From: Bacteroidales bacterium
GTDB taxonomy: Bacteria > Bacteroidota > Bacteroidia > Bacteroidales > VadinHA17
Direction: 5' to 3'
DNA: 64,000 nucleotides
Assembly (NCBI GenBank): GCA_021163295.1
Contig: JAGGXD010000186.1
Span: forward strand, 5,802 to 69,801
The notes beneath the pieces were generated by a model. It was given only the letters and a program-made list of their open reading frames with translations. It made no database searches and was not told the origin of the DNA. Shown here one piece after another: positions 1 through 64,000 of this stretch. Within the stretch, counting starts at the first letter, position 1, and each line of letters starts with the position of its first letter. The translations under genes were made by a program, and so were the position numbers.

Positions 1-338
1 ATAAAATTCATAACAATATGAATAAGCATTGTAGCTCTCCGTGAAATTTCCCTTCCAACAATTACATTATCAGGGTGGTTATACACATCTGTCTTAATAT
101 CAAAATAGTCGTTAATAACATACCCGGCACCGGTAATCAACATAGTAGAAAGCACAAGCAAAGCAAAATAGAATTCATTGAATTGCAGTCCGAAATCCTT
201 AAAATGGATCACTTCCTCATCTGATACTATTGACAACTTGTTTAGCAAAGGATAAATTATGCTCCATCGCATAAGATATTGGGTTACAGCAATTATCAAT
301 AGATTCTGAACTCTGATAAGTTTGAAAAAAGATTTCAT
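1..338 (-). CDS. UbiA-family prenyltransferase, 5' part only (gene runs off the window start)
   Basis: Not in ORF track. Own translation from ATG at 338-336: MKSFFKLIRVQNLLIIAVTQYLMRW...TGAGYVINDYFDIKTDVYNHPD. It has the NDxxDxxxD Asp-rich motif and hydrophobic helices typical of the UbiA superfamily. Confidence 0.6.
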   Translation of the reverse strand, partial: MKSFFKLIRVQNLLIIAVTQYLMRWSIIYPLLNKLSIVSDEEVIHFKDFGLQFNEFYFALLVLSTMLITGAGYVINDYFDIKTDVYNHPDNVIVGREISRRATMLIHIVMNF

Positions 339-373
339 GTGCTTATAAAATAATTTTTAAGGTCAGATGCAGC

Positions 374-907
374 TCACACCCAGTGCTTATTAAGACGAAG
401 CACTTGTTCGATCACATCCCGTACACAACCGTTTCCCCCTGTAAAATTTGAGACATACTTTGATATCTGTTTTACTTCGACAACTGCATCATCAGGGCAT
501 GTTGGAAAACCGACCATTTTCATAACTTCAAGATCAGGCAGGTCATCACCCATATATAAAACATCTGATGCCTCAATCCGGTATTTCTTTAAAAAATCAA
601 TAATATCTAATCTCTTATTTGTTGAACCAAGGTAAATATCATTTACTCCAAGCTTCTGATATCTCTTAAGAACATTCGTTATTTCTCCTCCGGTGATTAT
701 TCCGACAGGATAATTTTTATTTACGGCTCTTTGCATTGCATAACCATCTCTTATGCTTGAAGTACGAATAAGGTTCCCATCTGTATCAAGCAACATTGTT
801 TGCTCTGACAGCACTCCGTCAATATCAAAAACAAATGCTTTTACTCTTCTGAGTTGTTCTTTAAAATTACTCATATGTAAATCATACTTAACTTTATTAT
901 TTATCAT
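374..907 (-). CDS. kdsC: 3-deoxy-D-manno-octulosonate 8-phosphate phosphatase (HAD family, KdsC)
   Basis: 177-aa ORF with HAD motif I FVFDIDGVLS and motif IV GDDLPDLEVM. Colinear by eye with E. coli KdsC. An alternative ATG at 874 gives a more typical N-terminus. Confidence 0.85.
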   Translation of the reverse strand: MINNKVKYDLHMSNFKEQLRRVKAFVFDIDGVLSEQTMLLDTDGNLIRTSSIRDGYAMQRAVNKNYPVGIITGGEITNVLKRYQKLGVNDIYLGSTNKRLDIIDFLKKYRIEASDVLYMGDDLPDLEVMKMVGFPTCPDDAVVEVKQISKYVSNFTGGNGCVRDVIEQVLRLNKHWV

Positions 908-1024
908 TTGCTATTCGAAATTTTAAATTTCTTTCCATATTTCCACTCTTCTATTCTCCCCCTACTCCATCTATTCCATTCTTCCAAAATGTTCAAAGTT
1001 CAAAGTTAGCCGAATTCACGGGAA

Positions 1025-1058
1025 TAAAAAAAGCCCTAAACAGATCAGGGCTTTTTTG
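1025..1058 (-). terminator. Rho-independent terminator downstream of the 1077-1445 gene
   Basis: Stem AGCCCT (1032-1037) / AGGGCT (1047-1052), flanked by an A-run and a T-run. On the minus strand it reads hairpin followed by TTTTTTT. Confidence 0.6.
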
Positions 1059-1076
1059 AATAAGTTATAAACGGCA

Positions 1077-1445
1077 TTAATTATCAAATTCGTCTTTCTT
1101 AATTTCAGTCAACTTCAGCATATAGTTTGCGTAGGCATACGGATTAACCATTTTGTAACAATCATCATAAGCATCACCACTCACAAGCACTGTTTCTCCC
1201 TGCTCAAATGGTGTTAGCAAATGCATTACACTTCCGGCATCACAAATCTCAAAGGTTGAATAGATTTCACCAGGTTGAAATTGTGCATAACCGGTCTCTA
1301 CATTATAAAGTATAGTACCCTTGGTTTCTACAAGGGGAAAACGTACATCTCCATCACAACCACATTTAGGTTGTTTTTTACATCCGGGTTGTAAAGAAAA
1401 AACCAGAATACTAAATAAAAATATGAACTTATAAAACCTACGCAT
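1077..1445 (-). CDS. Hypothetical secreted/lipoprotein, Cys-rich N-terminus
   Basis: 122-aa ORF with ATG start. N-terminal signal peptide MRRFYKFIFLFSILVFSLQPGC followed by a CKKQPKCGCDGD motif. No family recognised. Confidence 0.5.
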   Translation of the reverse strand: MRRFYKFIFLFSILVFSLQPGCKKQPKCGCDGDVRFPLVETKGTILYNVETGYAQFQPGEIYSTFEICDAGSVMHLLTPFEQGETVLVSGDAYDDCYKMVNPYAYANYMLKLTEIKKDEFDN

Positions 1446-1474
1446 TGTATAAGTTATTCACTTTGAATGAATAT

Positions 1475-3280
1475 CTAAAAATTATATTTATTATCATCAA
1501 TCAGTTTATCTGCAATTCTTCTCCTGGCTTCTTTGGTATTCACACCACTTACTAAAGTGTAATAATTTGTTCCTTTAACCAGCATGTCTTTTATCTCCCC
1601 TTCAGCAAATGAATAAATTGCATCTTTTGCAAATTTACTAATTCTTCCTGAAGCATCGTAAATAAAAACGTCGATAATATCTTTATACACTTTTATTTGC
1701 TCTGCATCCTTAATATTCTCAAGTTTCTCGACACGGAGCAATGATGATTCAGAAACATAAAGAAGTATAATAATATCTGCAATATTATTCAGTATCTCCT
1801 GCTCGTACATCAGTTTCCGCTGGAATTTCTCAGAAGTTGCATGAATAAGAAACAGGGCAATTTTCCTGAAGTTTCCAATAATTCGTTTCTTTTCAGCATA
1901 AAAATCATCTTCAAGTTCAGGAGTGCCGGATAAACTTACCAGGTTTTTATATGCTTTTTCAGCTTCACCGAACAGGTCAAAATAACCTTTAGCACCTCTC
2001 TTCAAAACAGTATCAACAACCAGTATTTTATTTATCTCGTTCGTACCCTCAAATATCCTGTTTATTCGTGAGTCACGATATCCCCTGTCAACATCCAATT
2101 CAGCCGAATAACCCATCCCGCCATGTATCTGTACATTTTCATCAACTATATAATCAAGCGCTTCAGAACCAGCCACTTTAAGAATAGCTGCTTCAACAGC
2201 AAGTTGTGCATAAGCATCAATAGTAGCTTTTTCTTTAATCATCACTTCAAGGCTTTGCTCCACATATTGATCAACATTATAACTAGCTCTGTAAACAGCC
2301 GACTCAGTAGTAAAATTTTTGATGACCTGCTCTGCCAGTTTATGCTTAATTGACCCGAAAGAACCAATTAGCATTTTGAATTGTTTTCTTTCATTGGCAT
2401 ACTGAACTGATTGATTAATAGCATGTTTTGCAGCTCCCAGGACGTTCCCCCCAAGCTTTATCCGTCCCATATGAAGTATATTCAGTGCAATTCTGAATCC
2501 TTGTCCCCGATTTCCAAGAAGGTTTTCTACCGGCACTTTACAGTCATTAAAAAATAGTTGACGTGTTGATGAGCCTTTAATACCCATTTTTTTCTCTTCA
2601 GGATTAAATACGATACCCGGGAAATTACGTTCAACAATAAAAGCACTAAGCACACGGTCATTATCAATTTTTGCAAACACAGTAATAACATCAGCAAATC
2701 CCGAATTTGTTATCCACATTTTTTGTCCGTTCAGCAGGTAATGTTTACCATCATCTGACAATACTGCATTAGTTTTACCGGCATTTGCATCCGAACCGGC
2801 ATTAGGTTCAGTAAGAGCATAGGCTCCTTTCCATTCACCGGAAGCAAGCTTTGGAATATATTTTCCCTTTTGCTCGTCATTACCATAATATAAAATCGGC
2901 AATGTACCGATACCTGTATGGCATGAATAAGCAACGGCAAATGAATAAGCTGCACCCATTACATCACCTGCAAGCATCGAGGTTACAAAAGACTGCTCAA
3001 ACCCGTCATATTTTTCAGGAAGAGAGATGCCAAGAAGACCCAGTTCTCCTGCTTTTGTAAGGATTTCAGGCATCAATCCATCTTCCTGCTGATCAATCCT
3101 GTCAAGATTTGGAAAAACTTCAGTCTCCAGAAAATCACGGCAAGTTTGCGCAATCATATTTTGCTCTTCGTCAAACTCTTCAGGTATAAAAATATCCTTT
3201 GCTTCTGTTTCCTTAACAATAAATTCACCGCCTGTTATTTGTTTGCTTTTTTCCATAATTATTTTTTTCGGGTTTTGCAA
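1475..3280 (-). CDS. Acyl-CoA dehydrogenase (long, ~600 aa type)
   Basis: ACAD hallmarks: YALTEPNAGSD, GQKMWITN, IHGGMGY and EGTNEI, plus a C-terminal extension domain. The track start at 3280 is TTG. The ATG at 3256 (MEKSKQITGGEF) is the more likely start. Confidence 0.85.
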   Translation of the reverse strand: MQNPKKIIMEKSKQITGGEFIVKETEAKDIFIPEEFDEEQNMIAQTCRDFLETEVFPNLDRIDQQEDGLMPEILTKAGELGLLGISLPEKYDGFEQSFVTSMLAGDVMGAAYSFAVAYSCHTGIGTLPILYYGNDEQKGKYIPKLASGEWKGAYALTEPNAGSDANAGKTNAVLSDDGKHYLLNGQKMWITNSGFADVITVFAKIDNDRVLSAFIVERNFPGIVFNPEEKKMGIKGSSTRQLFFNDCKVPVENLLGNRGQGFRIALNILHMGRIKLGGNVLGAAKHAINQSVQYANERKQFKMLIGSFGSIKHKLAEQVIKNFTTESAVYRASYNVDQYVEQSLEVMIKEKATIDAYAQLAVEAAILKVAGSEALDYIVDENVQIHGGMGYSAELDVDRGYRDSRINRIFEGTNEINKILVVDTVLKRGAKGYFDLFGEAEKAYKNLVSLSGTPELEDDFYAEKKRIIGNFRKIALFLIHATSEKFQRKLMYEQEILNNIADIIILLYVSESSLLRVEKLENIKDAEQIKVYKDIIDVFIYDASGRISKFAKDAIYSFAEGEIKDMLVKGTNYYTLVSGVNTKEARRRIADKLIDDNKYNF

Positions 3281-3295
3281 ATTTTGTATTAAAGT

Positions 3296-5401
3296 TCAAA
3301 TTTCTAATGACAAAGATACAATTTCGGCAATATCATAGTTCTTCACATCCTCTACCTTATCTTTATATTTAATTCCATCAGTGATCATAGCCATACAGTA
3401 CGGGCAAGCTGTTACGATAATATCAGCTCCGGTTTCAAGTGCTTCTTCAGTTCTTTCAATAAATATTTCTTTATCCCCTTTCTCAGCTTCTTTAAACATC
3501 TGCCCTCCACCTGCTCCGCAGCAAAGAGCATTACTTTTATTCCTCTTCATTTCTTTCTTTTCTGATGGAATAAAATTAAGTACTCGACGTGGTGCATCAT
3601 ATTCACCATTTGCCCTACCCAGATAACAAGGATCATGATAAGTAATTATTTTTTTGTTAAAGATTAAAGATTTAACCTTTAAATTCCCTGCTTCAATCTG
3701 GTCTTTTAAAAACTGTGTATGGTGAATCACCTGGTAATTTCCATCATATTGAGGATATTCGTTTTTAAAGGTATTAAATGCATGAGGATCGCAAGTTAGA
3801 ATTTTTTTTACCTCATACCCGTTCAGCAATTCAATATTCATCATTGCCTGCATCTGGAAAAGCATTTCATTACCAGCCCTTCTGGCAACATCTCCTGTTG
3901 AAGATTCTTCAGTACCCAGAACTGCATAACTTACACCTAAATGGGTAAGTATTTTCACAAAAGCTTTAACAACGTTTTTATACCGGTCGTCAAAAGCACC
4001 GGAACTCCCAACCCAAAAAAGATATTCCGGCTTCTCATTTTTCGCAAAAAGATCGGCCATTACAGGAACATCTATTTTTTGTTTTTCCATAAATTCCTTA
4101 GCCCATTCCATCCTATCCTCCTGTGAAAACTGCCAGGGAGCACCATTATTTTCAATATTTGAAAATGTATTATTTAGCGGTCCGGGGGCAGCAGACTCTT
4201 CCAGAACAAGGTATCTTCTCATTTCTAAAATAATAGCAAGAGGGTCAATATTTACAGGGCATTCATAAGTACACGCGTTACAGGTTGTACAAGCCCATAA
4301 TTCCTCTGCCGAAATGAAATCAAATAATGACCTGGTATTTTTTTTGTCATCTTTTCCCGAGCTCTTTTTATTAAACAGTTTATCAGCAACTTCTTCCAGA
4401 TTGTCACGTGTATCCATAACAATTTTTCGCGGTGACAGTTTTTTACCGGTAATATTTGCCGGGCAACTGGATGTACATCTTCCACATTCCGTACATGAAT
4501 AAGCATCCATTAAATGCTTCCATGTCAGATCCCTGACAGTTTTTGCGCCAAATGTCACCACTTCATTATCATCATCCTGGTCGGAATAATTTTCTTCCAG
4601 CATAAATTTAACTTCTTTAGTAATAGATGGCATATTTACCATTTCCCCGGCAGGACGGAGTTTTGAATAATAGACATTTGGGAAAGAAAGGAAAACATGA
4701 AAATGCTTTGAATACGGAATATAATTAAGAAACACAAGGACACCAACAATGTGAAACCACCAGCAGAATCTTTCAATAATAATTAAAGAGGAAGAGGGTA
4801 AACCTGAGAATATGGGTTGAATAATACCGCTAATAATAAAAGAACCCACTTGTGTATAATGCGCATCAGGTCTCGTCTGCAATATACCGTCAGTTGCATT
4901 CATTATAAGTATAGCACTCATAAGCAAAAGCTCAGTAATCAAAATAATGTTAGCATCCGAACGAGGCCATTTTGTCATTTCCTTGCTCCAGAACCTGTTT
5001 ACTTTTATTAAATTTCTCCTCACAAGAAATACCATACAACCAAGCATCACTGTCAGGGTAATGATTTCAAATATGGAAAGCATAATGCCATATGCCTTCC
5101 CATAGAATGAAAACAGTCGATGTGATCCGGAAATCCCATCAATAAGAATCTCGAACATTTCCATATTTACAATAATAAAGCCCACATAAACAAAAATATG
5201 CATCAGAGCTGCAACAGGCCGTTGAAGCATTTTTTTCTGACCAATTGCAATAAACAGGACTCTTCTCCACCTTAGAGGCTTATTATCAGTTATTTCAATG
5301 TCTTTACCAAGGTTTATACTCCGTCTGATTTTTCTAACTTTTCGATAGAAAATTATTGTGGCTCCTGAAAGGATTAGGATAAAAATGATGCTGGTGAACA
5401 T
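3296..5401 (-). CDS. Membrane-bound Fe-S oxidoreductase (polytopic N-domain + 2x[4Fe-4S] + two CCG Cys-rich domains), putative EtfAB:quinone oxidoreductase
   Basis: 701 aa with about 6 hydrophobic helices in the first 240 aa. Ferredoxin motifs CTECGRCTSSCP and CTTCNACTYECP. CCG-type motifs DPCYLGR, LCCGAGGG and ACPYCM. Sits between etfA and the acyl-CoA dehydrogenase. Confidence 0.75.
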   Translation of the reverse strand: MFTSIIFILILSGATIIFYRKVRKIRRSINLGKDIEITDNKPLRWRRVLFIAIGQKKMLQRPVAALMHIFVYVGFIIVNMEMFEILIDGISGSHRLFSFYGKAYGIMLSIFEIITLTVMLGCMVFLVRRNLIKVNRFWSKEMTKWPRSDANIILITELLLMSAILIMNATDGILQTRPDAHYTQVGSFIISGIIQPIFSGLPSSSLIIIERFCWWFHIVGVLVFLNYIPYSKHFHVFLSFPNVYYSKLRPAGEMVNMPSITKEVKFMLEENYSDQDDDNEVVTFGAKTVRDLTWKHLMDAYSCTECGRCTSSCPANITGKKLSPRKIVMDTRDNLEEVADKLFNKKSSGKDDKKNTRSLFDFISAEELWACTTCNACTYECPVNIDPLAIILEMRRYLVLEESAAPGPLNNTFSNIENNGAPWQFSQEDRMEWAKEFMEKQKIDVPVMADLFAKNEKPEYLFWVGSSGAFDDRYKNVVKAFVKILTHLGVSYAVLGTEESSTGDVARRAGNEMLFQMQAMMNIELLNGYEVKKILTCDPHAFNTFKNEYPQYDGNYQVIHHTQFLKDQIEAGNLKVKSLIFNKKIITYHDPCYLGRANGEYDAPRRVLNFIPSEKKEMKRNKSNALCCGAGGGQMFKEAEKGDKEIFIERTEEALETGADIIVTACPYCMAMITDGIKYKDKVEDVKNYDIAEIVSLSLEI

Positions 5402-5411
5402 GGAAAGGATA

Positions 5412-6380
5412 TTAAAGCTTACTCTCTTTTACTATTGATATTAATTCAGGCAAAATTTTATGTACATCACCTACAATTCCATAATCTGCTGCCTCGAAAA
5501 TGGGTGCATCAGGATCAGTATTAATAGCAACCAGGTACTTTGCAGAACTTATACCTGCAAGATGCTGGATTGCCCCTGAAATACCGGCAGCAATATAAAG
5601 ATTAGGCGCAATTATCTTACCTGTTTGTCCTGTATGTTCTTCATGTGGTCTCCATCCTTCATCAGAAACCGGTCGTGAGCAAGCGGTAGCTGCTCCAAGA
5701 AGTTCTGCGAGTTCCTCTATCGGTCCCCAGTTATCAGGCGATTTCATTCCCCTGCCACCTGAAACAACAATTTCCGCATCAGTCAGGAGAAGTTTTCCTG
5801 TCTCTTTATCCGTACTGGTAACTTTGGTTTTAATATCACTTTCCTGAATATCGGTTAAATACTCTTCAATAGTTGCATTATTATCTGAACTGATCAGCTT
5901 AAACGAATTTTGCGACAAGGTAAGTACTTTAATATCAGAATTAAGTTCCATAGTAACAAAAGCTTTCCCCGTAAACACCTTTTTATGTACTGTAAAGAGA
6001 TCAGCTACGGATGGTAAGTCAATTAACCCTGAACCCAGGGCAGCTTTCAACTTAACAGATAACCGGGGTGCAAGTGCTTTGCCTGTATTGTTATGAGAAA
6101 ACAAAATAACTTTGGCATTTTCTTTTTGGGCAACTTCCGAAATCACTTTTGTATACATCTGGTTATCCAGTGTTTTCAGGTACTCGTTTGTTACACTCAG
6201 AATTTTATCAGCACCATAATCACCTAATTTTTTAAGCTCATCTTCAGCAACTTCACCAATAGAAAGAGCAACAACAGGTACATTAAGCTTCTCAGCCACT
6301 TTCTGTGCATATGAAACCAATTCAAAAGACAATTTTTTAAATTTCCCGTCCCAGTTTTCTGTAAATACTAATACTGCCAT
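5412..6380 (-). CDS. etfA: Electron transfer flavoprotein alpha subunit
   Basis: 322 aa. C-terminal FAD-binding region VVSGGRG...PNLYIAAGISGAIQHLAG...IVAINTDPDAPIF is typical of EtfA. Confidence 0.9.
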   Translation of the reverse strand: MAVLVFTENWDGKFKKLSFELVSYAQKVAEKLNVPVVALSIGEVAEDELKKLGDYGADKILSVTNEYLKTLDNQMYTKVISEVAQKENAKVILFSHNNTGKALAPRLSVKLKAALGSGLIDLPSVADLFTVHKKVFTGKAFVTMELNSDIKVLTLSQNSFKLISSDNNATIEEYLTDIQESDIKTKVTSTDKETGKLLLTDAEIVVSGGRGMKSPDNWGPIEELAELLGAATACSRPVSDEGWRPHEEHTGQTGKIIAPNLYIAAGISGAIQHLAGISSAKYLVAINTDPDAPIFEAADYGIVGDVHKILPELISIVKESKL

Positions 6381-6452
6381 GATTTTTTTTATTGTTCAAT
6401 TTATTATTATCAATTTCTTCTGGTTAAATAATTATCAAACTGAAATACCTAC

Positions 6453-6546
6453 GGAATGTTGGAATATTGGAATGATGGAATATTGAATAAATAATTCAAA
6501 TATTCCTTTTTCATTTTTCCATTATTCCAGTCTTCCATTATTCCAG
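6453..6546. repeat. Inverted array of 8-nt words (GGAATNNN x4-5 / NNNATTCC x4-5) splitting etfB and etfA
   Basis: Left arm: GGAATGTT GGAATATT GGAATGAT GGAATATT GAATAAAT (6453-6492). Right arm: AATATTCC...ATTATTCC AGTCTTCC ATTATTCC (6499-6544). Central hairpin: GGAATATTGAAT (6477-6488) / ATTCAAATATTCC (6494-6506). Confidence 0.8.
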
Positions 6547-6549
6547 TTA

Positions 6550-7305
6550 TTATAACACCTTAGCTTCATTCTGTAAAAGGTCAAACAGTTCCTTTACATT
6601 TTCAGGATTAACTATTTTACATGGTGGTTTAGGTTGAGGGAGTTCAAAACTTTTATGACTTGTTAACACTTCAGTATCCGGGACTTCCACCACATTCAAA
6701 GGTTTCTTTCTAGCCATCATAATTCCACGCATAGCAGGAATCCTTGGTTCAATAGAAATTCCTTTCTGGACAATTGCAACAAATGGTGTATCAATGCTTA
6801 TAATTTCTTTTCCTCCATCAATAGTCCGTGATACAGACACTTTTTCCCCTTTTACTTCAATACCTGAAACTGAAGAAACAGAAGGCAGATTAAGAAACTC
6901 TGATAACATCCCACCAACAGCAGATCCGTTATAATCACATGATTCAATACCACACATTACAAAACCAATATCTTCATTTTTCAGCACACCCGCCAGCTTA
7001 GCAGCTACATCATATGCATCAGTTGGTTCAGCATTAATACGTATAGCATCATCCGCACCAATTGCCAGCGCTTTTCTTATTGTAGGTTCAGCACTTTTTG
7101 TTCCAACTGTAATAACGGTAACTTTTTCCACTGAGGAGCCCGAATCCTCTTTTAGTTCCATAGCCCTTGTCAGAGCGAGCTCATCCCATGGATTAATTAC
7201 CCACTGTACGCCGGTATTATCAAAAACAGAATTATTTTCTGTAAACTTAACTTTTGTGGTTGTATCAGGTACGTTCCCGAGGCAAACGAATACTCTCATA
7301 CTCAT
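6550..7305 (-). CDS. etfB: Electron transfer flavoprotein beta subunit
   Basis: 251 aa. N-terminus VCLGNVPDTTTKVKF and INPWDELALTRAMELKE are typical of EtfB. The start could be M1 or M3. Confidence 0.9.
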   Translation of the reverse strand: MSMRVFVCLGNVPDTTTKVKFTENNSVFDNTGVQWVINPWDELALTRAMELKEDSGSSVEKVTVITVGTKSAEPTIRKALAIGADDAIRINAEPTDAYDVAAKLAGVLKNEDIGFVMCGIESCDYNGSAVGGMLSEFLNLPSVSSVSGIEVKGEKVSVSRTIDGGKEIISIDTPFVAIVQKGISIEPRIPAMRGIMMARKKPLNVVEVPDTEVLTSHKSFELPQPKPPCKIVNPENVKELFDLLQNEAKVL

Positions 7306-7351
7306 TATTTTTAATTAATTACGTTATTTTTTTGATGAATTATTTTTATTG

Positions 7352-7678
7352 TCACGCTTGTGCAGTCGGACCGCCAAAATTCATCGGCATAGCAGGTCCA
7401 CCGGGACCTCTATCTTTAATTTTACCATATACAGTTTCATGCTTTTTAATATTATCTTCAAGAGCTCTCAACAATCTTTTTGCATGTTCAGGAGTAAGAA
7501 TAACTCTGGATTTCACCTGTGCCTTAGGTACACCTGGCATAATCCTGACAAAGTCTAATACAAATTCAGCTGATGAGTGCGTAATAACCGCAAGGTTTGA
7601 ATAAGTTCCCTGGGCCACTTCATCGTTAAGTTCTATATCCAGTTGATTCTTCCCGGATTTGCCTTTTTGGTCTTCCAT
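7352..7678 (-). CDS. DUF3467-family protein
   Basis: 108 aa. The core YSNLAVITHSSAEFVLDFVRIMPG...VKSRVILTPEHAKRLLRAL matches my memory of DUF3467, which commonly follows rpoC in Bacteroidota. Confidence 0.65.
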   Translation of the reverse strand: MEDQKGKSGKNQLDIELNDEVAQGTYSNLAVITHSSAEFVLDFVRIMPGVPKAQVKSRVILTPEHAKRLLRALEDNIKKHETVYGKIKDRGPGGPAMPMNFGGPTAQA

Positions 7679-7699
7679 AGTAAAAAGAATTTATAATTA

Positions 7700-10600
7700 T
7701 TACTCCTTATTATCTTCTCCTTTAACTACATCCCCTTTTTCATCTACATCTTTCCCCTTTTCTTTAGCAGACACTAATTTTTCATATTCTTCCATTGACC
7801 CCACAACAATCTTGTCATAATTTCTTGCACCTGTTCCGGCAGGGATCAGGTGTCCGACAATAACATTTTCTTTCAGACCTTCGAGGTTATCCACTCGTCC
7901 AAACACAGCAGCTTCGTTTAGAACTTTTGTTGTTTCCTGGAATGAAGCAGCCGACATAAAACTTTTTGTTTGAAGTGCAGCTTTTGTAATTCCTTGCAAC
8001 ACCTGGTTTGATGTTGCAGGAATAGCATTACGTGCTTCAATAAGTTTTAAATCTTTTCGTTTAAGAATAGAATTTTCATCTCTGAGTTTCCTTGCAGTAA
8101 TTATCTGTCCATTCTTAAATATCTGTGAATCTCCCACTTCAATAATAATCATTTTATCATAGATCCAGTCGTTCTCATTCATGAATCCCAATTTGTCAAC
8201 TACTTGTTTTTCAAGGAATTTAGTATCTCCGGGATCAATAATTTCAACTTTACGCATCATCTGACGAACGATAATTTCAAAATGTTTATCATTAATTTTC
8301 ACACCCTGTAGCCGGTAAACTTCCTGAACCTCGTTAACAATATATTCCTGTACTTTTGTCGGTCCTTTAATAGCAAGAATATCCAGTGGGGTAATAGCCC
8401 CGTCAGACATTGGCATTCCTGCCCGTACATAATCGTTTTCCTGAACGAGTATTTGTTTTGATAATGGAACCAGATATTTTTTCACTTCACCTGTTCGTGA
8501 TGTAACAATAATTTCACGATTCCCGCGCTTGATTTTACCAAACTGAATCTCTCCGTCTATTTCAGATACAACAGCAGGGTTTGATGGGTTTCTTGCTTCG
8601 AACAGTTCAGTAACCCTTGGCAGGCCACCTGTAATATCGCCCGATTTCCCAATAGCTCTGGGTATTTTCGCCAATATATCTCCCTCTTTTACTTTACTAT
8701 CTTCACTGGCAATTACATGAGCACTAACGGGAAGGTTATAGGATTTTGATGGGGTTTCCTTTTTATTCCCTGACACAATCCTGAGAGTAGGATTCTTCGT
8801 TTTATCTCTTGTTTCAATAATCACTTTCTCCTTGTAACCTGTTTGTTCATCAGACTCTTCCCGATAAGTAACACCTTCAATTAATTGTTGAAAATTTACT
8901 TTACCATGCTCTTCAGAGATTATCAATGCATTATAAGGATCCCAATCACAAAGCAAGTCCCCTTTCTTTATACGGTTACCATTCTTTATATAAAGGTTTG
9001 AGCCATAAGGTATATTATGAGTTGACAGTGCAATACCGGTTTCCTTATCCAGTATCCGCATTTCTGCCAGACGTCCAATAACTACATCAACTTTTTTACC
9101 ATCCTCCATTTTCTTCTCTACAGTACGCAATTCTTCAATCTCAACGACTCCGTCAAATTTAGAAGTGATACTGGATTCAGCAGTAATGCTTGAAGCAGTA
9201 CCACCAACGTGGAAAGTTCGCAGTGTAAGCTGTGTTCCCGGTTCTCCAATAGACTGGGCAGCAATTACACCAACTGCTTCACCTCGTTGCACCATTTGTC
9301 CGGTAGAGAGGTTTCTTCCGTAACATTTTGCACAGACTCCTCTACTTGATTCACATGTAAGAACAGAACGAATTTCTACTTCTTCGATTGGTGATTCCTC
9401 AATTTTACGGGCAATCTCTTCAGTAATTTCTTCTCCAGAAGCAATTATCAATTCATTATTTAACGGATTGTAAACGTCATGTACAGTAGTACGGCCCAGG
9501 ATTCTTTCATAAAGTGTTTCAACAACTTCTTCATTCTTTTTAATTGCACTTGCAACAAGACCTCTCAATGATCCACAGTCAAGCTGTGAAACAACAACAT
9601 CTTGTGATACATCAACAAGGCGTCTTGTCAGGTAACCTGCATCAGCAGTTTTCAAGGCAGTATCCGCCAAACCTTTTCTGGCACCATGAGTTGAAATAAA
9701 ATATTCCAGAACGGAAAGTCCCTCTTTAAAATTAGACAAGATCGGGTTTTCAATAATTTCCGAAGCAGTAGCACCTGATTTTTGTGGTTTAGCCATTAGG
9801 CCCCTCATCCCGGAAAGCTGTCTTATCTGTTCTTTTGAACCACGTGCCCCTGAGTCAAGCATCATATACACAGGATTAAATCCCTGCTTATCAGAAGATA
9901 ATTGTTTCATCAGGGTTTGGGTAAGCTTGGCATTTGTGTGTGTCCAGATATCAATTATCTGGTTGTAACGTTCATTGTTAGTAATAAATCCCATGTTATA
10001 GTTACTCATCACCTCATCTACGTTATCATAACCTTCTTTCACAAGTTCAAGTTTCCGTTCCGGAACGATTACATCTTTAAGATTAAATGAAAGCCCGCCA
10101 CGAAAAGCCATATTAAATCCAAGAGATTTGATATCATCAAGGAAATTCGCAGTAGTTGAAGTTCCGGATTTTTTCAATACTGTACCAATAATTTCTCTAA
10201 GTGATTTCTTAGTCAGAAGTTCATTGATAAAACCAACTTCTTTAGGAACATACTTGTTAAAAACAACTCGCCCTACAGTGGTCTCAATAAGATGATTAAC
10301 CGGTTTCCCATCAACTATATCATCAACTTTAACCTTAATAATAGCATGAAGATCAATTTTATTCTCATTCAGAGCAATAGTAACCTCTTCCTGAGAATAA
10401 AAAACCAAACCTTCCCCCCTGATTTTCAAGGATTTTGTTGATTTTTTTGCTTTGGTAATATAATATAATCCAAGAACCATATCCTGTGAAGGAACTGCAA
10501 TTGGAGCACCATTAGCCGGGTTAAGTATATTATGTGATGCAAGCATCAGCATTTGAGCTTCAAGAATAGCAGAATTACCAAGAGGCAGATGAACTGCCAT

Positions 10601-12031
10601 CTGATCACCATCAAAGTCAGCATTAAAAGCAGTACAAACCAATGGATGTAACTGAATTGCCTTTCCCTCAATAAGCTTAGGCTGGAATGCTTGTATACCA
10701 AGACGGTGAAGAGTTGGAGCCCTGTTTAGCAAGACAGGATGCCCCTTAAGTACACTTTCCAGTATATCCCATACAACGGGGTCTTTCCTGTCAACAATTT
10801 TTTTAGCTGACTTAACAGTCTTTACTATACCCCTTTCAATTAATTTCCTAATAATAAAAGGTTTATAAAGTTCAGCTGTCATATCCTTTGGCAACCCACA
10901 TTCATGAAGTTTAAGTTCCGGTCCAACGACAATAACAGACCTGGCTGAATAATCAACTCTTTTCCCAAGGAGATTCTGACGGAATCTTCCTTGCTTTCCT
11001 TTTAGGCTATCACTCAGCGATTTAAGCGGCCTGTTTCCATCGGTCTTAACAGCATTTGATTTCCTTGAATTATCAAATAATGAGTCAACTGATTCCTGAA
11101 GCATCCGTTTCTCATTACGGAGGATCACTTCGGGAGCTTTTATTTCAATAAGTCGCTTAAGCCTGTTATTTCTGATAATTACACGCCGGTAAAGATCGTT
11201 AAGGTCGGATGTGGCAAAACGTCCCCCATCAAGTGGTACAAGTGGTCTGAGCTCAGGAGGAATAACAGGTACTACTTTCACTATCATCCATTCGGGACGA
11301 TTTACTTTTGTTGATGCTCTGAATGCTTCAACAACCTGTAATCGTTTCAGGGCTTCATTCTTCCTTTGCTGCGAAGTTTCTGTATTTGCTTTATGTCTGA
11401 GAGAAAATGACATTTCATCCAGATTAAGACGTTCAAGCAAATGAAACAGAGCATCAGCACCCATCCCTGCAATAAACTTATCAGGATCGGTATCCTCAAG
11501 ATATTGATTCTCCTTTGGAAGACTTTCCAGAATCTCAAGATATTCTTCTTCAGTAAGGAAATCAAGATATTTAATACCATCTGCTTCTTTAACTCCCGGA
11601 TTAATTACCACATATCTTTCATAGTAAATAATAGAATCCAGTTTTTTGGTTGGAAGACCAAGAAGGTAACCCATTTTATTGGGGAGCGACTTGAAATACC
11701 AAATATGAGCAACAGGTACTACCAGGGAGATATGACCAATACGTTCGCGCCGCACTTTCTTTTCAGTAACTTCAACACCACAACGATCACAAACAATCCC
11801 CTTGTATCTTATCCTCTTATATTTACCACAATGGCATTCATAATCCTTAACAGGGCCAAATATTCGTTCACAAAACAAACCATCTCTTTCAGGTTTATAA
11901 GTTCTGTAATTTATTGTTTCGGGTTTCAGTACTTCTCCACACGAACGTTCAAGTATCTCCTCCGGTGAAGCCAGAGCAATTGAAATTTTTGTAAAATCAC
12001 TCTTAACCTTTGTATCTCTACGGAATGGCAT
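7700..12031 (-). CDS. rpoC: DNA-directed RNA polymerase beta' subunit
   Basis: 1443 aa with the catalytic [12 protein letters not shown] motif and zinc-binding [23 protein letters not shown]. Confidence 0.98.
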
Positions 12032-12065
12032 ATGTAAATAATTAAATTTTCACTAACATAAATAA

Positions 12066-15000
12066 CTAATCAAGACTCATACTGAGTCCAAGTCCTCTAA
12101 GTTCATGTAACAGAACATTAAGGGATTCAGGTATTCCCGGTGTAGGCATGGGTTCTCCTTTAACAATAGCTTCATACGACCGTGCTCTTCCAATAACATC
12201 ATCCGATTTCACTGTCAGGATTTCCTGAAGTATGTGTGATGCTCCGAAAGCCTCAAGAGCCCATACTTCCATCTCACCAAACCGCTGACCTCCGAATTGT
12301 GCTTTACCGCCAAGTGGTTGTTGTGTAATAAGTGAGTATGGTCCGATAGATCGTGCGTGCATTTTATCGTCAACCATATGTCCAAGTTTGAGCATATAGA
12401 TAATACCTACAGTAGCGGGCTGGGTAAATCGCTCGCCGGTACCTCCGTCGTACAAATAAGTTGTTCCATAATCAGGAAGACCTGCTTTTTTAGTATATTC
12501 AGATATTTGTTCTAAAGTTGCGCCATCAAATATTGGTGTTGAGAATTTTAATCCCAGACGTTGTCCTGCCCAACCCAAAACTGTTTCATATATCTGGCCA
12601 AGATTCATCCTTGATGGTACTCCCAGTGGGTTAAGTACAATATCCACAGGTGTTCCGTCTTCAAGGAAAGGCATATCTTCCTGCCGTACAATTTTGGCAA
12701 CAATACCCTTATTTCCATGACGTCCGGCCATTTTATCGCCAACCTTTATTTTCCGCTTCCTGGCCAGATAAACTTTAGCCATTTGAATAATACCGGTAGG
12801 AAGTTCATCCCCAATAGAAATATTGTATTTCTCTCTCCGGCGGATAGCTTCTATATCTTTATGCTTTGTAAGATAATTATGGACAAGAAGCTTAATAGTT
12901 TCATTTTTCTTCTTATCGGTAGTCCATTTATTCAGGTTAACATTGAGATAATTAATCTCCTGTAGTTGTTTAAGAGTAAATTTTGTACCCTTAGGAATAA
13001 GATCAACATTCAGGTTATCTTTAACCCCCTGAGAAGTTTTCCCATTTACAAGGATAAAAATTTTATCAACCAGTTTGGTGTCTAATTCTTCGAGTTCCTT
13101 TTGTAACCCGGCTTCTATCTTATCCAGTATTGGTTTTTCTGCAATTTTCGATCTTCTGTCCTTAACAGGACGTGAGAAAAGGTTTTTCTTAACTACCACT
13201 CCGTCGAGTGATGGTCCGGCTTTCAAAGAAGCATCTTTAACATCACCCGCTTTATCGCCGAAAATGGCACGAAGCAGTTTCTCTTCCGGAGAGGGATCGG
13301 ATTCACCTTTTGGTGTAATTTTTCCTATAAGAATATCCCCGGGTTTGATATGTGCACCAATACGAATCAACCCATGTTCATCCAAATCTTTAGTTGCCTC
13401 TTCACTAACATTAGGAATATCTGATGTAAGTTCTTCAAGACCTCTTTTTGTATCTCTAACTTCAAGAGAATGTTCTTCTATATGTATTGATGTAAAGATA
13501 TCATCACGTACTACACGATCAGATATCACGATAGCATCCTCGAAATTATATCCTTTCCATGGCATGAATGCCACTTTTAAATTTCTACCAAGTGCAAGTT
13601 CTCCATTTTCTGTACCAAAACCCTCAGTAAGAACCTGACCTTTCATAACCTTTTCGCCTTTTGAAACAATCGGGATAAGATTAATACAAGTATTCTGGTT
13701 TGTTTTTTTATACTTTGGAAGAACATATTTTTTCACATCATCATCGAAGCTAATAAACTTCTCAATATCACTTCGTGTATAGCGGACTACTATTTCGTTA
13801 GCATCAACATATTCAACAACACCGTCACTTTCTGCGACAATTAATATTCTTGAATCCTGGATCATTGTTTTTTCCAGGCCTGTACCAACAATAGGTGCTT
13901 CAGGATTAATAAGAGGCACTGCCTGTCTCATCATATTAGAACCCATAAGAGCTCTGTTTGCATCGTCATTCTCAAGAAATGGGATCAGGGAAGCAGCAAT
14001 TGAAGCAATCTGATTTGGAGCAACATCCATTAAGTCAACATTGCCTGCTTCCTCATGCGGAAAATCACCTTCGTAGCGTGCCTTAACCTTGGGGTTAACA
14101 AACATACCATTCTCGTTTATAGGTGCATTTGCCTGAGCAATTACCTTTTTTTCTTCTTCCTCAGCACTCAGGAAAACCACACCATTATCATTTAAATCCA
14201 CCTTCCCATCTTTAACATTTCTATAAGGTGTTTCAATAAAACCAAGTTTATTGATCTTGGCATAAACACACAGTGATGATATCAGTCCAATATTTGGTCC
14301 TTCGGGTGTTTCAATAGGGCAAAGTCTTCCATAGTGTGTATAGTGCACATCACGAACCTCGAATCCAGCTCTTTCCCGTGATAAACCACCTGGTCCAAGT
14401 GCTGACATTCTTCGTTTATGGGTCATTTCAGCCAGCGGATTAGTCTGATCCATAAATTGGGACAATTGGTTTGTTCCGAAAAAGGAATTAATAACTGAAG
14501 AGAGAGTCTTCGAATTAATCAGGTCAACAGGAGTAAAAACCTCATTATCGCGAACATTCATTCTTTCACGAATGGTTCTTGCCATACGGGCTAAACCTAC
14601 ACCAAACTGATTATGAAGTTGTTCGCCTACTGTTCTTACTCTACGATTACTTAAATGGTCAATATCATCAACATCTGTTTTTGAGTTTATAAGTTCTATC
14701 AGATACTTAATAATCTTAATAATATCTTCCATTGTAAGGACACTTGTATCCATAGGGATATCAAGACCCAGTTTCCTGTTTATTCTAAATCTTCCGACAT
14801 CTCCCAGATCGTAACGTTTGTCTGAGAAAAACAGATTTTCAATCACTTCGCGGGCAGTTCCTTCATCAGGTGGTTCAGAATTACGTAATTGACGGTAAAT
14901 ATGAACAACAGCTTCTTTCTCCGAGTTGCATGGATCTTTCTGTAGAGTATTAAAAATAATCTCAAAATCAGAGATATTTTTTTCTATATTATGAAGCAGG

Positions 15001-15875
15001 ATCGTTTTTGACCCGGAATTGACAATATCTTCAATATGTGCTTCTTCCAAAACTGTTTCCCTATCAATTATCACTTCATTTCGTTCAATTGACACTACTT
15101 CACCTGTATCTTCATCAACAAAGTCTTCAACCCATGATTTCAGTACTCGTGCAGCAAGTTTTCTTCCAACAAGTTTTTTCAGAGCCGTTTTAGAAACCTT
15201 AAATTCTTCAGCAAGATCAAATATTTCAAGTATATCTTTATCGGTTTCGTAGCCAATAGCACGTAATAATGTTGTAACCGGCAATTTCTTTTTCCGATCA
15301 ATGTAAGCATACATCACATTATTAATATCGGTTGCAAATTCTATCCATGAACCTTTGAATGGAATTATCCTGGCCGAATACAATTTTGTACCGTTAGCAT
15401 GAATACTTTGCCCGAAGAAAACTCCGGGTGATCGATGTAGCTGTGACACAATTACTCTTTCTGCCCCATTAACTACAAAGGTTCCACGTTCAGTCATATA
15501 AGGAACAACGCCTAAATATACCTCCTGTATAACCGTATCAAAATCTTCATGTTCAGGATCGGTACAATACAATTTCAATTTAGCCTTCAAAGGGACACTA
15601 TAAGTTAAACCTCTTTCCAGACATTCATCAATAGTGTAACGTGGAGGATCAATGGTATAATCAAGAAATTCCAGAACAAAATTATTCCTTGTATCAGTAA
15701 TTGGGTAGTTTTCGTTAAAGACTTTATATAGTCCTTCATTTTTCCTTTGTTCCTGAATAGTATTCAGTTGAAAAAAATTTCGGAATGATTTCAACTGAAT
15801 ATCCAAAAAATCAGGATAATCCATTTGTTCAGAAATGGAAGCAAAACTAATTCTTTCGTTTGTTTTCGAGGACAT
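12066..15875 (-). CDS. rpoB: DNA-directed RNA polymerase beta subunit
   Basis: 1269 aa with conserved [18 protein letters not shown] and [15 protein letters not shown] motifs. Confidence 0.98.
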
Positions 15876-15921
15876 TCTAAAAAGATTATGTTGACATAAT
15901 ATATATATATATATAACGACG

Positions 15922-15955
15922 AAAAGGTCTAGAATCCTTAACCGGATTCCAAACC
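15922..15955 (-). terminator. rplL-rpoB intergenic hairpin (attenuator/partial terminator)
   Basis: On the minus strand GGTTTGGAATCC-GGTTAA-GGATTCTAGACC forms a 12-bp stem with 2 G-U pairs, followed by TTTT. The position is equivalent to the known rplL-rpoB attenuator of other bacteria. Confidence 0.5.
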
Positions 15956-15986
15956 TGAGAAACCTAATAATATAAGGTGATAGTTT

Positions 15987-16367
15987 CTATTTAACTTCAA
16001 CTTCTGCTCCTGCTTCTTCTAATTGATTTTTAAGAGATTCCGCTTCGTCTTTAGTTACACCTTCCTTAACAGGTTTTGGTGCTGAGTCAACCAGACCTTT
16101 AGCTTCTTTAAGCCCTAATCCGGTAAGTTCCTTAACCAGTTTTACTACCTGAAGTTTTGCTCCACCCGGAGCAGTAAGTACAACATCAAATTCAGTCTGT
16201 TCTGCAACTCCGCCTTCTTCACCAGCACCACCGGCTCCTCCGGCAACAGCAACAGCTGCAGCTGCTGGTTCAATTCCGTATTCTTCTTTAAGAACATTTG
16301 CCAACTCATTAACTTCTTTTACAGTAAGGTTAACCAATTCTTCTGCTAACTTTTTTACATCTGCCAT
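15987..16367 (-). CDS. rplL: 50S ribosomal protein L7/L12
   Basis: Starts [22 protein letters not shown] and ends [14 protein letters not shown], with an Ala/Gly hinge. The track ORF (to 16424) is an upstream in-frame extension. The ATG at 16367 was verified in the sequence. Confidence 0.95.
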
Positions 16368-16407
16368 TTTCTTGTTTTTTTTTAAAGTTTTATTATAATT
16401 ATTTTTA

Positions 16408-16926
16408 TTATTCTCTATCAGCAAGTGTTTTCACAACACCTGATATAATACTTTTACCTGACTGCAGTGCTGAAATAACATTCTTTGCAGGTGATTGAAG
16501 TAGCATAATTACATCTGCAATGAGTTCTTCCTTAGACTTAATACTAACGAGATCTTCAAGTTTTTCATCTCCGATATAAAGTCCTTCTTCAACAAAAGCA
16601 GCCTTTAGTACAGGCTTATCATGTTTTTTTCTAAACTCTTTAATAATTTTCGCCGGAACATTACCGGTATTAGAAAACATGATTGAGGTCGGTTGTTCAA
16701 GCAATGGATACAATTCCTGAAAGTCACCTTCAGAATTTTCCAAAGCAATTTTCAATAGTGTGTTTTTAACTACAATCAGCCTAATTTCATTTTCAAAGCA
16801 TTTCCTACGCAGTGCACTTGAGTCTTCGGCGTTAAGCTCAGAAACGTCAGCAAGATAAAAATGAGAATATTCATTTATCTTCTCTGCCAGATCTTTGATG
16901 ATTATATTTTTCTCTTCTTTATTCAT
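16408..16926 (-). CDS. rplJ: 50S ribosomal protein L10
   Basis: [17 protein letters not shown]... is L10-like, and the gene sits between rplA and rplL. The ATG at 16926 was chosen over the longer track ORF that overlaps rplA. Confidence 0.9.
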
Positions 16927-16957
16927 AGTAACATACACCTCTTTTATCTCAATTAAC

Positions 16958-17656
16958 TTAATCTTCGTTAAAGGCTTTAACATCGATCTTTATTGCCGGA
17001 CTCATGGTACTTGAAAGATATATAGATTTTATATATGTACCTTTTGCAGAAGCCGGTTTCAGTTTCACAACTGAATTGATAAATTCTCTTGCATTTTCAA
17101 CAATCTTTTGTGGTTCAAATGAAACCTTTCCAATAGATGTATGAACGATACCATATTTATCTACTTTAAAATCGATTTTCCCTTTTTTTACTTCTGAAAC
17201 TGCTTTTCCAACGTCTGTAGTAACAGTTCCACTTTTCGGATTAGGCATTAGTCCACGCGGTCCGAGTACTCTTCCCAATGGTCCAACTTTACCCATAACC
17301 TGAGGCATAGTGATAATAACATCCACATCTGTCCAGCCACCTTTTATTTTTTCGACAAACTCATCGAGTCCTACAAAATCGGCACCGGCATTCTTAGCCT
17401 CCTCCTCTTTGTCAGGTGTACATAACACCAGTACACGGGTTTCTTTGCCCGTACCATTAGGAAGGGTTACTACCCCACGAACCATCTGGTTAGATTTTCT
17501 TGGGTCAATACCTAATCTGATATTGAGGTCAAGAGAAGCATCAAATTTGGTTGTTGAAATCTCTTTCACCAAACCAGCAGCTTCAATTAACCTGTATAGT
17601 TTACCTTCTTCAATTTTTTCAAGAGCTACTTTTCTATTTTTAGTATACTTAGTCAT
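16958..17656 (-). CDS. rplA: 50S ribosomal protein L1
   Basis: 232 aa. [24 protein letters not shown] and [15 protein letters not shown] are typical of L1. Confidence 0.95.
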
Positions 17657-17676
17657 TCTAATTGAAGTATTAAATT

Positions 17677-18120
17677 TTAATTATTTCCCGGGAATGAACC
17701 TTTTACATTAATTCCCATACTACGGGCAGTACCAGCCACTAGTTTCATTGCAGACTCAACAGTAAATGCATTTAAATCAGGCATTTTCTCCTCGGCAATT
17801 TTCTTCACCTGCTCCCATGTTACTGTTGCAATCTTAGTTTTGTTCGGCTCAGCTGACCCGGACTTTTTCTTTGATGCTTCAAGTAACTGAACAGCTACAG
17901 GTGGAGTTTTTGTTACAAAAGTGAATGATTTATCCATATATACCGTAATAATAACTGGAATAAGTTTTCCTGCTTTATCCTGCGTTTTGGCGTTAAACTG
18001 TTTGCAAAACTCCATTATACTCACACCTTTAGCACCTAAAGCAGGCCCTACCGGAGGTGATGGATTTGCTGCACCGCCACGAATCTGTAACTTAATAATT
18101 CCAGAAACTTCTTTTGCCAT
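17677..18120 (-). CDS. rplK: 50S ribosomal protein L11
   Basis: 147 aa. [20 protein letters not shown] is the L11 signature. Confidence 0.95.
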
Positions 18121-18222
18121 AATCTGGTTTTGTTTAATAGTTATTGGTAAAACATGTGATAGTTACTCAGGAAGCATTATAATTTTCATAACTATCTATA
18201 TTAATAATTCTCCAAAGGAGAT

Positions 18223-18771
18223 TTATTCTTTTTCAACCTGCATAAAGCTAAGTTCCAGCGGCGTTTTCCTGCCGAAAATCTTAACCATAACTTTCAATTT
18301 TTTCTTTTCTTCGTTCACTACTTCAATAATACCGTTAAACCCATTGAAAGGACCATCAATTACTTTAACCGACTCACCCATAAAATATGGAACTGTAATT
18401 TCTTCATCACTTGATGCCAATTCATCAACTTTACCAAGTATCCTGTTCACTTCTGATTCTCTCAAAGGAAGGGGACTACCTCCTTTTGAACCTCCGAGAA
18501 AACCAATTACATTAGGAATACCCCTAAGAATGTGTTCTACTTCACCAACAAGAACTGCTTCAATAAGAACATATCCGGGAAAAAAGTTTCTCTCTTTGCT
18601 TATTTTTTTTCCATTCCTAATCTGATAAACTTTTTCAGTTGGTATTAATATCTGGGCAACAAAATCCTGCAAATTCAATCTCTTCACTTCGCTTTCAATG
18701 TACTCCAATACTTTTTTTTCCTTCCCGCCAATTGCTCTCAGCACATACCATTTCGTTTCTTTCTTTCCCAT
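18223..18771 (-). CDS. nusG: Transcription termination/antitermination factor NusG
   Basis: MGKKETKWYVLRAIGGKEKK, an NGN domain, and a C-terminal KOW (GESVKVIDGPFNGFNGIIEVV). The ATG at 18771 was verified. The longer track ORF overlaps secE. Confidence 0.9.
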   Translation of the reverse strand: MGKKETKWYVLRAIGGKEKKVLEYIESEVKRLNLQDFVAQILIPTEKVYQIRNGKKISKERNFFPGYVLIEAVLVGEVEHILRGIPNVIGFLGGSKGGSPLPLRESEVNRILGKVDELASSDEEITVPYFMGESVKVIDGPFNGFNGIIEVVNEEKKKLKVMVKIFGRKTPLELSFMQVEKE

Positions 18772-18784
18772 AGAACAACTGGTT

Positions 18785-18976
18785 TTAATAGAACATACCA
18801 TAAATAAATCCCATGATATTCTCAAAGGAATAATCCATAATAAAAACAACAATAGCTATTATCAGAGATGCAATCATCACAACAACTGAACTACTTTGTA
18901 ATTCCCCCCAGGTTGGCCATGACACTTTGTGGAGTAGTTCATTATATGCATCATTTAAATACTTTATCACTTTCAT
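18785..18976 (-). CDS. secE: Preprotein translocase subunit SecE
   Basis: 63 aa with a single C-terminal TM helix and VSWPTWGEL (SecE-like). Position is the canonical tRNA-Trp-secE-nusG. Confidence 0.8.
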   Translation of the reverse strand: MKVIKYLNDAYNELLHKVSWPTWGELQSSSVVVMIASLIIAIVVFIMDYSFENIMGFIYGMFY

Positions 18977-18992
18977 AGTTCATTTGCATTTG

Positions 18993-19065
18993 CACGGGTG
19001 GAGAGGCTCGAACTCCCGACACCTGGTTTTGGAGACCAGTGCTCTACCAACTGAGCTACACCCGT
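18993..19065 (-). tRNA. tRNA-Trp (anticodon CCA)
   Basis: Hand-folded. Acceptor ACGGGTG/CACCCGT, D-arm GCTCAGTTGGTAGAGC, anticodon loop CTCCAAA, T-arm GGGAGTTCGAGCCTCTC. Confidence 0.9.
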
Positions 19066-19153
19066 CTGCCTATTTAATTTACACATTTAAGGGTTATGAA
19101 CCCAATCGAATCCCTAACCCTAAATGATTAATTCTCAATCAGGTTATTATTTA

Positions 19154-20341
19154 CTATTCAACAATTTCGATTACCTGGCCTGCTCCAACAGTTCTGCCTC
19201 CTTCACGAATAGCAAAACGTAATCCTTTATCAATTGCAACAGGGTAAATTAACTTCACAGTTATAGTAACATTATCACCAGGCATAACCATTTCCGTACC
19301 TTCAGGAAGGGCAATTTCTCCTGTTACATCAAGAGTTCTGAGATAAAACTGCGGACGATATTTTTGATGGAAAGGAGTATGACGTCCACCTTCATCTTTT
19401 TTAAGAACATACACTTCAGCTTTAAAAGTTGTATGTGGTTTTATTGCACCGGGTTTTGCCAATACCATTCCGCGCTTAATCTCATTTTTGTCCACACCAC
19501 GCAGTAATAATCCAACGTTATCACCTGCTTCACCGCGGTCAAGAATTTTCCTAAACATCTCAACCCCTGTACAAACAGTCTTTCTAAGGTCAGCACCAAG
19601 ACCAACCATTTCAAGTGGATCACCGGTGTTTACAATTCCTGTTTCGATACGTCCGGTTGCTACAGTGCCACGACCTGTAATTGAAAAGATATCTTCAACA
19701 GGCATCAGGAATGGTTTTTCATTGTCACGCGGAGGAATTGGAATATACTCGTCAACAGCTTTCATCAGCTCAAGTATTTTTTCCTCCCATTTAGCTTCAC
19801 CATTCATTGCTCCAAGAGCCGAACCCTGAATTACAGGGACATTATCGCCATCAAATTTATAAAAACTCAGTAATTCACGAATTTCCATTTCAACAAGCTC
19901 CAACATTTCTTCGTCATCAACCATATCTACCTTACTCATGAAAACAACGATTTTCGGAACATTTACCTGGCGAGCAAGAAGGATATGTTCACGTGTTTGT
20001 GGCATTGGACCATCCGTTGCAGCAACAACCAGAATTGCACCATCCATTTGTGCCGCACCGGTTACCATATTCTTAACATAGTCAGCGTGTCCCGGACAGT
20101 CGACATGTGCGTAGTGACGTGATTCAGTTTGATACTCAACATGAGCAGTATTAATTGTAATACCCCTTTCTTTTTCCTCAGGGGCATTATCAATTGAATC
20201 AAAGTCCATAATATCTGACAAGCCTGCTTTATGTAAAACCCTTGTGATTGCAGATGTCAAAGTAGTTTTCCCATGATCAACATGACCTATAGTCCCTATG
20301 TTGACATGTGGTTTTGATCTATCAAATTTTTCTTTAGCCAT
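19154..20341 (-). CDS. tuf: Elongation factor Tu
   Basis: 395 aa with [17 protein letters not shown] and NKVD-like SKVD motifs. Full-length EF-Tu. Confidence 0.98.
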
Positions 20342-20399
20342 AACTCCAGTAAATTATTGATTAAGTGATTGAAAATTAATTATTTTAATATGTTTGTTG

Positions 20400-20471
20400 A
20401 GCCAATGACGAGAATTGAACTCGTGACCTCTTCCTTACCAAGGAAGCGCTCTACCCCTGAGCTACATCGGC
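20400..20471 (-). tRNA. tRNA-Thr (anticodon GGT)
   Basis: Hand-folded. Acceptor GCCGATG/CATTGGC, anticodon arm CTTCC-TTGGTAA-GGAAG, T-loop GTTCAATTC. Confidence 0.9.
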
Positions 20472-20481
20472 CGTCGGTTAG

Positions 20482-20554
20482 AGCGGGAGACGGAACTCGA
20501 ATCCGCGACCCTCAGCTTGGAAGGCTGATGCTCTACCAACTGAGCTACTCCCGC
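20482..20554 (-). tRNA. tRNA-Gly (anticodon TCC)
   Basis: Hand-folded. Acceptor GCGGGAG/CTCCCGC, anticodon arm TCAGC-CTTCCAA-GCTGA. Confidence 0.9.
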
Positions 20555-20615
20555 GATAAAGTGTAAGTGTGGTGTTTTATTCCCGCAAATACAATCATAC
20601 TTATTAACCAACAGG

Positions 20616-20698
20616 TGGGGAGAGCAGGATTCGAACCTACGAAGGCGTCTGCCAGCAGATTTACAGTCTGCCCCGGTTGGCCACTTTGGTATCTCCCC
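20616..20698 (-). tRNA. tRNA-Tyr (anticodon GTA), long variable arm
   Basis: Hand-folded. Acceptor GGGGAGA/TCTCCCC, anticodon loop CTGTAAA. The 83-nt length fits a class II tRNA. Confidence 0.9.
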
Positions 20699-20764
20699 TA
20701 TTGTAAAAAACCTGCTAATATATTCTTAACAAGCTGGTTTTGTTTTCCAAACAATTGTCAAACG

Positions 20765-20838
20765 AGCCGATGGAGGGATTCGAACCCACGACCTGCTGAT
20801 TACAAATCAGCTGCTCTGACCAACTGAGCTACATCGGC
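20765..20838 (-). tRNA. tRNA-Thr (anticodon TGT)
   Basis: Hand-folded. Acceptor GCCGATG/CATCGGC, anticodon arm GCTGA-TTTGTAA-TCAGC. Confidence 0.9.
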
Positions 20839-20887
20839 AATTTTTAAAGAACGTTCCTATCCCATTTAACCTCTAAAAATTGGTTTG

Positions 20888-20919
20888 CAAATTTATAAAT
20901 ATTTTATTGATAACCCAAA
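20888..20919 (-). promoter_or_regulatory. Putative Bacteroidota-type promoter of the tRNA-tuf operon
   Basis: Minus strand carries TTTG (20919-20916), a 20-nt spacer, then TAAATTTG (20895-20888). This matches the -33 TTTG / -7 TAnnTTTG consensus, 49 nt upstream of the first tRNA. Confidence 0.45.
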
Positions 20920-20946
20920 AAATAATTTGTATATTTTTATCAGCCT

Positions 20947-21246
20947 TTAAATCCCCCTTTGTTTCCCTTTTTGTTTAGTGATTTGTCGCCTCAAAGCATC
21001 AATGGCAATGTCAGTTGCTTCTTCGAAAGTTTTGCTTTGTTTTTTTGCAAATAATGGGTTGCGAGGTATATCAAGTTTTATTTCAACTATCTTATTATTG
21101 TCATCCTGAACATTAATTAACCTTAAAAAAATATCAGCAGCAAGAATATCATCTCTGTACTGCAATAATTTATTCACCTTAACCTGTATAAAGTCGAGAA
21201 GTTTCTTGTCGGCATCAAAACGAACTGAATGAATCTGAATCTCCAT
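20947..21246 (-). CDS. hpf: Ribosome hibernation promoting factor (short HPF/RaiA type)
   Basis: 99 aa. The pattern MEIQIHSVRFDADKKLLDFIQVKVNKL...FEEATDIAIDALRRQI is typical of sigma-54 modulation protein/HPF. Confidence 0.8.
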   Translation of the reverse strand: MEIQIHSVRFDADKKLLDFIQVKVNKLLQYRDDILAADIFLRLINVQDDNNKIVEIKLDIPRNPLFAKKQSKTFEEATDIAIDALRRQITKQKGKQRGI

Positions 21247-21259
21247 AATAATATAGATT

Positions 21260-22147
21260 TTATGCTCGGGGATGAGCTAGTTTATAAACTTGTTTTAATT
21301 TCTCGAAAGTATTATGTGTATATATTTGTGTTGCAGATAAATTTGCATGACCCAGCAATTCTTTAACTGCATTTAAATCTGCTCCATTATTTAATAGATG
21401 TGTAGCAAATGTATGCCGGAGAATATGAGGACTTTTCTTCTCAATCGTTGTTACAAACTCTAAATGCTTCTTCACAATAAGGTAAACCAATTTACCATAC
21501 ATCTTTTTCCCCTTATCTGATAAAAGAAAATAAGAATCCACAAGTCCGGGAAAAACTTCATTCCGGCATTTCAGATATTTTTCAATATTTACCTTCACCT
21601 CTTTTGTAAACGGTATCATCCTCTCTTTATTCCTTTTACCTAACACCTTAAGGGTTTTCCCTTCAATATCAACATTTTGATCACGCATTCCTATTAATTC
21701 TTCTCTTCTAATTCCTGTAGCATATAATATCTCTATTATCAACCTATTCCTTATTCCGCTAAAATCTTCTCCAAAATCATATTGATCAAGCAACTTGTCC
21801 ATATGCTCCTTTTCAACAAATTCGGGTAGTTTTGCTTTTTGCTTCAGGCCCGGAATACCATTCATCGGGTTTTTTGTGATAGCACCTTCTCTAATTAGGA
21901 ACCGGTAAAATGTTTTCAGGGTAGTTAATTTTCTGTTTACCGAGCGTGGAGCTAAACTTTCTTCCATAAGCTGAACAACCCAGCCTCTAACAACCTTAAC
22001 ATCAACCTCATCAAGACTCAGGTTTTTATGAACCGATTTACAATACCTGATAAATTGATCCAAATCAATACTATAGGATTGTACGGTGTTAGGAGAATTT
22101 CGTTTTTCGTGCTGTAGATACCCTAAAAAGGATTCCCTGTAATTCAT
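21260..22147 (-). CDS. Tyrosine site-specific recombinase, XerC/XerD-like
   Basis: N-terminal SAM-like domain ([19 protein letters not shown]). Catalytic residues lie in the contexts [21 protein letters not shown] and [14 protein letters not shown]. Start set to the ATG at 22147. The track start at 22165 is a TTG inside a G/C tract. Confidence 0.75.
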
Positions 22148-22213
22148 ATATGGGGGCCCCCCCAAATAAAATTAAATAAAGCCCGTCTATATAGTTAAGT
22201 AAAATTGATTTAA

Positions 22214-22278
22214 GAACAAGGAACACCGATTAACGATTTGCGAAGTGTTTGAAAATCTAAAATCGTTAATCCTTGTTC
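22214..22278. repeat. Long imperfect inverted repeat between rpsU and xerC-like gene
   Basis: GAACAAG (22214-22220) pairs with CTTGTTC (22272-22278). GATTAACGATTT (22228-22239) pairs with AAATCGTTAATC (22260-22271). The loop is 20 nt. Confidence 0.7.
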
Positions 22279-22363
22279 GATATTCAAAATGTCCTAATAT
22301 TATAACGTTATAGATAAGCACTAATTAAAAGCATTTAGTATACATTCCTGTAAGTGGATGTTG

Positions 22364-22555
22364 CTATTCTTCTTCTTCCTGAATCTTTTGTTTATATACT
22401 GCTTTCTTTATAACTTCACGCTTCTTCTTTGAAGGTTTTATATAGGCCTGCCTGTCCCTGAGTTCCCTTATTACTCCGGTTTTTTCAAATTTTCGTTTGA
22501 ATTTCTTCAGCGCTCTTTCAATATTTTCACCTTCTTTTACTGGAATTACAATCAT
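22364..22555 (-). CDS. rpsU: 30S ribosomal protein S21
   Basis: 63 aa. MIVIPVKEGENIERALKKFKRKFEKTGV...RQAYIKPS is a canonical S21. Confidence 0.9.
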   Translation of the reverse strand: MIVIPVKEGENIERALKKFKRKFEKTGVIRELRDRQAYIKPSKKKREVIKKAVYKQKIQEEEE

Positions 22556-22584
22556 ATTAACCTTTTTTATTTAAAACTGAGCCG

Positions 22585-22615
22585 CAAATTTATAAATTGA
22601 TATCTTTTTATCAAA
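22585..22615 (-). promoter_or_regulatory. Putative rpsU promoter (TTTG / TAnnTTTG)
   Basis: Minus strand carries TTTG (22615-22612), a 19-nt spacer, then TAAATTTG (22592-22585), 29 nt upstream of the rpsU ATG. Confidence 0.5.
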
Positions 22616-22749
22616 CAGATTTCAAAAAAAAATAAATTTAAAAAATAATAGTACCTGAATAAAGAAGTGACTAAAGTTAAAACTCCTTCTCATTTACTCA
22701 CTAAATTTAATATTTTTTTAACTCTAAATCAAATAAAAAGAACAAAAAA

Positions 22750-23673
22750 TCAATTTGACTCCTTAATACTCACTACAAGGTACGGTTTGATCTTTGAAAA
22801 ATTTTCTTCAGGAATTATCCTGTTGTCTATTAATTCGTTAACATCTTTAATATTTCCCTGAATATCTCTGTAATTTAATATACCCTTAACTGTATAAACA
22901 TCCAGATAGGGGTGCCTGATTAATTTTGTATAAGCAGCACTATTAAGGTCAATTCTTGTTATTCCGTTTGTATCAATATTAACTGCCTGACTAATATTTT
23001 CAAATGTCTCGTACGATAATCCATACACTTCAAGCAGTTGTTCTTTCCTGACAAACCCCCCTAACAGGTTCCTGTATTTTAATATTCTTCCAGCTAAAAC
23101 CGGACCAATACCCCGTAAATCTGTAAGTAAAAGAGAGTCAGCTGAATTAAGCTCAATTAATGGCGCTTTTTTTTCATTGACTAATTTACGTGTACCGGTA
23201 TTTACATCCGTGGCATTAATTTCCCGAATCTTTATGTATGGCTCTGCCTGTTTATACCAATCCATTTTCAAACCGTATATCTTCTTAATATCTTCGGGTT
23301 TATAAAACCGACCGCCCTTCTTTAAATACTTTCTGATATTGTTTATTGTTTTTTCAGAAAGGCCTAGATGCTTCCACTTATCAACCGAAAGATCATTCGG
23401 ATCAAATTCAAAAAACTGAATATTATCCATGTTCTCAAATGTTTTCTCCCCGTTCTTTAAAGATAAAACATCATCTTCTGCACTACTGATCAATTGTTCA
23501 AATGCCTCAATCTCATTCTTGAAATCTGTAAAGTCGGTTGACCGGTTAACAATAATCTTTGGCATAATAAGATATCCTGCCAATACAAAGATTATAAGGA
23601 CAACCAATATCAGGGTTCCATTCTTTTCTGCTTTTGAGAAAGAAAAGTATTGATTCAGAAAATTGCGGATCAT
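22750..23673 (-). CDS. Helix-hairpin-helix (ComEA-like) DNA-binding protein with N-terminal membrane anchor
   Basis: 307 aa with one N-terminal TM helix. Two HhH units: ELNSADSLLLTDLRGIGPVLAGRILKYR and IDLNSAAYTKLIRHPYL. Confidence 0.6.
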   Translation of the reverse strand: MIRNFLNQYFSFSKAEKNGTLILVVLIIFVLAGYLIMPKIIVNRSTDFTDFKNEIEAFEQLISSAEDDVLSLKNGEKTFENMDNIQFFEFDPNDLSVDKWKHLGLSEKTINNIRKYLKKGGRFYKPEDIKKIYGLKMDWYKQAEPYIKIREINATDVNTGTRKLVNEKKAPLIELNSADSLLLTDLRGIGPVLAGRILKYRNLLGGFVRKEQLLEVYGLSYETFENISQAVNIDTNGITRIDLNSAAYTKLIRHPYLDVYTVKGILNYRDIQGNIKDVNELIDNRIIPEENFSKIKPYLVVSIKESN

Positions 23674-23746
23674 AGGTTTAAGTCAGTTATCAGGAGACCA
23701 AATTAAAAACATGGCCATGCAAAGTAATTAAAAAGGTTAACACTAT

Positions 23747-25237
23747 TCAAATGCAACTGTAAAATTCTCCTTTCTTTAACCTGTTCATATAATCTTTCAT
23801 TTCTTTAACAACAATTGGGGACAATATTAACAATCCGATTATATTAGGGAAAGCAAGGGTAAGCACCATCATATCAGAAAACTGTAATACAGAATCAAGC
23901 GTTGAAGAGGATCCGATTATAGTGAACATTGAAAACAGTATAAAATAGGTATAAACAGTAACCCGGGTATTACCAAATAGTTTTCTAAAAACTTCACCAA
24001 ACAAATAAGTAAAACCTTTCAATCCATAATAAGACCATGAGATCATTGTTGAAAATGCAAAGAGTAAAATAACAATAACCAATAAATATGGGAACCATGG
24101 AAAAACTGTTTCAAAGGCAGCCGAAGTAAGCTGAGTGCCTTCTAAGCCATGAGGGTTTTGATAAAACCCGGAAAATATCAGGACAAGGGATGTAATAGTA
24201 CATATTATTATTGTGTCAATAAAGGGACCCAGCATAGCAACTATTCCCTCTCGTACAGGTTCGTTTGTGCGGGCTGCTGCATGTGCAACAGCTGCTGAAC
24301 CTACTCCGGCTTCATTTGAAAAAGCACCCCGTTGAAATCCTGTAATTAGTACTCCTATTAATCCTCCTTTTATTGCCTGGGGATGTATAGCACTTCGAAA
24401 AATAAGAGTAAAAACATCATCAATACGATCCAAATGAATAACTATTATTACCAGAGCAGCACCGATATAAAATAATGCCATAAAAGGAACAAGTTTTCCA
24501 GTTACCCTGGCAATACTCTTAATCCCTCCTATTATTACAATCCCTACAAGGAATGCCAAACCCAGACCAAACCAAAAGCCATATTTCTCTGCCCCGGGAA
24601 TAAGTAAAGAGAACTGAGCAAATGCCTGATTTGATTGCAACATATTGCTTCCGCCAAATGAAGCACCAACCATAAGCAGTGCATACAGGCCCGCCAGAAA
24701 TTTCCCGAACCATCTGATCCCCTTTGTTTCTATTGAATTTTTCAAATAGTACATCGGACCACCCGAAACCTGACCATTTTTATCAATTTTTCTGAATTTT
24801 AGTCCGAGCGTGCATTCTGTAAATTTCAATGACATTCCAAAAAACCCGGCAATTATCATCCAAAATGTAGCACCAGGCCCACCAACAGTAATAGCTACTG
24901 CAACACCTGTTATATTTCCAAGACCAACAGTCGCCGAAAGTGCTGTCGCAAGTGCTTGAAAATGTGAAACCTCACCCTTTTCTCCCGGTTTATCATAATC
25001 ACCCTTAATTAGCCTTATTGCATGCGGAAAAGCTCTGATATTAATAAATTTCATTCGAATTGTAAAAAAGACTCCACCCAGAATCAACCACAAAACAACA
25101 ATAGGAATTTTCGCACCAATATCCCAACCTACAGCCTTAAACGGATCCCAGAAAAATACTTTTTCCATTATCTCAACCAAAGGTTCAAATGCTTCATTAA
25201 TACGGCCGCTGAGGGTTGGTGAATCGGGACTGATCAA
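23747..25237 (-). CDS. Alanine/glycine:cation symporter (AGCS family)
   Basis: 496 aa and polytopic. SHFQALATALSATVGLGNITGVAVAI and FSNEAGVGSAAVAHAAA are AGCS signatures. The track start is TTG, so the exact start is uncertain. Confidence 0.85.
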   Translation of the reverse strand: MISPDSPTLSGRINEAFEPLVEIMEKVFFWDPFKAVGWDIGAKIPIVVLWLILGGVFFTIRMKFINIRAFPHAIRLIKGDYDKPGEKGEVSHFQALATALSATVGLGNITGVAVAITVGGPGATFWMIIAGFFGMSLKFTECTLGLKFRKIDKNGQVSGGPMYYLKNSIETKGIRWFGKFLAGLYALLMVGASFGGSNMLQSNQAFAQFSLLIPGAEKYGFWFGLGLAFLVGIVIIGGIKSIARVTGKLVPFMALFYIGAALVIIVIHLDRIDDVFTLIFRSAIHPQAIKGGLIGVLITGFQRGAFSNEAGVGSAAVAHAAARTNEPVREGIVAMLGPFIDTIIICTITSLVLIFSGFYQNPHGLEGTQLTSAAFETVFPWFPYLLVIVILLFAFSTMISWSYYGLKGFTYLFGEVFRKLFGNTRVTVYTYFILFSMFTIIGSSSTLDSVLQFSDMMVLTLAFPNIIGLLILSPIVVKEMKDYMNRLKKGEFYSCI

Positions 25238-25344
25238 AACTAATGTTATAAATTGTATCTAATTTGTATAATTTTTGTCTTGATAATTGCAAATTTCATT
25301 ATACTTTGCATTTATAAAGTCGATTGCCGACTGTGAACTTCCGT

Positions 25345-26709
25345 CTAATTCCCAAATATCCCAAGTTTATACAAAAAGACTAATGCTATTGCAATTGGAG
25401 CAATAAACTTCACAATAAACATAAACGTAGGCAAATACCTGACCTTAATACTCCCTGAATTTGAGAGTTCGTCCCCGGTAATTCTGGCTTTGAGGAACCA
25501 ACCAATAAAAATAACAATAAAAAATCCTCCAACCGGCAGCAAAATATTGACTGTCGCAAAGTTTGTTAATTGAAAAATATTCGAGCCAAACAAAGTCAGG
25601 TCAGAGGCCCACCCCCAGGATGCAGCTGCAAAAATCCCTACTGCTGATATGGATACTGCTGCAAGTATGGTCGCCTTTTTCCTCACCATTTTCAATTCCT
25701 CAACAAAATAAGCAACTACTACTTCAAGTATCGATATGGTCGAGGTTAAAGCAGCCACTGCCAGAAGAATAAAAAACATAAATGAGAAAATATATCCACC
25801 GGGCATTTGCTGGAATATTTTTGGCAAGACAATAAACACCAGCCCTTCTTCAGAGGCCGGATCAATACCAAATGCAAAAACAGCAGGAAATATAGCAACG
25901 CCGGCAAGAATAGCAACGAAAGTATCGGCTAATGAAACACTCAGAGCCGTATTTGCAAGATTTTCTTTTCTTCTTATATATGAACCATAGGTAATAAGTG
26001 TACCCATACCGATACTTAATGAGAAGAAAGCCTGCCCGAGTGCTTCCAAAACAGTTTTACCATTGATTTTTGAAAAATCCGGTTTAAACAGAAATGATAA
26101 TCCTTCTGATCCGCCCGGTAATGTCAACGCCCTGATATCCAGTATAATTATCAATGCTAATAAGATTGGCATTAATATCTTTGTATATTTCTCAATGCCT
26201 TTTTGAACTCCTGCCAAAACTATCCAGGCAGTTAATGCCATAAATACTACCATCCATAACAAAGGCCTGATTGATCCTTCTCTGAAACCATCAAACATGG
26301 TTGTAAGTTCTTCCGAAGTTTTTCCTTCAAATGCATTAGTAACTGACTGGTAAATGTATTCCAGGGTCCATCCTGCCACTGTATTGTAAAAAATCAGGAT
26401 CATAAAAGCAGCTCCTACGCCCATAAATCCAATAAGAAACCATGGTTTACCAGGTGCCAGCTTTTTAAATGCACCATATGGATTTCGTTGTGTCCGTCTG
26501 CCAATAACAAATTCAGACATCATCACCGGAATACCAATTCCTAAAACAAATAACAAGTAAACAACCAGAAAAGCCCCTCCTCCATTCTCTCCGGCAATAT
26601 AAGGGAAACGCCAGATATTCCCCAGTCCGATTGCAGAACCGGCAGTCGCTGCAATCATACCAAATTTACTGGTAAAACTATCTCGTGGTTGTAAATCCTT
26701 ATGATCCAT
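25345..26709 (-). CDS. Sodium-dependent transporter, SNF (neurotransmitter:sodium symporter) family
   Basis: 454 aa. The N-terminal FTSKFGMIAATAGSAIGLGNIWRFPY motif is typical of the NSS/SNF family, with about 11-12 TM helices. Confidence 0.85.
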   Translation of the reverse strand: MDHKDLQPRDSFTSKFGMIAATAGSAIGLGNIWRFPYIAGENGGGAFLVVYLLFVLGIGIPVMMSEFVIGRRTQRNPYGAFKKLAPGKPWFLIGFMGVGAAFMILIFYNTVAGWTLEYIYQSVTNAFEGKTSEELTTMFDGFREGSIRPLLWMVVFMALTAWIVLAGVQKGIEKYTKILMPILLALIIILDIRALTLPGGSEGLSFLFKPDFSKINGKTVLEALGQAFFSLSIGMGTLITYGSYIRRKENLANTALSVSLADTFVAILAGVAIFPAVFAFGIDPASEEGLVFIVLPKIFQQMPGGYIFSFMFFILLAVAALTSTISILEVVVAYFVEELKMVRKKATILAAVSISAVGIFAAASWGWASDLTLFGSNIFQLTNFATVNILLPVGGFFIVIFIGWFLKARITGDELSNSGSIKVRYLPTFMFIVKFIAPIAIALVFLYKLGIFGN

Positions 26710-26802
26710 AAATGTTAAATATTATGTTGAAAAAAAATATTATTTAAAATCAACAAATTTGTAAAAATTGAACTAATAATTAAAATTTTATGATTTAAAA
26801 TA

Positions 26803-29148
26803 TTAAAATGGGTAACCAATTCCAAGATGCAGAGTAAAATCATCCTTAAAATTCACTCCCCCTTTAGTAATAACCCATTTATTACTATCATTAATAGAAG
26901 GATCCCTAAGCTTCATTCCCAAATCAAGGCGGAAAATGAAAAATGAGAAATCAAATCTTGCTCCAAATCCGGTACCTAATGCAATATCATTATAGAATTT
27001 ATCCCATTGGAAAACCGAACCCGGCCGTTCATCTTCCTGCCTTATTGCCCAGATATTCCCGGCATCAAGAAACAGGGCTCCTTCAAGTACCCAAAAAAGC
27101 TTAAACCTGTATTCAAGGTTTGTTTCAACTTTTATATCAGCAGTTTGATTGTAGAAAGCTACATTACCCGGATCATAGGAACCAGGACCAAGCTCTCTGA
27201 CATGCCAGGCACGAATACCGTTAGCCCCTCCACTAAAATATTGCTTTTCGAATGGTATGGCCTGCGAATTTCCATACGGATAACCAATACCCAAAAAAGC
27301 ACGAAACACAAGCTGATCCGTCTTATTAGTATAATAATGATACCGAAAATCAATATCGCTTTTAAGGTATTGTGCATATTCCAATCCCAAAATACTGTAG
27401 TTTTCATTATCAATTTTTTGATTTGAAATATTCAGTAAACCGGATAAGGAATTTCCTGCAGACTCTATGTTAAGGCGAAAGAATATAAAATCTGAATTCT
27501 TCTTAATATTTTGGTTATTGAAAATATAGCTATAATTCAGAGATGTGATCAATACATCTTTATAACTATATGCCAGATAAGTAGTAGTATCAATTCTTTG
27601 AGCAAACCCGGGATCAATAACCGGCAGCTTCACTGCATTAATTTCCAGAGGATTCACTATATGCGAAGAATATTTTGATGATTGCCAGTGATATCCAAAA
27701 GAAATATTTGCAATAGTCCTGGTAAAAACAGGCCTTTTCTGATAATTATATGCAAATGATAAAAAGGTTTCAGGGTTATACTTCTTAATAAATCTTTCGG
27801 CATCAAGGAAAGGGAAAAGAAATTTTGGAAAATTAATTCTTGCTTCAGTACCAAACTCAAGTGTATTTTGTAAAGTGCCTGATTTTTCAGTAAGTGTTTC
27901 AAATGCACCTTTCAATTTAAGATCAAGAACTTCGGATCCTTTAAACAAATTACGGTGCTTATATAATAAATTTACCGCTCCACCTAGATTTCCTGCCGAA
28001 TTCGTGCCTTCAAGCTCAATAGTATAAGACTGAAGAGTAATGGGTATCAATTGAATGTGACAATCCAACAAATAGTTTTCCTCTTGCTTCCCTGTTTTTT
28101 CAACCTCGTTGAAATTAATATTGATAGACCTGTAAACATCGAGTGAGGTTAAATGTAAACGGGTTTGTTCCACATTGGTCTGGTCGTAATACTGACCCTC
28201 TTTAATATAATTCGATTGAAGAATACGTTTTGGTTTAACCAGGAAATTACTATCTCTTCCCATTATATCAAATCCGTCATAATTGAAAGTATCAAGATCA
28301 TGATAATAGACATCCGGATCAGCAAGGGCCGATTGCGGATCAAAGCCGGGGTAAATAAAAACATTGTTTATTTTGTGTTTTCTATGAGGGACTTTCAGAG
28401 TCCGGTTTGAAGCAGTTTGAATACGAAACATTTTTATTACCAACGTCAGGTCAAGCTGGTGATCACCCACGGTGCTATCAGCCTGAAAAGAAATATTTTC
28501 TTTCGAAAAATTATAATATCCCTTGTTTCTAACCAGTCGTTCAATTCTTAACCTATCCTGCTGAAGAATATCAACATCATATTTTTGCCCTCTCCGGATG
28601 ACTGATGAAATTGTATCACCCTGAATAATTTTAGCAATTGCTGTATCTTCGATCTGATAATTTAATTTTCTGATTTTAAATGGAATACCTGAATGAACCT
28701 GAAAAATAACCCTCGCTTTTTTCTTTTTAGTAAAAACCGTATCATTCACAGTAGCATTAAAGTATCCCTTATGAACAAGGAAGGATTCAATATCCTTACC
28801 GGATTTAGCAGTTTGAAATTCATCGTATATCACAGGTTCTTCACCTATAGTACGTAACCATTTATGGGGCCATTTTTCTTTCTCCTGATTTGATAAATTA
28901 TACAGTCCCAAATGAAATCGGAAACCAAGGACCTTTTTATTAGGCTTTTGCTTTAGATAATATTTAAGCTCACTTTTACTAATACTTTTTGTTTTTTGAT
29001 CAAACTGAATAGAGTTTTTATCAAGAAGTATCTTATTCTCAGGTATGTATTTAGTCGGATTACATGATACAAAAACAATAAGTAACAACCCTATAATAAA
29101 CAGGTTATATAAAACTGAAATATTTTTATTTGATCGACGAATTCTCAA
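26803..29148 (-). CDS. Omp85 (BamA/TamA) family outer-membrane protein
   Basis: 781 aa with a signal peptide and POTRA-like N-terminal half. The C-terminal beta-barrel has aromatic-rich alternating strands and ends HLGIGYPF. TTG start with no upstream ATG. Confidence 0.75.
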   Translation of the reverse strand: MRIRRSNKNISVLYNLFIIGLLLIVFVSCNPTKYIPENKILLDKNSIQFDQKTKSISKSELKYYLKQKPNKKVLGFRFHLGLYNLSNQEKEKWPHKWLRTIGEEPVIYDEFQTAKSGKDIESFLVHKGYFNATVNDTVFTKKKKARVIFQVHSGIPFKIRKLNYQIEDTAIAKIIQGDTISSVIRRGQKYDVDILQQDRLRIERLVRNKGYYNFSKENISFQADSTVGDHQLDLTLVIKMFRIQTASNRTLKVPHRKHKINNVFIYPGFDPQSALADPDVYYHDLDTFNYDGFDIMGRDSNFLVKPKRILQSNYIKEGQYYDQTNVEQTRLHLTSLDVYRSININFNEVEKTGKQEENYLLDCHIQLIPITLQSYTIELEGTNSAGNLGGAVNLLYKHRNLFKGSEVLDLKLKGAFETLTEKSGTLQNTLEFGTEARINFPKFLFPFLDAERFIKKYNPETFLSFAYNYQKRPVFTRTIANISFGYHWQSSKYSSHIVNPLEINAVKLPVIDPGFAQRIDTTTYLAYSYKDVLITSLNYSYIFNNQNIKKNSDFIFFRLNIESAGNSLSGLLNISNQKIDNENYSILGLEYAQYLKSDIDFRYHYYTNKTDQLVFRAFLGIGYPYGNSQAIPFEKQYFSGGANGIRAWHVRELGPGSYDPGNVAFYNQTADIKVETNLEYRFKLFWVLEGALFLDAGNIWAIRQEDERPGSVFQWDKFYNDIALGTGFGARFDFSFFIFRLDLGMKLRDPSINDSNKWVITKGGVNFKDDFTLHLGIGYPF

Positions 29149-29280
29149 AACTTGTAGTTAACGTTCTTCTTTCCGAAGACAAATATAATTATTATGAACT
29201 ACTATTTTTTGTTACTTTGCATTACCGGGTTAATATTTGAAATTTGGATTATCCGGGAATATTAATCTGATATAATCATA

Positions 29281-30072
29281 ATGTCATTCATGTTAAGTAA
29301 GAATAAGATAAAATTTATCAAATCGCTGGACAATAAGAAATCCCGGGATGAATCAGGGCAATTTATTATCGAAGGTAATAAAATTGTCAGCGAGTTTATT
29401 AACGCCGGCTGGAATATAAATTTGCTGGTTGCTCAACCCAGATGGACAGAAACATTTCCTGAGCGTGCTTTGCAAAATATTGAAGAGATTATTGATGTGG
29501 AAAATAATGAGTTAAGAAAAATAAGTTTACTAAAAACCCCTCATAATGTTCTTGCTATTGTTAATAAACCGGAATTCCTGATAAATTGGAATGAAATCCT
29601 GAATAATCTCACGCTCGTTCTTGAGACGATACAGGATCCTGGGAACCTCGGAACAATTATTCGAACTGCTGCATGGTTTGGAATCAACAATATTATCTGT
29701 TCTCCCGATAGTGTTGATGTCTTTAATCAAAAAGTTATCCAGGCTAGTATGGGGGCAATTCTCCGGGTTAAAGTACATTATACTAATTTGATTGATTTTA
29801 TGAACAGGATATCTGAAAACAATTTTCCTGTTTATGGAGCTTCCCTTGACGGTATGCCGATTTATAACTATGATCTAAGTGCAAATGGAATAATACTGCT
29901 TGGGAATGAATCATCAGGAATAAGTCCTTCCCTTAAGAAATATATTACACAGAAAATAAAAATCCCCTGCTTTTCTGATACTACAGAAGGCATAGATTCC
30001 CTTAATGTATCAATGGCAGCAGCAATAATCTGCTCAGAATTCAGGCGTAAAACCCGGGGTTATTCAAAATGA
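29281..30072 (+). CDS. SpoU/TrmH-family RNA 2'-O-methyltransferase
   Basis: 263 aa. The SPOUT motifs DPGNLGTIIRTAAWFG, LLGNESSGIS and SLNVSMAAAII are present. Confidence 0.8.
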   Translation: MSFMLSKNKIKFIKSLDNKKSRDESGQFIIEGNKIVSEFINAGWNINLLVAQPRWTETFPERALQNIEEIIDVENNELRKISLLKTPHNVLAIVNKPEFLINWNEILNNLTLVLETIQDPGNLGTIIRTAAWFGINNIICSPDSVDVFNQKVIQASMGAILRVKVHYTNLIDFMNRISENNFPVYGASLDGMPIYNYDLSANGIILLGNESSGISPSLKKYITQKIKIPCFSDTTEGIDSLNVSMAAAIICSEFRRKTRGYSK

Positions 30073-30773
30073 AAAGATAAAAGCCAGAGATTTGACTGTA
30101 GTCTGTCAATGGCTGTAACATAATGAGGATTACTCGTGGCAGGGTCATGAACAAGAACATCAAGCATTCCTACTGCAAGTTTCAGTTCGGTGGAAAATTT
30201 AAAATATTTATTGTAAAAGTCAATCCCAAAGCCAACCTCATAATATATATCAGATCTTCTTAATCTCAGATAAACTTTATCCCCATCGTCATATTCTTTC
30301 CTGGCTGCCAGATCTATCCGGTAATTTGCACCTCCGATAAGGTATGGTCTGAAATTATTTATTCGTCTTGACTTATACTTTATGATCATCGGGAACTCCA
30401 GGAACGATGACTCAATCTTGTTATCATCATTGAATATTTTCTTGTTCTTATGGTAAAAAATCGTTCTCTGTCCAAATGTAATTCCCGGTAGAATCCGAAT
30501 ATCAAAATATTCGTTCAGCTTAAAATTTGATACTATTCCCACATTAAAACCCGGACTTAACCTGCTCACATCAGCATATAATGAATCATATTCGAATTCT
30601 GAATCATAGAACTTATCAGATAGGGTAACGTTAAAATCCATAGTGTTTAACCCAACTGTAAAACCAAAATGTACCGGTTTCTTGTCATATATGGGATCGT
30701 GCCGTAATTTCTTTTTTTGTGCAAAAAGAATTGCAGGACATAAAAAAAACAATATGAAAAAATATCTACGCAA
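30060..30773 (-). CDS. Outer-membrane beta-barrel protein, PorT-like
   Basis: 237 aa with signal peptide MRRYFFILFFLCPAILFAQ. Alternating beta-strand pattern ending LLSFHFE. Its size and position next to ubiE resemble PorT/SprT of T9SS-bearing Bacteroidota (from memory). TTG start. Confidence 0.45.
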   Translation of the reverse strand: MRRYFFILFFLCPAILFAQKKKLRHDPIYDKKPVHFGFTVGLNTMDFNVTLSDKFYDSEFEYDSLYADVSRLSPGFNVGIVSNFKLNEYFDIRILPGITFGQRTIFYHKNKKIFNDDNKIESSFLEFPMIIKYKSRRINNFRPYLIGGANYRIDLAARKEYDDGDKVYLRLRRSDIYYEVGFGIDFYNKYFKFSTELKLAVGMLDVLVHDPATSNPHYVTAIDRLQSNLWLLSFHFE

Positions 30774-30787
30774 ATTTGTATAAAAGT

Positions 30788-30822
30788 GTTACGAGTTTCG
30801 GGTTACGGGTTACGAGTTCACT
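30788..30822. repeat. Heptad word array GTTACGA GTTTCGG GTTACGG GTTACGA GTTCACT
   Basis: Exact 7-nt periodicity read from the sequence. Related copies lie at 47755-47804 and 63691-63718. Confidence 0.85.
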
Positions 30823-30867
30823 TTAGCCACTTCTTAATTAAACTAAATATAGTCTGGAATATTTTGT

Positions 30868-31593
30868 CTAAAGTTCCTTTTTTCCATAGTACAAACACGC
30901 AATCCCCATAGTTAACTCTTCAAAACAGGTATCAGTGAAACCAACCTTTCTCATAATATCAAGAAAATCACTCCTGTCAGGGAAAGCATTTACTGACTCC
31001 GGCAGATAACTGTATGCCGACGCATCCTTTGAAAACAAGCTTCCCATAAATGGCAAAATCCGGAAAAAATAAAAATTAAATATTTTCTTAAATAACAGAC
31101 TCCGTGGTTTTGAAAACTCCAAAACAACTAATAATCCTCCTGGCTTTAGCACTCTCAATATTTCAGCAAGACCTTGATTTATATTTTCGAAATTCCGTAC
31201 CCCAAATGCTACCATTGCAGCATCAAATATCTTATCATCAAACTGTAATGCTTCCGAATCGCCATAAACAAGTGTTATTGATTTTTCAAGGTTTTTTCTT
31301 ACCAGCTTTTCTCTCCCTTTTGCAAGCATACCCTCAGATATATCTATTCCAATTATCATCCGGGGTTTTAGCTTTAGCGCTTCTATTGATAAATCACCTG
31401 TTCCACAAGCAACATCAAGTATTGTTTCAGGCGAAACCTGAGAAAGGATATGAATTGCTCTTCCCCTCCACCTGCGATCAATTCCGAAAGAAAGGAAATG
31501 ATTTAAAAAATCATAACGCCAGGCAATATTATCAAACATCCTGGAAATCTGGTCCTTTTTATTTCCTCCGGATTCTATATAAGGCTTTACCAC
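30868..31593 (-). CDS. ubiE: Demethylmenaquinone/ubiquinone C-methyltransferase
   Basis: 241 aa. MFDNIAWRYDFLNHFLSFGIDRRWR and the SAM motif LDVACGTGD are the UbiE/MenG signature. GTG start. Confidence 0.85.
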   Translation of the reverse strand: MVKPYIESGGNKKDQISRMFDNIAWRYDFLNHFLSFGIDRRWRGRAIHILSQVSPETILDVACGTGDLSIEALKLKPRMIIGIDISEGMLAKGREKLVRKNLEKSITLVYGDSEALQFDDKIFDAAMVAFGVRNFENINQGLAEILRVLKPGGLLVVLEFSKPRSLLFKKIFNFYFFRILPFMGSLFSKDASAYSYLPESVNAFPDRSDFLDIMRKVGFTDTCFEELTMGIACLYYGKKEL

Positions 31594-31756
31594 TTCGTTT
31601 TTGAAAAAATAAATAGCCGATCAGTAAATAAAGTTCAAATATAATAAAAGGGAATTAATCAGTATGCAATCGAAAGTTGGCAGTTGGCAAAAAAGAAATA
31701 AAAATGTTTTCGCTTCACCTTTTTTTCTAATTTTACGCTGATAAAACGCATCAAAT

Positions 31757-32521
31757 ATGAAAAAAACAGCACTTATTACCGGCGCAACATCAGGTATAGG
31801 CAAAGCAACAGCTACCAAACTGGCTGAAAATGGAACTAACATTATTATTACAGGACGCAGGAAAAACCTTCTTATAGAACTTGGGGAGAAACTCAGGTCA
31901 CAGTTTAATGTTGAAGTTCTTGAACTTGTTTTCGATATCAGAGATCAAACTGATGTATTTAAACAAATAAAGGAACTTCCGGACAACTGGAAACAGATTG
32001 ATATACTTGTAAATAATGCCGGGCTTGCTGCAGGACTGGACAGATTTCAGGATGCCGATATTGATGACTGGGAAACAATGATAGATACTAACGTAAAAGG
32101 TCTTCTCTACATTTCAAAAGCAGTAATACCCCTGATGATTAAAAGAAGCAGGGGACATATTGTTAATATCTCTTCTACAGCAGGTAAAGAGGTTTATTTA
32201 AAAGGCAATGTATATTGCGCAACAAAACATGCTGTTGATGCAATTAACAAAGCCATGCGAATTGACCTCCTTGATGAGGGTATAAAAGTAACTTCTGTGA
32301 ATCCGGGAATGGTTGAAACTGAGTTCTCACTTGTAAGGTTTAAAGGTGATCGGGAAAAAGCCGGAATTCCATATAAAGGAATTAAACCTCTCTCGGGTGA
32401 AGATGTAGCAGAAACAATTTGGTTTGTTTTAAACAGACCTGAACATGTTAACATAAACGAAATTATTATTACACCGAAAGCCCAGGCTAACTCGATTTAT
32501 ATTAACCGGAATAGGGAATAG
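31757..32521 (+). CDS. Short-chain dehydrogenase/reductase (YdfG-like, NADP-dependent)
   Basis: 254 aa with TGATSGIGKA, NNAG and YCATKHA (YxxxK) motifs. Confidence 0.85.
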   Translation: MKKTALITGATSGIGKATATKLAENGTNIIITGRRKNLLIELGEKLRSQFNVEVLELVFDIRDQTDVFKQIKELPDNWKQIDILVNNAGLAAGLDRFQDADIDDWETMIDTNVKGLLYISKAVIPLMIKRSRGHIVNISSTAGKEVYLKGNVYCATKHAVDAINKAMRIDLLDEGIKVTSVNPGMVETEFSLVRFKGDREKAGIPYKGIKPLSGEDVAETIWFVLNRPEHVNINEIIITPKAQANSIYINRNRE

Positions 32522-32649
32522 TTGAAAGTTTGTAAAGTCTGTAAGGTTCAACGCTTACTGATAACTCTTAACTATATAACTTTTTACTTTATAACTTTTA
32601 ACTCTTTATTCTTTACTTTATAACTTTTTACTTTATAACTTTATAACTG
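32521..32649. repeat. AT-rich word array with 44-bp tandem duplication between SDR and Ldh_2 genes
   Basis: Starts with GTTGAAA GTTTGTAAA GTCTGTAAG GTTCAAC. TATAACTTTTTACTTTATAACTTT then occurs at both 32575-32598 and 32619-32642. On the opposite strand the region reads GTTATAAA/GTAAAAA words. Confidence 0.8.
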
Positions 32650-33723
32650 ATGTATGCATACGATTATTTACTCTCTTTTACAATTCATGTATTTGAAAAA
32701 ATGGGGTGTCCCACGAATGATGCAAAAGCTGCTGCAAAAGTTTTTCTTCGTGCCGAGCTAAGAAATCTTCCATCACATGGCATGCTGAGAATGAAAGATT
32801 ATTTTCAGTTATGGGAAGCCGGCCGGATAAACACCAAACCCTGGATAAAAATCATTCATGAGTCTCCAAGTACAGCTGTTGTTGATGGTGATATGGCTAT
32901 CGGTATGATAGCTGCAACACAGTCGATGGAAATTGCTATTGAAAAAGCCAGAGTTCACGGTACAGGCTGGGTAGCTACACAAAATTCCAACCACTTCGGA
33001 ATAGGAAGTTATTATGCCATGATGGCACTGGAGCATGATATGATCGGAATTGCCATGACCAATGCCAATCCTTTTGTTGCACCTACTAACTCCGTAAGCA
33101 AACTGCTTGGCACAAATCCTATTGCATTTGCTGTACCGGCAAAGGATCAGCCGGCATTTATAGCTGATTTCGCATCCACTCCCATTGCCAGGGGAAAGCT
33201 CGCCGTTGCAGCAAAGAAGGGAGAAAAAGTTGCTTATGGTTTCGTCCAGGACAAAGACGGGAATCCCTCGAATGATCCTGATATCCTGAAAGAGGGTGGA
33301 TCAATGCTGCCTCTTGGAGGCGACCTGGAACACGGCAGTCACAAGGGTTATGCTTTGGGTGCTATTATAGATATCCTTACAGGTGTTATCTCAGGTGCCA
33401 ATTTCGGACCATTCATTCCACCAAATCTTGCTTTTTTACCTATGCCAAAAGTTCAGGTAGGGAAAGGAATGGGGCATTTTTTCGGAGCAATGAGAATTGA
33501 TGCTTTCCAAACCAAAGATGTCTTTAAATCCAGAATGGATAAATGGATAGAAACATTCCGGAATGCAAAACCAATAAAAGGGAAGCAGGTGCTGATACCC
33601 GGTGATATCGAGCGCGAGGCTGAGGAAAGGATCAGGAAAAATGGTATTAGTATTCTCCCTTCAATAGTTAAGGAGCTTAAAGAAATTGCAGATAAGCTCG
33701 AAGTTGATTTTGAAGAGAAGTAA
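32650..33723 (+). CDS. Ldh_2 family oxidoreductase (malate/L-lactate/ureidoglycolate dehydrogenase type 2)
   Basis: 357 aa. The motifs LRNLPSHGMLRM, NHFGIGSYYA, GTNPIAFAVP and HKGYALG are typical of the Ldh_2 family. Confidence 0.8.
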   Translation: MYAYDYLLSFTIHVFEKMGCPTNDAKAAAKVFLRAELRNLPSHGMLRMKDYFQLWEAGRINTKPWIKIIHESPSTAVVDGDMAIGMIAATQSMEIAIEKARVHGTGWVATQNSNHFGIGSYYAMMALEHDMIGIAMTNANPFVAPTNSVSKLLGTNPIAFAVPAKDQPAFIADFASTPIARGKLAVAAKKGEKVAYGFVQDKDGNPSNDPDILKEGGSMLPLGGDLEHGSHKGYALGAIIDILTGVISGANFGPFIPPNLAFLPMPKVQVGKGMGHFFGAMRIDAFQTKDVFKSRMDKWIETFRNAKPIKGKQVLIPGDIEREAEERIRKNGISILPSIVKELKEIADKLEVDFEEK

Positions 33724-33725
33724 AT

Positions 33726-33800
33726 TAGGTAAGTAGGTAAGTAAGGCGAGTGATTAGCAGGCATTAACCATTGGGTGCTGGGTACTGGGTACTTGCGATT
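33726..33800. repeat. Word arrays TAGGTAAG TAGGTAAG TAAGGCGAG ... GGGTGCT GGGTACT GGGTACT
   Basis: Read directly from the sequence. The array begins 3 nt after the stop of the Ldh_2 gene. Confidence 0.8.
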
Positions 33801-33825
33801 AAACAAATTAACGAAATACAAACAA

Positions 33826-34401
33826 ATGAATAAAATGTTGGTTTTTCACCGGCAGTTAATTGTCTGGCTAATACTATTCTTTTTTACCAACGGACTCCTG
33901 TATGGTCAGTTTTCAGCCGATCTTATATCGGACCAGCCCAATGCACCCACAGGTAAATTCACATTTTCAGATAAAAGATACAGACTGGAAAATCTTGAAC
34001 ATCCTGCTAAAATATTTCTTATATCCAACATAGAAACCAACCAAACAATTGTTTTTAACCCTGAGGACAGTACTTATATAATAAAAAACCGGTTTAAAAC
34101 CCCGTCTGATCCATTCGGAACATGGGAACTTTTTTGTAATGATCTTACAAAAAATGAGGTAGGACCGGAAACAATTAACGGATTGGAATGCAGGAAAACA
34201 ATTTATAATAAATTATCATCCAATACGGAAGTGATAAAAGTTGTTCGATGGGAATCTGTTAAGTATAAAATACCTATAAAAATCACATACAACCTCCCCC
34301 AGAGTGAAGGCTTTTTTGAGCTTATTAATATTGTTGAAGGACCGGTGAATGAAGAATTATTTGAAATCCCAGCATTTTATGAAAGCAGGTGGCAAAAATA
34401 A
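33826..34401 (+). CDS. Hypothetical secreted protein
   Basis: Start set to MNKMLVFHRQLIVWLILFFFTNGLLYGQ (signal peptide). The track ORF starts 51 nt upstream. No family confidently recognised; possibly a LolA/DUF4412-like fold. Confidence 0.5.
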   Translation: MNKMLVFHRQLIVWLILFFFTNGLLYGQFSADLISDQPNAPTGKFTFSDKRYRLENLEHPAKIFLISNIETNQTIVFNPEDSTYIIKNRFKTPSDPFGTWELFCNDLTKNEVGPETINGLECRKTIYNKLSSNTEVIKVVRWESVKYKIPIKITYNLPQSEGFFELINIVEGPVNEELFEIPAFYESRWQK

Positions 34402-34614
34402 TTTCCATACAAATTGCCTGAATATCACAGTATCCCAGGATATGTTAATAACATAGCAATAACTATTTTTTGTTTTTAAAAAAAAAATCCGTATATTTTC
34501 TATCACATTTTAAACAACTAAACACTAAGCTTATTTTCATTTTTATCTGTTTTTTCTAAAGTGAGCTTCTATACTTATATGAACTTTTTGTGTAATTTTT
34601 AAAATGCAATTCAT

Positions 34615-37600
34615 ATGAATAAAATTTTGTTCTTTTTCTTATTTTCTATATTTAGTACAGGTATCTGGAGTCAACCCAATGCCTGGATCAACGAATTTCA
34701 TTATGATAATACTGGAGCAGACCAGGATGAATTTATCGAAATAGTGGTTGAAAATGCCGGCGTTTTAACTCTCGGTGATCTTGCTGTCGATCTGTATAAT
34801 GGAAACGGAGGTGGAAGTTATAAAACCGTAGCTATGGATAATTTCACTACGGGGAATACTGTTGGTGATTTTACTGTTTACAGCTATGTATTTAGCACAA
34901 TTCAGAATGGTAGTCCCGATGGGATAAGCCTTTCCTACCAGGGCACATTGATCTCAGGCCAGTTTATTAGTTATGAAGGTGTAATTACTGCAACAGATGG
35001 TCCGGCCAATGATGAAACCAGTACGGATATCCTTGTGAGCGAAAGCGGCTCAACAGAAATAGGACATTCACTTCAACTTTCCGGAACCGGTACACAGTAC
35101 AGTGATTTCACCTGGACTTCACCTGCACCTAACACAATTGGGGCAACTAATAATAATCAAACCCTTGGGGCTGCACCCACTGATACCGACCCCCCGGTAT
35201 GGACCACAGATTACCCGTATATATATTCAATGCTCGATACCAATGGGCAAATTGCTGTAAGCCTGGATGAACCGGGTAAGGTTTATTATATTGTTCTATA
35301 TGATGAAGCTACTGCTCCTGATGCAGGACAGGTTATTTCAGGTGAACAATATGATACAGTGACAGTTTGTGTACACGATTCAATAGATGTTTTAGCAGCT
35401 AATACCGAATACCTCCAATGGATAGAAGATGCAACACCCGGGACGTCTTATGATATCTACATTATTGCACAGGATACTGAATCAACTCCGAATATTCAAA
35501 CAGGTCCTGTTCTGCTTGAATGTACCACAACAGTTACAAAGTCTCTTGCCTTTACAAATCCGCAATCTTTTGATACTGTATATGTAGGAGATACTCTTAC
35601 ATTTGAATGGAATGCTGTTAAAATAGACAGCATATTGATTGGAGGTTACGATTATGCCGATAGCAGTGACTTTATGTTAACTGTAGATGAATTCGAAAAT
35701 CCCGCTCCTGTTGCTGCAGATACCAGTCATTTTACGTTATGGATTCCATACGACACAAACACCGATTCAGTTAAATTCTTTCTCTATGATACAGAAGAAA
35801 CAGAACTCTATGCTGACACATTGCTTATCTACCTAATCGATACAATCCCACCTATGATAAATAAAACGACACCGGCTAATTGTTCAACCGGTTTCCCGCC
35901 TGCCGGTCAATTCACTCTTCACTTTACCGAAAATGTTACAGTTGGTACTGGAAATATCTACCTGTATAAAGCAAATGGGACTCCTGTTGATACATTTGAT
36001 GTAACAAAGATTTACTTTAATCAGAATTTGTTCTCATTTACACCGGAGTTTCCACTGGAACCAGGGACCGGATATTATTTCGAAATTGATGCAGGTATTG
36101 TAACCGACTGGAAAAATACGGAGTTTGAGACAGTTGCAGGCACCGGCACATGGAGCTTCACAGTTATTTCAAGAGATCTGTATTTTTCAGAATATGTCGA
36201 AGGAAGCAGTGATAACAAGGCTCTTGAGATATATAATCCAACCGGCGAAACTGTTGACCTTTCCAAATATGGAATTGCAATAAGTACAAACGGCGGAAGC
36301 TGGCAAAATCCTGATCCGTTAACCGGAATACTTGATCCGGGAGATGTTTATGTAATAATCAATCCGGGGTTTAATTTCTCACTCATTGATTCGGCTACTG
36401 TCGTTGATACAATATGGGGAGGATTTACTACAAATCATAATGGTAATGACGGACGGGCACTTGCTAAATTAATTAAAGGATCGTGGGACAAAAATTTTAC
36501 TTCGTCTTTCATTGATGTAATTGGCTACAATGATGGAAATCCCGGACCCGGATGGGATGTTGCAGGGGTAGCTACTGCCACAAAAGACCATACCCTGATA
36601 CGAAAAGCTATTATATCCATAGGAAATACTGACTTCACCGAATCAGCAGGTACAAGTGCGGAAGATTCCGAATGGAGAGTATTCGATCAGGATTTTTTTA
36701 CTAATCTTGGATATGCCACACCAGACGCAAGCAGCGAAACGAATATCCTTGGATTTGTTCTGAAGGATACACCCGGGAATAACATCACAGCTAATACTAT
36801 AATTGACACGCTGGCATATTCAATTGATGTGGAAATTCTGTTTGGCTATGGATCAGTAATTGATTCTCTGGTACCGGAGATCACTCTCTCTGAAGGAGCA
36901 ACCAGTGATCCAGCCTCGGGGGATACTGTAAATTTCGTCAATCCTGTTATTTTCACAGTTACGGCAGAAGATAAGTTAACGACACAGGCATGGACCATAA
37001 CAATCACTGAGGAAGTTATCCCTGATATGTCAATTTACGATATCCAGTTTACAACTGAAACATCAGGCAACTCACCACATATTAACGAGCAGGTCAGAGT
37101 AAGCGGAATTGTCACAGCCATTGATTTTCTACAGGACTTTAAAGGATACTTCCTGCAGGATAGTTCAGGTATCTGGAACGGAATATACGTTTATGATCCT
37201 GATCGCGTCAGCACTGAGCCAGGTGATAGTCTGACTATCGTGGCAACAATTACTGAATATTATGACGTCACACAGGTATCCGGTATAGTTGAATACCTAA
37301 AAAACAGCACCGGAAATACATTGCCGGACCCGCTGGTTATCACAACCGGCGTAACTGATCCCGAACAATATGAAGGCGTACTGGTCACTGTGGAGAATGC
37401 CGAATGCACCAATAACAACCCGGGTAATAATGAAGTTGAGATTAATGATGGTTCAGGTGTTATTATTGTAGATGATTATATATATGATTATACAGATACT
37501 GTTGCATTCACAAATACCAATATTTACAGGGTTACCGGTGTGATGTTTTACTCATCCGGTGAATATAAGATCATCCCGAGAAATGTGAATGACATTGCAA

Positions 37601-37878
37601 ATGTTACAGCTGTAAACGATCTGTTTGCCGGCGTAAACATCCACATATATCCAAACCCAAATAATGGTCTGTTCAGGCTTGTTGTAAACAATACAAAATC
37701 AGGAAGCCCCGGAATTGAGATAATGAACATCCATGGACAAATACTTTTCAGAAATGTAATCAATAATCCCGCCGGGTTTAGTAAGAATATTGACCTGACA
37801 AGATTTGGTAAAGGATTGTACTTGCTCAGGATCATCGATGCAGATAAAACTCTGGTTAAAAAGATCCTGATCCGGTAA
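34615..37878 (+). CDS. T9SS-secreted multidomain protein with two lamin-tail-like domains, Ig-like repeats and an OB-like module
   Basis: 1087 aa with a signal peptide. LTD-like AWINEFHYDNTGADQDEFIEIVV (nt ~34680-35000) and LYFSEYVEGSSDNKALEIYNPTGETVDLSKYGIA (nt ~36170-36560). IYDIQ...GYFLQD...TEYYDVTQV module (nt ~37030-37590). C-terminal IHIYPNPNNGLFRL...GLYLLRIID...KKILIR matches the Por secretion tail. Confidence 0.7.
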   Translation: MNKILFFFLFSIFSTGIWSQPNAWINEFHYDNTGADQDEFIEIVVENAGVLTLGDLAVDLYNGNGGGSYKTVAMDNFTTGNTVGDFTVYSYVFSTIQNGSPDGISLSYQGTLISGQFISYEGVITATDGPANDETSTDILVSESGSTEIGHSLQLSGTGTQYSDFTWTSPAPNTIGATNNNQTLGAAPTDTDPPVWTTDYPYIYSMLDTNGQIAVSLDEPGKVYYIVLYDEATAPDAGQVISGEQYDTVTVCVHDSIDVLAANTEYLQWIEDATPGTSYDIYIIAQDTESTPNIQTGPVLLECTTTVTKSLAFTNPQSFDTVYVGDTLTFEWNAVKIDSILIGGYDYADSSDFMLTVDEFENPAPVAADTSHFTLWIPYDTNTDSVKFFLYDTEETELYADTLLIYLIDTIPPMINKTTPANCSTGFPPAGQFTLHFTENVTVGTGNIYLYKANGTPVDTFDVTKIYFNQNLFSFTPEFPLEPGTGYYFEIDAGIVTDWKNTEFETVAGTGTWSFTVISRDLYFSEYVEGSSDNKALEIYNPTGETVDLSKYGIAISTNGGSWQNPDPLTGILDPGDVYVIINPGFNFSLIDSATVVDTIWGGFTTNHNGNDGRALAKLIKGSWDKNFTSSFIDVIGYNDGNPGPGWDVAGVATATKDHTLIRKAIISIGNTDFTESAGTSAEDSEWRVFDQDFFTNLGYATPDASSETNILGFVLKDTPGNNITANTIIDTLAYSIDVEILFGYGSVIDSLVPEITLSEGATSDPASGDTVNFVNPVIFTVTAEDKLTTQAWTITITEEVIPDMSIYDIQFTTETSGNSPHINEQVRVSGIVTAIDFLQDFKGYFLQDSSGIWNGIYVYDPDRVSTEPGDSLTIVATITEYYDVTQVSGIVEYLKNSTGNTLPDPLVITTGVTDPEQYEGVLVTVENAECTNNNPGNNEVEINDGSGVIIVDDYIYDYTDTVAFTNTNIYRVTGVMFYSSGEYKIIPRNVNDIANVTAVNDLFAGVNIHIYPNPNNGLFRLVVNNTKSGSPGIEIMNIHGQILFRNVINNPAGFSKNIDLTRFGKGLYLLRIIDADKTLVKKILIR

Positions 37879-37972
37879 TCAGGTTGTATATATACATTAT
37901 GATTCTTATATTGTAGCCTGTTTTTTTTTAAAAATATTTAAACTCTACTTTTAATAAATCAAAAAAATAATC

Positions 37973-40900
37973 ATGAAACGAAAAATTAATTTCCTGCCGG
38001 TACTTATTATGTTACTGGCAATTTTAACTTCAAGCTTTGCCTTAGCAAAAAAAGACAAAGAAAATGATGATAAAGAAAAATCTGAATCAAGCACATTCTC
38101 CGGTTTAAAATGGAGAAGTATTGGTCCTGCCTTTACTTCAGGACGGATAGCAGATTTTGCTGTTAATCCACAAAACCATTCAGAATGGCTTGTTGCTGTT
38201 GCCAGTGGAAATATCTGGAAAACAGAAAATAATGGCACTACATTTAAACCGGTATTTGATAAATACGGAGCTTACTCGATGGGATGTCTTGCAATGGACC
38301 CCAACAATCCGAATGTTATATGGGCAGGAACAGGTGAAAATAATCATCAACGCGCCCTGGGATATGGTGATGGCGTATATAAATCCACTAACGGGGGAAG
38401 TTCGTGGAAGAATATGGGTCTTAAAGAATCACGTCAGATTGGAAAAATTGTAATAGACCCCAGGAATTCTGATATTGTTTTTGTAGCAGCCGAAGGATCG
38501 GCATGGGGACCGGGAGGTGACCGTGGACTTTATAAAACGACCGATAGCGGGGAAACCTGGAATAAGGTTCTTGAAATAAGTGAAGAAACAGGTGTAAATA
38601 ATGTGGTATTGGATCCAGGTAATCCGGATTTGATGTATGCTACCTCAGAGCAAAGAAGACGCCATGTACACACCAAGATCGGCGGGGGGCCTGAGTCGCG
38701 CTTTTATAAATCAACCGATAACGGTGAGACATGGAAAAAGATAACCAAAGGACTACCCTCAGGGCATGTAGGCGGAATGGGCCTTGCTATTTCTCCGGTT
38801 AATCCTGATGTCCTGTACATAATTGCAGAAGCTGAGGGTGAAACAGGCGGGTTTTTCCGTTCTGTTAACCGCGGTGAATCATGGGAAAAAATGAGTGACC
38901 ACCACGCAAGTGGTCAGTATTATAACGAGATATATTGCGACCCGCTTGATGTTGATAAAGTTTACAGTATGGAAACCATTGCTCAAGTTACAACAGATGG
39001 CGGAAAAACATGGAACTCAATCGGGAACAAAAGTCGCCACGTGGATGACCATGCAATATGGATTGATCCTGATGACACAAAACACTTTCTTATTGGTGGA
39101 GACGGAGGTATTTACGAATCATTTGATAGTGGGAAGAATTACATTTTTAAAACAAACCTGCCGGTTACCCAGTTTTATAGAGTAGCAGTGGATTATGACA
39201 GACCTTTTTATAATATTTATGGCGGCACCCAGGACAATAACAGCTTTGGCGGGCCATCTCAGAATCTGAGTTCTGCAGGAGTTACTGCAGGCGAATGGGT
39301 TGTAACAGTTGGTGGTGATGGATTCTGGCAAGCTGTTGACCCAACCGATCCAAATATTGTTTATTCAGAGTGGCAATATGGAAACAGTGTCAGATTTGAT
39401 AAGAAAAGTGGTGAAGGAATAAGCATCAAACCACAACCAGGAAAAGATGAGGATACTTACCGCTGGAACTGGAATGCACCGTTAATTCTAAGTCCATATT
39501 CCAATACACGTCTGTATGTTGCTGCTAATAAAGTGTTCCGCAGTGAAAACAGGGGAAACTCATGGAAAGTGATATCGGACGATCTGACAAGACAACTGGA
39601 CAGGAATACATGGAAGGTAATGGGTAAATTCTGGAGTGTTGACGCAGTAAGAAAAGATGTGTCAACTTCACAGTATGGAACAATCGTATCATTGGTGGAA
39701 TCGGAAGTAAAAGAAGATCTGTTGTATGCCGGTACTGATGACGGACTGATACAGGTTACGGAAAATGCAGGAACAAACTGGCAAAGTACCGGTGATTTTG
39801 AAGGAGTACCCAAATACACATATGTTAGTGATATCTGTCCTTCGAAATTTGATGAAAATATTGTTTATGCTGCTTTTGATAACCGAAAAAGGGATGATTT
39901 TAAGCCCTACATATTAAAAAGCAGTGATAAGGGTCAAACCTGGAAATCGATAAGCACCAACCTTCCTGAAAATGGAACTGTTCACACTATTGAACAAGAT
40001 TTTATAAATCCCAATCTGCTTTTTGCCGGTACTGAATTCGGAGTTTTCTTCTCTATTGACGGAGGTGATAAATGGGAGCAGTTGAAATCAGGAATACCTA
40101 CGGTTGCTGTCAGGGATATGGTTATCCAGAAAAGGGAAAACGATCTGGTATTGGCTACATTTGGACGCGGTTTCTACATCCTGGATAATTACACCCCTCT
40201 AAGATCATTTAAGCCCGAGATCCTTGAAAAGAATGCACATATTTTTCCAATTAAAGACGCTCTCGTATATATCAAAAAAGGAGGAAGATACGGCCAGGGA
40301 TCCACAAATTATATGGGTAAGAATTCTTCATTCGGAGCTACTTTTACATACTATTTAAAAGAAGGACTTAAAACCCAAAAGGACCTAAGAAAAGAAAAAG
40401 AGAAGGAACAGTTTAAAAAAGGCGAAAAGATTAAAATATTATCAAGGGATGAACTCAGGGAAGAAGGAAATGAAGAAAAACCTCATATCCGTTTCACAAT
40501 ATATGATGCTCAGGATAATATTGTCCGGAAATTCACAACTAAAGCATCAAAGGGTATCCAGAGAATAACATGGGATCTCAGGTATGAATCCACTTCACCC
40601 GTACGTCTGAAAAATGATGAATTCGATCCTATGGCAGATGGTGGCGGAGGAATTCTTGCTGTTCCGGGAATGTATAAAATTTCCATCTCTAAAGTTTTTC
40701 AGGGAAAAATAACAGAACTGGTTAGCCCGGTTGAATTTAACGTCGTGGCTCTCAATAATACAACCATTCCTGCAGAAAACCGGCAAGAAGTATTTGAATT
40801 CCAGGAAAAGGCCGGCAAACTTGCCGGTACTATGCAAGGAGCAATGAGATATACATCAGACCTGAGTGAAAAAGTTGAATATATCCTTCAAACTCTCTAC

Positions 40901-41254
40901 AGGACACCTGATTCAACTCCTGAAATGGTTGCCGAAGCAAAAAGAATCAGAAACGAGATTGATGAAATTGAGTTTATCTTTTACGGACACGAAGCAAAAG
41001 CAAGCTGGGAAGAAGTGCCACCGGGACTAATGCCGTTACAAAGACGATTAAGAAATATGGCATATACTCATTATGGCTCTACTGCCCCCTTGACCCAGAC
41101 AGAAAAAGATGCTTATAATATCCTTTCCGAAAAGCTTCCGCTACTTATTGAAAAATTGAAGAAAATTGGAGAACAAGAACTTAAGGAACTTGAAAAACAA
41201 ATGGATAAAGCAGGTGCGCCCTGGACACCAGGCAGGATTCCTGATTGGAAATAA
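37973..41254 (+). CDS. Secreted BNR/Asp-box repeat protein (sortilin/VPS10-like, 'glycosyl hydrolase BNR repeat' type)
   Basis: 1093 aa with a signal peptide. Nine Asp-box motifs counted: GGSSW, SGETW, NGETW, RGESW, GGKTW, RGNSW, AGTNW, KGQTW, GGDKW. Confidence 0.75.
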   Translation: MKRKINFLPVLIMLLAILTSSFALAKKDKENDDKEKSESSTFSGLKWRSIGPAFTSGRIADFAVNPQNHSEWLVAVASGNIWKTENNGTTFKPVFDKYGAYSMGCLAMDPNNPNVIWAGTGENNHQRALGYGDGVYKSTNGGSSWKNMGLKESRQIGKIVIDPRNSDIVFVAAEGSAWGPGGDRGLYKTTDSGETWNKVLEISEETGVNNVVLDPGNPDLMYATSEQRRRHVHTKIGGGPESRFYKSTDNGETWKKITKGLPSGHVGGMGLAISPVNPDVLYIIAEAEGETGGFFRSVNRGESWEKMSDHHASGQYYNEIYCDPLDVDKVYSMETIAQVTTDGGKTWNSIGNKSRHVDDHAIWIDPDDTKHFLIGGDGGIYESFDSGKNYIFKTNLPVTQFYRVAVDYDRPFYNIYGGTQDNNSFGGPSQNLSSAGVTAGEWVVTVGGDGFWQAVDPTDPNIVYSEWQYGNSVRFDKKSGEGISIKPQPGKDEDTYRWNWNAPLILSPYSNTRLYVAANKVFRSENRGNSWKVISDDLTRQLDRNTWKVMGKFWSVDAVRKDVSTSQYGTIVSLVESEVKEDLLYAGTDDGLIQVTENAGTNWQSTGDFEGVPKYTYVSDICPSKFDENIVYAAFDNRKRDDFKPYILKSSDKGQTWKSISTNLPENGTVHTIEQDFINPNLLFAGTEFGVFFSIDGGDKWEQLKSGIPTVAVRDMVIQKRENDLVLATFGRGFYILDNYTPLRSFKPEILEKNAHIFPIKDALVYIKKGGRYGQGSTNYMGKNSSFGATFTYYLKEGLKTQKDLRKEKEKEQFKKGEKIKILSRDELREEGNEEKPHIRFTIYDAQDNIVRKFTTKASKGIQRITWDLRYESTSPVRLKNDEFDPMADGGGGILAVPGMYKISISKVFQGKITELVSPVEFNVVALNNTTIPAENRQEVFEFQEKAGKLAGTMQGAMRYTSDLSEKVEYILQTLYRTPDSTPEMVAEAKRIRNEIDEIEFIFYGHEAKASWEEVPPGLMPLQRRLRNMAYTHYGSTAPLTQTEKDAYNILSEKLPLLIEKLKKIGEQELKELEKQMDKAGAPWTPGRIPDWK

Positions 41255-41354
41255 AATATTTTTTTTAAATAAAATTTAAACTATTTTTGTTTTCACAAAT
41301 AAATGTTTTTCTTTCGAAGAAAAATAGTTATTTTAGTAATATAATTTACAAAGT

Positions 41355-41480
41355 ATGAAAAAACTAGCAATAATATTTGCCGCCTGCATGGTATTAGGTG
41401 TAATTCTAAGTTCCTGTAACAAGGAAGTATGCCCTGCATACAGTAATATTGATACTCAGCAGACTGAAGAAACTGCGTAG
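41355..41480 (+). CDS. Small putative lipoprotein (41 aa), below ORF-track cutoff
   Basis: Own translation: MKKLAIIFAACMVLGVILSSCNKEVCPAYSNIDTQQTEETA. It has a signal peptide with lipobox-like LSSC. Located between a BNR protein and an OM protein gene. Confidence 0.35.
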   Translation: MKKLAIIFAACMVLGVILSSCNKEVCPAYSNIDTQQTEETA

Positions 41481-41567
41481 ACAGGAACTTATTTGAGTTT
41501 TTTCGCCTTCAGTCATCAAATTCTGAATCGGGGCTTTAAGTTTTTTGGTTCAGTAATTTTGTTTATT

Positions 41568-42377
41568 ATGAAGAAGGTTACATTACTTCTGCTTATATTT
41601 TCCCTTTTTCCCCTGGTTGGTATCTCGCAGGGAGAATTAGATGTTCAGCAAAAAGCTTTTTACAGAAACGAGAAATCTATCGGTCTTATGCTTAATTCAA
41701 CCGGTTACGGATTAAGCTTTAGATATGGGGAAAGGATTAACTTCTTTAATAAAAGAATATATGAGGGAGATATAAATATTCTTAAACATCCTAAAGAGTA
41801 TAAAACAACTAACACCTATTTCCCTGGTAACAGACAATTTGTTTTCGGCAAGTTAAACTTCGCATTAACTCTCCATGGCGGAATCGGGTTTCAGCATATT
41901 ATCTTTAAAAAAATTGATCAGGGGGGTATTGCTATCCGTTACATTTTTTCCGGTGGACCCTCATTTAGCTTATATAAACCAATATACTACGATGTCCTCT
42001 ACCCTGTTTCGTTTTATGAAAGTGAATTGAGAAGTGAAACTTTTAATGTCTCAATCCATTCACGTGATGATATATACAAACAATCGTCATTCCTGAAAGG
42101 AATAAACGAAATAAAAATTATCCCGGGGGTTTATGGTAAGGCAGGGATTAATTTTGAATATAGTAAACAAGACAGGACAATTCATGTAATTGAAATTGGT
42201 ATTACACTTGATGCTTTTCTGAAAAAAATACCGATAATGGCCAGTGAAGATAATCTCTGGTTTTTTCCGGCACTTTTTGTAAGTTACAGGTTTGGCCGTA
42301 TTATGGATAAGAAAACACCACTTCCTGAAAATCCCGAATTTAACCCGGAACTGTCCCCTGTATCTATTGGGTATTAA
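41568..42377 (+). CDS. Hypothetical outer-membrane/secreted protein
   Basis: Start set at MKKVTLLLLIFSLFPLVGISQ (signal peptide). Beta-strand-rich with aromatic residues. No family recognised. Confidence 0.5.
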   Translation: MKKVTLLLLIFSLFPLVGISQGELDVQQKAFYRNEKSIGLMLNSTGYGLSFRYGERINFFNKRIYEGDINILKHPKEYKTTNTYFPGNRQFVFGKLNFALTLHGGIGFQHIIFKKIDQGGIAIRYIFSGGPSFSLYKPIYYDVLYPVSFYESELRSETFNVSIHSRDDIYKQSSFLKGINEIKIIPGVYGKAGINFEYSKQDRTIHVIEIGITLDAFLKKIPIMASEDNLWFFPALFVSYRFGRIMDKKTPLPENPEFNPELSPVSIGY

Positions 42378-42464
42378 TACCTGGAATTTAATAAATCATT
42401 GATGAATTGATAATTATTCCTAATTTTGTATAAAATTTTTAATAACCAAAATATAATTACTTAA

Positions 42465-43472
<1,008 letters not shown>

Positions 43473-43491
43473 TTTATTTGAATAACTATTT

Positions 43492-43530
43492 AAAAAAAAG
43501 ACCTGAAATCAATTTCAGGTCTTTTTTTTA
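43492..43530. terminator. Bidirectional Rho-independent terminator between convergent gap and DUF1987 genes
   Basis: An A8 run, then stem GACCTGAA / TTCAGGTC (43500-43521), then a T8 run. Confidence 0.75.
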
Positions 43531-43908
43531 TTCATATACTATTTTTAAGTCGAAAGGTATTTGAACAGACTCCTTGTAATGAAGCCCCAAATTATATATC
43601 GCCTCATCTTCCTCCTCATAATACCACTCTACAATACATGGGTTACCTGCATCATAATGCTTTTTAATAATACGTAGCAATTCAAGAATAAATTTTGACG
43701 ATCCGCTGTTGGCGTATTCAAGTTTCATTACCACCAAAGTTTTTTCAGCCGGGTTTTGAAAATACTTATCAACCCATTTAAAAATATTCCTGTAGAAGGC
43801 ATCCGGATTCTCGTGAATGGAACGACCCTCCAATCTAAATATCCCTGATTTATAACCAAAGTTAACATATGGTGATATTTTAGATTTTTCTATGATAAGA
43901 TCCTTCAT
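43528..43908 (-). CDS. DUF1987 (SiaC-like) domain protein
   Basis: 126 aa. SPYVNFGYKSGIFRLEGRSIHENPDAFYRNIFKWV...LEYANSGSSKFILELL is typical of DUF1987. Confidence 0.65.
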   Translation of the reverse strand: MKDLIIEKSKISPYVNFGYKSGIFRLEGRSIHENPDAFYRNIFKWVDKYFQNPAEKTLVVMKLEYANSGSSKFILELLRIIKKHYDAGNPCIVEWYYEEEDEAIYNLGLHYKESVQIPFDLKIVYE

Positions 43909-43944
43909 AACTAAAGTATATTTTATGTTATTCTAACCTGCTTT

Positions 43945-44003
43945 ATTCACTCATCTCTTCATTCGCTCATTTACGCATTTACTCATTCTATCATTTCTTC
44001 ATT
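43945..44003. repeat. Octad word array TTCACTCA TCTCTTCA TTCGCTCA TTTACGCA TTTACTCA TTCTATCA TTTCTTCA
   Basis: Exact 8-nt period. The array starts in the stop codon of the ABC permease gene (43999-44001). It shares TTACGCATTT and ATTTCTTCATTC with 63626-63688. Confidence 0.85.
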
Positions 44004-45240
44004 CATAATGCAATGCTTTTATCGGATCAAGTTTAGAAGCCTTAACTGCCGGTATATATCCACTAACTAATCCAACAATAAAACATGCCGCAACCCCGCT
44101 AAAAATCCATATCCATGGAACAACAAAAGATGATTTGAGAAGAACTGACATAAGATTACCAACAAGCAGACCCAGAATAATCCCAACAACCCCGCCCATC
44201 TGACCAATTAATATTGCTTCAAATAAGAATTGTTGCTTGATCATTTGTGCCTTTGCTCCGATAGCTTTTCTAATACCTATCTCCTTTGTTCTTTCAGTAA
44301 CAGAAACAAGCATTATATTCATCAATCCAACCGTAGCCCCAAGTAGAGTTATCAACCCAATAATAGATGCAGCTACACTTACTTTCCCCATACTTTCAAT
44401 CAGAATTTTTACCAGATTGTCACTTTGAGTAATGTTAAAATCACTCTCATCCCTGGCGGTGAGGCCCCTAACTACCCTGAAAGCCCCCTCTGCTTCACTA
44501 ACCATAACATCCAAAAGTTTTGGATCATCGGGCAGGACATTTATCTTGAATGACATCCTGGGACGCGAAAAATATTGCCGAACATTGGTTACCGGTAAAA
44601 TACACAACCTTTCATCCCCAAAAATACTTGAACCCTGGGTTTCAAGTACTCCAATTATTCTATACTTACCGTTTCCTACTGAAATAACTTTATTTAACGG
44701 ATTTTCAGAATCTTTAAAAAGATCATTAACAATTTCAGAGCCAACAATGACAAAGTTTCTATTTGTCTCAATTTCCGAAGAAGAAAAATTCCTTCCTCTT
44801 GATAATTTCTTGCCTGAAACCCTCAAATAATTCTCATCACTGCCCAGAACCTGGATATTTGGATTTGTTTTTTCAGATTTGTGTTTTACTGTAGCCATAC
44901 CTGAAGCATATATTGAAATTGAAACTGCACCGGGAAAAATAAAATCATCCTTAAACTTTTTTGCTTCCTGATACGAAATGTAAGGGTGATTCTTTTTCCT
45001 GTAACGCTTGTCACCTACCTGGATATTCATTGACCTGCTCTCAATTGTAAAGGAATTTGCACCAAGCATTGTAAATTGTTGTGTTATTGAATTCTTGATA
45101 GAATCAATAGCTGTAAGTATCCCCACCAGGGCCATTATTCCAAAGGCAATAATTAAAATAGTCAATATAGTCCGTACCTTGTTTGTCTTTACCGATTGAA
45201 TTGATACCCTGAGGTTTTCTCTGAATAAACCTATTTTCAT
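43999..45240 (-). CDS. ABC transporter permease, FtsX/MacB-like
   Basis: 413 aa. N-terminal TM helix, a large periplasmic domain, and a C-terminal FtsX-type 3-TM bundle ([14 protein letters not shown]). Confidence 0.8.
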
Positions 45241-45423
45241 AGTTGTAAATTATCAAATCCTGCTAAAAGGAACTACATTAATTTTTCTTTTCAGAGAATA
45301 AAAGTAAGAAAATTAAATCAATTAATTTAATCACGTTTACAAAAAACAAAGAATATATTAGTAGATTTACTTGTTTTAAATTTTATTAAAGTATTTTATT
45401 ATAAACTTAAATACCAATACGTT

Positions 45424-47688
45424 ATGACCTTTGACATTGAGATGATTCGAACAGTATATGCTGGTTATAAGAAAAATATTGAATCTGTAAGAAAAATTAT
45501 CGGCAAACCAATGACTCTTGCTGAAAAGATTCTCTATTCCCATACAGAGAATAATTTCAAAAATAAAATATTCGACCGCGGAAATGATTATGTTGATTTT
45601 AAACCAGATAGAGTAGCAATGCAGGATGCCACTGCTCAAATGGCACTTTTGCAGTTTATGCAGGCAGGTAAAGAAAAAACTGCAGTTCCTGCTACTGTCC
45701 ATTGTGATCACCTTATCCTGGCAGAAACCGGAGCTGAAACTGATTTAAACAACGCTAATATTACTAATAAAGAAGTTTATGACTTTCTTGCATCAGTCTC
45801 CAACAAATATTCAATCGGCTTTTGGAAACCGGGTGCCGGAATTATTCACCAGGTAATTCTGGAAAATTATGCATTCCCCGGTGGAATGATGATTGGAACA
45901 GACTCCCATACTCCTAATGCCGGTGGCTTAGGAATGGTAGCTATTGGTGTTGGTGGTGCAGATGCCGTTGATGTTATGGCCGGTATGCCATGGGAATGTA
46001 AATTCCCAAGATTAATTGGGATAAAACTTACCGGGAAACTTAGTGGCTGGACATCAGCAAAAGATGTGATACTTAAAGTTGCAGGGCTGCTTACTGTTAA
46101 AGGTGGAACGGGATGTATTGTGGAATATTTTGGTGAAGGAGCAAAAAGTATTTCAGCAACAGGTAAAGGTACTATTTGTAATATGGGTGCTGAAATCGGA
46201 GCAACAACATCTTTATTCGGATACGATAGTAAAATGGAAGAATACCTGCGACAAACCGGCCGGGATGATGTTGCAGATGCTGCCAATAATTCCGCTGATC
46301 TGCTCACAGGGGATAAGGAAGTTTATGAAGATCCTGAAAAATATTTCGATCAGGTAGTTGAGATCAATCTGTCAGATCTGGAACCACATATTAACGGACC
46401 ATTTTCTCCGGATCGTGCCTGGTCCCTGTCTGAATTTGCAGATGCGGTTGATAATAACAACTTCCCTGAAAAACTGGATGTCGGGTTGATCGGGTCATGT
46501 ACTAATTCATCATATGAAGATATTACCAGGTCAGCTTCAATTGCCCAACAGGCAATTGATAAAAAATTAAACGTAAAATCGGAATTTACTGTTACCCCCG
46601 GCTCGGAAATGATACGTTTTACCATTAAACGGGATGGATTTATAGATATTTTTGAAAAAATAGGCGGTGTCGTTCTTGCAAATGCCTGCGGTCCATGTAT
46701 TGGTCAGTGGAAACGTGAAGGTGCCGAAAAAGAAGAAAAAAATTCTATTATCACATCTTTTAACCGGAACTTCGCTAAAAGGAATGATGGAAATCCCAAT
46801 ACTTATGGCTTTGTTGCATCCCCCGAAATTGTAACTGCTTTATCCATTGCCGGCAGCCTTAAATTTAATCCAATTAAAGGTACACTTATAAATAAAGATG
46901 GGAATGAAGTGAAACTCAGTGAACCTGAAGGACTGGAATTTCCGGTTGCGGGTTTTGAAGTTGAAGACAGGGGTTACCAGCACCCAGTTGAAGATGGAAG
47001 TGGAGTAGTAATTAATGTTAAATCCGACTCCAAACGACTTCAATTACTTACACCTTTCAGTGAATGGGATGGAAATGATATGAAAGACCTTAACCTGCTT
47101 ATTAAAGCAAAAGGGAAATGTACAACCGACCATATTTCAATGGCAGGACCATGGTTACGGTACCGCGGACACCTGGAAAATATCTCTATGAATCTCCTTA
47201 TCGGAGCAGTGAACTATTTTAACGATAAAACCAACTATATTAAAAACCAGCTCACTGTAGATTATGAAGAGGTACCAAAAGTTGCTAAAGCATATAAAAA
47301 AGCAGGTATAGGAACTGTTATTGTTGGTGATGAAAATTACGGCGAGGGATCATCAAGAGAACATGCAGCTATGGAACCACGGTTCCTGAATGTTAAAGTT
47401 GTCCTGGTAAGATCTTTTGCAAGGATTCATGAAACAAACCTTAAAAAGCAGGGTGTTCTCGCAATTACCTTCGATAATCCTGATGACTATGATAAAGTAC
47501 AGGAAGATGATACTTTCCAAATTACAGGTCTCACCGAATTTGCCCCCGGAAAGCCACTCTCTGTGTTTCTTAATCATATTGAGGGTACAACAGACCAAAT
47601 AAAAGTAAACCACTCGTATAATAAAAACCAGATTGAATGGTTTAAGGCAGGATCTGCACTGAACCTTATAAGGAAACTGAATGAATAA
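45424..47688 (+). CDS. acn: Aconitate hydratase
   Basis: 754 aa with [31 protein letters not shown] and [11 protein letters not shown] motifs. Confidence 0.95.
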
Positions 47689-47694
47689 TTATTT

Positions 47695-47804
47695 AAGTGA
47701 AGAAGAGAATAACGAATAGCGATTAACGAATATCGAATAATGAAGTAATGAAGTGTTGCGGGTTACGGGTTACGTGTTACGAGTTAGTGTGTGAGTGGTT
47801 GAAT
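47695..47804. repeat. Composite word array: AACGAAT AGCGATT AACGAAT ATCGAAT AATGAAGT AATGAAGT, then GTTGCGG GTTACGG GTTACGT GTTACGA GTTAGTG
   Basis: Read directly. It starts 7 nt after the acn stop. The second half belongs to the GTTACGR family seen at 30788 and 63691. Confidence 0.85.
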
Positions 47805-47871
47805 TTTGCAGCATATCTTCCTATTAACCAAACCAATAACAAATTAATTTAAAAATAACTAAGCTTTTAGT

Positions 47872-47897
47872 TGTATAACTAAATATTTAGTTATACA
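47872..47897. promoter_or_regulatory. Perfect 26-bp palindrome, putative BlaI-family operator
   Basis: TGTATAACTAAAT|ATTTAGTTATACA was verified base by base. A second dyad AACTAA-GCTT-TTAGTT lies at 47857-47872. The palindrome overlaps a TAnnTTTG-like TACATTTG (47894-47901), 5 nt before the blaI ATG. Confidence 0.55.
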
Positions 47898-47905
47898 TTT
47901 GAAGT

Positions 47906-48283
47906 ATGAAAGAACTTACAAAAGCCGAAGAACAAATTATGCAGATATTATGGGAGCTTGACGAAGCTTTCGTAAAAGAGATTATCGATAAACTTCCTAA
48001 CCCCAAACCGGCGTACAATACAGTTTCAACCATTGTACGAATTCTTGAGAAAAAGGGGTTCGTTGCTCATACCGCATTCGGTAAATCACACAGGTATCAT
48101 CCTCTTGTAAAAAAAGAGGACTATACCAAAGTGCATATGAAAAGTTTTGTGAATAACTATTTCAGTAATTCTTTTGAGAATATGGTCTCTTTCTTCGCTA
48201 AAGAACAAAGTATTAGTGTAAATGAAATGGAAGAGATCATGAAGATCATGGAAAAAGAGATCCAAAAGCAGAAAGGAGATTGA
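47906..48283 (+). CDS. BlaI/MecI/CopY-family transcriptional repressor
   Basis: 125 aa. The winged-helix N-terminus LTKAEEQIMQILWELDEAFVKEIIDKL...YNTVSTIVRILEKKGFV is typical of the family. Confidence 0.85.
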   Translation: MKELTKAEEQIMQILWELDEAFVKEIIDKLPNPKPAYNTVSTIVRILEKKGFVAHTAFGKSHRYHPLVKKEDYTKVHMKSFVNNYFSNSFENMVSFFAKEQSISVNEMEEIMKIMEKEIQKQKGD

Positions 48284-48286
48284 AAT

Positions 48287-49999
48287 ATGAATGAATTTGG
48301 TATTTTTCTATATGAATCAGGCATAAGCCTGTCGGTATTATATATCTTTTACTGGTTCCTGTTAAGAAAAGAGACCTATTTCTCCCTGAACCGGATCATT
48401 CTGGTTTCCACGCTGTTACTTGCCCTGATAATACCGTTTATCCGGATCACTATTACAGGTCATGCTGAAAAGGGTTCAATAGTATATGTTTTTAACCGCT
48501 TTATTATGGATCCGTTGGTGGTTAGCCCGGAAACGGTACATGCTGAAAAAATTCAAAGCATTAGCCTGATCCAGATCATCTATTTCATATATTTTTCAGG
48601 AGTGATCTTTTTTTCCCTGAAGTTTTTTGTGCAGTTCTTCCAGATATTCAAATTGTTGAAGAAGTACGGCACCAGGAAATTACACGGTTACAAAATTGTA
48701 CCGATTGATAATAATCTCTCCCCTTTCTCATTTTTCAACTTTATTTTCATTAATCCCGAAAAGATACAGGAAAATGAACTGAAGAATGTACTGTATCATG
48801 AAGGAGAACATGCCAGGAGACTTCACACCCTGGATATAATTCTGCTTGAGACAATTTGTATTATCCAGTGGTTTAACCCATTTATCTGGTTTTACAAACT
48901 GGCACTCCGTGAAATACATGAATACGAAGCTGATTTAAGAGTTATAAAGAACGGGGAAAACAAACTGAACTACCAACAACTAATTTTACAACAGGTTTTT
49001 GGCAACCAGTTCTTTCAGGTAGTTCATCATCTGTTAACCAATTCATTAACTAAAAAACGAATAACCATGATGACAAAAATTGAATCAAAAAAAAGAACGA
49101 TAATCAAATCATTATTCGTTCTGCCAATAGCAGCTATACTGGTAATGACATTCTCCTTTACACGAGGGACGGAACCCAATGATTTATTAGATAATTCCGT
49201 TGATAAAGAGATGAATAATACGCAACCAATTACCACACAAGATCAGGATACAACTATACCTGAACAAATTTTCTTTATAGTTGAAGAGATGCCAAGTTTT
49301 CAGGAAAAAGGACTTAACGGTTTTAGAGATTGGGTTATGAAGCAGTTGAAATATCCTGAAATTGCTGCAAAAAAAGGTATTGAAGGTGTTGTTTATATCC
49401 AATTCGTAGTGAATAAACAGGGTAATGTAACAACTACAACAATTCTGAGAGGAGCAGATACGCTTCTCGATGCAGAAGCTCTCCGGGTTGTTAAATCCAG
49501 TCCGCAATGGATGCCCGGAAAACAAAGGGGACAGGAGGTAAATGTTGCCTTCACTTTCCCGGTTAAGTTTGCTCTTCAGGAACCGGAAAAAACCGAACCG
49601 GAGAAAAAAGTTATCCCTGTGGAGAAAATAAAACAGGAAAAACCTGTTGTGAAGGAAGAAATACCTGAAGGAGAAATTTTTTTTATTGTCGAAGATATGC
49701 CCATATTCCCTCACGATTCACTTGAGAGCATGGATGCATTTCGGAATTATGTTATGTATAATTTAAGCTACCCGGAGGAAGCTGCAAAAAAAGGTATTAA
49801 TGGCAAAGTGTTTGTTCAGTTTGTTGTAGACAAGAATGGAGATGTAAAAAATGTTGAAATAGAGAAAGGAGCAGACCCCCTGCTAAATGCAGAAGCCATC
49901 AGGGTTGTTAAATCCAGTCCGCGATGGATACCCGGGAAACAAAGGGGACAAGTGGTGAATGTTGCTTTCACTTTCCCAATAATGTTTGTACTGCAATAG
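48287..49999 (+). CDS. BlaR1-like M56 peptidase fused to two tandem TonB C-terminal domains
   Basis: 570 aa. The N-terminal TM domain carries an HEXXH motif (YHEGEHARRLH). Two TonB_C units end ...LRVVKSSPQWMPGKQRGQEVNVAFTFPVKFALQ and ...IRVVKSSPRWIPGKQRGQVVNVAFTFPIMFVLQ. The gene starts 4 nt after blaI. Confidence 0.8.
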   Translation: MNEFGIFLYESGISLSVLYIFYWFLLRKETYFSLNRIILVSTLLLALIIPFIRITITGHAEKGSIVYVFNRFIMDPLVVSPETVHAEKIQSISLIQIIYFIYFSGVIFFSLKFFVQFFQIFKLLKKYGTRKLHGYKIVPIDNNLSPFSFFNFIFINPEKIQENELKNVLYHEGEHARRLHTLDIILLETICIIQWFNPFIWFYKLALREIHEYEADLRVIKNGENKLNYQQLILQQVFGNQFFQVVHHLLTNSLTKKRITMMTKIESKKRTIIKSLFVLPIAAILVMTFSFTRGTEPNDLLDNSVDKEMNNTQPITTQDQDTTIPEQIFFIVEEMPSFQEKGLNGFRDWVMKQLKYPEIAAKKGIEGVVYIQFVVNKQGNVTTTTILRGADTLLDAEALRVVKSSPQWMPGKQRGQEVNVAFTFPVKFALQEPEKTEPEKKVIPVEKIKQEKPVVKEEIPEGEIFFIVEDMPIFPHDSLESMDAFRNYVMYNLSYPEEAAKKGINGKVFVQFVVDKNGDVKNVEIEKGADPLLNAEAIRVVKSSPRWIPGKQRGQVVNVAFTFPIMFVLQ

Positions 50000-50078
50000 T
50001 ATTTTTATTGTCTGAAATAAAAAAAAACGAATCGGCGGAAAAAGTTATTCCGGTAAAAAACCGGCTAAAGAAAAACCT
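49250..50078 (+). repeat. ~410-bp tandem duplication (TonB_C domain + linker), with a decayed third-linker relic after the stop
   Basis: TTTATAGTTGAAGAGATGCC (49274) matches TTTATTGTCGAAGATATGCC (49682). Domain ends at 49480-49579 and 49895-49996 are highly similar at the nt level. The non-coding stretch 50021-50078 resembles the coding linker at 49585-49646. Confidence 0.7.
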
Positions 50079-50133
50079 TATATCTTTCTAATCAAACTAA
50101 TAATTCATACCTTTATTCAGATATATAACAGGT

Positions 50134-51210
50134 ATGGAACTGGAAAACCGGATAGAGGCATTTGCCAGACTTGGGGAATTTTTAAAACAATTTGAAATAT
50201 CAGGCTCAAATGTTCAGGACACAAACAGGTTAAACACAAAATACTTCAACCGGTTTGAATCAGCCATCAGGGAGGCCAATCATAACAACCCCTGGTTTAT
50301 AGAAAAATTTGTGCGACAGGCAGTAAACTGTATAGGCAGGTCGCTTGAAAAATTCAAGCTTCAAAAATGGATAGAACAATACCCTGAACTAAAAAACACC
50401 AGGAAAAATATCTCTGCCGGTGTAGTAATGGCTGGGAATATTCCTTTAGTAGGTTTTCATGATTTTCTGTCAGTTCTTATTTCAGGAAACAAATTCACCG
50501 GAAAACTTTCATCAAAAGATAATATTTTACTTCCTCTTATTGCAGATGTCCTTATGGAAATATATCCCGCCTTCCGGGATTCAATTCAATTTGTCGATAA
50601 ACTTAATTCAGATTATGACGTGATTATTGCAACCGGAAGCGGCAATACGGCAAGGTATTTCGATTATTATTTTGGCAATTCTCCAAATATCATCAGGAAA
50701 AACAGGAATTCAGTTGCCATTCTGGATGGGTCAGAAACAAAGCAGGAATTACAGTTACTGGGCGATGATATTTTCCGTTATTTTGGATTAGGGTGCAGGA
50801 GTGTATCCAAATTATATATCCCTGACGGATATGATTTCAATCTGTTTTTCAATGCAATAGAACCTTTTGTATTTATTATTGACCACCCTAAATACGCTAA
50901 TAATTACAAATACAATCGTTCAATATTACTAATGAATCAAATTATACATGAAGATAATGGCTTTGTATTATTAAAGGAGGATGAGTCTATACCTTCTCCC
51001 ATAAGTGTATTACATTACCAGTACTATAACAGTAATGAATTATTAAAATCACATTTCAAAGATAACCGGGATATTATCCAGTGTATTGTATCAGGCAACC
51101 CTGACTTCAACGCAATACCTTCCGGAAAGGCACAAAATCCCGAGGTCTGGGAATACGCGGATAACATAGATACAATTGCATTTTTACTTCCAGTTATGAG
51201 AAAACAATAA
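50134..51210 (+). CDS. Acyl-CoA reductase (LuxC-like) family protein
   Basis: 358 aa. The N-terminal RIEAFARLGEFLKQF...NPWFIEKFVRQA pattern matches my memory of the Bacteroidota acyl-CoA reductase family. Not verified by search. Confidence 0.55.
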   Translation: MELENRIEAFARLGEFLKQFEISGSNVQDTNRLNTKYFNRFESAIREANHNNPWFIEKFVRQAVNCIGRSLEKFKLQKWIEQYPELKNTRKNISAGVVMAGNIPLVGFHDFLSVLISGNKFTGKLSSKDNILLPLIADVLMEIYPAFRDSIQFVDKLNSDYDVIIATGSGNTARYFDYYFGNSPNIIRKNRNSVAILDGSETKQELQLLGDDIFRYFGLGCRSVSKLYIPDGYDFNLFFNAIEPFVFIIDHPKYANNYKYNRSILLMNQIIHEDNGFVLLKEDESIPSPISVLHYQYYNSNELLKSHFKDNRDIIQCIVSGNPDFNAIPSGKAQNPEVWEYADNIDTIAFLLPVMRKQ

Positions 51211-52109
51211 TGTCAAATCTTTTAATCGTTATACTCGGACCAACAGGTATTGGAAAAACTGAAGTTGCTATAAAGGTTGCAACCGATCTTGATACATACA
51301 TTATTTCAGCAGATTCCAGACAGGTTTTCATGGAGCTTAATATTGGAACTGCTGTTCCTGCCCCATCTCAACTAAAAAAAGTTAAACACTATTTTATTCA
51401 ACATAAGTCAATACACGACTATTACAGTGCAAACATATATGAGCAAGAAGTTATTTCTTTACTGAAAAAACTATTCCCTGTAAGAGAAAAGGTAGTAATG
51501 ACCGGTGGTTCCGGACTTTATATCGATGCTGTTTGTGAGGGGATTGATGATATTCCTGATGTAGATCCTGAAATAAGAAGAAAAGTTGAGGAAAAGTTAA
51601 ATAGTGAAGGGGTTAGCAGTCTTAGGAACGATCTTCGGCTTCTCGATCCTGAATCATATAAAAAAGTCGATCTGAAAAACCCCAAGCGTATTCAGCGGGC
51701 AGTGGAAATTTGCTTATCAACCGGAAAACCATATTCCTATTTTCTTACATATAAAAACAAAAAGCGGGATTTTAAAATACTAAAAATCGGGCTGAACAGG
51801 AAAAGAAAAGAACTATATAAAATGATCAACAACCGGGTAGAAAAGATGGTAAAAGCCGGCCTTGTGGAGGAAGCAAAGAAATTTTACCAATACCGGAATT
51901 TAAATTCTCTTAATACCGTAGGCTACAAAGAACTGTTTGACCATTTTGACGGAAAGATAAATCTTGCTGAATCAATTGAATTGATAAAACGCAATACACG
52001 GCGATACGCCAAACGGCAGATCACCTGGTTCCAGAAAGATAAAAATATCCACTGGTTTGAACCTTTTCATATAGATAAAATACTCGAATTGATACACAAA
52101 GAAACTTAA
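51210..52109 (+). CDS. miaA: tRNA dimethylallyltransferase
   Basis: 299 aa with P-loop GPTGIGKT, SADSRQVF and TRRYAKRQITWF. The start overlaps the upstream stop (TAATG). Confidence 0.9.
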   Translation: MSNLLIVILGPTGIGKTEVAIKVATDLDTYIISADSRQVFMELNIGTAVPAPSQLKKVKHYFIQHKSIHDYYSANIYEQEVISLLKKLFPVREKVVMTGGSGLYIDAVCEGIDDIPDVDPEIRRKVEEKLNSEGVSSLRNDLRLLDPESYKKVDLKNPKRIQRAVEICLSTGKPYSYFLTYKNKKRDFKILKIGLNRKRKELYKMINNRVEKMVKAGLVEEAKKFYQYRNLNSLNTVGYKELFDHFDGKINLAESIELIKRNTRRYAKRQITWFQKDKNIHWFEPFHIDKILELIHKET

Positions 52110-52122
52110 TTTATAAGATCTC

Positions 52123-52215
52123 TCGCAAAGTCGCTAAGCCGCAAAGAATAAGGAAAATAATACTATTAATATTGAAATTCGTGCATTCGTGGCTTCTTAT
52201 ACTTTCGGAGTAGAC
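52123..52215. repeat. Octad word arrays TCGCAAAG TCGCTAAG CCGCAAAG ... ATTCGTGC ATTCGTGG CTTCTTAT ACTTTCGG (partly inverted)
   Basis: Read directly. Left (52123-52146) and right (52187-52209) arms are partially complementary: AAGCC/GGCTT and CAAAGT/ACTTTC. Confidence 0.7.
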
Positions 52216-52256
52216 TCAAAATTTATACATTTACAGCACATTAAAATTACTCCTTC

Positions 52257-53417
52257 TTGAAAAAGATATTGATCATAGGAACAGCTTATCCTTACCGGGG
52301 CGGACTTGCGGCATATAATGAAAGACTGGCTACGGAATTTATGAACAATGGCGAAGAGGTAACCATACACACATTCAAACTTCAGTATCCGGGATTCTTA
52401 TTCCCCGGAAAAAGTCAGTTTGCATCGTGGGATGCCCCCGAAAATCTTTCCATTAAACGAACTTTAAATTCAATAAATCCATTTAACTGGATATGGTTGG
52501 GCCGGAAAATTAAAAGGGAAAAACCCGATCTGGTTATCTTTAAATACTGGATCCCATTTATGGCTCCATGTTTTGGCACCATTGCCAGGATCATCAAGCA
52601 AAATAAGAAAACCCGTATTATTACTATTGTTGATAATATGATTCCGCATGAGAAGAGACCGGGTGATAAATTATTAAACCGTTATTTTGTAAAACCAATT
52701 GATGCATACATTGCTATGTCAGAACCGGTTCTCGGGGATATAAAGAATGTTGATCCGGAAAAACCAACAGCTCTTTCCCCTCATCCATTGTTTGATAATT
52801 TTGGTGATAAACTGTCAAAAGAAGAAGCACTGAATAAACTCGGTTTACCCGGTCAATATAAATATATATTGTTCTTTGGCTTTATTCGCGATTATAAGGG
52901 CCTTGATCTTTTATTAAAAGCCATAGCTGAAAAGGAGGTCAAAGATTTACCTGTAAAAGTACTTGTAGCCGGAGAATTTTATACAAAGCCTGATCCTTAT
53001 TATGACCTTATTAAACAGCTAAAAATTGAAGACCGGGTGATACTTAAAACCAATTTTATTGCCGACAGGGATGTGAAAAACTATTTCTGTGCTTCAGATC
53101 TTGTTGTTCAACCCTACAAATCTGCTACACAAAGTGGGGTTACACAGATAGCTTACCATTTCAACAAACCAATGATAGTAACTGATGTGGGCGGATTGGC
53201 TGAAATTGTTCCCGATGGAAAAACCGGTTATGTGGTTCAGCAGGACCCGGCAGCCATTGCAAAAGCAATTCATGCATTTTTTAGCGAAAATCGTTCAAAA
53301 GATTTTATTGAAAATATAAAAATCGAAAAGAAAAAATACTCCTGGTCGCGAATGGTTGAAACAATTGAAACAATTTATAAATCGATAAACAATCAGCATA
53401 ATGATAATAAGAAGTAA
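52257..53417 (+). CDS. Glycosyltransferase family 4 (group 1)
   Basis: 386 aa. The C-terminal GT-B motif is present (ASDLVVQPYKSATQSGVTQIAYHFNKPMIVTDVGGLAEIV). TTG start (MKKILIIGTAYPYRGG). Confidence 0.8.
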   Translation: MKKILIIGTAYPYRGGLAAYNERLATEFMNNGEEVTIHTFKLQYPGFLFPGKSQFASWDAPENLSIKRTLNSINPFNWIWLGRKIKREKPDLVIFKYWIPFMAPCFGTIARIIKQNKKTRIITIVDNMIPHEKRPGDKLLNRYFVKPIDAYIAMSEPVLGDIKNVDPEKPTALSPHPLFDNFGDKLSKEEALNKLGLPGQYKYILFFGFIRDYKGLDLLLKAIAEKEVKDLPVKVLVAGEFYTKPDPYYDLIKQLKIEDRVILKTNFIADRDVKNYFCASDLVVQPYKSATQSGVTQIAYHFNKPMIVTDVGGLAEIVPDGKTGYVVQQDPAAIAKAIHAFFSENRSKDFIENIKIEKKKYSWSRMVETIETIYKSINNQHNDNKK

Positions 53418-54423
53418 AGCCCCATTACGACTTGGACTTGCCGGAGGAGGTTCAGATGTGTCTCCTTTCTCCGATCTGTTTGGAGGTGCAATACTAAATG
53501 CAACTATCAATAAATTCGCATATGCAACACTTATTCCACGTACAGATGGGAAAATTATATTAAATTCCATTGACAGGAAAAAACTTGTTTCACTCAAAAG
53601 CACAAAAATATTAAACCCTGATGGAACACTTGACCTGGTAAAAGGCATATATAATCGTATTGTCAAAGATTTTACACATACTCCCCTGTCATTCGAATTG
53701 ATCACCCATGTTGATGCCCCTCCGGGATCCGGATTAGGCAGCTCATCTACCCTGGTAATTGCTATACTGGGTGCTTTTTGTGAATGGCTTAAATTGCCAC
53801 TCGGAGAATATGATCTTGCCAACCTTGCCTATCAGATAGAGAGAATAGATCTTGAAATGGCGGGGGGAAAACAGGATCAGTACGCAGCTACTTTCGGGGG
53901 TGTTAATTTCATGGAGTTCTATAAAGATGAAAAAGTCATTGTAAATCCGTTAAGAATTAAAGAGCAGGTAACAGACGAGTTAGCTTATAAAATGGTGCTT
54001 TTTAATACCGAATCCAGCCGGTTCTCATCCACAATCATCAATGAGCAGGTAAAAAATGTAAAAAAGCAGAAAAAAAGTTCTGTTGAAGCAATGCACAACA
54101 TAAAAAAACTTGCTGTACAAATGAAAGAAGCCCTGCTGAAAAACGAGCTTGATAAAATTGGCGGGATACTGCATAGCAGCTGGCATTATAAACGTGAAAT
54201 GGCAGAAAATATTAGCAATCCGGCTCTCGAATCTATTTATGAAAGAGCACTAAAAGCAGGTGCAACAGGAGGGAAAATATCAGGTGCCGGCGGAGGGGGA
54301 TATATGTTTTTCTATTGCCCCGGCAATACACGCCACAATGTAATTGAAGTACTAAATAAGAACGGCGGACATGTACAGGAATATGAATTCACTAAAACAG
54401 GTCTGAAAACGTGGGGAGTGTGA
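53401..54423 (+). CDS. GHMP-family sugar kinase (HddA-like, heptose/hexose 1-kinase type)
   Basis: 340 aa with RSKAPLRLGLAGGGSD and the GHMP motif PPGSGLGSSSTLVIAILGA. Overlaps the GT4 gene by 17 nt. Confidence 0.7.
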   Translation: MIIRSKAPLRLGLAGGGSDVSPFSDLFGGAILNATINKFAYATLIPRTDGKIILNSIDRKKLVSLKSTKILNPDGTLDLVKGIYNRIVKDFTHTPLSFELITHVDAPPGSGLGSSSTLVIAILGAFCEWLKLPLGEYDLANLAYQIERIDLEMAGGKQDQYAATFGGVNFMEFYKDEKVIVNPLRIKEQVTDELAYKMVLFNTESSRFSSTIINEQVKNVKKQKKSSVEAMHNIKKLAVQMKEALLKNELDKIGGILHSSWHYKREMAENISNPALESIYERALKAGATGGKISGAGGGGYMFFYCPGNTRHNVIEVLNKNGGHVQEYEFTKTGLKTWGV

Positions 54424-54424
54424 A

Positions 54425-55114
54425 ATGACTGAAGAAGTAATTATACTTGCAGGTGGTTTGGGAACCAGGTTAAAGAGTGTTATCAGTGACATTCCCAAGC
54501 CAATGGCTCCAATTCATGGTAAGCCTTTTTTGGAATACCTCCTCTCCTACCTGGTTAAATTCAAAATAAAAAAAGCTGTGCTTTCAGTCGGATATAAATA
54601 CCAAAATATATTCGATTATTTCGGTGATAATTATAAAGGAATAAAGCTATTATATGCCATTGAAGATAAACCTCTTGGCACCGGAGGAGGAATAAGAAAT
54701 GCCATGGATCATATAAATAATGATCACTTTTTTCTCATTAATGGCGATACTTTTTATGATGTCGATCTTGATAAACTTCACCATTTACATGTTGAAGAAA
54801 AAGCTAATATTACTTTGTCGCTATTACCAATGGAGAAATTCAGAAGGTATGGTTCTGTGAAGTTAAACGGAACAAAAATTACAGAATTTATACCAAAGAA
54901 ATTTACAGAAAAAGGGTTGATAAATGGCGGTGTGTATGTTGTTAACCGATCGGTTTTTCAAGAATATTCTCCTGGTAATAAGTTTTCATTCGAGACAGAC
55001 TTTCTTCAGGTAATGTGCAACAGGCTCAACTTCCACGGTTATATTTCAGAGGCTCCATTTATTGATATTGGGGTACCTGAAGACTATAAGAAGGCCTTGG
55101 AATATTTCAGTTAA
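54425..55114 (+). CDS. Sugar-1-phosphate nucleotidyltransferase (HddC/GlmU-N-like)
   Basis: 229 aa with the signature ILAGGLGTRLKSVISDIPKPMAPI. Starts 1 nt after the kinase stop. Confidence 0.75.
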   Translation: MTEEVIILAGGLGTRLKSVISDIPKPMAPIHGKPFLEYLLSYLVKFKIKKAVLSVGYKYQNIFDYFGDNYKGIKLLYAIEDKPLGTGGGIRNAMDHINNDHFFLINGDTFYDVDLDKLHHLHVEEKANITLSLLPMEKFRRYGSVKLNGTKITEFIPKKFTEKGLINGGVYVVNRSVFQEYSPGNKFSFETDFLQVMCNRLNFHGYISEAPFIDIGVPEDYKKALEYFS

Positions 55115-56057
55115 TCTCTTTTTCTATCTGATATTGATTGCGTTGAGGGGATATCCGTGAGATGAGATCACCCAGGAATCCTGCAAGAAACAGTTGTGTT
55201 CCAATTATCATTGCTGTAAGCGCAAGATAGAAATACGGACTTGCAGTAACCCTGCCGGCTGCAATGTTATTTACAGTTTGATATATTCTTACCCCGCCAA
55301 GCCATCCGGCTGCCAAAAATCCAATAAGGAACATCAGGGTTCCCATGGTACCAAAAAGGTGCATGGGCCGCTTACCATATCTTGAGAAGAAACTGATTGT
55401 CAACAGATCAAGGAATCCTTTTAAAAACCGGTTTATTCCAAATTTCGTAACACCATATTTCCTTTTTTGATGCTGTACCACTTTTTCTCCAATTTTTGTA
55501 AACCCTGCCTGCCTGGCAAGGACAGGAATGTACCTGTGCATTTCACCAAAAACTTCAATATTTTTTATTACTTCCTTTTTATATGCTTTTAGTCCACAAT
55601 TAAAATCATGTAAAGGAATACCGGTTACACCGCGGGCTGTTCTGTTAAAGAATTTGCTTGGCAGTGTTTTGGTAAATGGATCAAACCGTTTCTTTTTCCA
55701 ACCGGAAACAAGATCATAATTCTCCTTTATTATCATACTGTACAACCCTGGGATTTCATCAGGACTATCCTGCAAATCAGCATCCATAGTAATAACCACA
55801 TTCCCATTTGCAGAGCAGAAGCCACTGTGGAGAGCAGCCGACTTACCATAGTTTTTTCTGAATTTAATACCCCGGACAAAACTATTTTCTGATGTTAATT
55901 TCTCAATAACCGTCCATGACAAGTCAGTACTTCCATCATCGACTAATATTATCTCAAATGAAAACTTCTGGCTAACACACACATTCTCAATCCAACTTAC
56001 CAATTCAGGAAGTGATTCTTCCTCATTGAAAAGGGGAACTACTACTGTAATATCCAT
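55107..56057 (-). CDS. Glycosyltransferase family 2, polyprenyl-phosphate glycosyltransferase type (GtrB/ArnC-like)
   Basis: 316 aa with VVVPLFNEE, VDDGSTD and DADLQD motifs, plus two C-terminal TM helices. Confidence 0.8.
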   Translation of the reverse strand: MDITVVVPLFNEEESLPELVSWIENVCVSQKFSFEIILVDDGSTDLSWTVIEKLTSENSFVRGIKFRKNYGKSAALHSGFCSANGNVVITMDADLQDSPDEIPGLYSMIIKENYDLVSGWKKKRFDPFTKTLPSKFFNRTARGVTGIPLHDFNCGLKAYKKEVIKNIEVFGEMHRYIPVLARQAGFTKIGEKVVQHQKRKYGVTKFGINRFLKGFLDLLTISFFSRYGKRPMHLFGTMGTLMFLIGFLAAGWLGGVRIYQTVNNIAAGRVTASPYFYLALTAMIIGTQLFLAGFLGDLISRISPQRNQYQIEKEIN

Positions 56058-56075
56058 AAATTAAGTAAACCTATA

Positions 56076-56630
56076 CTATTCAGCTTTTTCTTCAGGTTCT
56101 TTTGTTTCCTGTTGAAAAGGGTTGCCTTCTTTCTTAAGAAAAATAGAAGTGATCAGGGAAACAACGACACCGAAAAACACATAATTAATAACCGCACCTA
56201 TAGACAATATCCATGGTGCCATAAATTTCTTCTGCATCTCCATTGTCTGGTCAATCATCTCTTCAGGAACTCTGCCACTTTTAATAAGATTTTCTTCAGT
56301 ATAAGTCAGCAATTTACCCATCAGGTCAGTATCAATGACTTCATATAACAAATATGTAAATATTGCCCCGATTATCCCGGCATATAAGCCAATTACTGTT
56401 CCGGCACCTACACCCTGACCATACGACATTATTCCCCCTCTTGCGTCATCGCGGAATGATTTGACCCCAAGCACCAAACCGGCAATAATGATCAGGATAG
56501 AAATATAGCCTAATGTTTTATTAAAGGTTTGATCAAGAAAATATAAAAGGAGAGTGTAAATAACGAGTGCAAGTCCAAGAATCAGACCTGAATTTAAAGT
56601 TGCTTGCCAAACTGAAACTTTCTTTTCCAT
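56076..56630 (-). CDS. DUF4199-family membrane protein
   Basis: 184 aa with 4 TM helices. The N-terminal WQATLNSGLILGLALVIYTLLLYF pattern recalls DUF4199. Confidence 0.5.
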   Translation of the reverse strand: MEKKVSVWQATLNSGLILGLALVIYTLLLYFLDQTFNKTLGYISILIIIAGLVLGVKSFRDDARGGIMSYGQGVGAGTVIGLYAGIIGAIFTYLLYEVIDTDLMGKLLTYTEENLIKSGRVPEEMIDQTMEMQKKFMAPWILSIGAVINYVFFGVVVSLITSIFLKKEGNPFQQETKEPEEKAE

Positions 56631-56712
56631 AATTAATAGTTTTTTGTTATACCTGACAAATATAAACTTTTTTGCACATTTTTAATAAACAGACAATAAG
56701 AATCAGTATCAG

Positions 56713-56743
56713 TTTGCAGTATGAATAAAAGTTACTAATTTTG
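56713..56743 (+). promoter_or_regulatory. Canonical Bacteroidota promoter of the SRP RNA gene
   Basis: TTTG (56713-56716), a 19-nt spacer, then TAATTTTG (56736-56743). It ends 4 nt before the predicted 5' end of the SRP RNA helix. Confidence 0.55.
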
Positions 56744-56747
56744 TACC

Positions 56748-56844
56748 GGGTAAGTCTTATACGGCCAGCTCCTGCTGAACTCCCCCAGGACCGGAAGGTA
56801 GCAAGGGTAAGTGGTTGTAGCGGTGCGATATAAGTAGCTTACCC
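56748..56844 (+). ncRNA. ffs: Signal recognition particle RNA (small/4.5S type)
   Basis: Conserved domain IV core CCCAGGACCGGAAGGTAGCAAGGGTAAG with a GGAA tetraloop. The terminal helix is GGGTAAG...CTTACCC. Followed by a T-run. Ends are +/- a few nt. Confidence 0.8.
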
Positions 56845-56863
56845 ACTTTTTTTGGAGTAAAAA

Positions 56864-56891
56864 GTTGAAAGTTGAAAGTTGAAAGTTAAGC
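56864..56891. repeat. Heptad array GTTGAAA x3 + GTTAAGC
   Basis: Exact tandem copies are read directly. TGA occurs at 56866, 56873 and 56880, which covers all three frames. Confidence 0.9.
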
Positions 56892-56922
56892 TTTTTGCCT
56901 TTCTTTAAACAATTATTACAAG

Positions 56923-57537
56923 ATGCTGGTTAAAATTTACCCGGAAAATCCTAGCGAAAAGCTTTTAGAAGAAGTAGTAAAAACACTTGATGATGGTGGG
57001 CTGATAATATATCCTACCGATACTGTTTACGGACTGGGATGTGATTTAAAAAATCACCGTGCTGTTGAGAAAGTGGCACGTATCAAGGGAGTAGATCCGT
57101 CAAAATCCGACTTCTCTGTTATCTTTCATGACTTAAGCCACCTTTCAAAGTACACAAAACAAGTTAATAACGATATTTTCAAATTAATGAAAAAGAACCT
57201 TCCCGGTCCTTTTACATTTATCCTGCACGCTAATAATCAGGTACCTAAAATTTTCAAAACCAAAAAGAAAACCATTGGGATACGGATCCCTGATAATAAT
57301 ATTGTACTCGAAATAGTCCGCCGCTTGGGAAGACCAATTATTACAACCTCAATCCACGACCCTGATGATGTTATTGAATATACTACTGATCCTGAGTTGA
57401 TATTCGAAAAATACAGGGATTTGGTTGATATCGTTATTGATGGCGGCTATGGGAAAAATGAGGCATCAACAGTAATTGATTGCACAGGTGACGAACCTGT
57501 AGTTGTAAGAGAAGGATTAGGACAAGTCAGGGGTTAA
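56923..57537 (+). CDS. tsaC: L-threonylcarbamoyladenylate synthase (TsaC/YrdC family)
   Basis: 204 aa. IIYPTDTVYGLGCD, LPGPFTFIL and IGIRIPD are YrdC-domain motifs. Confidence 0.85.
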   Translation: MLVKIYPENPSEKLLEEVVKTLDDGGLIIYPTDTVYGLGCDLKNHRAVEKVARIKGVDPSKSDFSVIFHDLSHLSKYTKQVNNDIFKLMKKNLPGPFTFILHANNQVPKIFKTKKKTIGIRIPDNNIVLEIVRRLGRPIITTSIHDPDDVIEYTTDPELIFEKYRDLVDIVIDGGYGKNEASTVIDCTGDEPVVVREGLGQVRG

Positions 57538-57552
57538 GACTTTACAATTGGC

Positions 57553-59001
57553 CTACTTCTTCCAGAATGATGGTGAGAATATTACAAGAATTGTAAACAA
57601 TTCAAGCCGGCCCAATAACATAAGAAATGAAAGGAACCACTTTCCGAAAACCGGGATATGAGAGTAATTTTCAGCAGGTCCTACTGCCCCTATCCCCGGC
57701 CCTATATTGCCAAGAGTAGCTGCTACAGCCCCAAAAGATGAATCCAGATCATAACCCAGAAATGAAATAACAATTACTCCAAAAACAGTAATTAGTAAAT
57801 AGAATATTATAAATGCCATAATATTTGAGATAATCTGCGAAGAAACAGACCGATGATTAAACCTGGCAGGCAATACTGCATTCGGATGGATCATCCTTTT
57901 CAATTCAAGCCAGCTATTCTTTAATAACAAAAGTATCCTCATCATCTTAATACTTCCACCTGTTGAACCTGCAGAACCACCGGTGAACATGAGCATAAGA
58001 ATAATTACCCATAAAAATGGAACCCACCTGGAATAATCTGCTGTCACAAACCCGGTAGTTGTTACAATTGAAACAACCTGGAATACTGCATTCCTGAATG
58101 ATCCTTCAACAGACAGATTTTCAGTAAAATAAAGAACCATCGACACAATAGAAGTAATACCCAGCAACAGCCCAACATAGAAGCGAAATTCTTCATTCTT
58201 CCATACTTTTCTAAACTTAAAGTGAAGTGCAAAGTATGAGAGCGTAAAGTTTGTACCTGCCAGGAACATAAAAAACGTAATAACATACTGGATGTAAGGT
58301 GAGGCATAAAATGCTATACTTGCTTGTTTAGTTGAATAACCACCGGTTGCCATAGTTGTAAATGAGTGATTAATAGCATCAAACAAGTTCATATCCCCGC
58401 ACAACAATAATATAGCTTCAAGTCCGGTAAAAATTATATAAATACCCCAAAGGCGAGTAGCAGTAGCTTTTATTCTGGGATGAAGTTTATCGGGTGTTGG
58501 TCCCGGAACTTCAGCGACAAATAATTGCATACCCCCGATACCCAGAATAGGCAGAATAGCAATTGAAAGGACAATAATTCCCATACCACCTATCCACTGT
58601 GTCATACTACGCCAAAGCAATAACCCGTGCGACATCGATTCAATATCATTAAGAATTGATGCACCGGTAGTTGTAAAACCTGACATAGTTTCGAAAAATG
58701 CATCTGTAAAATCAGGGATCTCACCACTAAGTACGAATGGGAGACTACCGAAAAAAGAAAAAATAATCCAGGCAAATGCAACAATAATATACCCTTCACG
58801 CTTACCAAAATTTATTGGTGCCTTTAAAAAAAATATCCATGCAAGACCTCCGGACAAAATAGAGATACCTGAAGAAATCATTATAGGAAACAGGTCAGGA
58901 TCATGATAATACAAAGAAAAAGGAACTGCGAAAAGCATAAAAAGCCCTTCCAGTAAGAGAAGCAATCCCAGTACTTTTAAGATAATCCTGAAATTTATCA
59001 T
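57553..59001 (-). CDS. trkH: Trk-type K+ transporter membrane subunit
   Basis: 482 aa and polytopic. Repeated selectivity-filter-like motifs: GFTTTGAS, MATGGYS, TTTGF and TGGSAGSTGGSIK. Confidence 0.9.
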   Translation of the reverse strand: MINFRIILKVLGLLLLLEGLFMLFAVPFSLYYHDPDLFPIMISSGISILSGGLAWIFFLKAPINFGKREGYIIVAFAWIIFSFFGSLPFVLSGEIPDFTDAFFETMSGFTTTGASILNDIESMSHGLLLWRSMTQWIGGMGIIVLSIAILPILGIGGMQLFVAEVPGPTPDKLHPRIKATATRLWGIYIIFTGLEAILLLCGDMNLFDAINHSFTTMATGGYSTKQASIAFYASPYIQYVITFFMFLAGTNFTLSYFALHFKFRKVWKNEEFRFYVGLLLGITSIVSMVLYFTENLSVEGSFRNAVFQVVSIVTTTGFVTADYSRWVPFLWVIILMLMFTGGSAGSTGGSIKMMRILLLLKNSWLELKRMIHPNAVLPARFNHRSVSSQIISNIMAFIIFYLLITVFGVIVISFLGYDLDSSFGAVAATLGNIGPGIGAVGPAENYSHIPVFGKWFLSFLMLLGRLELFTILVIFSPSFWKK

Positions 59002-59013
59002 TATATAGTTATA

Positions 59014-60366
59014 CTAGAAGAAACTTTCAATTTTGTTTATAGCAGGCGGAAGGGCAAAAACAACAACCCGGTCATTTGCTTCAACCCTGGACTTACCCGT
59101 AGCAATAAAACTTGTTTTACCTCTGATAATACCTCCTATCAGGGCATCCTTAGGAAAATTAATATCCTGCAGAGAACCTTTTGTTATTTTCGATTTGGGT
59201 TTTGCAACAAACTCAAGTACCTCAGCATCAGTACCAGTAAGACACTTGATCATGGAAACATTGGCACTCATAGTAAATCGTGATATCCGGCTGGCAGTGA
59301 TAAGTTTCTTGTTTATTATCGTATCAATTCCCATATTCTCGGCAAGATTAATATATTCTATATTCTCAACCTCGGCAATAGTTTTCTTTACACCCATTTT
59401 CCTGGCAAGCTGGCAAGAGAGAATATTTGCTTCAGAATTACCTGTAACTGCAATAAAAGCATCCATGTTCTGCAATCCCTCGGAATTAAGCAGGTCAACA
59501 TCACGGCCATCGCCATTTATCACAAGCGTATTTTCAAGAATATCTGCTAGTTGTATACTTTTAACCTTATCAATCTCAATAAGTTTTATCTGGTATTCGT
59601 TTTCAAGCCTTAAAGCAGTAAGCTTACCAATCCGGCTACCTCCAAGTATCATAAGATTCCTTATACCATAATGTTGCTTGCCGGAATATCTCAGAACATC
59701 TTTTAACCCGGCTTTGTTTGATACAACATATACCGTATCATGCAGTTCAAACTTATCACCACCACGTGGTATAATTGTTTCCCCATCGCGGGTAATAGCC
59801 ACTGCCCTGTAATTAAGGGTACTTTCATTCTGTGTAACTTCCTGCAATGTCTTATTAATAATAAGTGCTTCTTTTTCAAGTTTCAAAACGAACAAAGAAA
59901 GCATCCCCCCTGTAAAGTCAATAAACTCAGTCGTTCCTGTTTTACGTAACAAACCAATTATCTCGCGTGAGGCTATCTTTTCCGGATAAATAAGATAATC
60001 AATTCCCAGGCTTCTGAAAAGCTCAATGTTTGAACCCTTATGATACTCATTATTATCAATACGGGCAACTGTCATTTTAGCGCCTAGTTTTTTTCCAAGA
60101 ATAGCAGCTGTAATATTTGTGTGCTCGGTATTTGCAACAGCAATAAATAAATCAGCCCTTTTTATTCCCGATTCTTCAAGAAGTTCAATTGAAGTAGCCG
60201 AACCAGCCATAACCATAACATCTAATGATGAGTCAATTGAATGCAACTTTTCCTCATCAGGATCAATAACCACAATATCATGGTTCTCATTACTAAGAAT
60301 CCTTGCAAGATGTGTCCCAACTTCCCCGGCACCTCCAATAATAATCCTCATTGATTTATTTTTCAT
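59014..60366 (-). CDS. trkA: Trk system NAD-binding subunit
   Basis: 450 aa with two RCK/TrkA-N domains (IIGGAGEVG and ILGGSRIG). An alternative ATG lies at 60351. Confidence 0.9.
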   Translation of the reverse strand: MKNKSMRIIIGGAGEVGTHLARILSNENHDIVVIDPDEEKLHSIDSSLDVMVMAGSATSIELLEESGIKRADLFIAVANTEHTNITAAILGKKLGAKMTVARIDNNEYHKGSNIELFRSLGIDYLIYPEKIASREIIGLLRKTGTTEFIDFTGGMLSLFVLKLEKEALIINKTLQEVTQNESTLNYRAVAITRDGETIIPRGGDKFELHDTVYVVSNKAGLKDVLRYSGKQHYGIRNLMILGGSRIGKLTALRLENEYQIKLIEIDKVKSIQLADILENTLVINGDGRDVDLLNSEGLQNMDAFIAVTGNSEANILSCQLARKMGVKKTIAEVENIEYINLAENMGIDTIINKKLITASRISRFTMSANVSMIKCLTGTDAEVLEFVAKPKSKITKGSLQDINFPKDALIGGIIRGKTSFIATGKSRVEANDRVVVFALPPAINKIESFF

Positions 60367-60441
60367 AATTCTTTAACAGTCTGGCAAATTAAAGGATAAT
60401 CAAAACAATTAACCAATATTTTTACAGGAATTTTTCATAAT

Positions 60442-62577
60442 TCAAAATGAATTCTGCTTATTATAACTAAAAATACAGGGACCATCATCTCTTATACGGT
60501 AACAGGAAAAATTGTTTCTGTCACATTCTTCCTGAAGCAAACGAGATTTCCATTCAGGTATTACAGAGCTTATTATTACCTTATTAAAGGCTATTCCTTT
60601 CTTTATATTACTAATATTTATACCATCAGGATTTGAATAAATAAGATAATCAACATTTACCTTTTTACTATCGTTAAAAACATTTTGAAGACTATCAGAA
60701 TAAATGAAAAAACGCAAATTATGATAACTTACAAATCCTTTATTAAGGAAAAGAGAGTTGTTGCAAAATATTGTCCTGCCTTTCGAAACAGATGCCAATG
60801 AAAACATAACTGCTTTTTTAATACCTGAAGCAATCATATGATTTTCAGTATAATAGTTAAGCTGATTTTCCATGTTTTTTTCACCGGCATCATGAACCAT
60901 ATAACTTGTTCTGCCATTAATAAAATTTATTGCTGTAACACCCTTGATATTGTATAATACAACACTTTTTTGACTAAGCATTCCGTACAGCTGATACAGG
61001 TTTATTGATAATAAAAGTAAAACAGAACCAAGTACCGGCAGGAAAAATGCACCTTTTTTTCGAATTAAAAATAAGCTTGTAAAAATTACGATACAATAAA
61101 GAGTTAAACTCTCTGCCTCGGAAATATTGATTCCGTCAATTATTGATAATGGAAATTCTCTTATTGTCTCTACACTAACATTCATTCCACTTATTAATAA
61201 TGCCTGCGCTTTCCCAATAAATCCGGCAATAATTGGTTGGAATGAAAATATAAAAAACAAGAATCCAAAATAAAGTATCAATGTTGCTAAAGGAATTACA
61301 ATAATATTGGTAAGCCAGAAATAAACAGGGAATTGATGAAAATAATATAAACTCAGAGGAAATGTAGCCAGTTGGGCAGCAATGGATACTGCAACCAAAC
61401 CTGATATTTTATCAACTAGCCATAACCTGCTACGCATAAGATTATGCAAACGTGGTTGAAGAATAACAATCCCTAAAACAGCACAATAAGACAACTGGAA
61501 TCCAACATTAAAAATCAGTGTAGGATTAATGAACAAGAGTATAAATGCGGAGATTGCCAGAGAGTTATATACGCTGGAATAACGACTAAGAGACTGGCCT
61601 ATAAGAACAAACGAGAACATTGTGCTTGCACGTAATACCGACGGGGATAACCCCGTTAATAAAGCAAAAAACCATAAAGCAGCCATAATAACCAGTACCA
61701 AAATAATTTTTCCCCAACGCCTTCTTTTGAGAAATGATAAAGAATAGAATAATACAATATATAATATACCTATATGTAAACCGCTTATTGCAAGAATATG
61801 TACTACACCGGAAACCCTGTACGATTGCTTAATTTCGTCCCCCAATTTTTCTCTAAGTCCCAAAGTAAGGGCTCCTGCAACCTCCAGCACATCACCCTTC
61901 AAACCATATTCCCTGTATTTCAGAAACAAATGATTCTGCATCTTCACCCCCACGAGAAGCAATGGACTTCCTTTATTCTCTCCTGTCTTTTTCCAACTTC
62001 CTGTTTCAAGAAATATTTGTTTATATACACTGTGCCGGTGCATATATTTTTTGTAGTTGAACTCATATGGATTCCCGTTAAAAGGTATCTCGCTGAAGGA
62101 GGCAATAAAAATCACCCTGTTACCCGGAATAAGTTTTGCCGAATTATCATCTTTCCGAAAATAAATTAAACACCTCCCTCTTGTTTGCTTCCAACTCCCC
62201 TGATCCTTTACTGCTCTTACCCTGGCAATTGCCTTGTAAGTGTTTGGTTTTTCCTCAGGAAACTCTACTAAATCTGCTATTATCAGATTTTCCCCATTCA
62301 GGTAATCCCTGTAATCAGGAGCTGATCTTTTTAATTCAACAACTAATAATCCGGATACAAACAAGATTAGCTGAAGTAAAATTCCGTATATCCATTCATG
62401 TGAAAATTTTGATGAAACTTTTAAGATCAGGTCGGCACCAATAACTATTAATAGAAATATAAACACAACAATCAGAAAATTTCTTTCTAACTGAGTTGCA
62501 AACCCTAATAATATTCCTAAACTAAACGGCAATAAAAGCCTCAGGAAAGGTACTTCGCTATAAAAACGGTTTAGCAT
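60442..62577 (-). CDS. comEC: ComEC/Rec2-family membrane protein
   Basis: 711 aa. N-terminal DUF4131-like OB region, then the polytopic competence domain (VSGVVHILAISGLHIGIL). No HxHxDH metallo-beta-lactamase motif is visible in the C-terminal ~200 aa. Confidence 0.8.
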   Translation of the reverse strand: MLNRFYSEVPFLRLLLPFSLGILLGFATQLERNFLIVVFIFLLIVIGADLILKVSSKFSHEWIYGILLQLILFVSGLLVVELKRSAPDYRDYLNGENLIIADLVEFPEEKPNTYKAIARVRAVKDQGSWKQTRGRCLIYFRKDDNSAKLIPGNRVIFIASFSEIPFNGNPYEFNYKKYMHRHSVYKQIFLETGSWKKTGENKGSPLLLVGVKMQNHLFLKYREYGLKGDVLEVAGALTLGLREKLGDEIKQSYRVSGVVHILAISGLHIGILYIVLFYSLSFLKRRRWGKIILVLVIMAALWFFALLTGLSPSVLRASTMFSFVLIGQSLSRYSSVYNSLAISAFILLFINPTLIFNVGFQLSYCAVLGIVILQPRLHNLMRSRLWLVDKISGLVAVSIAAQLATFPLSLYYFHQFPVYFWLTNIIVIPLATLILYFGFLFFIFSFQPIIAGFIGKAQALLISGMNVSVETIREFPLSIIDGINISEAESLTLYCIVIFTSLFLIRKKGAFFLPVLGSVLLLLSINLYQLYGMLSQKSVVLYNIKGVTAINFINGRTSYMVHDAGEKNMENQLNYYTENHMIASGIKKAVMFSLASVSKGRTIFCNNSLFLNKGFVSYHNLRFFIYSDSLQNVFNDSKKVNVDYLIYSNPDGINISNIKKGIAFNKVIISSVIPEWKSRLLQEECDRNNFSCYRIRDDGPCIFSYNKQNSF

Positions 62578-62585
62578 TCAGACTG

Positions 62586-62613
62586 GTTACTTGTTGCTGG
62601 TTACTGGTTACTT
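62586..62613. repeat. Heptad array GTTACTT GTTGCTG GTTACTG GTTACTT spanning the def stop codon and the def-comEC spacer
   Basis: Read directly. On the coding (minus) strand it reads AAGTAAC CAGTAAC CAGCAAC AAGTAAC. The first TAA is the def stop. Confidence 0.85.
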
Positions 62614-63180
62614 ACTTCTTACCCTCTTCCCTGGAAGAACTGTTTTATAATCAACATCGAATTTCCCTTTTGAAATTCCATTTAGTTTATTTTTCAAAAG
62701 GCGTTTTTTTAAAGAAGCCAGATGATCAGTAAATAAAATACCATCCAGGTGATCATATTCATGCTGGATAATTCTTGAAAGTATTCCGTCATACCATTCA
62801 TCATAAAAATTAAAATCCCCATCATAGTATGATATCCTTATCTTTGATTCCCGTGATACATCTTCCCTGATTCCGGGAATACTAAGGCATCCTTCATTAA
62901 AAGGAGTAATCTCACCGATTCTTTCAATAATCGATGGATTGATAAATACTTTCTTAAAATCCTTAAGTAAAGGATCTTCATCCTTAAGGGTGGAAGTATC
63001 GACAATAAATAACCGAACAGATTTGCCCACTTGTGGAGATGCCAGTCCAATTCCGTCAGAATCATCCATTGTCTCAAACATATCGGCTATAAATTGTTTC
63101 AGATCCTTGTAATCCTTATCAATAATACCCGTTACTTTTCTTAATACCGGGTGTCCATATACATATATTGGAAAAACCAT
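62608..63180 (-). CDS. def: Peptide deformylase
   Basis: GIGLASPQVG, EGCLSIPG and QHEYDHLDG motifs are present. Start set at the ATG at 63180 (MVFPIYVYGHPVLRK). The longer track ORF overlaps ruvX. Confidence 0.9.
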   Translation of the reverse strand: MVFPIYVYGHPVLRKVTGIIDKDYKDLKQFIADMFETMDDSDGIGLASPQVGKSVRLFIVDTSTLKDEDPLLKDFKKVFINPSIIERIGEITPFNEGCLSIPGIREDVSRESKIRISYYDGDFNFYDEWYDGILSRIIQHEYDHLDGILFTDHLASLKKRLLKNKLNGISKGKFDVDYKTVLPGKRVRSK

Positions 63181-63184
63181 AATT

Positions 63185-63607
63185 TTAAGTGTTAGCAGCT
63201 TTTTGGTCAAGAAATGACTGCAGGATAATTGCTGCAGATATCTTGTCAACATTTGCTTTATCTCTGCGTTTTTGTTTTTTCATACCACCTAAAACCATCG
63301 CCTGCACAGCCATTTTGGAAGTAAACCGTTCATCAACCAGGAAAACCGGAATATCTGAATATTTCTTTTCAAGATATCTTACAAAGGGATTTATATATCT
63401 CACTGCTTCAGATGGTTCATTATTCATCTGGCGTGGATAACCGATAACAAACCCCTCAATATCTTCATCTGCCATATATGATTCAATAAATGAATGCAGA
63501 TCGTTTGTTAAAACTGTAGTAAACGGACTGGCAATTGTTTTTGTTGGGTCACATACAGCTAAACCGGTTCTTTTTTCCCCATAATCTATTCCTAAATACC
63601 TTCCCAA
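63185..63607 (-). CDS. ruvX: Putative pre-16S rRNA nuclease / Holliday junction resolvase-like YqgF
   Basis: 140 aa. YLGIDYGEKRTGLAV, VIGYP and DERFTS are YqgF signatures. TTG start. Confidence 0.85.
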   Translation of the reverse strand: MGRYLGIDYGEKRTGLAVCDPTKTIASPFTTVLTNDLHSFIESYMADEDIEGFVIGYPRQMNNEPSEAVRYINPFVRYLEKKYSDIPVFLVDERFTSKMAVQAMVLGGMKKQKRRDKANVDKISAAIILQSFLDQKAANT

Positions 63608-63625
63608 ACCATAGATTTATATTAT

Positions 63626-63718
63626 TACTCAATTAATTCATTTGTAACTACTCACCTTACGCATTTCTTATTTCTTCATTCTTTCAAAATGTTACGAGTT
63701 TCGGGTTATGAGTTCATT
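63626..63718. repeat. Composite word array: octads (TACTCAAT TAATTCAT...TACGCATT TCTTATTT CTTCATTC) followed by heptads GTTACGA GTTTCGG GTTATGA GTTCATT
   Basis: Read directly. The octad part is related to 43945-44003 and the heptad part to 30788-30822. Confidence 0.85.
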
Positions 63719-63765
63719 TAAGCATTTAATCATTGTTATGCAAATATAATAAAAATCATATTGTT

Positions 63766-63796
63766 AAAAAAAAAGGGCGGCAATGCCACCCTTTTT
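63766..63796 (-). terminator. Rho-independent terminator of the PFOR gene
   Basis: Hairpin GGGCGGC-AAT-GCCACCC (63775-63791, one mismatch). On the minus strand it is followed by a T9 run (63774-63766). Confidence 0.7.
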
Positions 63797-63814
63797 AAAG
63801 CAACAAAAATTATA

Positions 63815-64000
63815 TTACTTAGAATAACTGGTATCTGCCATGCGCTTGTAGTAGTTATATCTCCACTTAGCGTTCTCTTTAGCCGCTTTGAACAAAACTT
63901 TTGCTTCATCGGGAAACGACTTTACCAGTGAGGCAAATCTAACTTCTCCATTAAGGAAATCCTGGAATTTATCCCAGTCAGGTTCTTTCGAATCCATTAC
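63815..64000 (-). CDS. Pyruvate:ferredoxin (flavodoxin) oxidoreductase, C-terminal end only (gene continues beyond window end)
   Basis: The C-terminal peptide ...FLNGEVRFASLVKSFPDEAKVLFKAAKENAKWRYNYYKRMA resembles the conserved C-terminus of NifJ/PFOR. The reading frame stays open to the window edge. Confidence 0.65.
   Translation of the reverse strand, partial: VMDSKEPDWDKFQDFLNGEVRFASLVKSFPDEAKVLFKAAKENAKWRYNYYKRMADTSYSK

Follow-up and report, generated by a model that had tools for sequence, protein, structure and literature searches.

The described classes of intergenic tandem repeats with short units include heptameric simple-sequence repeats (SSRs/LSSRs), cyanobacterial STRRs and TAACTGA repeats (PMC4679880, PMC4692102, PMC2670836), and heptameric repeats of the LSSR and STRR kinds are found in Xanthomonas, cyanobacteria and Beggiatoaceae. 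The arrays analysed here lie in a 64,000-nt stretch of DNA (the window) from an uncultured Bacteroidales bacterium. Their closest counterparts are the intergenic heptameric SSRs/LSSRs together with the cyanobacterial STRRs, a kind of repeat that is known but poorly understood, and the view in the preliminary description that no described class has this architecture is therefore wrong. As in Xanthomonas (PMC4692102), arrays occur at the same gene pairs, differ among close relatives in length and sequence and form inverted pairs. STRR hairpins are located between hupS and hupL (PMC2670836), and here an array hairpin is located between etfB and etfA.

Array loci in the window

The short runs of 7- and 8-letter words in the spacers of this bacterium are confirmed as real. 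Rows of Tandem Repeats Finder (TRF) provide the support where marked below, and TRF-supported arrays occupy 557 of the 4,936 intergenic nt of the window (11%). About ten of the 14 loci originally listed as arrays are true arrays; one (22214-22278) is a hairpin, and two or three others are near chance. The gene names given earlier (def, MacB/FtsX permease, Ldh_2, acn) are correct. The features are listed below, with the strand where one is assigned.

930-986: degenerate period-8 TTCCA/GGAA array (TRF)
991-1007: GTTCAAA x2.4, period 7 (TRF)
6453-6489 and 6495-6548: inverted period-8 pair, GGAATATT x4.8 and TTCCATTT x7 (TRF)
22214-22278, minus strand: plain hairpin, fold -24 kcal/mol, z -5.2, without a TRF row
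22364-22555, minus strand: rpsU, missing from the open reading frame list and identified here
22683-22706: weak AATGAGxx-like run, read from the sequence, below TRF detection
30788-30818: GTTACGA x4.4, period 7 (TRF)
31676-31689: GTTGGCA x2 (TRF score 30), two copies only and close to chance
32521-32649: whole SDR-Ldh_2 spacer, AAAGT-type words, then ATAACTTT/ACTTTTT x~11 (TRF)
33726-33743 and 33772-33793: TAGGTAAG x2.2 directly 3' of the Ldh_2 stop, then TGGGTAC x3.1 (TRF)
43945-44005: ATTCACTC x7.6 octamer array, unstructured (TRF)
47695-47786: GAATAAC/AACGAAT x5.4, TAATGAAG x2.1 and GTTACGG x4.6, abutting, after the acn stop (TRF span of the three arrays, 47707-47786)
52123-52146: TCGCAAAG TCGCTAAG CCGCAAAG after the miaA stop, read from the sequence, below the TRF threshold
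56741-56848, plus strand: SRP RNA gene (match of 109.7 bits)
56861-56887: perfect AAAGTTG/GTTGAAA x3.9, period 7 (TRF, 100% matches)
62582-62612: ACTGGTT x4.4, period 7 (TRF)
63663-63734: ATTTCTT x3, GTTACGA x3.4 and CATTTAAG x2.5, upstream of ruvX (TRF)

A canonical terminator (~1012-1051, minus strand) lies on one side of the arrays at 930-1007 and the HAD hydrolase gene start on the other; the RNA fold of these arrays is unremarkable (z 0.2). At 6453-6548, in the intercistronic spacer of etfB and etfA, two inverted arms form a ~94-nt hairpin (-36.4 kcal/mol, z -6.35). The hairpin at 22214-22278, ~85 nt downstream of rpsU, is a simple one and is rejected as a tandem-word array; the run at 22683-22706 comes after the stop of the gene at 22750-23673 (minus strand). 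The 30788-30818 array, between the ubiE-like and OMP genes, is unstructured (z 0.77). The spacer that separates the SDR gene stop from the Ldh_2 start folds with z -2.1, and its portion at 32561-32648 is reported by TRF with periods 7, 8 and 15, the words being partly mutually inverted. In gene sense, the 43945-44005 array consists of TGANNNAA units, the first of which includes the MacB/FtsX permease stop codon, while that at 62582-62612 consists of TAACCAG units, opens on the def stop codon TAA and occupies the whole 30-nt def-comEC spacer. The placement of all arrays between co-directional genes, as first described, is not quite right: the 31676-31689 pair lies in a divergent spacer, and the array at 56861-56887 follows the SRP RNA gene, starting 13 nt past its 3' end.

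Period, location and turnover

The tandem periodicity is period-specific and restricted to spacers. In the 37 window spacers that are 30 nt or longer (5,088 nt in all), the fraction of matching positions reaches 0.328 at lag 7 and 0.340 at lag 8 against 0.306 in dinucleotide shuffles (z 3.8 and 5.2), which bears out the earlier observation; among the other lags from 2 to 20, none is above z 2.1, and the coding DNA of the window has a 3-nt period only, without lag-7 or lag-8 excess. A wider sample, 142 kb of spacers from 81 loci (the window and 80 related loci of Bacteroidota), contains 60 period-7 arrays where shuffled controls have 1.0, and period 8 (23 against 1.9), period 9 (13 against 2.7) and period 11 (14 against 2.5) are likewise in excess. 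Periods 4-6 show no excess (2 arrays against 1.2), the TRF filter having low power for very short units (periods 4-5). The density of period-7 arrays is 36.7 per 100 kb of spacer and 0.25 per 100 kb of gene, so that arrays are ~150-fold rarer in genes.

Spacer type and strand make no difference. At array-rich loci, the density per kb is 2.64 in co-directional, 2.07 in divergent and 2.29 in convergent spacers. The 68 co-directional arrays show no transcription-strand bias (GC skew p 0.76, AT skew p 0.20, purine p 0.17), there is no bias towards C over G on their sense strand (mean GC skew +0.03), and no strand concordance of arrays within loci is seen.

The words themselves are diverse. A shared motif search by expectation-maximisation finds no common consensus for heptamers (4.66 bits against 4.18 +/- 0.23 random) or octamers (5.93 bits against 4.97 +/- 0.36). 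The claimed recurrence of word families at unlinked loci is real for GTTNNNN, the GTTN4GTTN4GTT pattern being matched 13 times, at 6 loci and always in intergenic DNA, where 0.71 matches are expected; generally, with free rotation and strand taken into account, recurrence is close to the chance level. Units within arrays carry ~1.1 mismatches each, without a gradient between adjacent and distant units, a pattern that simple recent slippage does not predict.

Arrays change rapidly among close relatives. Between the window and relative L002, identity is 89.8% in genes, 83-85% in non-array spacer and 58-62% in arrays, and in relatives whose flanking proteins are 92-97% identical, arrays are gained, lost, expanded or inverted. 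The permease array belongs to the same family in four genomes, with 7.6 copies in the window, ~8 in L001, ~14 in L002 and ~4 in L003. Copy numbers of the acn array are 2, 4 and 7; the acn spacer in L001-L004 holds xTGAxGTx octamers in 2-7 copies, and a CGCAAAG-word hairpin replaces the AACGAAT and GTTACGG arrays. Where genes of the window overlap, L002 carries a 100-nt spacer with an array in it; it also has CAGTCNG heptamers instead of the window words after miaA and a degenerate GTTACGG GTTTTAA GTTAAAG run after the SRP RNA gene. The etfB-etfA hairpin is identical in L084 (EtfA 97% identical), has one arm only in L087 (92%) and is missing in L085 and L086 (95% and 93%; spacers of 63-66 nt). 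The GGAA array before the HAD gene is expanded in L085, inverted in L084, a mini-hairpin in L086 and absent in L087; in L087, 14 nt of local sequence have been tandemly duplicated de novo (AATAACGTTATTAAT x2.5). The comparison of orthologous spacers, proposed earlier as a way to separate conserved arrays from slippage noise, thus gives a divided answer: position and word family are kept at two spacers, with a change in copy number, and at other spacers the arrays are replaced or absent. Three near-identical contigs show no copy-number polymorphism, an observation that counts against slippage.

Stop codons and alternative roles

The stop counts first reported are exact (11 in 61 nt for the permease, 8 in 37 for Ldh_2 and 10 in 70 for acn, with all frames hit). 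These three examples are selected cases, and their density, put at about twice expectation, is 1.8-2.8x that expected from intergenic composition but only 1.2-1.8x that of same-segment shuffles. Over 13 of the 14 loci, leaving out 31676-31689, which has no defined sense strand, stops on the sense strand have a density of 0.098, compared with 0.085 in non-array spacer. Arrays do tend to start in or just after stop codons, as noted before: in 27 of the 68 co-directional cases the array touches or overlaps the stop of the gene upstream, against 13.0 expected by uniform placement (P < 5e-5), and start-side abutment (11) is as expected. This twofold abutment speaks against slippage, and the sense-stop excess leaves room for selection.

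Arrays at gene ends could have been selected as all-frame stop pads that catch read-through or frameshifted ribosomes, a stop-containing unit of 7 or 8 nt giving stops in three frames within three copies. Besides the exact counts and the abutment, this role is consistent with the high stop density on the sense strand in the 27 abutting arrays (0.133, antisense 0.053; p 5e-4), 18 of which stop all three frames, and with the trend of strands downstream of a stop (convergent 0.091, co-directional sense 0.096) towards higher stop density than others (divergent 0.058, co-directional antisense 0.074). However, the enrichment of abutting arrays is largely by construction, because 20 of the 27 hold the stop codon in their first unit; the 41 non-abutting arrays have no sense bias (0.072 sense, 0.089 antisense), and over all 68 the difference is not significant (p 0.12). 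A sense stop is absent from 15 of the 68, stop-free words including CCCAACA (L008) and GGCACTC (L019). Divergent spacers are equally array-dense, one array is located after the gene for SRP RNA and not at a protein-coding 3' end, and relatives lack arrays at the same genes. Periods 4, 5, 10 and 11 would also be predicted, of which 4-5 show no excess at the low power of the filter there, and plain AT-rich spacer already has a stop density of 0.082-0.085, ~1 stop per 12 codons in each frame. Stop pads are accordingly quite unlikely, and the arrays look unlike a new translation-stopping signal.

The remaining roles also fit poorly. Multivalent binding by RNA or single-stranded DNA of a partner with a ~7-nt footprint, e.g. 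cold-shock domain proteins or ribosomal protein S1, could act in translational coupling or in control at the post-transcriptional level, a role that MacGregor proposed for TAACTGA repeats (precedent proposals in PMC4679880 and PMC2670836). The fixed 7-8-nt register, the partly conserved cores, the seven direct arrays unstructured as RNA (z 0.2 to 1.2) and the filling of some intercistronic spacers (def-comEC, SDR-Ldh_2) agree with such a role, but it is unlikely, because the words, lacking a common consensus, are too diverse for one sequence-specific factor; moreover, arrays take both orientations relative to transcription, only 13 of the 68 have a start codon within 10 nt, and they evolve faster than the adjoining spacer and are lost or inverted in close relatives with unchanged neighbouring genes. 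Termination or Rho-entry elements replacing intrinsic terminators are extremely improbable: many arrays lie at gene 3' ends, direct arrays are unstructured and the window has only slightly more consensus terminator-like sites than shuffled sequence, but the C-over-G bias in sense is absent, divergent spacers carry arrays equally often, and arrays lie inside likely operons (etfB-etfA, def-comEC). Canonical terminators exist in the genome (e.g. 43491-43530), and the one after the gene at 1077-1445 is kept in 6/6 relatives, while the adjacent array downstream of it (930-1007 in the window) is variable or absent.

Small mobile elements (MITE-like or SDR-like) whose footprints or parts spread word families would account for the GTTN4 arrays at six loci and for the 19-nt stretch GTTACGAGTTTCGGGTTA, identical in 30788-30818 and 63691-63714 at unlinked loci, which together suggest copying between loci or favoured words; in relatives, the CGCAAAG and CAGTCNG families reappear at different spacers, and inverted CAGTCNG arrays lie on either side of an insertion in L001. 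They are nevertheless very unlikely, with similarity between loci stopping at array edges without shared ends, between-locus word matches at about the chance rate (~2% per orientation), 10-mers common to spacers only marginally in excess (208 against 171 +/- 21 in a Markov control) and arrays arising from local sequence, as in L087. It is highly improbable that the arrays are contingency loci, in which 7-8-nt copy-number changes tune promoter spacing or leader length and produce phase variation, even though copy number varies between relatives and phase variation by heptamer SSRs is known in Haemophilus (PMC12721329). The neighbours are housekeeping genes (acn, etf, def, the SRP RNA gene, miaA), many arrays are found at 3' ends or within convergent spacers, and the near-identical contigs do not vary. 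The array units are also degenerate, and unit degeneracy stabilises repeats.

Origin of the arrays

Among the four roles raised in the preliminary description, the evidence favours neutral slippage, because turnover is much faster in arrays than in the spacer around them, and because arrays are equally dense in each spacer type and lack strand bias. By this process, a 7-8-nt stretch in unconstrained non-coding DNA would be duplicated in tandem through replication slippage or template misalignment; the array would then shift in length by gain and loss of units, point changes would build up, and occasional inverted copying would yield long hairpins. Selection would purge arrays from coding DNA, 7 and 8 not being multiples of 3. 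Arrays may sit on stop codons because constraint on the spacer is lowest in the nucleotides right after a stop, the start-proximal part carrying the promoter and 5' leader. A stop codon in the first unit would be repeated in every copy and, with a period of 7 or 8, would rotate through the three frames.

Bacterial genomes tend to shed non-functional DNA. At 11% of the intergenic DNA of the window, arrays that appear nearly neutral would therefore need a high birth rate, or else some benefit. The preference for 7-8 nt, for which slippage offers no explanation, may reflect the polymerase footprint, as Mrazek suggested for repeat-length preference (quoted in PMC4679880 and PMC4692102). In conclusion, the arrays are probably labile, fast-evolving tandem slippage repeats, the Bacteroidales counterpart of the known intergenic heptameric SSRs, and the rotation of stops, the hairpins and the changes in spacer length would therefore be by-products and not the reason for the arrays.

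Period, location and distribution of the arrays

At distances of 7 and 8 nt, the spacers of the window match themselves more often (match fractions 0.328 and 0.340; z 3.8 and 5.2) than dinucleotide shuffles do (0.306). No other lag is outstanding in the spacers, and the coding DNA displays the codon period only. Tandem Repeats Finder reports arrays of at least three copies at most of the 14 loci listed in the preliminary description, and arrays make up 11% of the window's intergenic DNA. The tandem words first read from the sequence are thus confirmed, and they are also present in other Bacteroidota; the gene identities assigned at the outset are correct and the stop counts exact. Four listed loci do not stand as arrays: 31676-31689 holds just two copies, 22683-22706 and 52123-52146 lie below detection, and 22214-22278 forms a hairpin but shows no tandem repetition (fold z -5.2). 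An Rfam scan of the window matched only the SRP RNA and five tRNAs, none of them overlapping an array.

The window has a G+C content of ~37%. Besides housekeeping genes it comprises the rpoB-rpoC region, tuf, a cluster of tRNA genes and a small SRP RNA of the Bacteroidales type. The nearest species-representative genomes are Bacteroidota MAGs with aconitases 91-95% identical, the next tier lying at ~75%. An apparent 584-nt spacer contains rpsU (22364-22555, minus strand), encoding the 63-aa ribosomal protein S21 (Pfam E 2e-19), with the 22214-22278 hairpin ~85 nt downstream. The 238-nt "spacer" that follows the second gene of TonB-dependent-receptor size carries an ORF of 41 aa (41355-41480, plus strand), which has a lipoprotein-like signal (MKKLAIIFAACMVLGVILSSCNK...) and is kept in the related locus L002. 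Gene orientation and GC skew change sign around 29000-32000; no DnaA-box cluster is seen near this switch (26 hits against 23 expected window-wide), and an origin of replication there is unsupported.

The pooled sample consists of the window and 80 aconitase-centred loci of related Bacteroidota (1.4 Mb), with arrays called uniformly throughout.

Arrays by period in 142 kb of pooled spacers, with the mean count in dinucleotide shuffles
Period 7: 60 arrays; shuffle mean 1.0
Period 8: 23 arrays; shuffle mean 1.9
Period 9: 13 arrays; shuffle mean 2.7
Period 11: 14 arrays; shuffle mean 2.5
Periods 4-6: 2 arrays; shuffle mean 1.2

Per 100 kb, period-7 arrays number 36.7 in spacers and 0.25 in genes (~150-fold), and period-8 arrays 15.7 and 0.42. 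Over the 81 loci, heptamers outnumber every other unit class; among the nine strongest arrays of the window, octamers (five) and heptamers (four) are about equal. The trait is patchy: 46 of the 81 loci are array-free, and the bulk of the arrays lies in 12. In the array-rich loci the density is similar in co-directional (2.64 per kb), divergent (2.07) and convergent (2.29) spacers, so the arrays are not tied to the 3' or 5' ends of genes.

Turnover among relatives

Between the window and L002, which is syntenic with window positions 38-57 kb, genes are 89.8% identical, non-array spacers 83-85% and arrays 58-62%. The word family is kept and the copy number changed at two spacers: the octamers 3' of the permease stop number ~7.6, 8, 14 and 4 in four genomes, and the xTGAxGTx octamers 3' of the acn stop 2, 4 and 7. 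The word itself is exchanged 3' of miaA (CGCAAAG to CAGTCNG) and 3' of the SRP RNA gene (GTTGAAA to a degenerate GTT run), and one relative bears an array at a site where the window's genes overlap. Relatives graded by EtfA identity display the course of such changes at two spacers.

State of the etfB-etfA spacer and of the spacer preceding the HAD gene, by EtfA identity
Window (100%): etfB-etfA 169 nt with a 94-nt array hairpin; pre-HAD GGAA array
L084 (97%): etfB-etfA same as window; pre-HAD array inverted (TTCCA x6)
L085 (95%): etfB-etfA 66 nt, array-free; pre-HAD array expanded
L086 (93%): etfB-etfA 63 nt, array-free; pre-HAD mini-hairpin
L087 (92%): etfB-etfA 87 nt, one arm (ATTCC x3); no pre-HAD array
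L088 (88%): etfB-etfA 81 nt, array-free; no pre-HAD array, unrelated ~230-nt insertion

In L087, the DUF3467-etfB spacer (6087-6166) holds a newly arisen tandem duplication of 14 nt of local sequence (AATAACGTTATTAAT x2.5), at a site that is single-copy in the other relatives. This duplication and the turnover across the graded relatives match the behaviour predicted for repeats that arise locally, turn over fast and are free of sequence-specific constraint. Three near-identical contigs (L081-L083) reveal no copy-number polymorphism and, at 99.9-100% identity, are too close to inform.

Two insertions lacking in the window, at L001 3790-4286 and L002 19383-19636, have a MITE-like look and share GATTTTGCGAGGAG...GAAGCAATCT and inverted ...CGCAAAATCC ends; the L001 copy is enclosed by inverted CAGTCNG heptamer arrays. 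At 47855-47892 (plus strand), a partly palindromic 20-nt unit (ATAACTAAnnnTTTAGTTGT) is repeated about twice upstream of genes for a BlaI-type repressor (47906-48283) and a BlaR1/TonB_C protein (48287-49999). Four related loci (L002, L004, L006 and L013) preserve it almost unchanged while the adjoining arrays vary, and it is therefore probably the operator of the repressor.

Stop codons, termination and slippage

The association with stop codons noted in the preliminary description extends beyond the window. Among 68 co-directional arrays, 27 start -10 to +5 nt from the upstream stop, against 13.0 predicted by uniform placement (P < 5e-5); the count on the start side, 11, equals expectation. 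In these abutting arrays the stop density is 0.133 on the sense strand, that of the upstream gene, and 0.053 on the antisense strand (p 5e-4), and stops cover all three frames in 18 of the 27. The non-abutting arrays show the opposite trend (0.072 sense, 0.089 antisense). The first unit includes the stop codon in 20 of the 27, as in TGANNNAA (permease), TAACCAG (def) and TGAxGTGA (acn, L002). Where the first unit spans the stop and the period is 7 or 8, a repeated stop rotating through the frames follows automatically. The enrichment is due mostly to the stop codon belonging to the repeated unit, and selection for stop pads is not needed to account for the data. On the simplest reading, DNA just past the stop would be the freest part of a spacer, the start-proximal part carrying promoter and leader; duplication of a unit spanning the stop would be harmless, and duplication a few bases upstream would shift the frame.

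It is quite improbable that, in the stop-starting subset, 7- or 8-nt duplication of the stop and its 3' context was favoured, building a three-frame termination pad or overlapping ATGA start/stop mini-frames, of which the AATGANNN octamers 3' of the permease and acn genes are an example. A pad or mini-frames, if real, would limit read-through or frameshift products, or uncouple the translation of neighbouring genes, and are compatible with the twofold array excess at stops and the sense-strand stop enrichment; because most stop-starting arrays contain the stop itself, selection and construction are inseparable in the present data. Stop pads accord poorly with several observations: some arrays have no sense stop, some lie in divergent spacers, one is found 3' of the SRP RNA gene, and relatives can lack arrays. 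Tandem or backup stops and the "ambush" hypothesis, in which extra off-frame or downstream stops limit the cost of read-through or frameshifting, are alike in that extra stops lower this cost, but they concern single codons or codon choice and not repeat arrays. A role in transcription termination is not favoured either. The arrays do not qualify as intrinsic terminators, G+C-rich stem-loops with a U tract behind them: the folds of seven direct arrays are no more stable than those of shuffled sequence (z 0.2 to 1.2). The 930-1007 array has a canonical terminator ahead of it, distinct from the array; all relatives retain this terminator while the array that follows it varies, which speaks against arrays as terminator substitutes. 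Nor do they give the C-rich, G-poor, unstructured sense RNA of a Rho utilisation (rut) site: there is no C-over-G bias, the mean sense GC skew being +0.03 (35 positive, 31 negative). Consensus terminator and promoter scans yielded mostly noise in coding DNA, the promoter model being unsuited to Bacteroidota.

The initial interpretation is upheld in part: of the roles it proposed, neutral slippage is favoured, and stop pads, terminators and binding arrays are not. GC skew, AT skew and purine content reveal no significant bias relative to transcription in the 68 co-directional arrays, and no replication-strand effect emerges, the strand agreement among arrays of one locus not being significant. 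Expectation-maximisation allowing every rotation and either strand recovered no common hidden motif, reaching only ~2 sd above random words, part of which stems from orthologous arrays; 10-mers shared among spacers are marginally in excess (208 against 171 +/- 21). Several features stand against slippage. Arrays hold a large share of the intergenic DNA. Units are degenerate, with a mean of ~1.1 mismatches each, and the similarity between units does not fall off with their distance along the array, the signature sought for slippage. Strict SSR definitions demand perfect or near-perfect units; perfect arrays are few here (e.g. 56861-56887 and L021 6647-6734), and four arrays contain two-unit higher-order repeats. 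Two unlinked GTTACG arrays share an identical 19-nt stretch, and a GTTN4 superfamily occurs in many Bacteroidota. The GTTN4 x3 pattern has 13 hits in the window against 0.71 expected. The six arrays at 991, 30788, 47755, 56864, 62586 and 63691 all carry GTT on the plus strand regardless of gene orientation; this uniformity may be chance (p ~0.03), other genomes having both strands.

Relation to known repeat classes and meaning

The arrays have four defining features of the long simple sequence repeat (LSSR) class, itself poorly understood. Head-to-tail copies of 5-11-nt units exceed chance (periods 7 and 8), units that are not multiples of 3 are confined to non-coding DNA, heptamers prevail over the 81 loci, and length and sequence vary at the same spacer in close relatives. 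As cited in two later papers (PMC4679880, PMC4692102), Mrazek, Guo and Shah (2007) described long SSRs with 5-11-nt units, found heptanucleotides to be the most abundant class in many prokaryotes and proposed a polymerase-footprint explanation for them. The intergenic heptamers GGGAATC of Xanthomonas and GGGGAYT of Nostoc occupy the same gene-pair spacers in closely related genomes, vary extensively there in length and sequence, and can occur as inverted pairs (Rehm et al. 2015, PMC4692102). Common to these and the present arrays are head-to-tail units, dominance of heptamers, a strongly intergenic location, patchy phylogenetic distribution and occasional inverted pairs capable of stem-loops. 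Unlike the known cases with one dominant word, the window genome has many unrelated word families; octamers equal heptamers in frequency in its lineage, the units are degenerate (~1.1 mismatches per unit), the words are neither G-rich nor quadruplex-forming, and the arrays pile up on stop codons. Neither GGGAATC nor GGGGATT occurs in tandem in the window.

Two narrower heptamer groups do not include these arrays. STRRs are defined on a few specific heptamers (CCCCAGT, TTGGTCA, CAACAGT) in heterocystous cyanobacteria. None of these words is in tandem in the window, and of the 81 loci only L041, a Bacteroidales MAG, has TTGGTCA/GACCAAT; its many GACCAAT arrays lie in several spacers (e.g. 548-610, 2097-2130, 7086-7132, 13425-13468) and read TTGGTCA on the other strand, which we take to be the cyanobacterial STRR2 heptamer. 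Cyanobacterial STRRs are 7-bp repeats of unknown function; some, as between hupS and hupL, form hairpins separating genes that are transcribed together (PMC2670836). Both kinds have 7-bp units in tandem, placed between genes or between cistrons, and the hupS-hupL hairpin parallels the etfB-etfA hairpin, but the phylum differs, the organism here being a Bacteroidales MAG. TAACTGA direct repeats, in 2 to tens of copies, occur in Beggiatoaceae, cyanobacteria and five Bacteroidetes, and "other heptamer direct repeats" are noted between genes of Gramella, Aequorivita and Elizabethkingia; in Beggiatoaceae the TAACTGA repeats are oriented forward and lie within a few nt upstream of start codons (MacGregor 2015, PMC4679880). 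Intergenic heptamer arrays, missing at the same spacers in close relatives, are common to both, but the present arrays are unoriented and favour the stop side, and TAACTGA in tandem is absent from all 81 loci, the window included.

Mobile and palindromic classes differ further. CRISPRs have 23-50-nt repeats with unique spacers of similar length, and here units of 7-8 nt abut directly. MITEs have defined terminal inverted repeats, a target-site duplication and multiple near-identical copies, and the arrays do not fit this pattern: the flanks of the six GTTN4 arrays cannot be aligned past the arrays, and no mobile-element ends were found around the GTT arrays. REPs are a conserved ~35-nt palindrome present in hundreds of copies in Enterobacteria and mobilised by RAYT transposases. 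The hairpin at 6453-6548 resembles REP/BIME elements in being intercistronic within an operon, but it is a single-copy inverted tandem-octamer pair absent at 93-95% EtfA identity. No family of one conserved imperfect palindrome in many dispersed copies was seen in the window's spacers: folds are significant only at 6440-6549, where the octamer pair forms a -36 kcal/mol hairpin (z -6.4), and at 22205-22285, with no sequence common to both, and the 32521-32649 spacer is modestly structured (z -2.1). In L012 (1-116 and 603-633), a small gene lies between TGGTGGAG octamers and, across a distance of 552 nt, octamers of the exactly reverse-complementary word CACCACTC.

Intergenic heptamer arrays entered the literature in 1990 (STRR) and 2007 (LSSR); to our knowledge, they have neither an accepted function nor an accepted explanation of the 7-nt preference. 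On present evidence, the arrays reveal no new translation- or transcription-termination signal. What is new is that some uncultured Bacteroidales bear them at very high density (~11% of intergenic DNA), in many word families and with a strong octamer component. The arrays inflate spacer length, create hairpins inside operons and can mislead motif discovery. They can also mislead gene-start calling, as with the GTG ORF at 33775-34401 (plus strand), which begins inside a TGGGTAC array; the gene called in identical contigs (L081) begins ~100 nt further downstream. In conclusion, the graded relatives catch arrays being born, expanding, inverting and disappearing at single spacers, which makes the lineage a good source of natural data on the mutational mechanism.
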